Assembly: GCA_010093705.1 (NCBI GenBank)
Contig: MU006106.1
Span: forward strand, 337,086-401,085
Source of the DNA: Patellaria atrata CBS 101060
Lineage: Eukaryota
Direction: 5' to 3'
DNA: 64,000 nt
Positions within the stretch are counted from its first letter, which is position 1, and each line of letters begins with the position of its first letter. The notes beneath the pieces were generated by a model. It had not been told where the DNA came from. It saw nothing but the letters and a program-made list of their open reading frames with translations, and made no database searches. The translations under genes were made by a program, and so were the position numbers. Of this stretch, positions 1-64,000 are shown one piece after another.

Positions 1-2174
1 ATCTCTTTCTAAATCCTTCAAGGCCGTTGAGGCTCAGACTTCCGCGTTCCAGACACAATGCGAAGGCCTCGTAACAGGTCAGCAGCGGACCACAAAGCTA
101 GCGGATGATATAGCAGAGAACCTGCAATACTACACCTATTTGGAGCCCATCACAAGAAGACTGAATGCTCCTGGGGCTGGTAGCCACGTTCGCAGCAAAG
201 ACTTTGCGGAAATGCTCTCAAATCTAGACAGCTGTCTAGATTACATGCAAGCACACGTACGTATTCTTGGTTTTTGTATGGTTAATAATATACTTATATT
301 CTCTAGCCCAACCACAGCGAAGCATCGATCTACCAATCGCGTTATCGTTTACTATTAACCCGCGGTCTTACACTGATTAGAGTACACGCAACAAATGCGC
401 TTAGAGAAATTGCCGCCGACGTATCTAAGCGTATTGCAGAAAGGCAACTGAATGATACAACAATGTCTGCGTTGCTTTACGCGAAGTTCAGGGTTGGTGC
501 AGCCGACCTCAAGCAGCTTGGTCTTGAGATACAGAAGCGAGCCGTCCCACCAATAGGAGCAGAACCTGGGGCGGAGGCTGAATATCAGAGTCTCATGAAT
601 GAATTGCACCAAAGTTACTCGGCTACCAGAGGCAGACTGATCTTACCGATTGTAACGAAGAAAATGTCTGAAATCGCAATGGCACCTTCAATCTCGAAAG
701 ACTTAGTTGCGTTTGCTCGAAGTAGTATAAGCTACATCCGTGGAATATGTTACGATGAGTATGACCTTTGGGGTGAATGGTTCTACGGTGATAAAGGTCT
801 CTACGACTATCTCGAGTCGATTATGGAGCCGATGTATGATCATCTACGCCCGCGTACAATCCATGAGACTCAATTACTCAAGCTCTGTGAGCTCTCTACT
901 TTGATTCAGACCCGCTATTTGGAGGAAGAAGATGAGGATAATGACATACCTGATCCCACACGGTTAGATTTCTCAGCGCTTATCCAGCCAGCATTGCAAG
1001 ATGCGCAAACGCGGCTCGTCTTCCTTGCTCTCGCCGTATTACGAGATGATATCGAACGCTACAAGCCAAAACCAGAAGATTTAGACTATCCCGCTCGAAA
1101 CCGTCGAGTATCCCTTCCTGAAGCTAAGAGTTCACAGCCTGTATTGTCAGGCCGTAAATTATCTAGCAATACAATGACACCTCTCCCTAGGACTCCAATG
1201 ATCGTTGACGAGGAAGAGTCATCAGAATTTCAGTGGAATTTGAGCACTGCAGCTGCTCTTGAAGGGTGGTATCCAACTCTTCGAAAAGCAATATGGCTGC
1301 TGAGCAAGATATACCGTCTTGTAAATGTAAGTAACTAATCACTTAGCACTTTGATTTTGACTAAATCTCACCAATATAGTCCACCGTTTTCGATGACCTT
1401 GCTCATCAGATTGTACACCAAACTACTCTTTCCCTTCACTATGCCTCCGCTCAGATCTCGACCAGAGCATCGCCGACGGACGGCCAGCTGTTTCTCCTAA
1501 AGCATCTTCTTATTCTCAAACAGCAGATAGTCGCCTTCGACATCGAATTTGTAACACCAGAAGTATCTTTCGACTTCTCTAGTGTAAGCAATACATTCTG
1601 GGAGCTCCGCGAACGTGGCGGCCTATTCAACCCTGGAAACTTAGTACGACTTGTGGGTGGAGGACTCATCCCACGCGTTGTAGAAAACATGCTCGATGCG
1701 AAAGTTGAACTTGACGGGAGACTCCGTACCGTTATTAGCGATTTCACGAATGGTTTCGCTACAAGAATGACCAATTCAATTTCCGCAACTGCTACCAGCA
1801 AGAAGGGATTCGATGCTAACCAAGCAACTAGGATGGTCCGCGATTCTGTTGAGAAAGAAACGCCTTTCTTGCGCCGCAAGTTGGATGAGTATCTCGATGA
1901 TGTTCGTACAAAAGAAACTCTTGTTGGTGCCGTTCAGGACCACGTGGCTCAGCTCTACGAGAACTTCTATGATCGTCATGTCGCACAAGTCCGTGCTAAT
2001 GGCAAGCCGATTTCCAAGAAGGGCAAAGGGAGGGAAGATGAGGTTTGGGATGTCGACACTTTTACTGACTTCTGTGCAAGAGTGTTCAATGTTGGAAGTG
2101 CTGGATTTCGAGGGGATGAGGACGAGGGAGATGGAGTTAGCAGCCGCAGTCCTAGTCCAAATGGTAGTACCTAG
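1..2174 (+). CDS. COG3: Conserved oligomeric Golgi complex subunit 3 (Sec34), 5'-truncated by the window edge; introns 257-306 and 1327-1379
   Basis: ORFs 140-358, 463-1338 and 1653-2174 join via GTACGT..CTAG and GTAAGT..ATAG introns. Motifs: YQSRYRLLLTRGLTLIR, LQDAQTRLVF, WYPTLRKAIWLLSKIYRLVN/STVFDDLAHQIVH, LFLLKHLLILKQQIVAFDIEF. Confidence 0.93.
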
Positions 2175-2571
2175 GACTTAGAATGCGACCAAAGCACTCT
2201 AGTGGGACTTCCCATCAGGTTGGTAAGTGCTGTTTTAAATGAATATATTACTCTACGTGACCAAAACTTTATGTTCCACGTGAACTAGTGCCGTAAAATA
2301 ACCCAGCTACGGCCCGCTGAGTGAAAATGCGTTACTCGTAGGACTATGCGTTTCATTAGGTACATCTTCTGACTTTCCAAAAATGTCGGTCTAGCGGCGA
2401 TGAGAATAAGCGGGTTACTTGATCCTTCCTCTTCTTGCCTTCCCAATCATGCCTTCCTCCTCGTTCCTCCCTTATAGCCAACCACTCCTTGCCAAGTCTC
2501 AGTCGCTCTTTCCGTTTGCAGGTACCTGTCTATATATTCCCCAACTGAGCAGGCAGACAATATCAAAACCT

Positions 2572-2734
2572 GGCCATATGGTCTAGTTGGGGGAGACATC
2601 CGTCGGCGACTCAACTCACCTTTGGTTTCATGTTCGAGTCCCCTGGGCCGCACATTGGTATGGTTTCATAATGCCGTGCGACCACCGCGAAAGCACCGAA
2701 AGGTCGATTGTTTTTCGTTTATTTATTTTTTTTT
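2572..2734 (+). ncRNA. tRNA-derived (Val-like 5' end) Pol III element with intact A/B boxes, 3' hairpins and oligo-T tract; tRNA pseudogene, SINE or ncRNA
   Basis: A box TGGTCTAGTTGG 2579-2590 in tRNA register (T8, A14, G18G19); D stem GTCT/AGAC; B box GTTCGAGTCC 2632-2641; T-runs 2711-2734. Anticodon and T stems do not pair. Confidence 0.55.
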
Positions 2735-3528
2735 ACTGCGGTATTTAATTTGACCTACGTCCTTCAGTGGAGTTCGTTTTGTGTCAGCGTCTAGGAATTC
2801 TCTTTTTGTTTCTTGCCATCATCTCAATCACTTATCACTACTTAGACTTGACCTCTGATTTCTCTTTCGCCGCCATGATATCCACTCCAATGGATAACCA
2901 AAATCAAACGGTTCTCCACAAAGATTTTAGGGTTACGTCCAATGAAGCCTGACCACAACAGTGAGATGTTACTAGATTTCGAAGAGAGACGAACGCTGTG
3001 TTCCTATTCTAGTTCTTGTAGTCCCCCGTATCCAGTCACTCACTGCACACACAGAGTAAAATAAATCATATTACATCTATGGTTTGAGAGCAAAGATGAC
3101 TCCACTCCGTGTCACGCGGCGGTACTATCTCCTCAAACTTGTAGAACAGAAAAATAGAGGGAGGCTCTAGGATGAGGTCTGATCAAAGAAGGCGCTAAAA
3201 ATTTAACCATATCCCCACCTCGGCAAGTAGCGGTGCAACACGCGCTTCCTCTCCATCCCCTTGCTCTTATCAATCACCACCACTATCGAACTGGCCAACC
3301 TTGTACGAGATTCCCCTGCGAGCACGCAATTCGAGGTCTATGTTACACTACAGGCTATCAGACTATCGGCTTATCTGTTGTCGTTACAATGAAGATATAC
3401 TGTACTGGATATACAAGATATCTCTCCCGCATGGGAGCATTAAGCCTCGAATGCTTCCATCGCTGGAGAAATACGGTAACTAGGTAACATTTTATACTGT
3501 CTTCACATTTTTTAAGTCTATCTTCATC

Positions 3529-4778
3529 ATGGCACCAGTTCTTACAGCAGACACCCCTCAAACTCCTCACACGCTTTCAAATAACCATGCGCCCAAGAAC
3601 ATCTTTCCAGACGGTATCAGAACGTCTGGGCAACATAATCCTATATATGAGGAGCTGAAGCCGTATTCAGAGTTTCCTAAAGAGATAACAGGACCGACCG
3701 TCTGGGAAACTGAAGACTATAAAGACAATCCCGAAAGATGGACACATCCCTTTGACGAAGAGGAGATTGAAGAGTTGTCAAAAGCCGCTGATGCTTACTT
3801 AGCGTCAAAAGCTCCACTAACTGCTATATCCAAGGCATGTATACTCGGTATAACTCTCGCCCCAGCAGATATCCTAACTCAACCCAGGAGAACTTTCCTC
3901 TCCCCAAGCTCACCCCCTTCCTCACCTCCACCCGCAACGAACTCCTGAACGGCAAAGGCTTCCTGCTCTTTAAAAACTTCCCCGTCAAAGTCTGGGGCAT
4001 CCGCAAATCAGCCGTTGCGTACATGGGCCTGGGGACCTACTTTGGCTACTACGTCTCGCAAAACGGGCTCGGTCACATCCTAGGCCACGTTAAAGATCTC
4101 GGAGACGACCCGACTCAGACCGACAAAGTGCGCATCTACCGTACCAACGCGCGACAGTTCTTCCACGCCGACGACACTGATATAGTCGGCTTGCTTTGCA
4201 TCGCCAAAGCGCAAGAGGGAGGGGAAAGCGACATCGTATCCTCCCATCACGTCTTCAACACTCTGCAGCGCGAGCGCCCGGATGTTACCGAGCTGCTCAC
4301 GAAGCCGATCTGGTACTTCGACCGCAAAGGCGAGATGAGCAAGGGCCAGGAAGAGTGGATCAGGAGCGCCATCTTCTTCCTCGAGACCGGCGAGAACCCG
4401 CGCGTGTACACGAAATTTGACCCCTATTTCGTGCGTTCTCTGTCCCGTTTCTCGGACAAGGGCGTCGTCCCGCCGCTCTCACGTGAGCAGGATGAGGCGA
4501 TCCAGGTGCTGGAAGAGACCTGCTTGCGGCTCGCACTGCACATGATCTTGGATATTGGGGATATACAATTCCTTTCCAATGCGCACGTGCTGCATGCTAG
4601 GACGGCGTACACAGATTACCCACCCCCGGCGCTGCGAAGACAGCTTATGAGGTTGTGGTTGAGCACACCGGAGGATGAAGGTGGTTGGAGGTTGCCGTTT
4701 CATGATAGTAGGGAGAAGAAGCGGGGTGGGATTCAGGTGGATGACACGCCGCCGCATGCGCCTGGGGATGCGGAGTAG
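3529..4778 (+). CDS. TauD/TfdA-family (clavaminate synthase-like) 2-oxoglutarate/Fe(II) dioxygenase; one intron 3835-3887 (GC-AG)
   Basis: ORFs 3529-3948 and 3837-4778 join in phase 0. HxD motif FFHADD, distal HARTAY and RLWL motif. Confidence 0.9.
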
Positions 4779-5143
4779 ATCAGATAAATAAAGAATAGAC
4801 AGAGAAAATGTGTTCGTGATCTGTTGGCCCAACGCTCTATTTATAATAGGGTAAGCTTTTAGTGTTGAGTCTAAGTCTAGGGTAAAAAAACCCAATGATG
4901 ACTTAGGGCTGATGACTTTGATATATTTCATTATACTTCACAAACAACGCCTTCCGGTAGCAATCCCATTAGAGATCACGTTCGATCAACTGTTCCAATA
5001 GCTCGTCTAAGGCATCCCATCTTGACTCCACAAATTTGGCATTTCCTGGATGGATCAATGTTACATCCACCAACTTGCCGCCCACAGAGCCGTGATATAT
5101 CTTCCAATCCAGGATTTCATACGTACAACAGTAAGAAGATCCT

Positions 5144-5866
5144 CTAGAACCCGCGCCCTCGTCCTCTGCCCCGGCCTCTTCCCCTGCCTCTTCCTCCGCC
5201 CCTCGGACCCCCCCTGGCGCCGCCGCGATCCGCCTGTTCCTTCCTAGCTTTATTCTTCGGTTTTGGCGCATCGTCGATAAGTAGAGTGTCGAGCGGGAGA
5301 CTATCTGGTAAGATATAGTATCTGATCGTGTTGCCACGGACGCTGATGCTATCGAGCGCGACCGGATCGCGGTTCTTGAGGATCATTTTGACGGCGCGCA
5401 GAGATGTATTCATTTGGGGAGTTACTGATGTGATCGTGCCGTGAATAATGGTACCTGTTCGTGTGTTAGTAAGGGCTTTATGCGTTGTAAGACGAGTTTT
5501 GGGGACATGGTTGAACGAGTGGGCCAGTGGAAAATCCATGTGCTGAGCTGATGGACCAAAAATAGAGGCGACCCCGGTCGAGTGAGGAAAATCTGCGTGG
5601 CGGGCCTGTTGTCATGGTCCTTTGCCAGAGCTGGACATCCAAAGTCGAAATGATTTTGTTCGGTGTAAATATGGGAAAAGACGGAAAGCGACTAACCATT
5701 TTTCAACTCAATGGAAACAGTCTCATTCTGACACTTCATCAAAAACCTACAGTTGGAGCAACCTCGTTAGCTGGTACTCGCCAGTGGGTGAAGCCTTGAT
5801 GGTGGAAGAGCTCAGCTTGTGCGTTGGCCTTGAGAGCTTAGGGTGAGCTTACCTGACGAGCTTCAT
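5144..5866 (-). CDS. SMD1: Small nuclear ribonucleoprotein Sm D1; exons 5866-5853, 5746-5697, 5454-5144
   Basis: Spliced product [32 protein letters not shown]...[25 protein letters not shown] with an RG-repeat tail. Confidence 0.96.
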
Positions 5867-6777
5867 CTCTGCGACTCAGTTGCTGAATTAACTTGGCCCT
5901 TTTTTATGTTTGTAGTCGGTTGTGCGTTGAAGAAATTGTTGATCATATGTTAGAGTTGATATCGAGGTCGCGTATCATTGTGGTTGGAACTTGGGTGAAA
6001 TTTACATATCAGAAGGTGCCAAGGCTACTAGCTCAAGCACCAGAGACGCATTAAGGTTATTAGTTATGTAATATACGCAGAGGACCCATCCAACGGGGAT
6101 GCTGGAGATTGTTACTAATAATACTTTGTTGGTAAAACGCCGTGTACACATTTTTCACTCGGAGTGCTGATATCAACCACTGTAGCATATCCCTCCCCTC
6201 TCAGTATATTCGACATAGAAGTAGCCTCACTTTCTCCGCAATAGTTACCTATTTGATACCGACGCATTATACATTCTTGGGTATGGTCAGGTTATAAGAA
6301 AAGATGATAGCCATGGCTGCAATATAACTCCTCCCATCTCAGATGAATTGCATTTAGAATGTGTGGAATGGGAGCAACTTGACTGCATGCGCAAGCATAT
6401 ACCACATCTAAAATCTTCATACATACAGTTCCGGAAGGGTCAAGCCCAGGGTGGGAAATAAAAAGACGGACGAAGGATTCCTGTCGCATGCTATCGGTAT
6501 AATTGTGAATCTGGATATGTGGAGGTGCATCCCCTCACACGTAATCATGGAAAATAATACTGGGGATATGGACTCACGAGTCCGCGGCCATAACGTGATA
6601 GTTTGGCATATTTCCCGTCTATTAAGCCGTGCGAAATATATCATTAAAGATTTGTTTTTGTTCATTTTCCTCAACTGAACAATTTCAAATCTCACATAAC
6701 CCCAATCAAGTTCCAAATAAAAGCTCCATAGATATATACATAAACACTTCTCTTCTTGTGTATGAGTAGTTCCTCAT

Positions 6778-7259
6778 TTAATCCGTTGTATTCTCAGGTA
6801 CCACTGCAAAAGTTGGTCTCACAAATCTATATTCTCGTTAGCAACATTATCAGTTCTAAGTCGACTGAAACGTACCGGTCGCTATGATAAACCTTCGTCT
6901 CTGCTCCCAAAAGCTCCCTTTCTCTCGCTTTATCTGCTAACATTCTCCTTACTTGATCTCTGTCCTCTTCGGCCTGTAGGGCGGGAATTAGGTGAATGCG
7001 ACTCCACATCTTTTCACGGCCTAATTCGCTGTAGTTCTGTCAGCAATGTATTCTCGACCGCTGTTAGTGTATAGCCGGTGATTAGATTCCCATTTACATA
7101 CTTGAGTTCTCTCACACCCTTCCCATATTTGTAGAAGCCGTATGTCATGATCCCGGCAACAGCGAGGAGATAGTAAGCAGGTCGGAAGCCTCGAGCCGGC
7201 AGATTGCGTTTATACTGGATTGGTTCATAGCCGCCCACTGGCGGCATATCTTGAGGCAT
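6778..7259 (-). CDS. NDUFA13: NADH:ubiquinone oxidoreductase subunit A13 (GRIM-19/B16.6); exons 7259-7102, 7028-6876, 6826-6778
   Basis: MPQDMPPVGGYEPIQYKRNLPARG...REKMWSRIHLIPALQAEEDRD...VYHSDRFVRPTF; canonical splice sites. Confidence 0.93.
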
Positions 7260-7453
7260 CCTGAAGATTATCAACTGGATTCAATGGGAGCGTATGTATG
7301 GAATTGCTGAGTTAGAGCGCTGTAGGTCGAGATGTGAGGTTACAGCAGCTTGTCACGGCTGAATTTCGGGTAAACTCAACTCTGCGCCTTCAGATACGAG
7401 TAAATCTTTTCTTGTTAGGTTACATTTCAACCTTCAACACACCACCGCAAATT

Positions 7454-8752
7454 ATGGAGTTAGAGGAACGGCCCAATAAATTGAGAAAATTAAGTCATGA
7501 GAGTGATGGGATAGGCTGGAACGGATCTATGGCCCCTGAATGCGACCCTTCCAGATTTCATGGATCGATAAGCGCAGAGGGGAATCTAGTAGCTAAAGAT
7601 ATTCCCAGTTCAATTGATCTAGCGAAGGTACTAAATGATCCTCAGTGTGATACCCCGAATATTCAAACCGCTAGCGGACTGGACCCCTCCGTAGATGCCC
7701 GTGATGCTGAAAATATTGGCAACGATTCTGTTCATGATGAGCGCAGCCAAGATCCTGATGCTGAAGATGTTCAGAAGCTCTCCAAGAACCAGTTGAAGAA
7801 ATTAAAGAAGAAGCGAGAATGGGAAGAGGGCCGTGAAGCAAGAAAGGCCAAACGGAAGGAAAAAATCAAAGGGAAAAAGGAACGTAAGCGTGAAGCCAAA
7901 GAACAGGCCATTGCAGATGGCACATACGTGGAGCCTACACCTAAGAGGATCCATGGGAATATTCAGGTCCCAATCACGTTCATCTTTGATTGTGATTTCG
8001 AGGACTTGATGCATCCATCTGAGCTCATCTCACTCGCGAGTCAATTAACCAGGGCCTATTCTGATAACAGGAATGCTAAGTACTCCGCGCATCTGGCCGT
8101 GAGCTCTTTCGGGGGTAAGATGAAGGAGAGATTTGATGGTATTCTCGCTGGACATTATGAATCCTGGAAAAATGTCAAATTTTACTCAGAAGATTTCGTT
8201 CAGGTAGCTGAAAAGTCAAAAGCCATTATGACTTCTAAAAATGGTGGTGTCATACGCGGTAGTCTACAACGGGCGAAAAGAGATGGCGGAGAAGGCTCAT
8301 CCGAAGCGGAATCAGAGCTCATATATCTTTCAAGTGATAGCGATTACACTTTGACGGAACTGAAACCCTATACTTGCTATGTCATTGGTGGTCTCGTCGA
8401 TAGAAACAGGCACAAAGGCATATGCTACAAGCGCGCGATGGATAGGGATATCAAAACCGCTAAGCTCCCCATCGGCGAATATATGGAGATGAACAGCAGA
8501 TCTGTGCTCACGACTAATCACGTATCCGAGATTATGCTTAAGTGGCTTGAACTAGGGGACTGGGGAGATGCGTTCATTCAAGTCATCCCTAAGAGAAAAG
8601 GTGGCGCCTTGAAAGGTAAATGCGAAAATGAGAGCTCGGCCGAAGAAGATATCCAACATTCAGATAATGAGAAGGTGCTGGTTGAGCAGGACAACTCTAT
8701 GGATGTAATAAACCCCACAAAGATGGCTGCAGTGAAAGAACCATTAGAGTGA
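7454..8752 (+). CDS. TRM10: tRNA (guanine(9)-N1)-methyltransferase
   Basis: Motifs LSKNQLKKL, DCDFEDLM, IYLSSDS, YVIGGLVDRNRHKG, AKLPIGEY, VLTTNHV, VIPKRK; first ATG at 7454. Confidence 0.95.
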   Translation: MELEERPNKLRKLSHESDGIGWNGSMAPECDPSRFHGSISAEGNLVAKDIPSSIDLAKVLNDPQCDTPNIQTASGLDPSVDARDAENIGNDSVHDERSQDPDAEDVQKLSKNQLKKLKKKREWEEGREARKAKRKEKIKGKKERKREAKEQAIADGTYVEPTPKRIHGNIQVPITFIFDCDFEDLMHPSELISLASQLTRAYSDNRNAKYSAHLAVSSFGGKMKERFDGILAGHYESWKNVKFYSEDFVQVAEKSKAIMTSKNGGVIRGSLQRAKRDGGEGSSEAESELIYLSSDSDYTLTELKPYTCYVIGGLVDRNRHKGICYKRAMDRDIKTAKLPIGEYMEMNSRSVLTTNHVSEIMLKWLELGDWGDAFIQVIPKRKGGALKGKCENESSAEEDIQHSDNEKVLVEQDNSMDVINPTKMAAVKEPLE

Positions 8753-9093
8753 ATCTAAGAAGAGACACGACAGACAAAATTTGCGGGGCTATCTTAAGAC
8801 CTCTAATTAGGTCTCGAAAGAGGAATACAATGTAAATATGAAAGCTATATATTCTTACATGTGATTGTTCTGATTCCATATATGCGGATCAAGGGATCAG
8901 CCCTGCGTAAATAAGCCTTTTAGCGCCCGCTACAAGCTGGGGTATTTGAGCCGCAATACCTTCCCTCCTTGTAACGTCTGACGTCTTCTAAAGTCAACAA
9001 TATGTGATAGGGACCAACCTCATGAAGATACGCTTGATGTCAAGTGTACTAACACCTCTAATGTACTTACTAGCTATATAAATACGACGGCGT

Positions 9094-10169
9094 ATGTCAG
9101 ACTCACAAGGACGAGGCTCTCCCGAGCTACCACCTCGCCTCTCGAAATCCTCGTCGTTCGGTGCAGCATCTTTTTTCTCGTATCCAGTATCTCAAACAGT
9201 CTCTGGTCTTCTCCGAAGATTAACTACTGAACCCCCTCCTTCCAAAAGTTTGTCCGTAAAACCGAGCGGATCCAGTATGCACGGCGTCTATACACCCCCC
9301 CATAGGCGTGCATCGCCGTTCCAGCCACCTCCTTTAACTCCTCTAACCCTTAAAGGGTACAAATTCAATACATCAGATTCCGCGAAATTACTATCCAGAT
9401 CCTTAGCAGAAGAAATCAGACTACTGATTCCGCCACGGTTACAATTGGTCGAAGACTGGCACTTGGCTTACAGCTTGGAACAAAATGGTGTTAGTCTCTC
9501 TACATTATATAAAATGGTTGAGGATTACCGAGGCAAGAGAGGAGGGTTTGTTCTCGTGGTGAGGGATGGATCGAGAGGTGTAAGTTGTCCTACGACCGTC
9601 GCCGTTCTTCACCTGTTAGCAACATATCACTAAGATTAATTTGGCAGCTCTTCGGTGCATACCTCAGCGACCCTCCCCACCCTCAACCGCACTTTTTCGG
9701 TACAGGGGAATGCTTTTTATGGCGTGCGCATATACTCCCCGATATTCCAGACCTGTCATCTCTTCCACGTCCCCCTTCAGAAGATACCACTCATGCACAG
9801 CGTCAAACTACTCTTGGGATGCTAGATAGCCTAAGCCTACCGACAAGTGGACTAGGAGGAAGTAAAAGTAGCACTCCTACATCCGAGAGAATACGATTCA
9901 AGGCCTTCCCATATAGTGGAGTTAATGATTATATGATATTTTGCGAGCAGGGATTCCTAAGTATTGGAGGAGGGTAAGCGGCTATAACTCTTCCAAGTCA
10001 TGACTTTAGACTAACAGTTTTTAGGGATGGTCGCTATGGACTGTGGTTAGATGATAATTTCGAAAGAGGCGTCTCTTCAACTTGCCCAACGTTTGGAAAT
10101 GAGCCCCTAAGCGACGAGGGAACAAAATTTGAAGTTTTAGGTGTTGAATTATGGTACATCGGTGCATAA
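9094..10169 (+). CDS. OXR1: Oxidation resistance protein 1 (TLDc domain); introns 9580-9647 and 9974-10024
   Basis: Motifs [64 protein letters not shown]. Confidence 0.93.
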
Positions 10170-12595
10170 TTCGGAACGGGTATCATATAAAGGTTTGGCG
10201 TTCTTCAACTCATAAGCTATATACCACAAAGCTGCGGACGTAATTTCGGTTAGGTACTCTTCACTCCAATATCACGAAAATCTGATTAGTCAACTGGATA
10301 ACAAGGGCCAAATTCACAGCTTACCGGATGATGAATGCTCCACCTATCTGCAATCAATTGATTGGAAGCATAATGGTCGTGCGAACCTGTGGAACTAGCT
10401 TTTCGACGTACGCTTGACCATCAAGCAAGTGAAGCAGCTCACGGACTAGACGCAGCAATAGTCTTTACAATTTCAGATGCCCTTTTGTCGCTTTAGCGGG
10501 TGACCTATTTACTCGGTAGCTTCGTGCTGGCTGAATTTTAAATCTAGGCGAGTGTAGGGAGACGTCAATTTGACGTATTGTCATCTAGCATACCCAAACC
10601 GTCGAGTGCTTCGATGACATTACAGCGGAGAATGATTCAATTGAGACGGATAGGAGATTCCACATCTCTTCGTTCCGAAACAGGTTGTTGCTCTAAGCTA
10701 GGCAGTCTGGGAATAAGAGGTTTTTCATCGAAAGGTGTGTAAGGTCAGCTTCTAATATCCGGATTAACCACTGTAACGTTGTTTGAACAGTGATGGAATA
10801 GGTGACACCACAACCGTAGCGTCTTACCTGGTTGATCGTACAACCGCTGATACAGGGATTACCTAGGAGCATGGTCATAGAGGCGTGGCGCTTTCTTGCG
10901 CCATAAGGTAGGCGAACCAGGCTATCGGTATCGGGCAAATTTCTATGCTAATATGATAGCTGGAATAAGCGTTATCGCGGATCTGCATAGTCTTATCATA
11001 ACGAACACATCGAGTCTGCATTGTGACTTCTAGGCTGCACTGCAACTCATTCAGCGACGAAGACAACTTCTCACTGTGACTGATAGTGCTCAAGTATCAA
11101 CTCTCATGCCAAAGTTGGTTTGATCGTGTTTCTGCTTGAATACAGCAACCTCAAGATGGAGTCTCGGATTGTGACCCTTTATGCTATCTGGATGAATAGA
11201 GCCGTCAACAAGACAACCTAGAATGTCAGTGGGAAGACTTGAATTCAACGAATGAGAGCATGGTGTAGTTTTGGCCAACACAACAGGAAATGGGACACTG
11301 TTGTTTAAGAACAATAGGGCTTTTGGAGTGATAAGACATCTGAAGTTGCAGAAGGTCTACTGAAATAATGCATCATTCGGTAAAAAAAATTGCATATGTT
11401 GAAATGACTTTGACGCAAGTGCAGCTTCGCCAGCGCATCTGGGGTTGCGAAGACTTTGACTTTGCAACGTCCCTGGTTGTTGGGGTCCAGTTTTAGATGG
11501 CCACACACGTGTCAGGATGGTGTGGAGTTCCCTCAGACGTAGTATTGGCTCAAATTCGCCAGAATTAGAAGATATCAGGGTCCGCAGCTCACTTCAAAGA
11601 AATAATTTTAGAGAAATTTTTGCGATTGCTAAATTGTCAGGGAGGTCGTACGCAATCCAGGAGTCAGCCTTGCAGTAATAATGGCGTCCGTTTCAGTCAT
11701 TTCTAGATGGATTCTCCGCAAAGAAGGGACTGCCCGTCACTCGTTTAGATCACGACGGGAGTTCTATTATCTCTAAGAGAAGTAGGATACCAAATACACA
11801 ATTTTCACCGCAGTATCGTACAACGATGAGCGTAGGTCGGGTTCAAGTGAAGACGGGAGTGCTAAGGTATGGCAGTGCGCTTGACGTGCCACGTTCACGC
11901 CACAGACACCATTCTTCTTCCGGTAACTTACCCCCGGAACCGGTGCCATAACCTCACTCCATACCTGCACAATTTCATGTTACCAACAATAAACAATTCC
12001 GCAACAGCTTCAAGCAAAATAAACAAATTTCTTTCCTCACCAGTCAGGCAGCCATTTCCAAATTCTTGTCGTTTGGAATGGCCCTACCGGTATCAGTACG
12101 TCCCGTCAGGATAGCATTGATTGGCCTTCTGCATTGCAACACGAAGGCATCGCTCTTCACACAGATGCTCCCTGAATGGACTCCGTACGCGAATATCTTA
12201 TGATTTCTCTCGAGCATGAGGGTCGGCCCGCTTGCGGGGAGAGCGAAGCGTTCTGCTTGGTGGATATGCGGCCGCATACCTCGACCTTCACACATTCACC
12301 AGTGATTCGAATGTATCAATCTCAGCTTACATTTTGACATTCCCTGTCCCTTTACGGCGCAAATTATCAACGTGAAACTGTGCAGGTAGCCTGTCAGATT
12401 ATTGCGATTACGATTCTGTTTGGTCTGGAATCTGAATTCTTTGGAACATTAAGTTGATAAGTCTAGCCCTACAGCCTGTGCAGATGGATCCCAAACCGAC
12501 CCTAAGCAAAGGGTTCCCTGTCCATCCTCATTCTCAACTTGGACACTCTCTTGCTTTCTTTCTTCATTTCATGAAATTCTTCAATCGATGCACAT

Positions 12596-13614
12596 ATGGC
12601 TGAAATCGATATTTATTCTTCTTCTGAACGCACAGTCTGCCATAGCTCTCTCACCAGGCCACCACCTATTTCTTCAGATTATATGACAGAGGTTAGTAGG
12701 ATTGAGTTTTAGGTCACTGCGAGTCAGGATGTAACATATCATCATAGCAACAGTTCTGGACATATCCTAATGAGACATCACACGTCCAGTGGCCGTTATC
12801 AACTTTAACCTTCCCATCAAGTGACTTTGTGGAAGACTATTTTGCCATATATGATGACTCCAAGTACTTGACGGTTCCACCCATATCCCACTCTGTTGAT
12901 ACTTTACTGGATGTTCATTATGGACCAAAAAACTACCGTGGGGATTCAAGCGCATCCTTTTTTCCATCTTTCAAAGAGTGGCAACAGCGCGCAGGCTCAG
13001 AGATGGACATTCCGGGACTACTTCAAGATACAGAGCCGACAGAGCTTGCGCTCTCAGAACCACCGACCAGGCCCTCATCGAAACTAAACTCGAGGAAAAG
13101 GTCAAGATCCGAGTCCGGTTATGAACCGCCTAGTCCAGTGAGAAGTTCGAAGAAAAGGGCAAGAGCAACTCCCAAAATTGGCCGTCCATTATCTGAAGAA
13201 GAGCGTTTACTTCTAAAGCTAAAGGAGGACGAGAAACTTCCTTGGAAAGACATTATCAGGATCTTCCGAAGCAGACTAGACAAAGAGTACCAAATTCCAA
13301 TGCTCCAGATGCGATATAAGAGACTGAGAGGTCGATTATGCCAATCTGCTGATGGTGAAGAGAAAGCCCTACGACTCGCTGATCGTCATTGGGAAACTAA
13401 CAAATGGGACATCATCAGTGAAAAGGTGCGTCAAAAAATTTCAGAGTTCTATAGCGATTCTAATGTTTCATAGATGCTACAATTTGGAAGCACACACAGG
13501 TGGACGCCCAAGAAATGCGCACAGAAATGGCAGGAACTTCATTCGCAAAGTCCTGGATTGACGGTACAAATACCGGACAGCAGTCCATTTAGCTTCTCTT
13601 CAAAATCAACATAG
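12596..13614 (+). CDS. Fungal Myb/SANT-like DNA-binding protein; exons 12596-12691, 12748-13425, 13474-13614
   Basis: Two helix-turn-helix-like repeats (EEERLLLKLKEDEKLPWKDI...LQMRYKRLR; WDIISEKML..WTPKKCAQKWQEL) and a basic NLS-like stretch; splice sites give an in-frame join. Confidence 0.65.
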
Positions 13615-14030
13615 CACTTCCACATGCCCCAATCCACGATCACGTGGGCAACTGTATTCCTTTATGTATTACGAAAGTTTCCTTGCGACTTTTCGTTTCT
13701 CTAGGGCAACGTCCTATCCCTCTATCACCTTCTCTAGGTGTATTTTCTTTACTCCCTCGATAATTGTAGTATCGTCAGGAATGGCTGGTCTTCTACTCAG
13801 TTACCTGCAGGAAATGATCAGGGTATATCTTCCTGTAGGTATTGTACTTGTACGTCAATGGCGCGGTCGGTGACTCTTAAGGTCAACTGAATTCAAAATC
13901 TCGAAATTAATGTCCAAACACATAAACTTAGATTTACTACTTTCCATATGCTTCCATCCCGTCCAAACGTGTTCTCAGCCGCGAGCAATTTCTTCATACA
14001 GCGCTCTATCGACCAATCACTTATATCTCT

Positions 14031-15026
14031 TCAAGCGACAATCTCCTGCTCGCTAACCTGTACCCCCTTTAACTTCTCCAATCTCTCAAGCTCTTTTTTC
14101 TTCATCTCTTCCATAATCCTCACCCTCTCTGGAACAATCCTCTGTCTTCCTCCCTTGATCTTCCAACCAGCCAACCTGTCCTTACCCAACGCATTCAACG
14201 TCTTCCTCTCTACCAAACTATAATTCCCATCCTCTCTATCAAAGTTGAAATTCTCCCTCAGACTCACGGGTGGATTCGTGATAACCCTCACCCTCCTCAA
14301 CGGATTCTTACTAGCCGAATGCAACATCAACGGATGCAGTAAATACACATCCCCCACCTTCCCCGTCGCCTCAACAAACCCAGAACACGACCTCGCCACC
14401 TCACAAAACCACCTCAAATCCTTCTCCCTCGCAAACTCTGGATCCCTCTTCAAACTCATCCTCGGACTCACCCCCTCCGGATGCTTCTCCAGATGCTTCG
14501 CCACCTTCGCAATCCCCTCCGGACAAATCGCCGTCCCGCCCCCGCCGGACACGATATCAGTGAACAGCGGAATAACCAGCAAGCCCTGTTCCGCCGAGTC
14601 CAAAAAATGCACGAAAAAATCCCCGTCGACGTGCCACCCCTCCAGATTCCGCATACTCTCCTGCCGCTGCTCCTCCGTCTCCGGCACACCCTCTTGCTCC
14701 TGCTCCGCGGTGCCCAGGTTCACGATCAGCGCGTCCCGCCACTCGGCGAACTCGGGGGATATCTTGTCCTCGCCGCCGAGGAGGTCGCAGATCGCGGCCC
14801 AGGCTTTGGGAGCGAAGGTCGCGGCGCTGAAGGAGGTGTGGAAGGGCATGTTGGTGCGTTCGGTCGTCCAGGTCGTTTTGTCGTGGGGGTCCATGCCGAG
14901 GCGGGTCCAGAGGTTTGCGGTCACGGCGTCGGCTTGGGATTGGGTGAAGCAGGCGGGGATTTTGATGTAGCCGTGGTGGAGGAAGTGGTCGACGTCCTCT
15001 TGGGTGAGCTGTTTGTAGGGCGGCAT
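14031..15026 (-). CDS. Phytanoyl-CoA dioxygenase (PhyH)-like Fe(II)/2OG-fold protein
   Basis: Intronless 331-aa ORF with LTQEDVDHFLHHGYIKI, WHVDGD (HxD), GGGT and GDVYLLHPLMLHSAS. Confidence 0.78.
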   Translation of the reverse strand: MPPYKQLTQEDVDHFLHHGYIKIPACFTQSQADAVTANLWTRLGMDPHDKTTWTTERTNMPFHTSFSAATFAPKAWAAICDLLGGEDKISPEFAEWRDALIVNLGTAEQEQEGVPETEEQRQESMRNLEGWHVDGDFFVHFLDSAEQGLLVIPLFTDIVSGGGGTAICPEGIAKVAKHLEKHPEGVSPRMSLKRDPEFAREKDLRWFCEVARSCSGFVEATGKVGDVYLLHPLMLHSASKNPLRRVRVITNPPVSLRENFNFDREDGNYSLVERKTLNALGKDRLAGWKIKGGRQRIVPERVRIMEEMKKKELERLEKLKGVQVSEQEIVA

Positions 15027-15559
15027 CGTGGATGATGGTGGGGTTTGGGTTTTCCTTTCCTATGTGAGGGTGGTGAGAGGCTGGGGATTGACCGGGCTGA
15101 GCTTGGATATGAGTTTGACGGCCTCCCTCGATCTCATCACTGGGAGACTTTAGAGGCTTTTTTATATCCTTATATCCTTATAGCTTATACATGTATAAGA
15201 AGTCGACGGTGTGCATCTACCCCACCAGTACGTACCTATAGATCTACCGGATAAATTGGTCAGAAATGGTCTAGTTCTTCCTAGTTCAACGGGTAAATAT
15301 GAATATCAGTGCGAAAGTCTGGCGGACTACCCGATTAGGTTATCGAACTCCTTGAGGTCCGTCTCGGCTTCGGCTCGGTGTTGTCTGGTGCTCTTAAATC
15401 CGCTTCGCCACCTTCAATTCGATTAAGACATTCACTGAATTCTCAACCAAAGTTTTTAATAGCATGTTGTGTGTAATGTGATATTCCACCACTAGGGATG
15501 GACAAAAGGGGTATATAAGTCCTACAAGAAAAAGGTCATTATGGAGTATATAATATGAT

Positions 15560-16969
15560 CTAGGAAGCTCCTCGGTGCCTCCTATCCCAAACCAAATCTT
15601 TATCACTCGCATCATCCAGACTTTCCACATCCCGGCTTCGACCATCTACCTCTATATCCGTCACTCTCGCAGGTTCCAGTTCATAGCTCTGGTCCAGTAC
15701 TGTAACAACTTTGATGTGTCTGTCATCTTCTTCGTCCTTGACTTCCATCTTGGAGTTCTTGCGCGACAGTGCCTCTTTCGAAGTTACCATCTCGAACACA
15801 GTGTCAACATTCGTCGTAAGGCCCATCCCACTCTTAGACTTGTTGCGCGTGCTACGCATGTGGCCACTACCTTTATGTGTGCCGGTCATGTAGTTGTTGC
15901 TGCGTTCAGCACTGCTTCCAGGGAAAAACGTCGGCATTATTTTGGAGAGTAATGGACGCATGGCCGGTAGGCAGGCGCAGATGATGCCAACGTTGTCTTC
16001 GATGGCTGACCACATGGCTCCAGGCGCATTGTCGTACGTCGGATCGAAAGACTTCTCGATCCTGGTAAGGTTCTCGAAGCGCAGTATTCCGACTAAGCAA
16101 ACACTACAACAAAGTAAGTCTATAAGCGTGGACCTTTTTTAGAATTTGGAAGGGAGTACGGACAATCCACCAAGTCCAAACACAAACATCAGTGCATATT
16201 TCTGCTTCTTGCCTAGTTTCAATCGCTGTATCACGGGCATAGGAAGTGCGATGAGCAACACATCAAAAAATAGCTGTAAACTGGCGTTCGCATACCAGAC
16301 GGCAAATTTATTCATGCACTTGCCATCTATCGTGGAGTCCCAAAAGTAGGCGATGGGGTAGCATATAAAGATGCTGGAGAAGAAGGTCCATAAACTGACT
16401 ATGCCCAGAGCTACCATTGCGATGATGCATGATATACGCATTTTCGGCGTGGTAAAGACGCGCATATACTGCAGGATTATGGATAATTTGGTGGTGGAGA
16501 GGGATATGTTGTACAGCCATAACGTGGCCCAGAAAGGCTAAAGTTGCGCACGTTAGAAAGAAGCTCCTATTTCCGTTCTACACATGGTTTCGAAAACCTA
16601 CCTTCAGTGATCTAGCTGAATCCTCTATAGGTATATCGGCAATATGTTTTCCCATGCCATATTTGACCTCTACATATGTACAAAATCAGACTTTTGTTAT
16701 TAGGTGATCGGAGTTCCATTACTAACGTTCTCCTATCAGGCAAGTGAATGCTACCGATGTAACCTGATCGAAAGTTACCCCAGAAATTCCTTCTTCGAAT
16801 GTCAAGAAAGGAGAGTGCTTACTATCGCCGGGATGATACACCAGTCTTCTGGTCCATGGTTTTTGATGAGGAAAAAACGAGTGAACAAGCGTAGAATGAC
16901 GGTGACCAGAGCAATGACTGTGAACACAATTGATGTTGCCAAAGCAGCTTCGCCTCGAGTTAAAGTCAT
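15560..16969 (-). CDS. Pth11-like integral membrane protein (fungal rhodopsin-type domain, no CFEM); about 5 exons
   Basis: Spliced: VILRLFTRFF..GPEDWCI, YGMGKH, TKLSIILQYMRVF, CYPIAYFWDSTIDGKC, DVLLIALPMPVI, WSAIEDNVGIICACLPAMRP. Confidence 0.88.
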
Positions 16970-18624
16970 TGCGCTATTATCATCACACTACGGATTTGAG
17001 AAGGTTCTTTCTAGGAAGGGGGAATGAAAGATGTTTAAGGGTTCATGAATACGATAAGAGATAGCTTAAAGCTCCAGACTATGAACAGATCCCCCTTACC
17101 CCGGAATAAACGGCGCACATGTTGAGAGAGAAGGAACGATTTTAGATTTTCGCTCAATGTTGAATAGTTGATCATACCACTCCCTTAGAGACCAACACCA
17201 TGTCAGGAAGGGACACATCCAGGTTTTTAGGTTGTGTCAAAACATGGCTAAACTGTTTCGTTAAAGACAGTCGAGGTGTGAAAGAGGTTCGGGGATCGCT
17301 CCCGCGCCCAAAGTCCCAACGGTGATCTTTCCAACTGTGGTTCCGGGATACAGCCCATCGTAGAAGGTCGCTTCATGCAGCCCCTGGGAACAGTCTACAA
17401 CTATAAGGGCGTGGATGAAGGGATGGAGGAGAGACCTAACAAGCTGATAGCGCCACAGATCGAGGACCCAGTGGTATTCCATCGGTCTATTGGTAGATGT
17501 AGTTTTCACGAAAAGCATCGGTCGTCAGTACCTGACATCAAACGCATGGGAGGTGTGAATGATTCAGAAATGGGCTGACGGAAAATACCAAGCGAGGGGT
17601 AGTGTTTCTCCATAAACCTACGCGACTCGTTACTGTAGTCTAAGGAGGTATTCAACAGCTCGGTGGCATCTAGTTATAGGACGAAGGATGATAATAAGCT
17701 TCCTCGGACGCGATCTAGCGATGATCTAGTACGCCTCTATCGATTAGAGTCGTCTTTCGGTCTTTCGGCGATAGTCAAACCACGGGTATCCTGAAATGCC
17801 ATGTATGTCGACCACGAGCGCTCATGGGGTGTATTATATGGAGTACGGCCTGAATAGATGAGACTTATAGCTGAATTTGTCAATCTCTTTCTACGCGCTG
17901 CTGATGCTCCCATATCTTTGGACTGCTAAAATCCTCATTCCATACTCTTCAGGTAAATTTGTCTCTTGTGGCTCCGGAGAATCAGGCTTCGCATCTCCTA
18001 TCGTATTGGGTGGAGAAACCAAACCTATCGCGTGTCAAGCCCAAGTCAAAGAGATGTTCTTACAGTAGTATAAAGTTTATGTCCTTCTCAACTTTCATGA
18101 CTCAATAATTTGTTTGACGATGGTGTTGATTTGAGCGAAAATGACTTGCTGTGCTTACCTTTGACTTCACGCTACCTCAGGCTGCTCGTCTTCCATCTCG
18201 CATTCGGTAAGAACCGAGGTCTCTCGCTCAACCCCTCGTGCTCCCATATAAATCAAACAAAGCCCCCTGCAAGTTTAAAATGCATTTATAAGTAAACCCT
18301 AGATCTCTATTCGTGTCTAGACATGTTGAGGCGATGTGGATTTAAAATGCCTGCTAATTCATCTGTATTATGCCTGGCTAGCTATGACCCCTTGGACCGC
18401 AACACCCATCGGACTTCGAGGCGATCAACACCCCACTCCTGGTATGAAGGTAAGAAGGAAAACTCTAGTGGACGTTTATCGACTCAAGTAGTGCAGTTAG
18501 AGATAGTACTTCATTGCTACCCAGCTGGGAGGGACCCAGCATATCGATAACGCTCCGCTTGTCGATACTTCCATATAACAGCCACAATTTCAAGAAGAAA
18601 AAAAAAAGGAAAAAAAAAAGCGCT

Positions 18625-19665
18625 GGATTTTTTTTGGGTCATTTGCTTAACGGCTAGAATAGAAAGGTATCAATTCGATTATCTCACATCTCGTTAAAAA
18701 AACGTTAAAAGATCCATGTGCAACATAATTTTTGAGGTTAGGTAGTGAAGTTCAGTTTTCGTCTAGACTCGTGCACGCGTCGTCCAGGGCGTATTTTTCA
18801 ATATAAACACGAATTTTTTTTTTCTTGGTTGTTTGCTTCACGGTAAGAATTTAGAAAGACATTAATCCGATTATCTAACACCTCGCTGAAAAATGCCTAA
18901 GATTCATGTGCGATATAAATTTTCACTAACTTCACTTTTTCCTTTCAAGATAAGATGGGAAGGACGGGAGTTGAGATGCAAACAAAGTCACCTGACGAAT
19001 GAAGTTATATCGCCTTTATCTATATAAATATATATAGAATACGCATTTTCATTAACTTCACTTTCTCCTGCAAGATAAGATAGAAAGGACGAGAGTAGAG
19101 ACGGGAATGGAGTAGGCCGAGTCACGTCGCCCTACCCTCTTTTCAAATATAAACGCACGAAATTTTTTGGTCATTTGCTTAACCGTTAAACTTAGGATGC
19201 AATCGACTCGAATATATAAGATCACCTAGAAAAATGTCGAGGATTGATATACGATACGAATTTTCGCTAACTTCACTTTTCCCTTTCGAGATGATAAGGA
19301 CAAGAGTAGAGACGCGAACAAAGTCACGTCGCGGCTAGTGTAGAAATACCAAAGATCCACGTATTTTCAGATTTCACTTTCTCCTTTCGAGATAAGATGG
19401 GAAGGACGAGGGTAGAGACGGGAATGAAGTCGCGTCACCTAAGCCCTTTTTCGATATAACCCTCGAATTTTTTTTTTTAGATTTTTTTTTTGGTCATTTC
19501 CTTCACTTTTAGCGTGTCAGGAAATCGGTATAGATATCTAAGCTTCCGCTGGAAAACGCTGAAGATTGATGTGCGGCATGAATTTTCATATAACTTCACT
19601 TTCTCTTTCCGAGATCAGAATGGGAAGGAGGAGAGACAGAAACGAAGTCATGCCGACGTACTTCT
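18625..19665. repeat. Degenerate higher-order tandem repeat (~320-340 bp period, built from two modules)
   Basis: Module Y (TAACTTCACTTT..TTTCGAGATAAGATGGGAAGGACGAGAGTAGAGACG) at ~18927, 19053, 19268, 19370, 19591. Module X (TTTGGTCATTTGCTTAAC) at ~18633, 18825, 19167, 19490. Confidence 0.85.
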
Positions 19666-20089
19666 CATCTGTTCACGCATTCGGATAAAAGAAAGTTTAC
19701 ACGTAAGGTACTTGAGCTTCAACTCCATAACAGACAAACAGTTCAAAGCCAGAAGAGTAATCATTCAATTCAGGTAATTCTCAAGCAAAGTATCGACCCG
19801 AACCAAACAAAACGGGGAGGAGGGTATGTCGAATCTCAAGAAAATTCCCAAAGCTAGAAGCGGGTCATTAAAAACTCCCCGTGTCCCAAACCGGATGCAT
19901 ATTGCTGTACAGATAACCCACCACCCTATGATCTCTTCATGATCCGATCCCAGGAACCCTTCCTCGGGAACGATGCAAAATATCTCGCTGGAATCATCAG
20001 TAGTCACTCAACATAAAGTCGTACAATCTTTCCGTCCCGTCCTGCACTCCGTCTAATGATGCTCACTCCTCACCCCCTTTTCATCTTTC

Positions 20090-21113
20090 TCAACCATCCG
20101 TCAACTTATCCAACACGATAATACTCAAAATCATGACTAACAGTCCGATCGTCACGACAATGAACAACACGAAGCCAAACCAACCGAGCACCATCGCACT
20201 GGTACCCACCCCGCTCTTGACGCTCCCGTTACCCAGATCCTGGGCAATCGTCGCAGCAGCCACGGAGGCAGTATGCTGCCACAACACTGATACGAGGACG
20301 AAGATACTAGCGATGAAGATGAGCGCGAGTGCGACTTGCGAGACGGGCCGGGAGGGGAAGGGCTTGACGTCGATGTCGGAGCCGGTGGCTGCGTTGGTTT
20401 CCTCGTGCCAGCCTGGGAAGGTAGCCAATAATACGAAGGTAACGAATGCCAGAATTATAGCAACGATACTGTGAGAGGAAAATATTAGCACATGTTCTTG
20501 TTGACGGATAAATGGAAGCGACTCAAACTTACATCAAGTATGGAAAGACGATGCTGTCTTTGAATGTACTCGCGACCCAAATCAGATTCAAGGGATCCTG
20601 ATCGATACTCTGGCTCTCCGCCAACGCTGTTGCGTTATTGCTGCAAAGCCAGCCACCACCCTCGTTGTTGACGCAGATACCGAAGTACCCAACGCGCACC
20701 TCCATCTGAGCACCACCGACGATGTTGGCGATGGCGGCAGTCACGCCCGGGTCCACTTGCGCAGTGCTGTACGTTGGCACGTAATTTTGATAGTACATCG
20801 ATATTAAGAAGATGCCGGGGATTAGGGGAGAGCTACTTGAGCAACCGGCCAGTAGGAGTGCTGTTAGGGAGTAGTGTTAGCAGATTTGTTGGATGCGCAT
20901 TAGTAATATGGAGACTTACAGAGTAGTATGATAGCTATTGCTATCAGGATCATGAGTATGTGATGATATCCTAACCATGGTACCCATCCTAGGATTACAC
21001 GTTAGCACGTCTGCTCTTGATTTGACCCCTTTACTTCCTAATTGCGGTTTGTGTGGGGATGAATTATATGTTGACATACTTTGTATGCTAACTGCAAACC
21101 TTAGATTTGCCAT
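20090..21113 (-). CDS. FIG1: Ca2+ regulator and membrane fusion protein Fig1 (claudin/Sur7 superfamily); 4 exons
   Basis: Spliced: LGYHHILMIL..SLLLAGCSSSSP, VRVGYFGIC, DPLNLI, VKPFPSRPVSQ, LWQHTASVA. Confidence 0.88.
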
Positions 21114-22509
21114 TGTGAATGTGCCTCGTCCTTTCCACCTATGTATCTCTTCTCAATGTCTCCCTACGGCTCCCGAAGGGCCGGGAGAGCTTGTCGTTGG
21201 AATGCAACTGCCCGTGGGAAAGGATATCCAATTGCTTGGAAGTCGGGTTGAAGAGGAGGGGGAATGTACGATCGTTGAAGAATGTAGTAAGTCGTCGGGC
21301 AAGAAGTCGGGGAATGTAGAAGTCGCAAGAATGGATGGTATGTAAGTTCGTGTCGGTAGTGAACAACTGCAGACGATATGGTCAGAAGAAGTGCGTTTCT
21401 CTAAATTGGTAAGAGGGAGAGAGAGGGAGATGTAGCTTCGATAGTGTATTCCCCTAGCAAGACTTCCCTTTCGCAGACAAAAGACCAGAAGAATTGAGGT
21501 GGTTGAAAGATGCAGCGAAAAAGTCAGAGGCTGGTGGTAGTAGTGGCTGGGTCTTGGTGAGGTCAGGGCCGCTTGTTTACTGCAGGTTGGGGGAGCAACT
21601 CCAATCGGCATCGCGCGGCTGCTTCCGGGCTCCTAAATCCCAGCCACTACAAGCCACCGACCTCTTTTTTGTCTTACGCGACGCCAAATTGTCCGCGTTT
21701 CCACTTTTCATCTCGCCCATGTCACTTGTCAACGTGTCAAAATACATATACAGAACTCACCTTAGAAAATCTGCCTTGGTCCGTCGCGATGTGCTGTCTA
21801 AAATCACTTGACACTCTTTCTACACGGCTGGAGCTTTTGCGACACCAGAATTGCTACTTCATTCCAGTTGACAAGCGCATGGTGCATTGTATATTTTTTT
21901 TTAACGTCGTTACGGTACCATCCAGCTAAATTTGCTACTGTTCGACATGATGCTTGCTATGTCGATTGATGAACACGAATCTGCAATCTCTGCTTCATAC
22001 CTTGAAAGCGGCTTTATCCAACGGAGCACAAGTCTAAAAGTATTCGTTTGTGGTTTACCTCTTTATCTCTTCAAAGGTTAACAAAGGGCGTACGGGTAAG
22101 TAAGCCATTGGTAGCTACCTTATGGGGTACTTGTGTTCATACTCATAAGCAGTGTGGTGATGGCAAGACTCATCTTCAAGAGTCATCGTCTCGATACAGG
22201 TGTCGTTAAATCACCCAGCTCGACTGGTGAAATGAGCCTCCTTGTCTTACCATCTGGAAAAGTAGACAGGAATGAGAGGAATGAGACCATTAGGCTACAA
22301 GTGGGCGAATGTTCAAAGCAAGCCATATGAGATATATCACAATGGAGTTCAAAAGAAGCACAAAAGGTTTGTAGATGTTTTTATTAATTCTTTACTTGAT
22401 TGGTATCTTAGTGTACAATAGGAGATAGCCCGCTGCAGTAGCTGACTGTATCATAACCTCATCAGATGTATCCGACAGTTCGACAAGAGGAATCTAGTTA
22501 GGAGAGCCT

Positions 22510-22904
22510 CTAGTGCTTATCCATGCCGACAAGGTTCTTGGCCTTGTCGACGAGGGACTCAGAGGCACCACCGTGAACTTCGTTGTCCTTGGAACGGCCC
22601 ATCTTGTCACCGATCTCCTGCGTGGTAGACTTGTTGGAGTCGGGAGCACCACTGTTTTTAATATTAGTGTGAGTTCGTGAAGGGAATAAGAGCGGGGTAA
22701 AAGCATACCGAGCAAACTTATCGGTAGTATCAGTAAAGCCCTCAGAGATCTTGTCGGTGGTGGACTTGGAGCTGTCGGGAGTCATGCTCTCCTTAGCCTC
22801 TGTGGATGAATAATCAGTATGGTGAATGAAGCCGAGAAGAGAAGGGAAGGGAAGAGAAGGGAAGACGAACTGGTTGAGAAATCCTTGCGACCGGTATCAG
22901 ACAT
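22510..22904 (-). CDS. HSP12: Heat shock protein 9/12 family; 3 exons
   Basis: MSDTGRKDFST/KAKESMTPDSSKSTTDKISE...PDSNKSTTQE. Confidence 0.92.
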
Positions 22905-23055
22905 GATTGTTGATTTGTTGATTGAGTTGGAAAGGTTTTGATTGTTTGAGTGGTTGTGTTTGATGTTTGAGTTGCTTGTGTTGATGGAGAAAGGAGAGAG
23001 AGAGAGGATAAAAGATGAGTTCTTAAGTAGTACTTTTCAAAAGCTGGTAGAGAGA

Positions 23056-23063
23056 TACGTCAT
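23056..23063. promoter_or_regulatory. CRE-like (ATF/CREB, AtfA-type) site upstream of HSP12
   Basis: TACGTCAT about 150 bp upstream of the ATG; a second ATGACGTA at 23520-23527. Confidence 0.45.
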
Positions 23064-24395
23064 TCAGTCAGGTGTTGACTGTTTGCAGAAGGTAGCCCCT
23101 TCTTTAGGTCATCATGCTCATACAACCGCAACTGCTCCTCAGGTTCCATGACGAGACTTCTTTGAACTTGCCCCACGTCTGCTTTCGGACGTTTCACAGG
23201 TCAGGTGTGTCTCGTAACTGTACACTGTCGTCATAAATCCAGACCTCACCTTGGGCGACAGTCCGTTTCCTAGGTTCCTGAAACTTGGAAGAGGCGTTTA
23301 TGCACATGAAAGTCGAGACGGGAATGGCTAATGAATCTGATGCGATAAAGTGGTTTGGCACCGGATCATGATGGGAAATGCAGAAAGGACAAAGGATATG
23401 ACATCATGGGATTTTGTGTCCCGCTAAATACCGATGAGGGCTTGTTGACGCTGCGCACGTGAGAGTCTATACCCCCGCTGGGCTCGACTGCGATTCATCA
23501 CCCCTCATGCGCCACAAATATGACGTAGAAAAACAGCCTGACATCGGACGGGAAGCTCACGCGAACTATAACAGGTTCCGTGAACAAGCAGTCCCTAGAG
23601 TATCCTACCGAGGTTCCAAATAAAGAAATATCTGAAAAATATCAATAACCTCCTAACCCACTTCAATGCCTAGCAATCATTGCCGATCTCTACACCTCCG
23701 TAACCTCCCGCAACTCTTTTAAAGCTTAACTACGTCAATTATCAAATGACCATCCTAAATTCTTGTTGCACCTGCAGTAGTATTGTGGGTATCCGGGCCG
23801 CTGCAGCATAGCCACATGACAGGCACACCTCCCACCACTGCTTTCGGTAGGTGGGAGGTCGCGGTAAACGCGTCGGAGCTGTGAGGAGGGTGGGTTTCGA
23901 TATAGAATCAAAAGAGTACGTGACAGAAAGCCTTGTTCGAAGAGTATGGTCTGGTACGGAGTACAAGTACAATGTCCGTTAATCACAGTTGAGAATGTAT
24001 ATGTTCGCCACATGTCGGATGACCAGCATAACTTCCAAAACGAGAACATGGGATATCGACCTTGTTTGCAACTTTGCGATCCAAGGAAGAAGGGGAAACA
24101 AGCAATCGATCACCGGAAAGAATTTGCTGTGAGTTCGAATACTGTTTGGCGTACCTGATTTCAACGGTGACGCATGCCTGTTCATATTCGTGCTTCTATT
24201 GGGACATGTAAAGTTTGGCGGGCGTCTCATAGTTGCCTTCTTGCTGCCCAACACATGTGATATTTACAATGTTCAAGTGCGTCATAACGACCAATGCAAA
24301 AAGGCTGATGATGGTGAAGGGGAAACACAACGGTTCACATTCACAGTGTGTTCAGAGTTTGTCTCGATATGATTCAAAGATTGTAAAGAAACAAA

Positions 24396-25294
24396 TTATT
24401 TTGTTACCTGTTCTAACCCGAAACTCTTAAGTTCCCTTTTGCTTTTCTTCCTCATCACCACCAAGAACAAGATGACAATAGTCAACAGGATCGCAGCTAT
24501 CTGCGCTAGACCGGTGTACCACGAAACGGACTACAATTCAAAAGATTAGCTCTCCAGAATCCTCTGTCAGTCCGCATGATAACGTACCTGAACATTACAA
24601 AAAGTCTTAAAATCGACATCGTCCTCGAAAATCCCCTGAATCGCCCTCGCAGCATCCGAGCACGTCCAACCCCATAAATCATCCACCTTTTTCTCCTTCC
24701 TGTACAAACTCGCCGCAACAATCCAAACGATCAGATTACCAGCCATCACCACCCATGTGAAGGTGGTGGTGACATACGTCGCCTTGTTCGCCGCTTTTAC
24801 ACTCTTCTTATATGATATCAAGGTTATGAGGTAAAGGATGACCGTTACAGCTGCTACACTGAAGTACATGTACGTTGGCCACACTTTAGAGTCTTGATGC
24901 CAGGGTGTACGCCGAATCATGGAACCATCAGAACGCGATACTGCTTTCCGTGTATGCCTAGTGGTGAGGAACTTGTGAAGGGTTAAAGCTTGCGTGACGA
25001 GTGTCGCGATGGCGAGTAATAGGCCGACAATACGAGATATAAGCCTTAAACGGCGTATACGGGCTTTGAGTGCCTGTAGATCGGGTTCAAGTGTCAGTAG
25101 TATAATTGTCGAGCACGAACGACCACATATGGGTTGCTAGCGCGTACCTGGTCCTCCTCCAGCGATTGATGGATATCAGTTGAGTCGCTGCGATACATTG
25201 AGCTTCCATTGCCGTCACCGTACAACTGTTGGTAAGGTCCCGAGGGCTTTGGAGCAGTCAAACCTTCCGAATTATAATATGACTGAGCAGCCAT
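24396..25294 (-). CDS. Conserved fungal hypothetical multi-pass membrane protein; 3 exons
   Basis: Spliced: IRRLRLISRIV, RTPWHQDSKVWPTY, DLWGWTCS, FCNVQ/SVSWY; about 4 hydrophobic helices; canonical splice sites. Confidence 0.72.
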
Positions 25295-26675
25295 CTTTTG
25301 CGGGTCAAGCGGTACTTGTACTTTTCAATGAGACAACGTAAGCTATCCGTGGGCCACTCGATACCGTGAATGAAGAACTTGTGTTTTAATCTGTAGTAAG
25401 TTTGCAGTTGTCGGAGAGTATCTTGATACTGCAATCGGGGACTTGTGGTTAGAAACTCGCATACGAGAAATGCAGAGAAAATGAATGCGCAGAGACACAG
25501 GATAGGATAAACATCAATTTGAATAGAACTAATTCTACTGGAGGCCTGATCCTGTTCTCTGAAGAGTCTGCTCTCTCATCAGCACCGCTATTCTCGTCAT
25601 CATCGTCTTAGCTTATGTTAGTCCGCGGTTAATGGCACGACTACATCCCTTCAACCTGCAACTAAGGATGACTGTATCTCGTCTATGAGGCTCTTGACAA
25701 ATGGCCTGCCACTTTTAATGGTACCAGCGCTGCATGGCGAAGTAAAAGCCACGATGATAAAGACTTTAAAAAATTGAATGACTTCTATTAAGGTTGGTTG
25801 AAAGTGCTGACTGATCATACTAAAGTTAGATACAAGGTGAGCCCAGGAACGGATTGTAGCGCTGCTGATCAGAAACTAAACACTACCCCCATGCAAAACC
25901 CGTCTAGACGTCAGAATTTTAAGAATCTAAACAGAAATATAGTACTCTTTATAGCGAAGAATATAATCTACCACTATAAAAATTTGAAATCGGACGTTTA
26001 GTAGGAGATTTCGTAGATAGAAATCTATAGAATTACCGCGGGCACAGACGTGCACAGATAATAACGCTACAATCCGTTCATGGGAGTACCTTGTAGCAGA
26101 ACCGATTGCGCGATTCGTCGAAAGTGGGAAAGTTTGAAAAGCAGATGATTCGAGCGTTGTGCGCTTTGGGTAAGCGTAATTCTGGTTCATCAGGGGTTAT
26201 AGCAACCGTTCTCTCTCTCTCACCGTATTCAAAGGTTTGATATGCCAGATTCCTCGTGTCGCTCAGTTGCTGTGTCTGAATATCGCATAAGATGAGAATT
26301 ACACTGCCATGAATTAAGAGAAGATCAAACAGAATTCCTTCCCCAACTCCCGCTTCTGTGCGAAGTTCAATTCCAAGGAACCTCGTCTGAATGAAGAGTA
26401 AATGAGAGGAATTCTGCACATCAGGTTTCATTTCATTATGATATGTAGACTATCTAAACCATCTCTAGTATGGTTGCATTATACATACAGTATCATAAAC
26501 ATACCATAAATCTTCGTGAGTATCAATTGCATCAGGACATTAAGCTAAACTCAAAACTGCCACAGTAAATGATGCATACCTTTTAACACACCGCCTCCGC
26601 ATGTCCCATCATGACATTAGTTTTTCAGGGACTGGTAATTGATCATTGACCATCAACCGAGGACTCCGAATCCCA

Positions 26676-28516
26676 TCAAACAGCCACACCAATGAAACCC
26701 ATAAAGGCCACCAAGACTCCGAAGCTGGCGACGTTCTTCGGTGCAGAGCCTCCGGTATACATCGGAGGAGGTGTTGGAGTTGCGATAACCGAAGAGACAT
26801 TGCCAGATGAATAGACAGAGGTCAAAGTAGGTGGGATACTGTACGTGATTACAGATGTAATTGGTGGTAAGGTTGGAGCTGAGGAGCTGCTTTCTTCGAT
26901 GGTACTGGTCGATGTGACGGGAACGACAGTAATAACCGAAGTAGGGACTGAGCTAATGGAAGACGAGGCGAGAGCTGAAGTAGTCACCGGCGGTGGAAGA
27001 ACCACAGAATATGATGAGACCGGGGGCGGGATGTCGGATGATACCGGTGGAGGAACATCCTCAGAGTATGAAGATACCGGAGGAACAACCGCGGAAGATG
27101 AAGATACCGGAGGAACATCTGCGGATGACGAAGATGCCGGAGGAACTACCACTGTGTACGAAGATACTGATGGAACAACAACGGACAAGCTTGTCGAGGA
27201 GCTGACTGCTGCAGAAGACGATGTCGATGAACTGGCCATAACGCTTGATGATGAAACGACTGGCGCAGATGAGGCCGACGAACTGGCATCAACACTTGAT
27301 GATGATGAAACCACTGGCGCAGACGAGGTTGATGAACTTGCTGCAGCGCTTGATGACGATGAAACCACGGGCACAGAGGAGGTCGACGAACTGGCAACAA
27401 NNNNNNNNNNNNNNNNNNNNNNNNNNNNNNNNNNNNNNNNNNNNNNNNNNNNNNNNNNNNNNNNNNNNNNNNNNNNNNNNNNNNNNNNNNNNNNNNNNNN
27501 NNNNNNNNNNNNNNNNNNNNACTTGATGATGATGAAACCACTGACGCAGACGAGGTTGATGGACTTGCTGTAGCGCTAGATGATGATGAAACCACTGGCG
27601 TAGACGAGACTGATGAACTTGCCACAACACTTGACAGTGTATAGACGGGCGGGGACGGAACTGTTGAACTCAATACTGCAGTCGAGGTGGAAGAGCTTGG
27701 CGGTGCGGGTGGAATTGACGAACTCACGACCACTGTCGATGTGGAAGTGGAGGTGGATGACAGAACCGCTGAAACCGTCGATGTCGTCGGTACAATAGTA
27801 GGCGTGGGTGGAGGGAGATAGACGCTGTAAGTGTGCGGAGTGGTGAAAGTTCCCAGAGTAATGGTGCTTGGGACTGTGCTCAAGGTGATTGTGTCCGTCC
27901 GAGTCAGAGTGATGGTATCGGGGAGACTAGCAGAGCTGCTCAAATCCGGCGGTCCACCCGAGGTTGAAGTGAGAGTTGCAAAGATGCTGCTCCAATCATA
28001 GGTACTCCAGTTGATCTCAGTGAGGTAGGAGGAGGTCAATGTGACAGGGCAGATGGTTGTCGAAACGGGGATGATGGAGGTGACAATTGCCGTCGACTGT
28101 GCTGGACAGTGCGTGATGCTAGGAGCACAACTGGTAACGGTGATGTATGAAGTCGAAAGCACCGTAGAGGTTGCAATAGCGGCCTGGATCTCGACAAGCA
28201 TAACACTTGTTCCGGCACCCTGGCGAGGCAAGACATGACGTTCATCAGGTACTGCTCACCAGTTAGTCTGAGGTCTTTGTGGAAGAAGTGAGAGCTCAAG
28301 GAAGATAGTTGGCGACTTGTGGAAAAAAAAGAATTTGGAGACATCAAGAAAGCTCAGTACTTACACCAACGGCGTTCAATTTTCAATTTTCCTTAAGAAG
28401 TCGTTAGCAGAAAGGTTCAGTCAAGGTCAATGGTTGTTCGAACCTTCGGGATTACGGATTGCATTCACTCCACCTGAGATGGCAGCAAGCACTGCAGCGA
28501 ACTTGTTCAGATGCAT
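26676..28516 (-). CDS. Secreted GPI-anchored Ser/Thr/Pro-rich cell-wall protein (adhesin/mucin-like); spans an assembly gap
   Basis: Signal peptide [19 protein letters not shown], two short introns, [15 protein letters not shown] motif, S/T/P repeats, C-terminal [22 protein letters not shown]-type signal. Confidence 0.8.
27000..27625 (-). repeat. Intragenic coding tandem repeats (~60-63 bp '[16 protein letters not shown]' units and ~30-33 bp 'VPPVSSSS' units)
   Basis: Recurring GATGATGAAACCACTGGCGCAGACGAGG and GAAGATACCGGAGGAACA on the + strand, on both sides of the N gap. Confidence 0.85.
27401..27520. other. Assembly gap (N run)
   Basis: Run of n characters inside the tandem repeats. Confidence 1.
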
Positions 28517-29882
28517 CTTGACCGGTTTTCCAACTGTCGATCTTCGAGTTGAGGTTCGTCTTCGGTTGAGCTCAGAGGATGAACAATTGCAGGAGATCAA
28601 GGACAATTCGAGACGATGCAGATGAACGATTGTGATGAAGTTGGTTGAGAAGAAGGAGAAATGAAAGAATGAGAAGAGACGAGATTAAGAAGGGAAGAAA
28701 TTATCGCCAAGCTCAGGTATCCAGAGATGGGAGGCGCGATATATGAGAGAAAGAGGAAGGCAGGATAGACTTATGGGGTAGGAGCTTGGTAACAACAGAT
28801 GAAAAGGCTCATCTTTTAGGTAGTGCGTTGTCAGTATCTCTTGCTAACCTTTCGATCTCGCCCCACACCGTCGACAGATGTCACCAAAGTGACTGGAATG
28901 GACTTTCTGCTGTTGTGTCTTGATCTTGCTTTTAGAGACTCTAGTCATCGCGATACAGGAACGGCATTGCACGATGCGGTTCAACGACATACAGCAAGTC
29001 CACCTTGACTTTAAGTACAAGGCCCTCTAGTGTCGGGATTTCGTACATTTCGATAAGCTTTGACAACTCGTTCCTGCTCGATACTGTTCACGGTTGAATA
29101 ATTTCGTAAGGTACGAAGTCGTACCACATGTCCCACAGAATCGTCAATCAGACGGGTTTGGATCTGTTCTAGATATTGTACAACACAATATCGTACCTTC
29201 CCTAGTCGTAGGAAACAATGGCTTATCCCTATAGAGATGGTTAGTTGCAGTTTATCAGGTACCGGATAATATATGTTATTCTCAGGTCTTACATCGTCAA
29301 CATCTTCAAGGTCGTCGTGCTCCTCTCTCTCTAAGGTCTACCGATGATTTATCGGTCTTGATGACAAGGTTCGCATGGCCAGGTCTAAGATTGACAATGA
29401 GCTCTGTGTTAGAACGCGGTGAAGCTGCGTGGTGGCTTTCGAATATCTCTTCTCAGCTCTCTGTGGAGTGGAGTTTCGGTATCATCCTGTTTGCCCTGCC
29501 CTTTTCGAATCCCCGTACATTCCAAGTTAGCACTCCTACATCACTTTAACCTGGCTTTACACGCACTGGCGCACTCCAGATTCGAATGATCAATGACCTC
29601 TCAATATACTATTGCTGAGGGAGTTATAGAATTGACGGCTCACTGTACCTCCTAGCCTATCACGTGCAGTGGACTCATTTCTTTTAAGAGCCTCTGTACA
29701 GTATATCAGTACCTTGCTCTCTAGTAGAGGAAAAAGGCTCCGTATGGACGTCAAACCTGTGATCTGTCCGTATAATTCACCGGATGTTAAAACTGGAGAA
29801 TCTTCCCCACACGGTAAGGAACTTGTCTGTGCAATTGCGACCAGTCATCATATTGTCCTGAGCAGACACTTGCCCGACCCTT

Positions 29883-30784
29883 CTAACCACCAGCACCATC
29901 GCTCTTCCCAATCCTCATCGCCTCAAGAAACATCCCCTCACAGTCTTCCTTCCCCTTCAACCCATCCACCACATCGCTCAACTTCTCCACCTCCGTAACT
30001 CCCTCAGTCCCCATCCCACACACCCTCCTCTCCACCACAACCTCCGCCCTGATCTGCAGCGCCTGCCACCGTAACCCCTTAACCCTCCCAACAAACTCAT
30101 CCACATCGCCTTCCTCGCCCTCAACGAACACCGCGCCGGGGTATCCAGGACGCGCGTACCCACCCAGACGTAGCTCCTTACTCCAAGCGCGGATATCACG
30201 GCGTTTGGAAGTCGCAAGGAGGTGATGGGACCAGATGACTACTCTCTTAACCCTACCCATTACCCCCTTCCGCTCCTCCTTACCATAACCCTCTCCCCTA
30301 CCATCCCTATCCTCATCCCCATCCCTTTCCTTCTCCTCCTCCTCCAATCCCAAAAGATACCCTAAGAACCCAGACACAAGAACATCCAACCCCTCCTCCC
30401 CCTCCTCCATCTCCTCCATAAATCTCCTCAGCCAACTCCTCGCTTCTTTCCTCCTCCCTGTCCCGACATTCCCCCCGCAGCTGAGATAAACACCCGGCTT
30501 TCCCTTTTCCGGATACGTGGGCGGGAGCGTGATGGCGAGGGTATACCCGGCTGTCCGGCCGAACCATTGTATCAGCCTCACGCCTCGTTGTGGTGAAGAC
30601 TTAGGCTGGGGACTCGTGAAGGGGAGCACGTACGTTGGATCTCGATGCTGAATTCGAGGTCTTCCGTCAGGGGGGAGGGGGAGGAAGAGGGAGAGGTGGG
30701 GGAAGGAGGGTACCGCCAGTGGAACTCGGAGGGGTACATGGAGGAGAGGAGGGCGAGTTCGTTGAGTTGGCGTGAGCGGTTCAT
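29883..30784 (-). CDS. RWD-domain protein (RWDD2/DUF1115-like); intron 30633-30551
   Basis: RQLNELALLSSMYPSEF, LAITLPPTYP, VIWSHHLLATSKRRDI, LGGYARPGYPGAVFVEG, LRWQ. Confidence 0.85.
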
Positions 30785-31220
30785 GGAGGGTGGTGGTGGA
30801 GATTTTTTAATTTTTATTTATTTTTTTTTGGAGGGGGGGAAAGGGTAGGGTTGGTATGAAGGTAATGTGGGTATTTGTGTAGTTTCCGTTTAGGGACTGG
30901 GATCGCTACGTCATTGGTTGCTTATCGATAAGCAGGGGGAAGTGTGGGGTAGGTACTACTACTTTAGATTCTGGATTGATGATGATAATTCGTGGAGAAC
31001 ATGCTTTGTATGATTGAATTGCTAAATCTGCAAGACGTTATTATAAGTTTAAGGAGTTTAAGATATCAACGCTATGATGCTACTATAGTGACGTATAAAA
31101 CTACCTTACCTATTTCCAGGGGTAGCTCCCTTACCTTAGCTGCCTACTTAGCTTCAAGTCTCTATAAAATAGTAGCCTAACCATCCAAAAACCAAAACTG
31201 TCTACAGAAATTCCCCAAAA

Positions 31221-32818
31221 ATGAAGGAAATAGACTACGACGCCTCCATCCTGATAGTAGGAGGAGGATCGTGGGGCCTAGCAACCGCACTCGAGCTCGT
31301 CAGGCGGGGTCACAAAAACATAACTGTTCTAGACGGTAATGACATCCCCTCACCCATCGCAGCGGGTAACGATTTGAACAAGATCATGGAGGAAGGTGAG
31401 TTAAAAAACCGTAGTACAGTAAATTCGGCGTCGGCATTATTCATTTCGAAACATCATCTCAGTTGAACTACGGTCAAACACCCCTTGGACAAACTATCCC
31501 CTTCCTACCCCTTATTCAACCCCAACCCCCTCATCCATTCTAACTCGCTCACATACAACTAGGCGACGAAGCGGACGACGACAAAGAGACCGAATACTTC
31601 TGGAACACCCTCCGCCGCCTCGCCGCCACATCCTGGCTCACCGACCCCATCTACGCCCCCTTCTACCACCCCACCGGCTTCATAATGTGCTGCGAGTCCA
31701 ACCCCTCCGCCTGGGACCTAGTGCAATCCTACGCGCGCGGCCGGGAGTCGGAAATGACGCCCCTACACTCCCCCGAGGACTTCCGCGCCACCATGGCCCC
31801 CGGGGCGTTAACGGGGAGCTTTCCGGGCTGGCGTGGGTTCTGGAAGCGCGAGCGGGCGGGGTGGGTGTTCGCACGGGGGACGATGGAGGCGGTTCGCGGC
31901 GAGTGCGCGAGGTTGGGTGTTAGATTTGTCACGGGGCCGAAGGGGAAGGTGGTCAAGCTCGTTGTTCGCGATAATGGCGACGGTAAGGGGGATGATGTTA
32001 TGGGTGTGGAGACCGCGGATGGGGTGGTGCGGTTCGTGCAGACGACCATTCTGACGGCGGGCGCCAATGCGGATGCGTTGCTGGATTTTGAGCGACAGCT
32101 GAGACCTACGGCGTGGACGATTGCGCATGTGGGGTTGACGGCTGAAGAGGCGCTGAGGTTGAGGGATATGCCCGTGCCGTATAATTGCGAGAGAGGGTTT
32201 TTTATTGAACCGAGTTTTGAGACGCATGAGTTGAAGGTTTGCGATGAGCATCCTGGATATATCAATCTCGAGGTGGATGTTGAGATTGCTATGGAGAAGG
32301 GGGAGCTCTGGGAACGCTCGGTTCCGGTCCAGAAGGATAAAATTCCCGTTGAAAGTGCGAGGGCAGTGCGCGAGCTTTTGAACCTGACTTTGCCTGACTT
32401 TGCGCATCGACCGTTTACACATACGAGGTTGTGCTGGGATGCGGATACGGCGGATCGAAGATATTTGATTACCCGGCATCCGAAATATCCCTCGCTTGTT
32501 CTTGGGGTCGGGGGTTCGGGACATGGGTTTGGTTTAGCGCCTGCTGCGGGAAAGGTGATTGCGGATACGGTGGAAGGATGCGTAGATGAGAGACTCGCGC
32601 CATTATTGAGGTGGAGGCCGGAGACGGCAAAGGGGAGAACGTGGTGGGAGACTCAGGGTAGGTTTGGGGCCGGAGTGGGTGTGAGAGATATAAAAAATGT
32701 AGCGGGGTGGGTTGGAGTTGGTGATGAAGACGAAGATGAAGATACAGCGGGGGAAGGAAGAGGAATGGAATCCAAAGAAGATGAAAAGGAAACGGGGAGC
32801 GTGTTCTCAAAGGTCTGA
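31221..32818 (+). CDS. Fructosyl-amino acid oxidase (amadoriase)/sarcosine oxidase-family flavoenzyme; intron 31396-31562
   Basis: GGGSWG dinucleotide-binding motif, AAGNDLNKI, RPTAWTIAH, KVCDEHPGY, RLCWDADT, GGSGHGF, RWRPETA. Confidence 0.88.
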
Positions 32819-35045
32819 CAGACTGTCAGGGGATTCTTGGGATTGGGGTAGTAGAATTCCTTTAGATGTTTATGAGATACCGAAATGAATGAGATTCAAT
32901 GAGCATGCGTTGAGTGTGTTGATGTACAGAAGATGAGTAGATCGCGTTCAAGGAGGATATACCAAACATTCGGAGTTGGGAACGATTCTCTGCTAATCTA
33001 CTTTCTGATTTATTTCCTTGTACTGTATTTCTCATTCTTTATGATGCTTTTATTTCATACTTTATTGTTCTCTTTTGATAATTCGATACCCTTAGTCGAG
33101 TAGAGAGCGGTGGGGCCTACGACATCCTCTAGCGACAGGACGTGAGACTGTTTGACGGTCTCCCGTTTTGCGTTTCACATCGCATTCTTTTCTTTTTTCC
33201 AGTAGAGACTTGGATTGTAGATAGTTCTGGACCATATGAGTAACAAAGTATGCGATACGATACACGCATCCAAGCGAGTAGTTGTGAAAACAGGAATACA
33301 TTTCTCTTAATCAGAGGTTACCTCTCAATATCCCATCTCCAAACCATATGAATTTTTAGGAAAGAAATGGAGAGTACGGACTACGGAGGAGGTGTAGGAG
33401 GATATGATTGAAATAGTGAACATAAGTTTAATCCTGACGAGCAAGGATAAATAACTGGAAATTCTCGGGAACGGGTTTTCCAACCTGACGGGTGGAACAT
33501 CCTCATCCTCTCGGCCAGCGCCGAGATGGTAATATGAGATGTATCCTTGTGTCAGGTGGAGTAAGTTTAGTGGCAGTCTCTCCTTTCATGGCTAAGGTCA
33601 TGCTGCTAGAAACCTCGGTCGAAGCGATATAATTTTGCAGCATACTCTATCAAACCTACCATATCAAGAGACAGTCATTTCCATTCTGACCTAATATTCT
33701 CCAATGAGCACCTAAGCCGACTGAGATGCGCCACAGTTCAAAGGGGAATGTTCGTGCACGGACCCTGCTCTCGCTGTCTTGCCTCCTTCCAGATACACGT
33801 GCTTCAGTGATTGGCCACGACGAGTCCAACTCAGATATCTGATCAATCACCTAACACGGCACCGATTTGAAGGACTCGAGTACTTTCAGTCTCTCCCTCT
33901 TCTAGCCCTAGATGTTGTGCAGACAAGCTTCCCAAGCAATCTGAAGGAGTGCTGGCGCTGAGTTCCCGATATGCTTGAATACCACAACCAAGACTCCAAG
34001 AGATCTTGTAAAGACAAGAGATTGCAAGAAAGCTTAGTTCTTGCTTGTGCAGGAATGATAAAATTGAACGTCACGTCTTGAACTTCGTACGTTAATTATA
34101 TCTACCCACTCCATAACGGTGGTTCCGTCTCGATATCGGCCCCATATTGACGGATGAAAACTTGAGCTGAGCCTCTGATGCAGGCAAACTCTTAGAAGCG
34201 TCCTCAGCCTTCCAGAAAGGATGTAGGCTGATTTGCAGGGTAGCTTGACCGCAGATGCCTGACTTGCTGCTGCTGCGCGCAATTTGAGTGAGACAGCACA
34301 AGAGACACCATAACCGGGTATTCGGTACTATATTTCTCATACTAATATGTACGGAAACATTCAAACAGAAATTAGAGATGCAGAAAGGGTAGAGAAGGGG
34401 TTATTGTTGTAAAGGCAGCCACGACGGAGATAATGGAACTAAAGCTTGTGACATGAGAATAACGACAGTTTCTCAAAGACCTTATCTGAACAGTGAATCG
34501 ACATACGCAGAACTGATGGCAGAAACATTGACAATAGGTTGTATTGATCCCGGTGGAGAATTGAAGACATCATACATCAAAAAGCTTGTTGCTAGAACGA
34601 CATATATGATATCAACGAAAGTATCTTCAGACCAAAGAAAATGTGCCTTGCTACCACATGTCTTTGCACGCCGTCCTTATACGGATGAAATAGTAAAGTT
34701 CCTAACGAGATCGGTTTACGTCCTCTTCCCCGATATAGTTTCTCTTTGTGGAACTACAATGATAAGTCAGAATGCGAGAAACTGTACTAACTTGATGGAC
34801 AGATGCAGGGAGTTTCGCAACCGAGCCAAACGGATCCCCAATGGGGTTATTGGCCGGTTGACAGCGTTTTGAAAGATTTGATAGTCAACAAGAACGGCGA
34901 TTATTCGCTGATATCTTACTAACCGACTGCAAATCGGGTGTGGTAGGTTTTGGTTCTAGATGGAGGATGTTGAGGGTAAGAGATGCAGTTGGAATAACCA
35001 TGCTGAAGATGTTTTCATTGTCGTTTGATAGCCAATGATCTCTTA

Positions 35046-35053
35046 CACGTGGG
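35046..35053 (+). promoter_or_regulatory. Pho4/NUC-1/PalcA-type bHLH site upstream of PHO84
   Basis: CACGTGGG about 860 bp upstream of the ATG; another CACGTGC at 33796-33802. Confidence 0.5.
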
Positions 35054-35906
35054 CTTGGTATTTGCTCTTTCCTATCCAATCGTAAACATCAAAACGGAAG
35101 TGGCCAATATGGTCTGAAATTTCGTCAACCTCCGAACCTTAACCGGAACATATCTCACCCCGAGGGATGTCCCTCAACGATGCTCCCCCACATTTTACGT
35201 TGCAACATGAGATGATTGAGAGATGCCACGGATATCTTAGTTTCTCTTGGACTTTTCTTGTCGTTTCTTTAACCCGAGAAGAGTCTTATCTGCTTTCTTG
35301 GACCTTGGCTCTAACACATAGCCGGGGAATAGTGATGTCTTAGTTGCATCTTAAGATCCGCTTCTTGACTACATGTCAAAATTCTCACCCCTCGGGACAT
35401 CGCAGACAATTCCAGGGCTGTGATGAACATCCCACCATGACAATGCCGCGTTAAATCTTCTTTAACGAGATGTTGGTAGCATCTCATCTCCATACACGGC
35501 AAATTTTCCGCACCGAAGTAGCATACTGCGTGCAACTTCCCAGCATACTGATTGGACCCCGGTACAAGGCACCTTTGATCAGAGCCTTCTAGCATGGCTC
35601 ATTCTAGGGCCAGTCTATTTCAATTTTTAGCAAGACCAATTGCCTTTTTCTTTTTCATGATCTACCCTAGAACTAGGTACTGCACTTCCAACTTCGTGGC
35701 GCACATGCATTTTGACGCATCTGGATGCTACTCTACCTACCCCGTCGATATAAACCTCTCAGTTTCGCTCCTCCAACTTTCCCCTCCGTCTTTCTCGTCC
35801 ATCTTTCTCCTTCCTCAGTATTTCTCCCTGTTCCTACTTTCCGTCACACTCCTAGGTAGTGGTATTCCTTCTTTCCTTCTAGCAATCTTATCAACCTAGG
35901 CCAACC

Positions 35907-37757
35907 ATGGCCAATCTTATGGTTAACCAGGTCGTCCACAAGACCTCTGGTGGAAATGCAGCCTTTCACAACTTTCACAATGACTATGCTCATATTGCTG
36001 ATCCCAATGAGCGGAGAAGACTCGCGTTAGCTGAGATCGACAAGGCACCATTTGGTTGGTACCATGTACGAGCTGTCGTTGTCGCCGGTATTGGTTTTTT
36101 TACCGATGCCTACGATATCTTCGCCATTAATCTAGCCATTGCAATGATGGGTGTCGTTTATTTCCAAGATCGGGCGACCAAGGCTGGTACCATGCCTACC
36201 AATGCGGATACAGCTATCAAAGTCTCGACTTCCGCCGGTACGGTTATTGGTCAGGTTGGTTTCGGTATTCTAGCAGATATCGTTGGTCGTAAAAAGATGT
36301 ATGGTGAGTAAATTGTCTTCTCCCGGATTTAATTCAATATCGTCTAACATCCTCTAGGCCTCGAGTTGATTATTATCATCTTCGCCACCCTTGCACAAGC
36401 TCTCACCTCTGATTCAGCTGCCATCTCATTCGTGGGTCTTATAATCTTCTGGAGAGTGTTAATGGGTATTGGTATTGGTGGTGATTACCCACTTTCTTCC
36501 ATTATCACTTCAGAGTAAGTTGAATGCTTCTATTGAACCTATACATAACTTAACTTGCATAGATTTGCGACAACGAAATGGAGAGGTGCTATGATGGGAG
36601 CTGTCTTCGCCATGCAAGGTATCGGGCAGTTTGCAGCAGCTATGATTGCACTCATCGTTACCGCTGGATTCAAAGAGTCTCTTCAAACCGCTAGTTCCGT
36701 CTCCGAATGCGATGGCGTCTGTCTCCTTGCCGTCGACAAGATGTGGCGGGTAATCATCGGCTTTGGTGCTGTTCCTGGTTGTGTCGCTCTCTACTACCGT
36801 CTTACTATTCCCGAAACTCCCCGCTACACCTTTGATGTTGCCCGTGACATTGTCAAAGGCGGTTCAGATATCAAAGCGTACCACGCTGGTGTTCCGCAAG
36901 GTCATCCCGACGAGATTGAGCGCGTCCGTGAGATGCAAACAAATGCCGAAAATCTTGAGATTCCTCAGGCATCCTGGCGGGACTTTTTCCGTCATTATGG
37001 CCAGTGGAGGCACGGCAAGGTTCTCCTCGGTACCGCGGGCTCATGGTTCCTACTGGATGTCGCTTTCTACGGTCTTGGTTTGAATAATTCTATCATTCTG
37101 CGCCAAATCGGATACTCCAAGGGCAACGATGTCTACAGAGTTTTCTACAACAACGCTGTCGGGAATCTCATTCTCGTCTGCGCCGGTGCGATTCCCGGAT
37201 ACTGGGTCACTGTTGCTACCGTTGACACTATCGGCCGCAAGCCCATCCAAATCATGGGTTTCGTACTCCTTACTGTTCTCTTCTGCATCATCGGATTCGG
37301 ATACCATCATATCGGTGAGAAGGGTCTATTTGCTTGCTACGTCCTCTCCCAGTTCTTCTTCAACTTCGGTCCCAACGCTACCACTTTCATCGTGCCCGGA
37401 GAGTGCTTCCCAACCCGCTACAGGTCGTCTTCCCACGGCATTTCCGCCGCCTCGGGCAAGGTCGGCGCCATCATCGCTCAAGTGCTTATCGGACCTCTTA
37501 GGACCCGTGGCGCACCTCCAGGGTCTTCAGACTCACCTTGGTTAAACCACGTCATGCAGATCTACTCTGTATTTATGTTCGCAGGTATTTTCACGAGTTT
37601 TTTAATCCCAGAGACGAAGAGGAAGACTCTGGAACAGCTGGCTGGTGAAGTGCCAGGCACGCCGGAATACGATGCCGAGGCTGTCGGAAATAGACCTGCG
37701 TTGAAGGGGAGCGATAATGGGAGTGGGGAGCATGTTGTTGGTGAGAAGGCTGTGTAG
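35907..37757 (+). CDS. PHO84: High-affinity inorganic phosphate:H+ symporter (MFS); introns 36304-36357 and 36515-36562
   Basis: ERRRLALAEIDKAPFGWYH, GFFTDAYD, GIGIGGDYPLS, TIPETPRYT, FGPNATTFIVPGECFPTRYRS. Confidence 0.96.
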
Positions 37758-38500
37758 ACGAATCCTTACCCTTAATGGGCATCTTGTAATATATCCTAGC
37801 GTCTTTCATTTGGGGTTTAACGGTGAGGGGGTGGGTGTATAGATTGACGCTCGTTGTCTTGAAGGGGGGGAAGATGCCCCTGGGTTTCGCTATTGTAGAC
37901 CATGATACCGATATTTGATGACATGTTCACATCATAAGTTCTCGTTCGTTATTGTGCGTATCTAAGTGATGTGATGTGATGTGTTTGTTTCCAAACTCAT
38001 ATTCCAAAGCATGTGTCTCGAGAAGCTTCCCATCGTGAAATCTGTTCGTTCGAGGAATAGTGTACGAGGAATATAAAGGCCTTGTTCGACTGATGTCAAG
38101 GTTGAGGTGAACTTTTGCATGCTTCAAAACTTCATATTCATCGTTTCTGAGGCTTCATCGAGGTGGATTGGGAATTATGAAGTTTGGAGGGAATTAGTTG
38201 GGAACTATGATGAAGGTTTTTTTATTGAGAGGGTTTTTTGGTTGATGGTGTTGAGGAAGATGGTTGCCGGTCCAGTCATTACCTGAGGGGAGGGCGTAAG
38301 GTGAGGTGGTTTCACTGGATGACTTGGCTTCTTAATCTGTCTTATTATCCCTCCACTATTTTTTGAGGTGTTTCTATAATGTTCCTCTTTTTTTTTTCTT
38401 TTACTTCCATTCACGAAGCTCCGGTTCTGTTTCCCTCAGGACTCCCGAAACGACTACTCATATCTGTGGAAAGTTAATGCAGATCCCCAACCCGTCATCC

Positions 38501-39792
38501 TCACTCCCACTCGACACTCCAAGTCCCCTGNNNNNNNNNNNNNNNNNNNNNNNNNNNNNNNNNNNNNNNNNNNNNNNNNNNNNNNNNNNNNNNNNNNNNN
38601 NNNNNNNNNNNNNNNNNNNNNNNNNNNNNNNNNNNNNNNNNNNNNNNNNNNNNNNNNNNNNNNNNNNNNNNNNNNNNNNNCCTCCTCACCTCCTCCTCCC
38701 CAACTACACCCCTCTCACACGCCTCCCCCAGCGCATCCAGCACAAGCGGGACAACATACGGCTGGGTAAATACCCCCGCAGCGACCCTCCTCGCCGTCTT
38801 CGCAACAAGCGGATGCGGCGCGGAATCGCTGCCCAGAAAAAACTTAGGGGACCCGGACACAGCGGTGCGGAGCAGGGCGTCTCTATCCCTGGGGGTCTTT
38901 GCGACAGGTTTGCAGAAACAGATAGAATCGGCGGCCCAGTCGTCCACGACGAGGCTCAAATGATGCGGTGTCACGGTGCCCGCTACAGTTGGGCCGCACT
39001 CGCGCACCGCGGCGACGGCGGCGGCGGTGGAGCAGTGCTCCAGCACGATCCTCAGCCGCGGGAAGGTGGCGTGCAAGAGGTGCAGCGTCGGCAGGAACTT
39101 TTCCTCCGCGTTTAGGACCGTGATGGCGCCGCCGGAGGGACATTCGCCGTGCAGGTTCAGCACGAGGCCTTGGCGTTCCATTTCTGCGAAGACGGGGAAG
39201 AAGGAGGTGTAGTCTGTCACGCCGGCGGAAGATTGGGTTGTCACGTTTGCGGGGTAGGATTTTATTCCTACGATGCCGGCGGCGGCGGCGGCGATGATGG
39301 TGGAGGGGGTTGTGGTGGCGTGCAGGAAGAGGGTCATTAGGAATGTTATGTCGGGGGCGAGGGATTGGAGGCGGACGCGGTAGGCGAGGGCTTGTTCGAC
39401 TGTGGTGATTGGGGGGTTGAGGTTGGGCTGTTGGGTTTAGGGTATGAGTATGGTTTGATGAATAGGGGGGGTTATGGTATGGGAAAGGGAAGAGATAGGG
39501 GGGTTACCATGACGTAGACGGTGTTTACACCTCCTTTGCCTTTATGGTTTGTTAGTATGGATCTTTGGTATCATCTGCTTTTCTTGTTTCTTTTTTGTTC
39601 TTATTTTCTATTTCTTTTGGTGAGAGAGGGCTCTTACGGATGGTTGGTGTGACGAGCTCCATCATTGCTCTATCCCTGAGATGAACTGTAGGAGTACATT
39701 AACATTGTGCTCATTCTATTTGAAGCTAGCTTCATACCATGAAAGTCTGCGGGAGCCGCGATTCTGGCTCCTTCGAGATGCTCTAACACCAT
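38501..39792 (-). CDS. URA4: Dihydroorotase (homodimeric type); 4 or more exons, with a gap in the last exon
   Basis: DFHVHLR, VYVMPNL, KSYPANVTT, LNLHGE, IVLEHCST, FCKPVAK, FFLGSDSAPH, AAGVFT. Confidence 0.93.
38531..38680. other. Assembly gap (N run)
   Basis: Run of n characters within the 3' part of URA4. Confidence 1.
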
Positions 39793-40420
39793 ACTGTGAG
39801 GTGTCTATTCTGTTCCGTATGCACGCAACTTCAAACAATTTGGGTGAGGCTTTTCGAAAGACTGGAGTTTCTAACCCGTATATGTAAATCCTTAATTATA
39901 TTAGCCAATTAAGTTCTTTTAATAGTGTTATAGTTGGGCTGGAAGGATTGAGGTTTGATTTTGCAGATAGCTGGAAGCTCTAAGCGACATCGCAACATCT
40001 GTTTGGTCCAACCCCTTTAGTTCTACACCCGATAAAAGGTCAAGGGATATCGTTTGAATATAAGAGGTAATGTATCAAGACGATTGAATTGCATGGTTGG
40101 GATTCTACGTATACAATGACTTGTAGTGATTCATAGAAAAGATATAATTCTATAGGATATACCCAAATATTCCGCTAACTGTTACACTAATCGTACAGGA
40201 TATGACATAGAGGTACGGTATAAAGGAGTAACAGAAAACAGTTAAAAGCCGCATACTGGTCCAAAAAGTATAGAAGACTGTTCTAACCCAAACCTTTTGC
40301 GAATATTGCGCCGACCGATGCAGTGAGAGTAGAATGCAATGCGCCCGATACCCTATACACCAAACACTTCTAATCAAAAGCGTAAAACCCTTTTTTAAGG
40401 TGCAGCAAAGGTAGTGACCT

Positions 40421-41866
40421 CTACTCGTGCTGTGAGCGAGATTCTCTCCTTTCATTCATGCCACCCGCCATCTTTTTCCCTATCTCATAACTGCTGATCA
40501 TGATTGCGCAGGCGGGTGCAACTTTTAAGCATCTGGCTGCCCATCCCTTAAACAAACCAGACATGCCCTCTTCTTTCAAGATATGCCATAAGAATCGTGG
40601 CATTGCGAGATCTTCAGGTCGAAAAAAGTTTGCATTGGATACTTGCTGACTTGAATGCTTAGCGATCTGCTGACGTGTCTTGCCCACATCAAATGGAGTT
40701 GTGACGAGCGCTGCTACCGCTCCTGATGCTGCTCCCGCAATAAAAGAATCGACGAGGGTAGCGGTGGTATTTTCTTTTTCTCTACTTCTTGATCGGGACC
40801 TCCGGTCATCTCGCACACTAACACTGTCACGCCTGCCCCTTGATCTTTCCCGTACATCGGTGAGGACGTCCCGTCCACTTTCATATCCCCACCAGTAGAT
40901 AGCGGAGAACGGAACATCTCTCCATAAGGTAAGATTCAAGCCTCGCCAAAGACTTCTATAACCTTCAACTCCTACCATTTCCCTCAAACCATGTAATGTC
41001 TCTCTGAAGTGACCGGTCGGTCCGCTTGCGTGGTGGGCTGCTTGCATCCGGGTCCTGAACATCTCGATTGGCGAAACAGCTATGGCTGCGAGAATCCTAG
41101 CAAAAGATCCGGCAACAAGAGGTGCATATGCGTCATGGATTTTGAAAACTCCATGTGTGAGAGGGGAGGTCCGAGAAGTTCTCAACCAGTCGTATCCCGC
41201 GAAGTAAATGACATTTGCAGGAATAGCCATGACCAGGGTGGGAGATAAACCTCGCCACAATGTTCGCGGTCCTTCATTGCGCGCTATCTTACGGAGGCCG
41301 TCAAACGTGCTTGTGAAATTTTTCCTTTGCACTTCCTCTGCAGCACATGCGTCCAGAGCAGCAGTGGAAGAAGGTATTGAGGGAGAGGCAACACAGTATG
41401 GAGCATTATTATTGACCCAAAACACTTCGCGACAACATGCGGATATACCAAGATTGGGTGGGAGATTCGAGAATGATGAAACACCAGCAAGGTTGGTCGG
41501 TGATGGACGATGGGAGGGAGTAGATTGCGATTGTAGACGGACACGGACAACATCGAGCGGTGTAACTGTAAATATAGTTGTAAGACTTTGACTGTACCGC
41601 ACCTCGAGGAAATATAATTGAAGAGAGCAGGAGTATGTACCTAGTAAAGAAGTGAGGACACTCCCGGTAACTGCAGACAGCATCTTTTGTGTCATAGAGA
41701 TAGCCAGACCTGGATCTGTCTCATCGTCATCGCTTGGAGCCATCGTGGGTCCTATCTGATCGCGAGTGTGGTGTATCCTGTCGTGTCGTTGGCCACCGAG
41801 TTCTCCTCTTCTACCTTGCGGCAACTCGGGGTCTTCCGAGTCTTTCTCAAGAGAGGCGAATGGCAT
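40421..41866 (-). CDS. MTM1: Mitochondrial carrier Mtm1 (SLC25A39/40 family); in-frame intron 41640-41566
   Basis: Three PxD/ExxK/RxR signatures (TPLDVVRVRLQ, SPIEMFRTRMQ, TPFDVGKTRQQ), LWRDVPFSAIYW, KVAPACAIMISSYE. Confidence 0.92.
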   Translation of the reverse strand: MPFASLEKDSEDPELPQGRRGELGGQRHDRIHHTRDQIGPTMAPSDDDETDPGLAISMTQKMLSAVTGSVLTSLLGTYSCSLQLYFLEVRYSQSLTTIFTVTPLDVVRVRLQSQSTPSHRPSPTNLAGVSSFSNLPPNLGISACCREVFWVNNNAPYCVASPSIPSSTAALDACAAEEVQRKNFTSTFDGLRKIARNEGPRTLWRGLSPTLVMAIPANVIYFAGYDWLRTSRTSPLTHGVFKIHDAYAPLVAGSFARILAAIAVSPIEMFRTRMQAAHHASGPTGHFRETLHGLREMVGVEGYRSLWRGLNLTLWRDVPFSAIYWWGYESGRDVLTDVRERSRGRRDSVSVRDDRRSRSRSREKENTTATLVDSFIAGAASGAVAALVTTPFDVGKTRQQIAKHSSQQVSNANFFRPEDLAMPRFLWHILKEEGMSGLFKGWAARCLKVAPACAIMISSYEIGKKMAGGMNERRESRSQHE

Positions 41867-43529
41867 ATTGAGAGGTCCCCTCGCGCCGATTGATACAGGT
41901 TTTTATTTAAGGGAGTAATTGTCACCGTTCACGGTGCATTTTTGATGAGATGTGGAAAAGATAAGGGAGTGGTGACGGTAGTGATGGGCACATTCTATTT
42001 AGTGACGGAAGCTTCCACAGGCTCTAAACTTTTGTTCTTTGCGGAAATCGGGCGCGGTTCGGAGCTCTTCGGAGGTGACGTTACCGCCACAGCCGCCAAC
42101 TCTCGGTTAGACCCGGAGCAATCTAATCAGATTTAATCACTTTCTACCTAAGGAGAAAGAGAAATCTATTTCACTCTGGTTCTCAACAACGGAATAACCC
42201 TCATCATCTTCTACCCAGATCATCAAATCCAGCATCTTTGTATATTCATATATCTTTCGACGGCCAGACATTGATGGTGAGCGTACAGTGAGTGTATGGT
42301 GCTAGTATGGCTCGATAGTGCTGGCGACTGTTTGCCTACTTCCAGATACACCGCGACACATCCATTACTTAAGAGGTCTCGGAAGCCAATTTCTTTCATA
42401 CATACTCCGAATTGTTTCGTTAATTTATGAGGGGAGTTTGAGGTGCGAAGAGGTGAGGAGGCGCTACAGTGTCAAGCCACTATACGAAATTTTATATACG
42501 AAGTTTTTGACTGAGCGAGCATGAATTTTGCCATTTTTCAAATTGGACGGACGCGCATTATAAGCCATACAGTACCGTACAAAATCTTCTACCATCCGCC
42601 TCGCCCATTCAAAAGTGAATGACTGTAGCCGTACGGCAAAAAGCCCATTTATAGGCTGTAGCCTAAAGAGCCGATCAAAAACTGTACTGATATGTTGACG
42701 TACAGCCAGACCTAAACCCGTGCATGAATTGGGCAAGGCAGTCTGTACACCAACATGTAAGTCGGGCAGCCCTTTGTTTCTGCTGCGTCCGACGAAATCT
42801 GTGCTCGTGGAACAATTCCTTTTTGAGCCTTCTGCATAGAGCTCTAACAGTCGAGCGAATCAAATTGTGTAGAAGACCTATTTATCCACCCACTCAGAGA
42901 TCAAAGTATTCCATATCAAACACCTCATACTTCATGGTACCCGAAAAGACGTCCAGATACCTCCCTATTACAACTCGGACATACCAGATGCAAGTCATAT
43001 TGCATTCGAAGTAAGAAACAGAAGAGAATTACTTGAGTAGGGGCGTCTTGGTCTATATAAGCTAATGAAAAGCTGTTGGTATGAGCATCAAGGGGACTTA
43101 CTCTGGAATAACATGTTATCATGGAGAGCTGATACTGTTCTCGAGATTTTGTGACACTGTACAGTACCTCTTAATGATGCCGTTATTTTTGTCTCTTCGA
43201 AATATTCCTGAGAATAATACTATTGAAGATATGGACTCATGAGAGAGCTACACTATAACGGTCAAAGAAAAAAGACGGTAAGTATGTTTCGACTCCTTTT
43301 CAGCAGCGACTTGTCTATCTATATACGCTCTTTTCACCCTTTTAAGTTATCCGTGGTTCTGGTCAAACCAATCAAAAGGCTACCCGTGAGAACTCCTGGA
43401 CCACATCTCGAACTCTATTAAAGCATTGTCCCAAACAAACTCTAGCGCACACGCGCTTGGTAATAGATATATCAGCTTGGTAAAGCCGACTTCCAGAGGA
43501 ATCCGGGGGTCCGACATATATGATAGTGG

Positions 43530-44260
43530 ATAGGATATGATAGTAGCACCTCCTGGTACAAATTCAATCGAGATCTCGTTAAACTTTCAAAGCAGCTATC
43601 CGAAAGGAATTTCGTCACATAGATGCAGCAGATTCCTACAGCACTGAGGAGGAAGTAAGCATTGATATAAAGAAATCCGGAATTGCGAGAGAAGAGCTCT
43701 TCATCATTACCAAAGTACTTAATGAGTTGATAACGTTCCGACTGCATTTGAGCAGAGCTTCAAGAAACTTCAAGTGAAATATGTGGACCTGTGAGTGATA
43801 TGTTAGTCCAAACCGTCTCACTAGGTGCTACTAACATTGCTATACCTCAGTTATCTGGGCCATCCTCCCTATGCCCCCAAGGCACCTGCAGATCTGCAGA
43901 GCGATTGGTTGGAGATGGAAAAGCTCAAGAAAGCCGGAAACGCAAAGTCAATCCGCGTTTCTAACCATTTAAGGGAGCATTTGGAGACCATTCTCGAAGT
44001 GGTCACGATAAAACCCGCAATGAACTAGATCCATTTCCATCCATACCTTCAACGTGCGAATCGCTCCTTGCCTTGAATAAGAGTATGGCATCGAGGTAGC
44101 CAGTTTCAGCGGTGTGACACCCATAACCACAGCTAAAGGCAGCCTACTATATGAGCCCTTGTCCAATATCGCGGTGAAGCGCGGAGCCACGGAGGCTGCG
44201 GTATGGATAAAGTGTCAACTTCAGCAAAATGTGTTTCAGTCGTTAATATGGAACTCCCAC
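43530..44260 (+). pseudogene. Aldo-keto reductase pseudogene
   Basis: Fragments FRHIDAADSYSTEEEV, SGIAREELFIITKV, KLQVKYVDL/YLGH, KAGNAKSIRVSNH, KPAMN*IHFHPYLQ; frameshifts near 43595 and 43730 and an in-frame TAG at 44026-44028. Confidence 0.85.
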
Positions 44261-44554
44261 CAGAAGGGAACCAAGAGATCACGGCGGTTGGATTAACCTG
44301 TCATTTCAGAGCCCAGGATGATCGATCCTGAGAGGGCATCTCTTCCAGCAGGAAATGTCACAGCTATCTGCTAGCATTCTGAGGTTAGTTTACTTTATGA
44401 TTATTCTCGAGAGACTGCGATCGGACTTGAATACGTAAGGTACCTTCTGTAAAGAAACACGGGCTCACTCCAGCTCAGTCTTTTAATCTCCCGTTTCCCT
44501 ACTCGATGCCCCTCCATATGTTACTCTTTTGTGAGATGACCCGGAAATCCGAAC

Positions 44555-44751
44555 AGGCATTTAGTCTAGTGGTACGATCAATGCCTAATGCTGCTCCTGG
44601 TTTGCCTTCTGGGTCGATTCCCAGATGTGCCGGGTTGGAAGTTTCCTACTCCTGACCACAAAGCCCCACATACTCCCTCAGGGACCTGACGGTAGCGCTG
44701 TTAAGCAAGTATACCGTCACTGGACTGTCTGTTATTTTTTTTCGTTTTTTT
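44555..44751 (+). ncRNA. tRNA-derived (Pro/Gly-like D arm) Pol III element with a 3' hairpin extension and oligo-T tract; SINE-like or ncRNA
   Basis: A box TAGTCTAGTGG 44562-44572; T arm CTGGG-TCGATT-CCCAG 44609-44624; GGCA/TGCC acceptor remnant; hairpin TGACGGTA/TACCGTCA; T8 at 44735-44742. Confidence 0.55.
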
Positions 44752-45223
44752 ATTTCCCATCCTTAGTAAGGTATAGTACTCATGCCTACTAGTACACCAA
44801 GTACTTATCGTGTAGTCCTACCTTATCCTTATCCGAGTTACAATCTTGATGGGAGAGGTACTACCTACGGACGGGAAGATATCTTGAGGTTTAGCAAGGA
44901 AGGAACTACTATAGGGTTGGTAGTGAGATTCCACTTTGGTAGTTTTATACTAGCTTTATGGTTAATCTCCGGATCCCGTAGGCCAATCTAATCTGATCTT
45001 ATCCTCGATAATCTTGCATCGGTGATCTTACTTTACTCAATCCGACACACCGCGGACAAACTAAGACTGTACACATCGTCCTGTACAGTCATAACTCTAG
45101 ATTTCAGGATTGTATATAAACACCTGTATCTACATTAAAACCTTTATCATAGAACGACTGAAGATCTCCGGAAATACTAACCTATAGAATAATACTCTCC
45201 CTCAAGTATCTCAAAAACACACA

Positions 45224-46777
45224 ATGGAACAACGACAACAACAGACGGAAGCAGAACTTGAGCAATTCAGAGCCCAATGGCGAAAAGAAGTCGAGGCTCG
45301 CTCCAAGGGAAAGCAATCCGCATCTCAAACCACCAAAGAACCCGAAGCAGGGCCCTCAAATCCCAAAACCCCAAAGCCGCAGAAGAACACCCCAGCGCCA
45401 CTCACCTCCGCCACCGTACCCGGGGGACCCCATGACAGAGAAAGAGATGAACTCGAAGGTCGCGTCTATCAAGACCTAGAACCCGGAGATCGAGGACGTC
45501 GTCTCGATGACACCGGCCCCTCGAACCCAAAGGAGCCCGGCTCCGCCCTCGAGCACTACGAAGCCGCCGTGGAGCGCGAGCGCGAAGGCAATCTCGGAGA
45601 CAGCGTCCGACTCTACCGGCGCGCCTTCAAGATCGACGCCGACGTCCACGAAGCATACAAGAGCAAGCAATTCCCAACCGCGCTGTACAAGCCACCTATG
45701 CCGAATCCCAACCCGTCCAACGCCCCCGTCACGGTGCCGAATCCAGCACACCACTCCCCAGACGGGCTCTCTGGTCTCCTCGCTTCCTTCGCGCAGCTGA
45801 GCATACCGCCCGAGCCAGCGCCGACCGAACTCTCGGCCCCGTTTCCTTGTCCCATCTCCACGCTCCCGGAGGAGCTCCTAGTCGAGATCCTGCTGCAGGT
45901 GGCTCTCGACGATGTTGGGGTCTTCGCGCGCCTCTCCCGCGTCTGTCGCCGCCTGGCCTACCTCGTCGCGACCGAAGACCGGATCTGGAAGCGGCTCTGC
46001 CTTGGCGTCGAAGTCGGGTTCGCAGGCATGCACTACGACTTCGTGGTGGACACCAAAGGGGAACCCCTGGACCTCTCAACACCCCTCACATCACCAGACG
46101 ACACCTTGCTCCCTCCCCCCTCATCCCTCGAAGCCCGTCTCGCAACCACGGCCCAGACGACCCCAAAGCTGATCCCACGCCCCTACCCATCCTACGCCCA
46201 TCTCCTCCGTGCCCGCCCCCGCATCCGCTTCTCCGGCGTCTACATAAGCACCGTGAACTACATCCGCCCTGGCGCTGCTTCCGCGAGCCAATACACGTGG
46301 AACTCTTCGCCCGTGCTCATCGTGACCTATTACCGATACCTACGCTTCTTCCGCGACGGTTCCGTAATCTCTCTGCTCACGACCGCCGAGCCCGCCGACG
46401 TCGTCACCCATCTGTGGAAGGAGAACATGCCCCTGAACGAGGACGAGGGGGGGAAGAAGCGGGAGCGCACGGACCGCCCATCCGCGCTGCCGAACGCGCA
46501 GGTCATGAAAGAGGCGCTGCCGGGACGGTGGCGGCTTGAGGGTCCGGGGGAGGGGGAGGGCATGTTGCATGTGGAGACGGAAGGCGTGGTGCCGAAGTAT
46601 ATGTATAAGATGGTGTTTGGGCTCGCGACGGCGGGAAGGGGGAGCAGGAATAATAAGCTCGCGTGGAAGGGGTATTGGAGCTATAATCGGTTGACGGATG
46701 ATTGGGCGGAGTTTGGGTTAAAGAATGATAAGGGGTTTTATTTCTCGAGGGTTAGGAGTTATGGGAAGGGGGTTTAG
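45224..46777 (+). CDS. HRT3: F-box protein Hrt3/Pof7 (FBXO9 family)
   Basis: ELEQFRAQWRKEV, ALEHYEAAVEREREGNLGDSVRLYRRAFK, F-box LPEELLVEIL, RPRIRFSGVYISTVNYIRPG, VTYYRYLRFFRDG. Confidence 0.92.
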   Translation: MEQRQQQTEAELEQFRAQWRKEVEARSKGKQSASQTTKEPEAGPSNPKTPKPQKNTPAPLTSATVPGGPHDRERDELEGRVYQDLEPGDRGRRLDDTGPSNPKEPGSALEHYEAAVEREREGNLGDSVRLYRRAFKIDADVHEAYKSKQFPTALYKPPMPNPNPSNAPVTVPNPAHHSPDGLSGLLASFAQLSIPPEPAPTELSAPFPCPISTLPEELLVEILLQVALDDVGVFARLSRVCRRLAYLVATEDRIWKRLCLGVEVGFAGMHYDFVVDTKGEPLDLSTPLTSPDDTLLPPPSSLEARLATTAQTTPKLIPRPYPSYAHLLRARPRIRFSGVYISTVNYIRPGAASASQYTWNSSPVLIVTYYRYLRFFRDGSVISLLTTAEPADVVTHLWKENMPLNEDEGGKKRERTDRPSALPNAQVMKEALPGRWRLEGPGEGEGMLHVETEGVVPKYMYKMVFGLATAGRGSRNNKLAWKGYWSYNRLTDDWAEFGLKNDKGFYFSRVRSYGKGV

Positions 46778-47142
46778 GTGGCGGGGGTGGTGGGAGTGTA
46801 AGTTAGGAATATAAGGTAGATGGAGATGGTGGATGAACACTATATTTTAAGACTCGACCACCAGCGACGTCGATACGTTAATAATAAAGCCCTACCTTGA
46901 AACATGAAATACAGATAAATTACCAGAAATACCAGATGAAATAGTACAAAGTCCACTATTAACAGCTACCCAAACTCCCATAACCATAAATACAATCCCT
47001 CACCTTCGTTCCTCGAACTACAGCAAGACAGCACCGATTATCCCTTTCCATAAACTATAGTAGTATCTTAGGTAATCAAGGTATACCACATCCCATGAAC
47101 CCTCCATAGACCTCATAGACACCCCCAACCCTTCCTTCTCCC

Positions 47143-47238
47143 ATCGAACCCGATCCCCTGTGGCTGAGTAGGCAGGTACCTCGTCTACCTGCAGTGCCGT
47201 CACTCCTGACTTATCAAAGTCACTCGGGTTCGATTTTT
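47143..47238 (+). other. Compact multi-stem inverted-repeat element with A-box-like and B-box-like motifs
   Basis: Perfect 11-bp IR ATCGAACCCGA (47143-47153)/TCGGGTTCGAT (47224-47234) enclosing GCAGGTA/TACCTGC and TGACTT/AAGTCA hairpins, followed by T5. Confidence 0.55.
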
Positions 47239-47978
47239 GCCTGCGTCAGATTCTTTTATTTAAAAAAAAAAAAAAATTTTCCTAAGTATCTAGCCTATCT
47301 ATTATCCCTTTTCTTTTTATTCCTTTTAGGGTTGGTTATAGGACCGGGTAGCTAAATTGATGAGTGCTTTGTGATTACAGGTCGGATTCTTTATGAGTGG
47401 TTGCTGTAGAAACCCGCTTTTGGGGCAAAGTTCGTTTACCTGTTCTTTTTGCCTTTTTCTCTTTGGGGCGCGAATCATGGGGAGCTGATGGGTCTGATAG
47501 ATGGGACTTCGGGTTGATGGTACGGAACGGTTCTCTTAACTTTCTGGTTCAGATCGATATTTATCTCGTTTACCTGAAGATTTGAAGACTGGAGACTGAA
47601 GGGTGAGACGCCCTCTCCACAACTTTTGAATGAGGTCGGTTGTAGGATACCTGATATTCATTTTTTTTTTTAATTTTAGGGGGTTTCGAACTTATCGTTC
47701 GAGATCTAGGGCTAATGCTTTACATCCTATCCCAGAGTCTATCAACTCCTATATCCCTGAATTACCGTAGAGGTCAAGAGCATGTCTAAACACCCTGTGA
47801 GATGATATGAGAAAGTCCCATCCAATACTCAACTGAAATGCTCGCTGGAGGTTAGGAAAGAGCTCCACCGTGCCAACCAACAACCCATCAAACAGCCAAA
47901 CCAAACCGACGCTTTCACATTGCGGTTGATAAACCCCTCCCAACTCTATACTAAAGCATGGAACAAGCAGATGCGGAT

Positions 47979-49105
47979 CTAGAGGCCCGCCTCCTCAGGA
48001 TCGACGTTCAAATCCCAGTCAATCTCCCCATCGTCACCATACCTCGTCTTCAAGAACTCATTGGCCTTCTTAAAATGACCACACTCAAACTAAACCCAGA
48101 AAGTCAGCACTTGTATCACGCCACCGTCCACTCCACCTCGACAGAAGAGGAAAAAGGAATGACTCACAAATCCCCTCGCCGCGCTCAACGGACTGGGATG
48201 CACGCTCTTCAGCACCAGATGCTTCTGTCCGTTGATCGCCTTACATCGGGCCTGCGCCGAAGCGCCCCAGGCGAGGAACACGATGCCGTTCGTGCGCACC
48301 TTCGCCACCGTATCGATGACCTTCTGTGTGAAGCGCTCCCAGCCCTTGCCGGAGTGGCTGTTAGCCTCGTGCGCCCTGACCGTCAAGCAGGCGTTGAGCA
48401 GGAGGACACCGCGGTCGGCCCAGGGAGTTAGGAGGCCGCCCTGTTTCGGGGGCGCCTTGAAGCTGGGGTACTCGATTGCGAGTTCCTTGTAGATGTTTAC
48501 GAGGGAGGGAGGGGCTGGAGTGGGGGGTCGCACACTGAAGCAGAGGCCGTGCGCTTGGTTGTAGTTGTGGTAGGGATCTTGGCCGAGGATTACGGCTTTG
48601 ACGGTGTTGAGGGGGGTATGGCGGGGCCTGTGGGGGGGGGGGGGGTATGAGTCAATGATCGCAAAGGGAGGGTTGCAGGTTAGGGGATGTTCGTGGTGCA
48701 GATTGGACGGAGATAATGAGATGGGGTAGGCTGCAGAAGGACCGTGTGGGAAAATTACCATGAATACACATCCTGTTGCGGTGGAAAAATCGTCTTCCCA
48801 CTATCAATCTCCTTCTTGATGAATCTCTTTAGGTCCAGAAACTCCTTCGAGACTAAGTCCGCTTTCAAATGAATAAGCCAACTCTCATGCAGCGTGTCGA
48901 TCTCTAACTTCAGCAACTCTTTCTGCTCGTCAGTGAGCGTCTTCACCCATGCTTCCTTGTTGAACTTGGGGGTTGATGAAGATCTGGATGCTGCTGCACC
49001 GGGAGTTGGTTTCGGTACGGTGAAGAATGACCTGATGCTGGCGTTCGTCTTTGGCTTCTTCGAGTCGGAGGCGGCAAGCTCGGCCGCTGTGCGTTTGAGG
49101 GACAT
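47979..49105 (-). CDS. UNG1: Uracil-DNA glycosylase; 3 exons
   Basis: VILGQDPYH, QAHGLCFSV, PPSLVNIY, GVLLLN, HPSPLS, CGHFKKANE. Confidence 0.96.
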
Positions 49106-49440
49106 GTTGGGGACTGCTCTACAATGGAGAATCGGAGCTGAGTAGGCAGCAAAGTGATATTCGCAATTATGCTTGTAATGTTTGAGGCAAATAATGGAGA
49201 TTTTGGTGGGTTACACAGAGCAATTGAAAAAGATAGAAGAGGAGACTTGCATATACTGAGGAGTAGGAAGAAGATTGTGAAAAAGTATCTTTCTGACCGC
49301 CAATTGCAGACAAACTGAAGCCTAAGAAAATATTAAATGGCTGGTGTTCAGGGGGGAGGATAGGGCTCAGATAGGTCTAATCAACGTGATGGAGGCTGCA
49401 GTTCCGCTTCACGAAGGATGATCGTCATGAGTCGTGACCT

Positions 49441-49467
49441 CGCGACCGCGTTCCTAGCGCGACGCGG
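49441..49467. promoter_or_regulatory. Cluster of MCB-like (CGCG/ACGCG) elements in the UNG1/con-10 divergent intergenic region
   Basis: Four CGCG cores within 27 bp, about 340 bp upstream of UNG1, a gene class typically expressed at G1/S. Confidence 0.4.
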
Positions 49468-49803
49468 AAACGTGCGTCCGATCACGTGAACCGGATGATG
49501 TAATGTGTGAACATCATTGCAGTTAAAGGAGAAACGCATAACAACATCAGCACATCAGCAGTCACGATGACACCAGATTCACGTTTGCGCGTCGTTTGTT
49601 CAGGTATCAGCCTACAAGGGATGTCACAGGGGAACAAACAGGCTTTGGAATCTTCATTTATATAAGAATGGCTTCCTCGCTCTGGAATCTGGCCTTCTTT
49701 CCTCTTTACAACAACACTCTTGAAGCAAATATCAAATACAACTTCAAACCTCAAGCTTGATATCAGTCTCCTTTCTTCAATCCAAACATAACTCAACTCA
49801 ACA

Positions 49804-50276
49804 ATGGCCGACACCAACCCAGGAAACTTCGCCAACCGTCCCACCGAAGAAGTCAAAGAAATCGCCTCAAAAGGCGGCCACGCCTCCCACTCCTCTGCTG
49901 AGACAAACCCAGGTAACTTCGCCAACCGCCCCACAGAGGAAGTCCAAGAAATTGCTTCCAAAGGCGGCCATGCCTCCCGCTCATCAGCTGATACGAACCC
50001 GGGCAACTTCGCTAACCGTCCCAAGGAGGAGGTGAGGGAAATCGCCGCGGAGGGTGGCCGTACCAGTGGTAACTCTGGCGACTCAGCTGATTCCAGCGAG
50101 GTGAGTACCTTCTTTCCCTTCCAAGTTTACCATTGTTGAGCAACATGATACTGATGCTACCATAGACCGACACCGTAGCTGCCGACGAACCCGGCTCGGG
50201 CCGCAACCCAGACGGCACCTTCACGAAGGGCAGCGAGGCTGCTAAGGAGGCCGGCGCGAAGGGTGGTTCGAAGTAA
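49804..50276 (+). CDS. con-10: Conidiation-specific protein 10 (KGG repeat stress protein); intron 50101-50165
   Basis: Three 25-aa repeats TNPGNFANRPxEEVxEIASKGG; TATA-like TATATAAG at ~49659. Confidence 0.92.
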
Positions 50277-51417
50277 AGCACCGATGGTGAAGGCTGAGGT
50301 GTTTCGGGCGTATCGGCTTCAGTCCTATCATAGGAAAATGACTTGTTCAGGCGTCCCGGCCTCTTCCCATCAAAGGAGGGGATGAAGTGGGATGGATGGT
50401 CATTGCTTAACTACCAGCGATTATGAAATCATGAATATAGCTCCTGCAGCTGAATAAAAGGGGATTGGGAATCAAATCATCTTATTTGACTTCTACATTG
50501 ACTTGGTGATGGTATCTTCGCTTGACGCCTGCTTGATAAAGGAAGTGATACAGTACATACCAACCCAGGCCAGCTTCAACAAAACGTCAATAGCCAAAAC
50601 CACGACGGAAAGGGAACTTTCATACATACCCCAAGCGTCCGCTCCAACCTAACCACCCCCCAACATCCCATTCCTTACTCCTCGCCCTGCTTACAACTTA
50701 CTCCTCATACCGATCCCCCCACAAACCGAACACCAACCTCCAATAACTGACCCCCACTCTACTTCGAACCGTAGATAACCCTACCCCTGGAATCCTACCC
50801 ATAACCTAGCCGCAACCCCCTCCGCATCCCATACCATAAACAAACAGTCCAGATAACGTCAAGTCCCGCCTCACCATTGACGAAGCAACCACCAAGTCTA
50901 AAAGTCCCCCCTCACATCTCGGTACCTTCATAGTACCGCCGACATCAGGGTGTTATGTCCCTAGTCACGTGTCTAGTCATCCTAGGTCAACATCACGGTG
51001 GGAGGATCTGGTGTGGTGTAGCTACTACTTCTATCGTAAATATACCAAATATGCTAGAACCTCTCTAAGGCACTCGTAGGTCCGAATTTCAATCGGGTGA
51101 GGTCATGTGTACAGTCCCTTAGTTCGGAAGCTGTGTTGCTAGCGTAGATATGCATGTTATAGCATACGGCAAGCAGAACCGAATCAGTGTTTCAACCATT
51201 CAGATATCGATCATCAATCAAGAAAAGCGACGGCACTGTAGTGAAGTTAAACTTTTTCATTCTATTTCCAACTATCTACATTGAAATCGAGGGGCCATGC
51301 AAAAGGTATCATAAAAGCCAAATCGCCCACGCCATAATTATCTAACACACATATTTACTTTGACATACACGAACAGTTCACCAAAAATGTCAATCCGGGG
51401 AAAACAAAAGGGCTTCC

Positions 51418-53072
51418 TCAATGACCGCCAATCTGGCCCTTTGGGATCGGTCTGATCCAGATGACGGCGAGCTGGAATGCGATGAACATGATACCGCAGA
51501 TCCAGAAGACCTTCGCGTAATCCGTGCCGTGATACCTAAATATGATAGCGAAGATGATACCGCCAAAGTTACCGCAGGCACCGGTGAAGCCAGACACGAT
51601 ACCATTTGCGTAAGGATGGACGTGAGGCACGAGACCGAAGTTCAGGCCGTTAGCGCCTTCGAGGAAGAAAGCGAAGCCGGCGATGAGACCGTACATGGTT
51701 GAAGGTGTCTTAGGGTCGATGAGACCGATGGCGATGGCGAAACCCCCGGCAATGATGTTGTAGGCGTGCATGAGAAGCTTCTTGGCCCAGAGACTGCCGT
51801 CGGTGTAGCGGTAAGCAAGGTCGGAGACAACGCCACCGAGAGGACGGAAAGCGACGTTGAGTAAACCGAACATAGCGGCCCAGTTGCCGGCTTCTTGAAG
51901 CGAGAGATGGAAGTTCTTGATGTAGTAGTTTCCGAGGATGCTGTTAATGGCCAATTCACCTCCGAAGGAGCAGATGTATCCAGCACCGAGTGCAATAACT
52001 TGAGGCGAGAATGAAACCTTGAGGATTTCCTGAAGAGTAGGTTTCTGAATGACCTCACCGCGAGCGGATTCGATAAGCGTATCTGGTTCAAGTTGTGCTT
52101 CCCTGTCGCTGTACCTTAAAGGATCGGCCTTCTTATCATCTCCAAGAGAGGGTGAAGGGGAGTCGTGGTGGGCAGGCTTGTCGGTAATGTCACCCTTTAC
52201 ATCGACAACCGTGCCTCTATCGATGCTTGCACGACGAAGGTTCAACTCAGCAGCAGCCATACGCTCGCTCCATTTGCCGGTTGGGCAATCAGGGCAAAGA
52301 AGAAGCATGAAGGCGGCGGTGGAGACAATCAGAATGCCAGGTACGATGAATGAGACACGCCATGCAACGTGAGGTGCGAGACCGTTACTAACGAGGGACT
52401 CGAAGATAGCCGGCATGACGAAATAAGTGATACCACCGCCAGCGTTACCGAAGCCTCCAGTAAGAGCGTTGGCGGTACCGACGACGTTCTTATCGAAGAA
52501 CCCGGTTGACCATACTTGGCAAGGTACGAAGCTACCTCCAAGGATACCGACAAAAAATCGGACAGCAATGAGGCCACCGGTATTCGTAATACCACCAGCA
52601 CAGAAGGTAGGAATTGAACCAGCGAGAAGGCACCCTGCAAAGGTATATCTCGGGCCAAATCTATCACACATCGGGCCAGCAACAAGACGGACCAGTAATC
52701 TAAATACGGAATCGTCAGCATATCCGAGAAGTAAACGGTAAGCCGAACACACTTACGTAGCAAGAAGAGCAACAATGTTAGAGTTAGCCAGCTGATGTTG
52801 AGGTAGATGAATATCCTTGGCAATTACTTCTTTGAGAAGTGGTGGGAAGGCATACCTAAGCGTCGGGTCAGATATGGTTATTTGGGGAAAAGTGCTTCGG
52901 CACACAACCGTCATAGTGCTTACCAGGACCAAAATGCGATCATGAAACCGAACCAGGAGAAGAAGAATACACGCCCGTACATGTTGACGGGATTCAATGC
53001 TGGAATCGATCGTGCTTTGCCATTGATTGGGTTGACGTCTGGAGATGCCCAGAGAAGTCTGATGGGGAACAT
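51418..53072 (-). CDS. High-affinity nitrate/nitrite transporter (NNP family, NrtA/CrnA/NIT-10-like); 3 exons
   Basis: [35 protein letters not shown], nitrate signatures GGFGNAGGG and [19 protein letters not shown]. Confidence 0.94.
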
Positions 53073-53357
53073 TTTGAAGAGACTTTGTTATGCTTTGATG
53101 AATGTCTGTATGTGCTTCTCCGCAAGTCCCAGTTCAAATATTCTTTGATGTGCTCCTTTTCTGGAGAAGCAAAGAAGAGAAGGAATGAAGTAGTGATGTG
53201 TAGTAGTGATGTGTTGTACAGTACCAAAGGTGACAGCTCCCCCCGGCGCTCGTAGACGTCTTTATAACTCACAAACAGCTTCTGACGTCGAGCAAAATGT
53301 GAAGCATCTCCGGGTGAATATCTCAACAGACTAAGACAGGCAACCTAAGCTAGCAAA

Positions 53358-54060
53358 TCCGCGGATCTTCCCCGAAAAGAGATTTGGCTCTCTGTATGGG
53401 GACGCCACAGGATCTCCAGGGTGTTTCTCGTCGTCTTGTCCTGATAAGGTCTATTGCATACAGAAGCACTGGTATAGGTTGAAAACCCACGGACTCTCGG
53501 CTAGCTCGTTTGTCGAGACCCTTGTAGACGTGTAGATTAAGATATCAATGCTACAGAAAGGTCCAATAATTCGGTTCTCACCTTGCGGGGGGATGAAGTT
53601 GAGGAAGTTTTGATCTAGAGGAACGACGAAACAAATTAGATGAGATATCCCGATCGGACACGACTATGCAGATTGACGTTGAGGCTTTGAAATTCAGATC
53701 TGGAGGATCAGAAAAAGGGCACTCGTCGAACAGTAATAGTACGGAAAAGTACACGCCTGGGACCTGGGACATGTCTTATCTCGAATGTTGTAGATAGCGT
53801 GTCCGGGTATGGCTGGGAAGGCGCTTGGTAGATCTGCCTTATCAGCAATACCCGGTCAGGTCAACTTCTTTACTGCGAAAATACATAAAGACCCCCAATG
53901 ACCCCATCTCCGCGGCTTGAAATACTGCTGAAATACATGAAAAATTCTTTACAGTGGTAGATCCTCAACCGAACACCAACCCTCTGCCGAGAACTAGAAA
54001 ACGGGTATCTGGCGCCTAGAAAACACGACCGACCCTCTATCAACGACCCCCTCCGATAAG
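53358..54060. promoter_or_regulatory. NirA/NIT4 sites and GATA (AreA/NIT2) sites upstream of the nitrate transporter
   Basis: TCCGCGGA 53358-53365; CTCCGCGG 53908-53915; GATAA/TTATC at ~53443, 53776, 53839, 54055. Confidence 0.6.
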
Positions 54061-55151
54061 ATACAAACATGGATGGTGGAAAGAAAGATGATGTCTGACT
54101 TTGAGGTGTTATACGGGAATAATGAACTGTAGTATATAAAGTGGTTACACGAACAAATATCGCTCACCTATAAAGTTCCCATACAGTTTTGCCCTTCGAG
54201 GTCGTTGTGCCTGACAAGGACCCTCTCCGTCCCGTTCCTACCAGCAAGAATCCAGCATGTGCGAACTACAGTATGAAAGCTCCTAGCTCCCGTCAAGGGC
54301 GTGGGGGCCCCATGGAGGCGTTGGCTGTGAGACACTGAGACTACAGTTGGAGAGGGCCTGGGTTGTCCTTTTCAGCGTTTCCTTATCAGTGTCGAATGAG
54401 ATGAGGTTTTAGCCTCCCGATGAGTTTCTCCGCTGCCGTCAACTCGAGAGGTCACGTGAAAAAGGTATTTGTGTTTCAACATACAACGAAATATATTCAG
54501 ACTTTCCTGTTACAATAGTTTGTGGTCTAGAATATATAAAGTATTAATAGAATCAGCCTTCACTCAAGCCCCTTAACTTTGCTCAAGCCCTTGGGTCATG
54601 TTGTGGCTTTTGTGAAGTGCAATTGTGCCTCCCAAATGCATCTCCGGTGTAAGGGGCTAGACACCCATGCAAGCATCAAGATGATATATTCTGCCAGAAA
54701 CTGTCGTAGTTCAGGAGATACACGTTACAGCTGTACTGTACAGTACATTCCTTTTTTGAAGACACCTTCTCGTACATAATGTTACCGCGGAAACATTACA
54801 TCGAGCTACATGCGGCTCCACTTCCCTGACTGCGTTAAATTTCTTCGTTGGCTCTGGCGTACCGGAAGTCCATCTTCCCATGTCGTCCATCATTTCTTTT
54901 GAAAGTCTTGCATTTCGTAAAATTGGTCGGAGACGAACAAGAATTCCCGATAAACCAATAAAATCTTTCGTAAAGCAGATATCCGCCCTTTTAAGAACCC
55001 CCATCCAACAGCCCCTTATGCAAATAAAACTTAGATGCAATAGCCCCGCGAAACACCGGAAATCCGCTGAAATGCTGTATAGAAAAGAGATCATCACAAA
55101 TTATCGTTTACTCATGACCGCACTGAGGGATAATAACATAGTTCCGGATGA

Positions 55152-56799
55152 TCAATGTTGATTCGAAGGACCGGCGTAGGGAAAATCGAAATATCTCCTG
55201 TCAGCTTTAGAATATATGTCGACTTCCAATGGTTTAGGAGGAGGTGGCGGTGGTTGACCGTTCTCAAGGGGCTTCTGACCCCATACCACATATCTGTTAG
55301 AGATTGTCAGCTATCAAACTTTGATAGATTTACAAGGTGAGTCGACATACATCTTATGGTATGCGTGAACACTCCGATCGGAAAGTGATTTTCTGACGTT
55401 TACCAAGTAGACTTCGATTTCGTCCTTCGTCCAACCAAGACCTCGATGGAACCAAGCGAGACTGAATGCTTGCAGTCCGTCTAATAAACTGTCCTCGCTG
55501 AATCGTCCTAGCATTTTGAATTGTGGATCCTTTGGCCAGGGATTTATTGGAAGCTTATACACCTCCTCGTGCACATTAATAAAACCTGCTTGTTCATACC
55601 AACGCTTGAGTTTGTTGGCGATCCTAAGGGGTTTCCCTAGGTTCATAGCGGCCATATCTTGCGTCTTAGTCCACTCAGCAAAGAGGTAATCGGGTCCCAT
55701 TGTACCATCGTCACAGTAGATGGTTGGCATATACTCCTGAGATTCCATCCATGCCCCTGGTTTAAGATAACGAAATGATTTTCTAATGACCTCCCGGAAG
55801 TCATGGAAGCACCCAAGTAGAACTCTGGTATGAACATAATCATAATAGTTAGGCTTGATCATCCAATCTTCCTCGGCTGCATCGTCGATAATGAATTTCA
55901 CATTTTTGGGTACCCTTCCCATCCCGTTAGTAGATTGAATATTGGTTCATGGAGTGATGTACACACCATTCAGGTTGTATCGGGGACAGATCCGTTCCAG
56001 TGATCTAGCGGATAAGTTAGTGGTTGCTATTATCCAACTGTACGAGAGGTATCCACCTCAGCCTTCGGAAATTCATGTCCTAGATGATTGATTAATATAT
56101 GAATTTTGTGCCACGTGAGCTGTAGCCCCGAGAAAGCTGCACTGACCCATCTGAATGGCCCATTTTCCCGTACCCGTCCCAATGTCAAGAATTCTCCTAG
56201 GATCGTTCAATGGCGCATAATAATTTCTTCCCCCGAACAAGACCTTGAGTATCTCGAATTGAAGATCCATCCTCTCACACTCCGGCTGGAAATTATCAGT
56301 GCCATGTCTAAGGTATAGCTCTTGTATGGTAAAGACGGACCTGGTCATTCGGAAATAGATAAGCTAAGTCCTGTGCGTTAGCAATAGCCAAAAACATGCG
56401 GTAAAAAGACCAAGGATGGGAATACTTACAGCCTGCCTGATAAGCATGATAGGTCCGTCCATTCTCCTTTATGAAGTCGAATATACTCTCTCTGACTGAT
56501 TTCGTGCTTCTACGATGCTGTTAGACCCTAGGTGACTCTCGAGGACATTATGCGCGCGTATGAGGACTAACGTCTGATAACTTCCCGTCGGATCTGAATT
56601 TTCGGACTGTGTGACAATGATAAGAGTCAGTTTATAGATCAATGTGCCATGGAGTAGGTCACAACAATGGGGTATGGAGGAAGATTTTCGGGAGGCGAAT
56701 AGAACGTACATCTGGCTCGATAGTATCCAGGTCGCTACCGCCATCATTAGATGATGGCGGATCAGAATAATCATGAGGAGCGTAATGATTCATATTCAT
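55152..56799 (-). CDS. LaeA-like (TdiE/Llm-type) class I SAM-dependent methyltransferase; about 8 exons
   Basis: ENGRTYHAYQAG, YLFPND/PECERMDLQ, RILDIGTGTGKWA, GTDLSPIQPEW/VPKN, LKPGAWMESQE, KLPINPWPKDP, YVVWGQKP; start codon tentative. Confidence 0.88.
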
Positions 56800-58378
56800 G
56801 GTGGAAGGAGAGACTCGAGCTTCGTTCCCGACAAGGTGGAATGAAAGCTGTTGCCGTTGAGGATGGGTACCGAGCAAAGGTTAGTGGCGCCATGGATTTG
56901 GAAGCGAAAACCCGAGTGAAAATAAGAGACGGGACGACACCCAAAGGACCATCTTTGAACCCCGCTCATCCTGAGTCTTGGTCATAGAACTGGCTTGACC
57001 GTGCATACGGTAAGGTAAACCCATAACCTTTAAAACCCCTATTATTGGCTATAAGGGGAGTTGTCTTTCAACTAAAAAGCATTTTCCAACAACCATTCAC
57101 TAGGCGATCAGAGAACTTGTACTTCTTGTACAACCTCACTCTTTGTATGTCAGAGTAGTCTACTTTAACGTACTACTATATCTTATGGTCATTTATTAAG
57201 ATTGACGTATCGGTTCTTTCCTTGATGTTCACCCGAGACAACGTCGGTTCATGTTCTCCATAGCAGTCCCTAGATAGTTCTAATCAAGACGCAGACGATG
57301 AAGAAGTTGTCTCCAAGGTAAAAGGTCGACTCTAGTCACCTTTAAGGTCCATCTGTACTAATTTTTGAACCAGACACACTGGTGTGTTTTGCCGTGTTAC
57401 AAGTAATTCAAGCGGCGAAACTCCTCTCAGCTTCTACTCATGTTTGAAGAAACATCTCCATGGACGGAATTCCAGATTCCCGGGCCAAAGTCCCGGTGTA
57501 ATGGTTTTAGACCCTTTCGGACACGACTATCATGGTTCATCAACAGTAGTCGAAGGGCTAACGAGACGCACGTAACCCAATACCGCTCAAGTATTTGGGG
57601 ATTTTAGGATGGCAGTTTGTGGGGTGTGGGGTCTCTGCTTCCAAAAACTGCGCCGCATGAATCGTGGAGCTGTCAGGCTGCATCTCAGTCCGAATTGGTG
57701 TAGTTACTTGATCCAACAACCGAGATATAACCAATCCAGCTCATAGAATGCAGACCACACTTGGCAAGAAGTGGCCGCCTATAGCAGATTTTAGGACTTT
57801 ACTTATGCCGTTGTAGAGCCTAATATCTTTCTCGCTACCTTAGCTACTCATCTGGTCTGCAAATAGCAGGCATCTACCACACAGAATAAGATGCGTGCGG
57901 AAACTCTGAGGAATGAGACGAAAGCGGCACATGCAAGACGGTGGTTTAAGGGAGCATTAGGCTATCAACCGCCAGAAACCGCATTCTCGGAGTATCTATT
58001 TGTTGGTTTTGATACCTATTGAGGCCCAATTGGAGGCATTTTACCAGTTCACACAAACCGTCCGATGAATGCGCAAATCTAGGGTGGTAACAATCAGAGC
58101 GAGCTGATTCGAATTCCTAAGGCGCCCAAAGTCACTAACTTGCACTAATAGAGATGTAATGGGTTGATAGTACCAGTTGAGCCTGCCTTAGCCATATATT
58201 GGATTCCAGGGGTAAAGATATGAACATGAGATCTAAGCATACCACAGTTAGTGTCCAAGCTGTCCTCGTAGAGTTCACTATCTATATATTAGCTACAGTG
58301 AGTAAGACATGAATGTATTTATATTGCTCTCAAACGACAGATAAATTCTGTAAGTCGGGATTAGATCACATGCATGTA

Positions 58379-61300
58379 TTAAAGGTCAGCACTGGTTTCG
58401 CCGTAAGAAGTTGTGAATCTTCCTTGAACAACGTAATATTCAACATCATCTTCGGTTGGCCAACCACCCCATCTCTTACTGCGATCGATTACCTCCCGGA
58501 TAAGTAACACAAGATCATCGGAAGCAGCATCTTTGCGATCGTCCCAATGTTTCCAACTTCGCTCTAGAAAAACCCGGATAGCGGTTAGCATGCGGCGTAG
58601 TTGTTTGTATCCGTTATGAGATGCTTGTAATTCCTTTTGTAGGTCATCATTATGAAGAGTCAACCACTGAACTAGCGAAAGTATTCCCTCATAATCATGG
58701 AGAAAACCAAGCGCTCGGACGTAAGAATGGAGAACAGCAGGATGGGGAATCCTAAGGAGTGGAGTAGAGATTGTTGACAATTCTAATAACATATCTGTGG
58801 AGTCCTCGGTCTTCAAAATATTAAAATTCCCTACGACGGCCTGGAAAATGTGGCGGATGTATCTAGATCCGTTTGAGAGAACACAATCAGCTTCAGATAA
58901 GATGATTGATGGGACGCTCTCGAGGGTCTTTTCTTTGAGATGTATGCTCGCCAGGGTTGCATTCTCGAGTCCAATGCATAGATAGTGAAAGCCTTCAGTG
59001 TCAATCTCCAGTGTATGAAGCTGCATATGGTCATATAAAACCCGCATCATACTTCGAGCAACCAAAGGTATCGCTACTACAGGGATATCGAAACTTCTGT
59101 GAACCAACTGGGTGTTAGAAACCATTGCTAAGGTCCGTAGCACTAGATTGAACGCATGTCTATCCTTGGGAAGTTGACGTTGTACCAGGTGATAGGCGTG
59201 CACAATAGGTAATCGGTTGCGCAATGTCATCCCTAAAATCACAGTTTCCTCATCAGAGTAGTCAAAGGTGTACCCAGTGTATTCATAAGGAAAACGGGAC
59301 AACAGCTGAATAAAACTGAGTAAGAGACCTCGCCAAGGTTTTGGTTCCTTTTTATCGACAATCCGGGGTTCTTGAGAGAGTAGCGTCGTGATCAACTTGT
59401 CCTTGTGCCGAAATTTTCCTTGGTACATGTACTCAATGCCCTGTTGAAGTGATTCAGCGTGCGCAATGAGGAAGGTTAGACAGTGTTCAGACGCTTCGAT
59501 TCCTTGCTCTCTCATTTTCAGGTAGAGCTGATGAATGGAGGGTGGTGAGGACTCAAGATACATCTTCTCTTGCGGCGAGATTGGTGCAGGAATAACCTCT
59601 TTACCATCCCCTGGTAAAGGTTGGTCCTTTTCATCGGGCTCAACTGTGTGCTTGCTGGACCGAATGCTATCTTGATAAATCTTTCCAAACATAGCAAGAT
59701 AGACATCCGGAACTCTCTCAGAATGACTCTTTTCATAGGCTAGGAAAGCAGCCCAAGCTTCTTCCAGAGTCCGAGTCGCATTTATTCGAGCAACCCAAAT
59801 GTTGAAGCGCTTGTCGATAATACTGTGACTTAGATGGCGGGTTTGAATTGTTGGACTACCATCAGTGTCCCAACCGGCATAGATGCTCGCCATTTCTTCC
59901 CACACTCTCGTGCCGTAACCAGCTTCTTTCATTTGACGCATAACCTCACCTGCCCTCGTAATTCCATGTTCAGGACCAATATCGGCATCCACACCCGTTT
60001 TTTCCTCCTTCCAAGGTGGCCACGACCTTGACTTCAGTTTCGTCCACTCTATCTCTTGGGACGTTTTCTTTCGCGCTAGTTGAACCCGAATCACCGCTCG
60101 ATATCCAATTCGACTAATTACGAGTGGGGGATTGTACTCTGCCATCCTACGAAGAATAGCGAATTGAGCCCGCTCCTGCATCTCAATGGTGTTGTATGGT
60201 CGCTCTCGTGCTCTTTTGGAGAGTAGAAGTAGGGTTCGGTTGAAGAGAAGGGTTATTCGAGCTTGTCGTTTGCGCGAAAGCGGTTCCACATTTGGTTTTG
60301 AAGTTTTGCCAATGCTCTCATTGAACATTGTAGCAATATCATAAATAACAGGCGGCCATACACGAAACGCGTGACGCAAAAGGCGGGAAATGACCATGAG
60401 CGTAGTTGCTTCATCCTGAACCCTGGGGATCATATTACTCTGGTTAGTGCTTCCCAAAATTTTCAAGGCGTAGACAACCAAGAGCCGCAATGCATTAGCT
60501 GAGATATTGTTCCTCCGCAGAAGGATTAGATATACGAAGGTAGGAATGGGACAACCGCCATCAACGTAATGGCCTCTTCTTTTATGTGTATGTTCCAGCA
60601 ATGTCTTTGCAGAACTGTACGGCGCACTGCAAAGTATATCCGACCATATTTCAAGATCCTTGATAGTATAGCCTTTACGGTGAAGGTATAACAGCTGATC
60701 ATCGTTCAAAGCAGGGGGGTTTCCATCTGAATCCAGGAAAGTCTCAAACGGTAACGGATGTAGAGTAACTGTAGACTCCAATTTTCGGCCCTTGCTTTTG
60801 ATATAACTTGCTAAGATCGACTGAAGTGAAATAGGTGAAGTTGGTGGGAACAGTCGCCGTGCCGAGTTGACAGACGTTGACCTTGTCCATCCTGCGCGTA
60901 CAGCCCATGTATCGGAGAGCTTAGAAGGATCGAAATAGCTTTTAGGCGAACCAAAACTACTATCCGCTTGCGAGATAGCATCGATTAGTAACTGCGAGGG
61001 ACTAGGACGTGCTGATTTGATCGCTGCATTACTGGGCACGGGTGGTCGATATCCAGTCCTGACATAAATCTTCCTGAAGAGGTACTTTCTTCTCTCTTTG
61101 ATTCCTTGTGTACAAAGTCCTCTCGGCGCCACCATAGAATTATTATGAGTTGAGGAAGGACGGTGGGAATCGTTTTCAGGGGGGCTCGAGACTGGTGGTG
61201 CTTGCGATAGGGCATATGACCCAGAATTGCGTGTAAGCGTCCATGTTTGCGAAGGATATAGAAAGCTATACTGTCAATCTGTAAGCATTGCACCGAATAT

Positions 61301-61435
61301 TGTTTGTAACGGGTCCAGCAATTTGGAAGAGAAATCGTTAAAAAGGTATCAACTCACTCGATTAGAAGATTGCGCTCTAATTGATAAACTAGAGGTGCAA
61401 TTGCGAGGCAAAAGAAAGAGAGAGATCAATGGCAT
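58379..61435 (-). CDS. Large conserved Pezizomycotina alpha-helical (PPR-like) protein, probably mitochondrial; main exon 61270-58379, probable first exon 61435-61358
   Basis: 918-aa ORF with WPPWKEEKTG, MKEAGY, AGWDTDGSPTIQTR, WVARINATRT, LHSYVRALG, WGGWPT; the frame stays open upstream to an AG acceptor. Confidence 0.7.
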
Positions 61436-61547
61436 TCATCAAGACAAAATAAGTATGCGTCCGGATGGCTAAGGCAGATCAGAGTGTAATATGAGAAGTA
61501 AACTTAGGGTAGTTGGGTTTATCCCGTCTGGCACGGAGAAGACAAGG

Positions 61548-61579
61548 CACGTGATTTCGATACCAAGCGATCACGTGAC
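61548..61579. promoter_or_regulatory. Paired bHLH (Cbf1-type) E-boxes in a divergent promoter
   Basis: CACGTGA at 61548 and ATCACGTGAC at 61570-61579. Confidence 0.4.
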
Positions 61580-62107
61580 CTAATTATTAACCATTCTCAA
61601 CACAGGACCTTCCTCCATGATGATAGAATCTTCTTTGCGCCATATTCTCATCAACTATTCTGTAATTCTCTTCACAGTTACAGATTCCGTCAAAGAAATA
61701 GTAGAAAACTTCATATAACAGTGCGGTGCGGTGCTGCATCTATCTTTTCACCTTGCTTCATTCCTGTTGTGTCCACTTTAGTCCCGTGTTCCTCCCGACC
61801 CTCCAACCCCCGACGATCAAGAACATCCAAACCCAGCGCCGCTTGCCAATAGCCTGCCGAACACGACTTTATTCCATCTTTATTACTTCCGCACAATCGC
61901 GCCCTTCACCGGCGCGTCAAGGTCCTGTTCTTCAGGCCTTCGAGCAAGGCACGCGGTAACGGTGAAAACTGCATTCTACCAGCTAAGGACCAGATAAAAG
62001 CATATTCCTTATTCACGCGCGCCTTCCTCCATCGTAGACCATCAACGATCATTTCGATAACCACTGGCAATCCTCTCGCTCAGAGCACAAGCAGTCACGT
62101 CGTCAAG

Positions 62108-64000
62108 ATGGCGGCCGTCGCCAACGGCGCTCTAACACCGCCCGTCATTTCTGAATCCTCTGTTTCTTCGACTTTGGCCACGAAACGAAAACGCTCTCCG
62201 AGCAGCGCTCAAGCATTGCCAAATGGTGACCATGTTGAGGAGGAGACACAGATATTGCCAGATCCAAAACTACCTTCGCGTCTATTAGAAGATATCGGCA
62301 CTGTGCTCAGAAAGTATGTCCTAATTCACTATCATCAACCTCTAATTACTTACAGAGAACTTTCACCGCAATAAGTGCTAACCCTCGTCTTTCTTTAGCA
62401 TTGACACTAGCCCTTCAATATTAGAGCGCCCTCTACGTACGAGTCGCGGCAGGTCGCCGTCTAGAGAACCTTCTTCAAAGAAAACGAAACTTTCAGAAAC
62501 CGATCCGCGTTCCATCATCTCCAAACTGCTGACGGGCGCATACTTCTCTCTTGAAGATTTGACCAAGGATGTCGAGGAAGCGTCTTCTGCCGTGTTGGCT
62601 TCGGTTCAAGAAAAAGAAAACATGCCTAATGGAATAGCACATAAGAGCGTGGAATATACTACAGATAAATCTTTGCTTGCGAAGGTTCTCGCTTTCAAAA
62701 AAGTCACAGCGGAGATTGTGGCTCGCGAAGAGCAGCGCAAACGGTTTAAAACCCAAAATAACCCGGAAACTAAAGCAGGAATGGATGGTGTTGCCAAAGT
62801 AGAAATTAATGGTATTGTTAATGGTCTCAGTAAGATCAGCGTTTTGGATGGAAGTGGTAACGGGAGAGCTGTGCTCACGCTTTACGCAAATGCACAAGGA
62901 CCGAAGCAACTCTTTTCGAGCTTACAAAGGCCTCAATCTGTGAGGAAGCGCACAAGTTCGAGTTCTGAGTCAACACTGGACTCTTCCATCAAGGTCGTAC
63001 TCCCATTGGATGACTCGACGTTTCCCAATATGATATGTTCAAGCACAATTTTACCATTTCAGGACAGTGCTCAAACCAAAGATCAGAAGAAAATACCAAC
63101 CCTCGGAGAACTTTTCCCCCCTCCCCCTGGCCTTGCTCCGCTTCACCCTCCGAGACCAGCAAAACAGTCATCTACGAGAGGATCAACCATAATTTGGGGT
63201 GCCACTGAGTCAAACCCTAAATCAAATCGGAAATCCGTATCGACATATAGCACTCAGAAACTGACTGTGGGTCAATCTCTGGGTTATAGTGGTGTGGATA
63301 TACCGCAAGAACCTACCTCACCAGCGGCGAAGCGGAAACAGAGAGATCGGGCGCTAAGTACTGGGGAAGTACACCCGCCGCCATCAGAAGCCGCTATAGC
63401 GAGTTTGCAGCAAGCCAAGACGGACGCGCTTTTCAGAAGTGTCTACTCTAGTTTCGCCCCATGTCGAGACAATTCAGTAGCAGTGGTTCCAGAGGAGACA
63501 AAAAACCGCATGTGGTGGCATAAAATCGGACATAAAAAGTTTCAGGAGCCATGGACCGTCGATCCAGCGCTGCTCGAACCGGAGGAGGCAAACAATGGCA
63601 TGCCCAATGCCGACCCCGTCGATGAAGTAGAAGCGTTCGAAGAGGCCGTTAACAATTTCGTTCCAGAGGATGATATTGCCGCTCAAGAGTACGAAAGATT
63701 TACTCGGGAAAAAGAAGTACACGAAATTCTTCAAGAAATATCAGAGATGTTAGAGACGCTATCGTCATTTCAACGGATTAGAAACGCATCTCTTGCATCG
63801 AATATACGGAATCAAACTACTCAGAGCTCATCCACATCCCTTATGGGAAGTCCAACGACTCCCTCGTCTGCAGAACTCGACCACTACAATCTGCTTAAAT
63901 CACAGTTGTCACTTATGATCTCCATGCTTCCACCGTATGCTGTTGCAAAACTTAATGGAGATCAACTTGCAGATTTGAATATCAGCAGGAACATAGTAAT
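62108..64000 (+). CDS. Conserved nuclear protein, probably Rsc58/BRD7-9-like chromatin-remodelling subunit; intron 62314-62398; runs off the window
   Basis: Basic KRKR motif; after splicing, the frame reads IISKLLTGAYFSLEDL, VLTLYANAQGPKQLFSSLQ, FRSVYSSFAPCRDNS..VPEETKNRMWW, with no stop seen before the window end. Confidence 0.6.

What the first reader, a model, noticed from the sequence alone, without database searches (positions are those of the whole stretch)
2572..47238. Possible family of dispersed, non-cloverleaf tRNA-promoter (Pol III) RNA units
Seen: four intergenic loci (2572+, ~15410-, 44555+, 47143+) each carry an A-box-like and a B-box-like motif about 50-66 nt apart, resembling different tRNA types. 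None folds into a full cloverleaf. Three have extra strong hairpins and end in oligo-T, and two end in a similar T-run/CG/T-run tail. They do not resemble each other in sequence, so they are not recent copies of one SINE. Established: A+B boxes form the TFIIIC type-2 promoter and T4+ terminates Pol III. Inference: keeping promoter, terminator and new stems while losing tRNA structure suggests exapted tRNA-derived ncRNAs, ancient SINEs or TFIIIC boundary sites; four in 64 kb would imply many genome-wide. This is my best candidate for an undescribed system here, but it rests on short motifs.
Basis: partly seen in the sequence, partly recalled or inferred. Interest (0 to 1): 0.7.

Follow-up and report, generated by a model that had tools for sequence, protein, structure and literature searches.

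The report
tRNA-derived small-RNA gene families in fungus
Three of the four flagged spots are real tRNA-style promoter units, each a copy of its own small gene family scattered through this fungal genome and apparently spread together with flanking DNA, but nothing yet shows that they are transcribed or what they do.

Summary
Loci 1 (2562+), 3 (44545+) and 4 (47143+) carry tRNA-grade A boxes, good B boxes and oligo-T ends. Three such units are seen against 0.01-0.04 in shuffles. They are not one family. Locus 1 has 4 full copies in the genome, locus 4 has 15, locus 3 has one divergent paralogue. None forms a cloverleaf or matches Rfam. Locus 2 has a weak B box, no terminator and one copy: at best a tRNA-Leu relic. 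Locus 4's family was copied with flanks (up to about 130 nt upstream, 400 downstream), keeps a TATA-like word at -46, and shows no target-site duplication or LINE-like tail. That fits DNA-level duplication, as for primate snaR genes, better than SINE retroposition. Its 32-nt core is three- to fourfold more conserved than flanks, with a few compensatory pairs. A blind 600-kb sample suggests about 100 (12-345) such units genome-wide, not the roughly 1,800 the window implies. No RNA data or related genomes were available. The scan has already noted such units on other DNA of this genome, mostly as SINEs. Verdict: real, lineage-specific Pol III-type gene families; function unproven.

The parts
2531..2538 (+). 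Locus 1 upstream TATA-like element (-48 from the A box)
   Evidence: ATAT at -45/-47 in 5 of 5 family copies that have a 5' end
2562..2734 (+). Locus 1 unit (family F1): predicted start 2562, tRNA-like head, GNRA-loop 3' module, T-runs 2711-2715 and 2726-2734; predicted RNA about 150 nt
   Evidence: 4 full copies at 90-92% to the query, 1 5' part, 2 3' parts; homology mostly starts 15-18 nt before the A box
2579..2590 (+). Locus 1 A box
   Evidence: 12.7 bits
2631..2641 (+). Locus 1 B box
   Evidence: 14.1 bits
15339..15415 (-). Locus 2: A box 15410-15400, weak B-like 15349-15339, tRNA-Leu-like head; no terminator; single copy; probable relic. Lies between a rhodopsin-domain gene (stop 15560) and an ATG at 15026
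44545..44750 (+). Locus 3 unit (family F3): predicted RNA about 195 nt; 5' and 3' ends predicted to pair; T-runs from 44735
   Evidence: one paralogue (L010, G000:C16)
44562..44572 (+). Locus 3 A box
   Evidence: 11.7 bits
44611..44621 (+). Locus 3 B-box-like T-arm hairpin (one T short)
   Evidence: 11.9 bits
44583..44594 (+). Locus 3 block shared with the paralogue; complementary to 44694-44706
44694..44706 (+). Locus 3 second block, identical (13 nt) in the otherwise unalignable paralogue body
47113..47119 (+). Locus 4 upstream TATA-like word (-48 here; -43 to -48 in 14 of 15 copies)
47143..47238 (+). Locus 4 unit (family F4, 15 copies): predicted RNA about 92 nt; terminal stem 47143-47153 with 47224-47234; A box 47161-47172; B box 47227-47237 running into T-run 47234-47238
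47168..47199 (+). Conserved F4 core: end of the A box plus a 7-bp hairpin with a 7-nt loop
   Evidence: at most 2 mismatches in 15 of 15 copies; split test
47534..47626 (+). Downstream flank still homologous (80%) to the flank of another F4 copy (L013), about 300-390 nt beyond the terminator

Best explanation
Loci 1, 3 and 4 are members of three separate, low-copy, lineage-specific families of tRNA-derived RNA polymerase III genes: an upstream TATA-like word, internal A and B boxes, a non-tRNA body and an oligo-T terminator. SHOWN: boxes, terminators, copy numbers, loss of cloverleaf, co-duplicated flanks, and uneven conservation in F4. FROM ESTABLISHED Pol III BIOLOGY (recalled): TFIIIC binds A/B, places TFIIIB/TBP on the upstream TATA, and Pol III starts about 17 nt before the A box and stops at the T-run, giving RNAs of about 150, 195 and 92 nt. 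INFERRED: the families spread mainly by DNA-level duplication with variable flanks and birth-and-death, like snaR genes. The F4 RNA (and probably F3) is sealed by a 5'-3' stem that would make it stable, and its conserved inner hairpin is most likely a protein-binding site, making it a small regulatory or decoy RNP. Locus 2 is a dead relic of a tRNA-Leu-like sequence.
For: Tripartite signal far above shuffles. Families of 4, 2 and 15 copies. F4 flanks homologous to about 130 nt upstream of the start and about 400 nt past the terminator, with variable ends; all 6 hits of an upstream-flank query sit in front of a core. F1 pair L001/L004 shares about 80 nt upstream. TATA-like word at fixed spacing in 14 of 15 F4 and 5 of 5 F1 copies. 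No target-site duplication beyond 4-8 nt in 17 units with a T-run. No tail homology to 10 LINE-like and 15 other RT loci. F4 core window chosen on 9 copies and tested on the 6 flank-found copies: 5/192 changes against 31/336 in the rest of the transcript (p 0.0035) and 43/442 upstream (p 0.0016). Covariation score 0.182 against 0.155, 2 of 500 shuffles; 6 pairs change on both sides. F3 paralogues keep two complementary blocks amid unalignable sequence, and a fold pairing them costs only 0.4 and 4.5 kcal/mol.
Against: No expression evidence and no related genome. The whole F4 transcript is not more conserved than its upstream flank (42/576 against 43/442, p 0.17). Copies are related, so p values are optimistic, and the covariation tool warns that 5-25% of null alignments pass similarly; pairs with both-side changes reach only 31/500. 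Several F4 copies have damaged boxes, and helix 4 is only 72% paired. Locus 1 folds no better than shuffles (z 0.16). F3 end pairing is weak: 2/500 and 24/500 shuffles, a cross-paralogue duplex is as strong as a self duplex, and 36/300 and 31/300 in a narrower test. A strict TATA match in a fixed window is found in only 4 of 19 units against 17 of 30 tRNAs. Most F1 copies begin at the predicted start and two are 3' parts only, which retroposition would also give.
Confidence: 0.55

Rival explanations
1. T-tailed tRNA-derived SINEs: retroposed copies of Pol III transcripts, mobilised by a LINE, with no host function.
For: tRNA head plus unrelated body; dispersed copies 73-92% identical. F1 homology mostly runs from the predicted start to the T-run, and two copies hold only the 3' part. 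The genome has many RT matches, some of LINE-like length. Low-copy, T-ending AfuSINE2 elements are described in Aspergillus (PMC5063351).
Against: F4 flanks upstream of the start and far past the terminator are co-duplicated, which a Pol III transcript cannot carry upstream. No target-site duplications, no A-rich or tandem tail, no LINE 3' homology in the loci fetched. Uneven conservation in F4.
Confidence: 0.25
2. Neutral relics: tRNA pseudogenes duplicated passively in small segmental duplications, transcribed or not, without function.
For: Locus 2 fits well: Leu-like head, weak B box, no terminator. Whole-transcript against flank conservation is not significant. Locus 1 has no excess structure.
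Against: Bodies and 3' modules have no tRNA counterpart. Boxes, TATA-like word and terminator are kept together. F4 core is conserved with compensatory pairs. F3 keeps complementary blocks while the rest is unalignable.
Confidence: 0.12
3. Precursors of microRNA-like RNAs (milRNAs): Pol III hairpin transcripts cut by Dicer or RNase Z, as for Neurospora milR-1 to milR-4.
For: Neurospora pri-milR-1 is about 170 nt and intergenic; milR-1 to -4 are Pol III-made and T-terminated (PMC3547838). Locus 3 and several F5 copies form long 5'-3' rods.
Against: Locus 4 helices are 5-12 bp; locus 1 has no stable long stem; the heads are not cloverleaves, unlike the intact tRNAs of milR-4.
Confidence: 0.05
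4. DNA-level TFIIIC sites acting as chromatin boundaries; any RNA is incidental.
For: All units are intergenic and keep A/B boxes. ETC/COC-type sites exist in yeasts (recalled; the search found no paper).
Against: The best-conserved F4 segment is the inner hairpin, not the B box (9/78 changes against 6/192 in the 6-copy set). Terminator and TATA-like word are kept.
Confidence: 0.03

Closest known systems
snaR gene family of great apes (PMC3045588; abstract and section 18 read)
   Same: Short, structured Pol III RNA genes, lineage-restricted, spread as duplications that each carry a variable amount of flank rather than by retroposition.
   Different: snaR derives from Alu via ASR and CAS, and is shown expressed and NF90-bound. 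These are tRNA-derived, fungal, unrelated in sequence and untested for expression.
AfuSINE2 tRNA-related SINE-like sequences of Aspergillus fumigatus (PMC5063351; abstract and first part of section 14 read)
   Same: Fungal, tRNA-related head with Pol III boxes, unrelated body, low copy number (1-5), 140-493 bp.
   Different: AfuSINE2 are described with 4-14 bp target-site duplications and, in one case, a LINE-like repeated tail. Here none was found, and flanks including a TATA-like word are co-duplicated.
Neurospora milR-1 to milR-4 loci (PMC3547838; search passages and first part of Results read)
   Same: Intergenic fungal Pol III units with TATA-like elements and T-run terminators; milR-4 is tRNA-linked.
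   Different: milR-1 lacks A/B boxes; milR-4 sits with intact tRNA-Ala genes. The units here are multi-copy, and no small-RNA product is shown.
Rodent 4.5SI RNA (PMC3440375; abstract only)
   Same: About 100-nt Pol III RNA of narrow taxonomic range whose complementary ends give stability; F4 has an 11-12 bp end stem.
   Different: Mammalian, proven expressed; no sequence relationship tested or expected.
Nuclear tRNA genes of the same genome (30 examined)
   Same: A/B box strength, TATA-rich zone about 45-50 nt upstream of the A box, TTTT terminators.
   Different: No cloverleaf, no anticodon arm in register, broken T and acceptor stems.

Membership tests
tRNA gene | Cloverleaf with acceptor, D, anticodon and T arms, with or without one intron | tested here: not met
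   ARAGORN 0; no RF00005 hit in the window; 0 of 28,985 deletion variants
Pol III type-2 transcription unit | A box and B box at tRNA-like spacing | tested here: met
   Loci 1, 3 and 4 lie within the tRNA score range; locus 2's B box lies below it
Pol III type-2 transcription unit | Oligo-T terminator downstream | tested here: met
   Met at loci 1, 3, 4; not met at locus 2
Pol III type-2 transcription unit | Transcript or Pol III occupancy | not testable with these tools
   Only two contig sets, probably DNA, were listed
tRNA-derived SINE | tRNA-related head with A/B boxes plus unrelated body, dispersed copies | tested here: met
tRNA-derived SINE | Target-site duplications | tested here: not met
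   Best direct repeats 4-8 nt, 4-5 nt for the window loci; old copies could have lost them
tRNA-derived SINE | Copy boundaries equal the transcript; no shared upstream flank | tested here: not met
   Not met for F4 and for the F1 pair L001/L004; roughly met for the other F1 copies
tRNA-derived SINE | A-rich or tandem-repeat tail, or 3' end shared with a partner LINE | tested here: inconclusive
   Tails are T-runs; no homology to 25 RT-bearing loci, only part of the 78 RT matches
Known Rfam families (SRP, 5S, U6, RNase P/MRP, snoRNA, vault, Y) | Covariance-model match | tested here: not met
milRNA precursor | Dicer-dependent, Argonaute-bound 19-25 nt products | not testable with these tools
   no small-RNA data
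TFIIIC boundary (ETC/COC) site | TFIIIC bound without Pol III; barrier activity | not testable with these tools
   no ChIP data

The most novel reading that the evidence does not exclude
This fungus carries a second Pol III repertoire of roughly the same size as its tRNA set: about 100 non-tRNA genes in at least six tRNA-derived families, amplified by DNA-level birth-and-death. At least some (F4, F3) make stable, end-sealed RNAs with a selected hairpin core and a regulatory role, a fungal counterpart of snaR and 4.5SI RNAs.
Probability: 0.25. Interest if true: 0.7.

Novelty: new variant of a known kind. Interest (0 to 1): 0.42.

Why it matters
If expressed and selected, these would be lineage-specific Pol III small-RNA families in a filamentous ascomycete, a class known mainly from mammals. 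They would show how tRNA genes are recycled into new RNAs, and would caution against labelling every tRNA-headed fungal repeat a SINE. The 15-copy F4 family, with a defined 92-nt product and a conserved core, is directly testable by one Northern blot. If they are silent or neutral, they are an ordinary set of small repeats.

Tried and rejected
EXPRESSION: no RNA holder listed. The two runs laid were contigs, probably DNA; they match 43500-48500 without differences and show the F4 core collapsing as a repeat. This says nothing about expression. OTHER ORGANISMS: the F4 core pattern gave 1 metagenome hit, inside a GC-rich open frame with no similar surroundings, judged chance. No relatives are held for G000. 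tRNA HIDDEN BY AN UNUSUAL INTRON (lead from two scan notes): rejected. Rfam: only chance hits. MORE F3 COPIES: 2 further hits of a 12-nt block lacked boxes. LINE PARTNER TAIL: none. A genome-wide count with a covariance model (built) was not obtained; copy numbers rest on BLAST and pattern searches and are lower bounds (a 3-mismatch pattern for the F1 tail returned only 3 of the known copies). MITE reading of F4's terminal inverted repeat: rejected because homology runs past both arms. HDV or hammerhead ribozyme and C/D or H/ACA snoRNA readings were compared by eye with recalled consensus motifs and did not fit. A 'sealed 5' end' is not general: significant for F4 and 5 of 7 F5 copies, not for F1, F3, F6, F7 or locus 2.
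Full report
SETTING. The window is G000:C18:337086-401085 in a 28.7-Mb, 127-contig assembly. It is a filamentous ascomycete by its genes: a fungal rhodopsin domain and housekeeping families, and Ascomycota as commonest taxon for the Trm10 protein. The four loci are intergenic. The window has no ARAGORN tRNA and no real Rfam match.

ARE THE BOXES REAL? I took the 30 best of 41 RF00005 matches in the genome (39 over the cut-off, a lower bound), all 30 called tRNA by ARAGORN, and built A- and B-box matrices. The tRNAs score A 9.9-14.6 and B 8.0-17.9 bits. Locus 1 scores 12.7/14.1, locus 3 11.7/11.9, locus 4 13.0/10.8 and locus 2 12.0/7.1. With a T-run required, the window has 3 units against 0.01-0.04 in 100 local shuffles, none reaching 3; a slightly looser repeat gave 0 in 91, 1 in 7 and 2 in 2 shuffles. 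Thresholds were chosen after seeing the loci and the window was picked for this feature. A genome-wide strict pattern gave 22 matches against 8 for the reversed control, a mix of true tRNAs and non-tRNA units. No single deletion of 1-90 nt turns any locus into a tRNA (0 of 28,985); the same test on a real intron tRNA gave 1,704 calls.

LOCUS 1 (family F1). Seven matches: the window copy, three more full copies at 90-92%, one 5' part and two 3' parts. Homology usually begins 15-18 nt before the A box, where a Pol III start is expected (recalled), and ends in the T-run. One pair also shares about 80 nt upstream (z 9.5). ATAT lies at -45 or -47 in 5 of 5 copies with a 5' end. The RNA folds no better than shuffles (z 0.16; -0.07 to -1.8 across copies). 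The two 3'-only copies could be truncated retrocopies or decayed genes; this is the best point for the SINE reading.

LOCUS 4 (family F4). Fifteen copies by BLAST and the same number by a 32-nt pattern, with at most 2 mismatches and 0 control hits. The predicted 92-nt RNA folds well (z -3.3): the leader pairs with the B-box region just before the T-run, enclosing two hairpins. Among the 12 copies compared, homology extends well outside the transcript with variable ends: to about 130 nt upstream of the start in one pair, about 200 nt past the terminator in three copies, and about 400 nt between the window copy and L013. A query made of upstream flank alone found 6 places, all in front of a core. 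A TATA-like word lies at -43 to -48 in 14 of 15 copies. A Pol III transcript cannot carry its upstream flank, so I infer DNA-level duplication. For constraint, the most conserved 32 columns were chosen on 9 copies and tested on the 6 flank-found ones: 5/192 changes against 31/336 in the rest of the transcript (p 0.0035) and 43/442 upstream (p 0.0016). Against this, the whole transcript is not more conserved than the flank (p 0.17), the core includes part of the A box, and copies are related. On a hand-set structure, 90.5% of 440 cells pair, 6 pairs show both-side changes (31/500 shuffles) and the covariation score is 0.182 against 0.155 (2/500); the tool warns that relatedness alone can give this. 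This is modest evidence of selection.

LOCUS 3 (family F3). One paralogue, on C16. The two share the first 39 nt at 95%, a short middle block and an identical 13-nt block near the 3' end, with unalignable sequence between. The first and last blocks are complementary; forcing that helix costs 0.4 kcal/mol in the paralogue and 4.5 in the window copy, and both fold with 5' and 3' ends paired. The end pairing is only suggestive: 2/500 and 24/500 shuffles, a cross-paralogue duplex as strong as a self duplex, and not significant in a narrower test.

LOCUS 2. Single copy, weak B box, no T4 in 580 nt, fold z +1.6. Its head aligns to a tRNA-Leu-type gene (L050; identity read from the sequence, ARAGORN mislabels it) with score 35, above all 158 non-tRNA A-box sites in the blind sample (maximum 34). 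With about 17 such sites expected per window this is only suggestive. It is a probable relic, not an intact unit.

HOW MANY GENOME-WIDE? Sixty 10-kb stretches at round coordinates (600 kb) held 5 hits: 2 tRNA genes, 2 convincing units and 1 likely chance hit; shuffles averaged 1.1. That gives about 96 units (95% range 12-345), or 143 (30-419) if the third is counted, against about 1,800 from four per 64 kb. The sample covers the larger contigs only. Units actually seen fall in at least six families: F1 (4 full), F3 (2), F4 (15), a pyrimidine-rich family F5 (7), F6 (2) and a singleton.

SINE TEST. Best direct repeats around 17 units were 4-8 nt. No unit tail matched 10 stretches around LINE-like RT matches or the 15 top RT loci, of 78 RT matches (best E 0.09). 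Tails are T-runs. The TATA signal is weaker than in tRNAs: 4 of 19 units against 17 of 30 tRNAs in a fixed window, background 6%, though exact words cluster at -46/-48 and -38 to -41 by family.

MECHANISM. Most likely (0.55) these are tRNA-derived Pol III genes that lost the cloverleaf but kept promoter and terminator, and multiply by small DNA duplications with birth-and-death. F4 probably makes a stable end-sealed RNA whose conserved hairpin binds a protein; that last step is inference. Rivals: SINEs (0.25, best for F1), neutral relics (0.12, best for locus 2), milRNA precursors (0.05), TFIIIC boundaries (0.03).

WHAT IS KNOWN. snaR genes spread as duplications with variable flank, unlike their retroposing ancestors (PMC3045588, abstract and section 18). 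AfuSINE2 are low-copy fungal tRNA-related elements described with target-site duplications (PMC5063351, abstract and first part of section 14). Neurospora milR-1 to -4 are Pol III-made and T-terminated (PMC3547838, passages and first part of Results). End complementarity stabilises 4.5SI RNA (PMC3440375, abstract only). No supplements were read; the box annotations of the milR loci are in a figure I could not see. Nine searches of the open library (listings only apart from the four papers) showed no description of flank-duplicated tRNA-derived Pol III families in filamentous fungi; subscription papers are not covered. The scan has noted similar units on other pieces of this genome at least eight times, mostly as SINEs; sequence look-ups for loci 1, 3 and 4 returned nothing. 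Those notes may concern other families, so my result against the SINE label holds for F4 and partly F1 only.

VERDICT. A real, moderately interesting class with no proof of expression or function: new variant of a known kind, interest 0.42.

Noticed in passing
L143-L147, L149, L150 (G000 C1, C8, C9, C12, C13): Family F5: at least 7 units with a tRNA-Val-like A box and tandem pyrimidine-rich repeats; in 5 of 7 the A-box region pairs strongly with sequence after the B box (z -2.8 to -6.1), giving long rods, the best milRNA-like candidates seen. Some share 40-80 nt of upstream flank.
   Followed up: partly
L067:7738+ and L142:488+: Family F6: two units of about 170-200 nt, 75% identical from the A box to the T-run, with no flank homology; more SINE-like than F4.
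   Followed up: partly
L073:2434-: Singleton A+B+T unit sharing a 10-nt word with the locus 3 conserved block; relationship not established.
   Followed up: partly
L151:1585-1677 (G000:C18, 1.5 kb past the window end): A true tRNA gene just outside the window, adding to the local density of Pol III units.
   Followed up: partly
L050 (G000:C17:129608-129899): Two tRNA-Leu-type genes in tandem about 80 nt apart.
   Followed up: no
one search matches across G000: 78 reverse-transcriptase matches, most with many TAA/TAG stops, a pattern typical of repeat-induced point mutation (recalled); the short unit families show no such C-to-T excess.
   Followed up: no
L113, L101, L100, L102 upstream flank: A roughly 28-nt tandem duplication in the shared upstream flank of one F4 subfamily.
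   Followed up: no
window 58379-61273 (-): A 964-codon open frame with no Pfam match.
   Followed up: no
window 14031-15026 (-): An intronless 331-aa open frame with no Pfam match just downstream of locus 2.
   Followed up: no
window 47250-47287: A mixed T-run and 15-nt A-run after locus 4 that the other F4 copies lack in this form.
   Followed up: no
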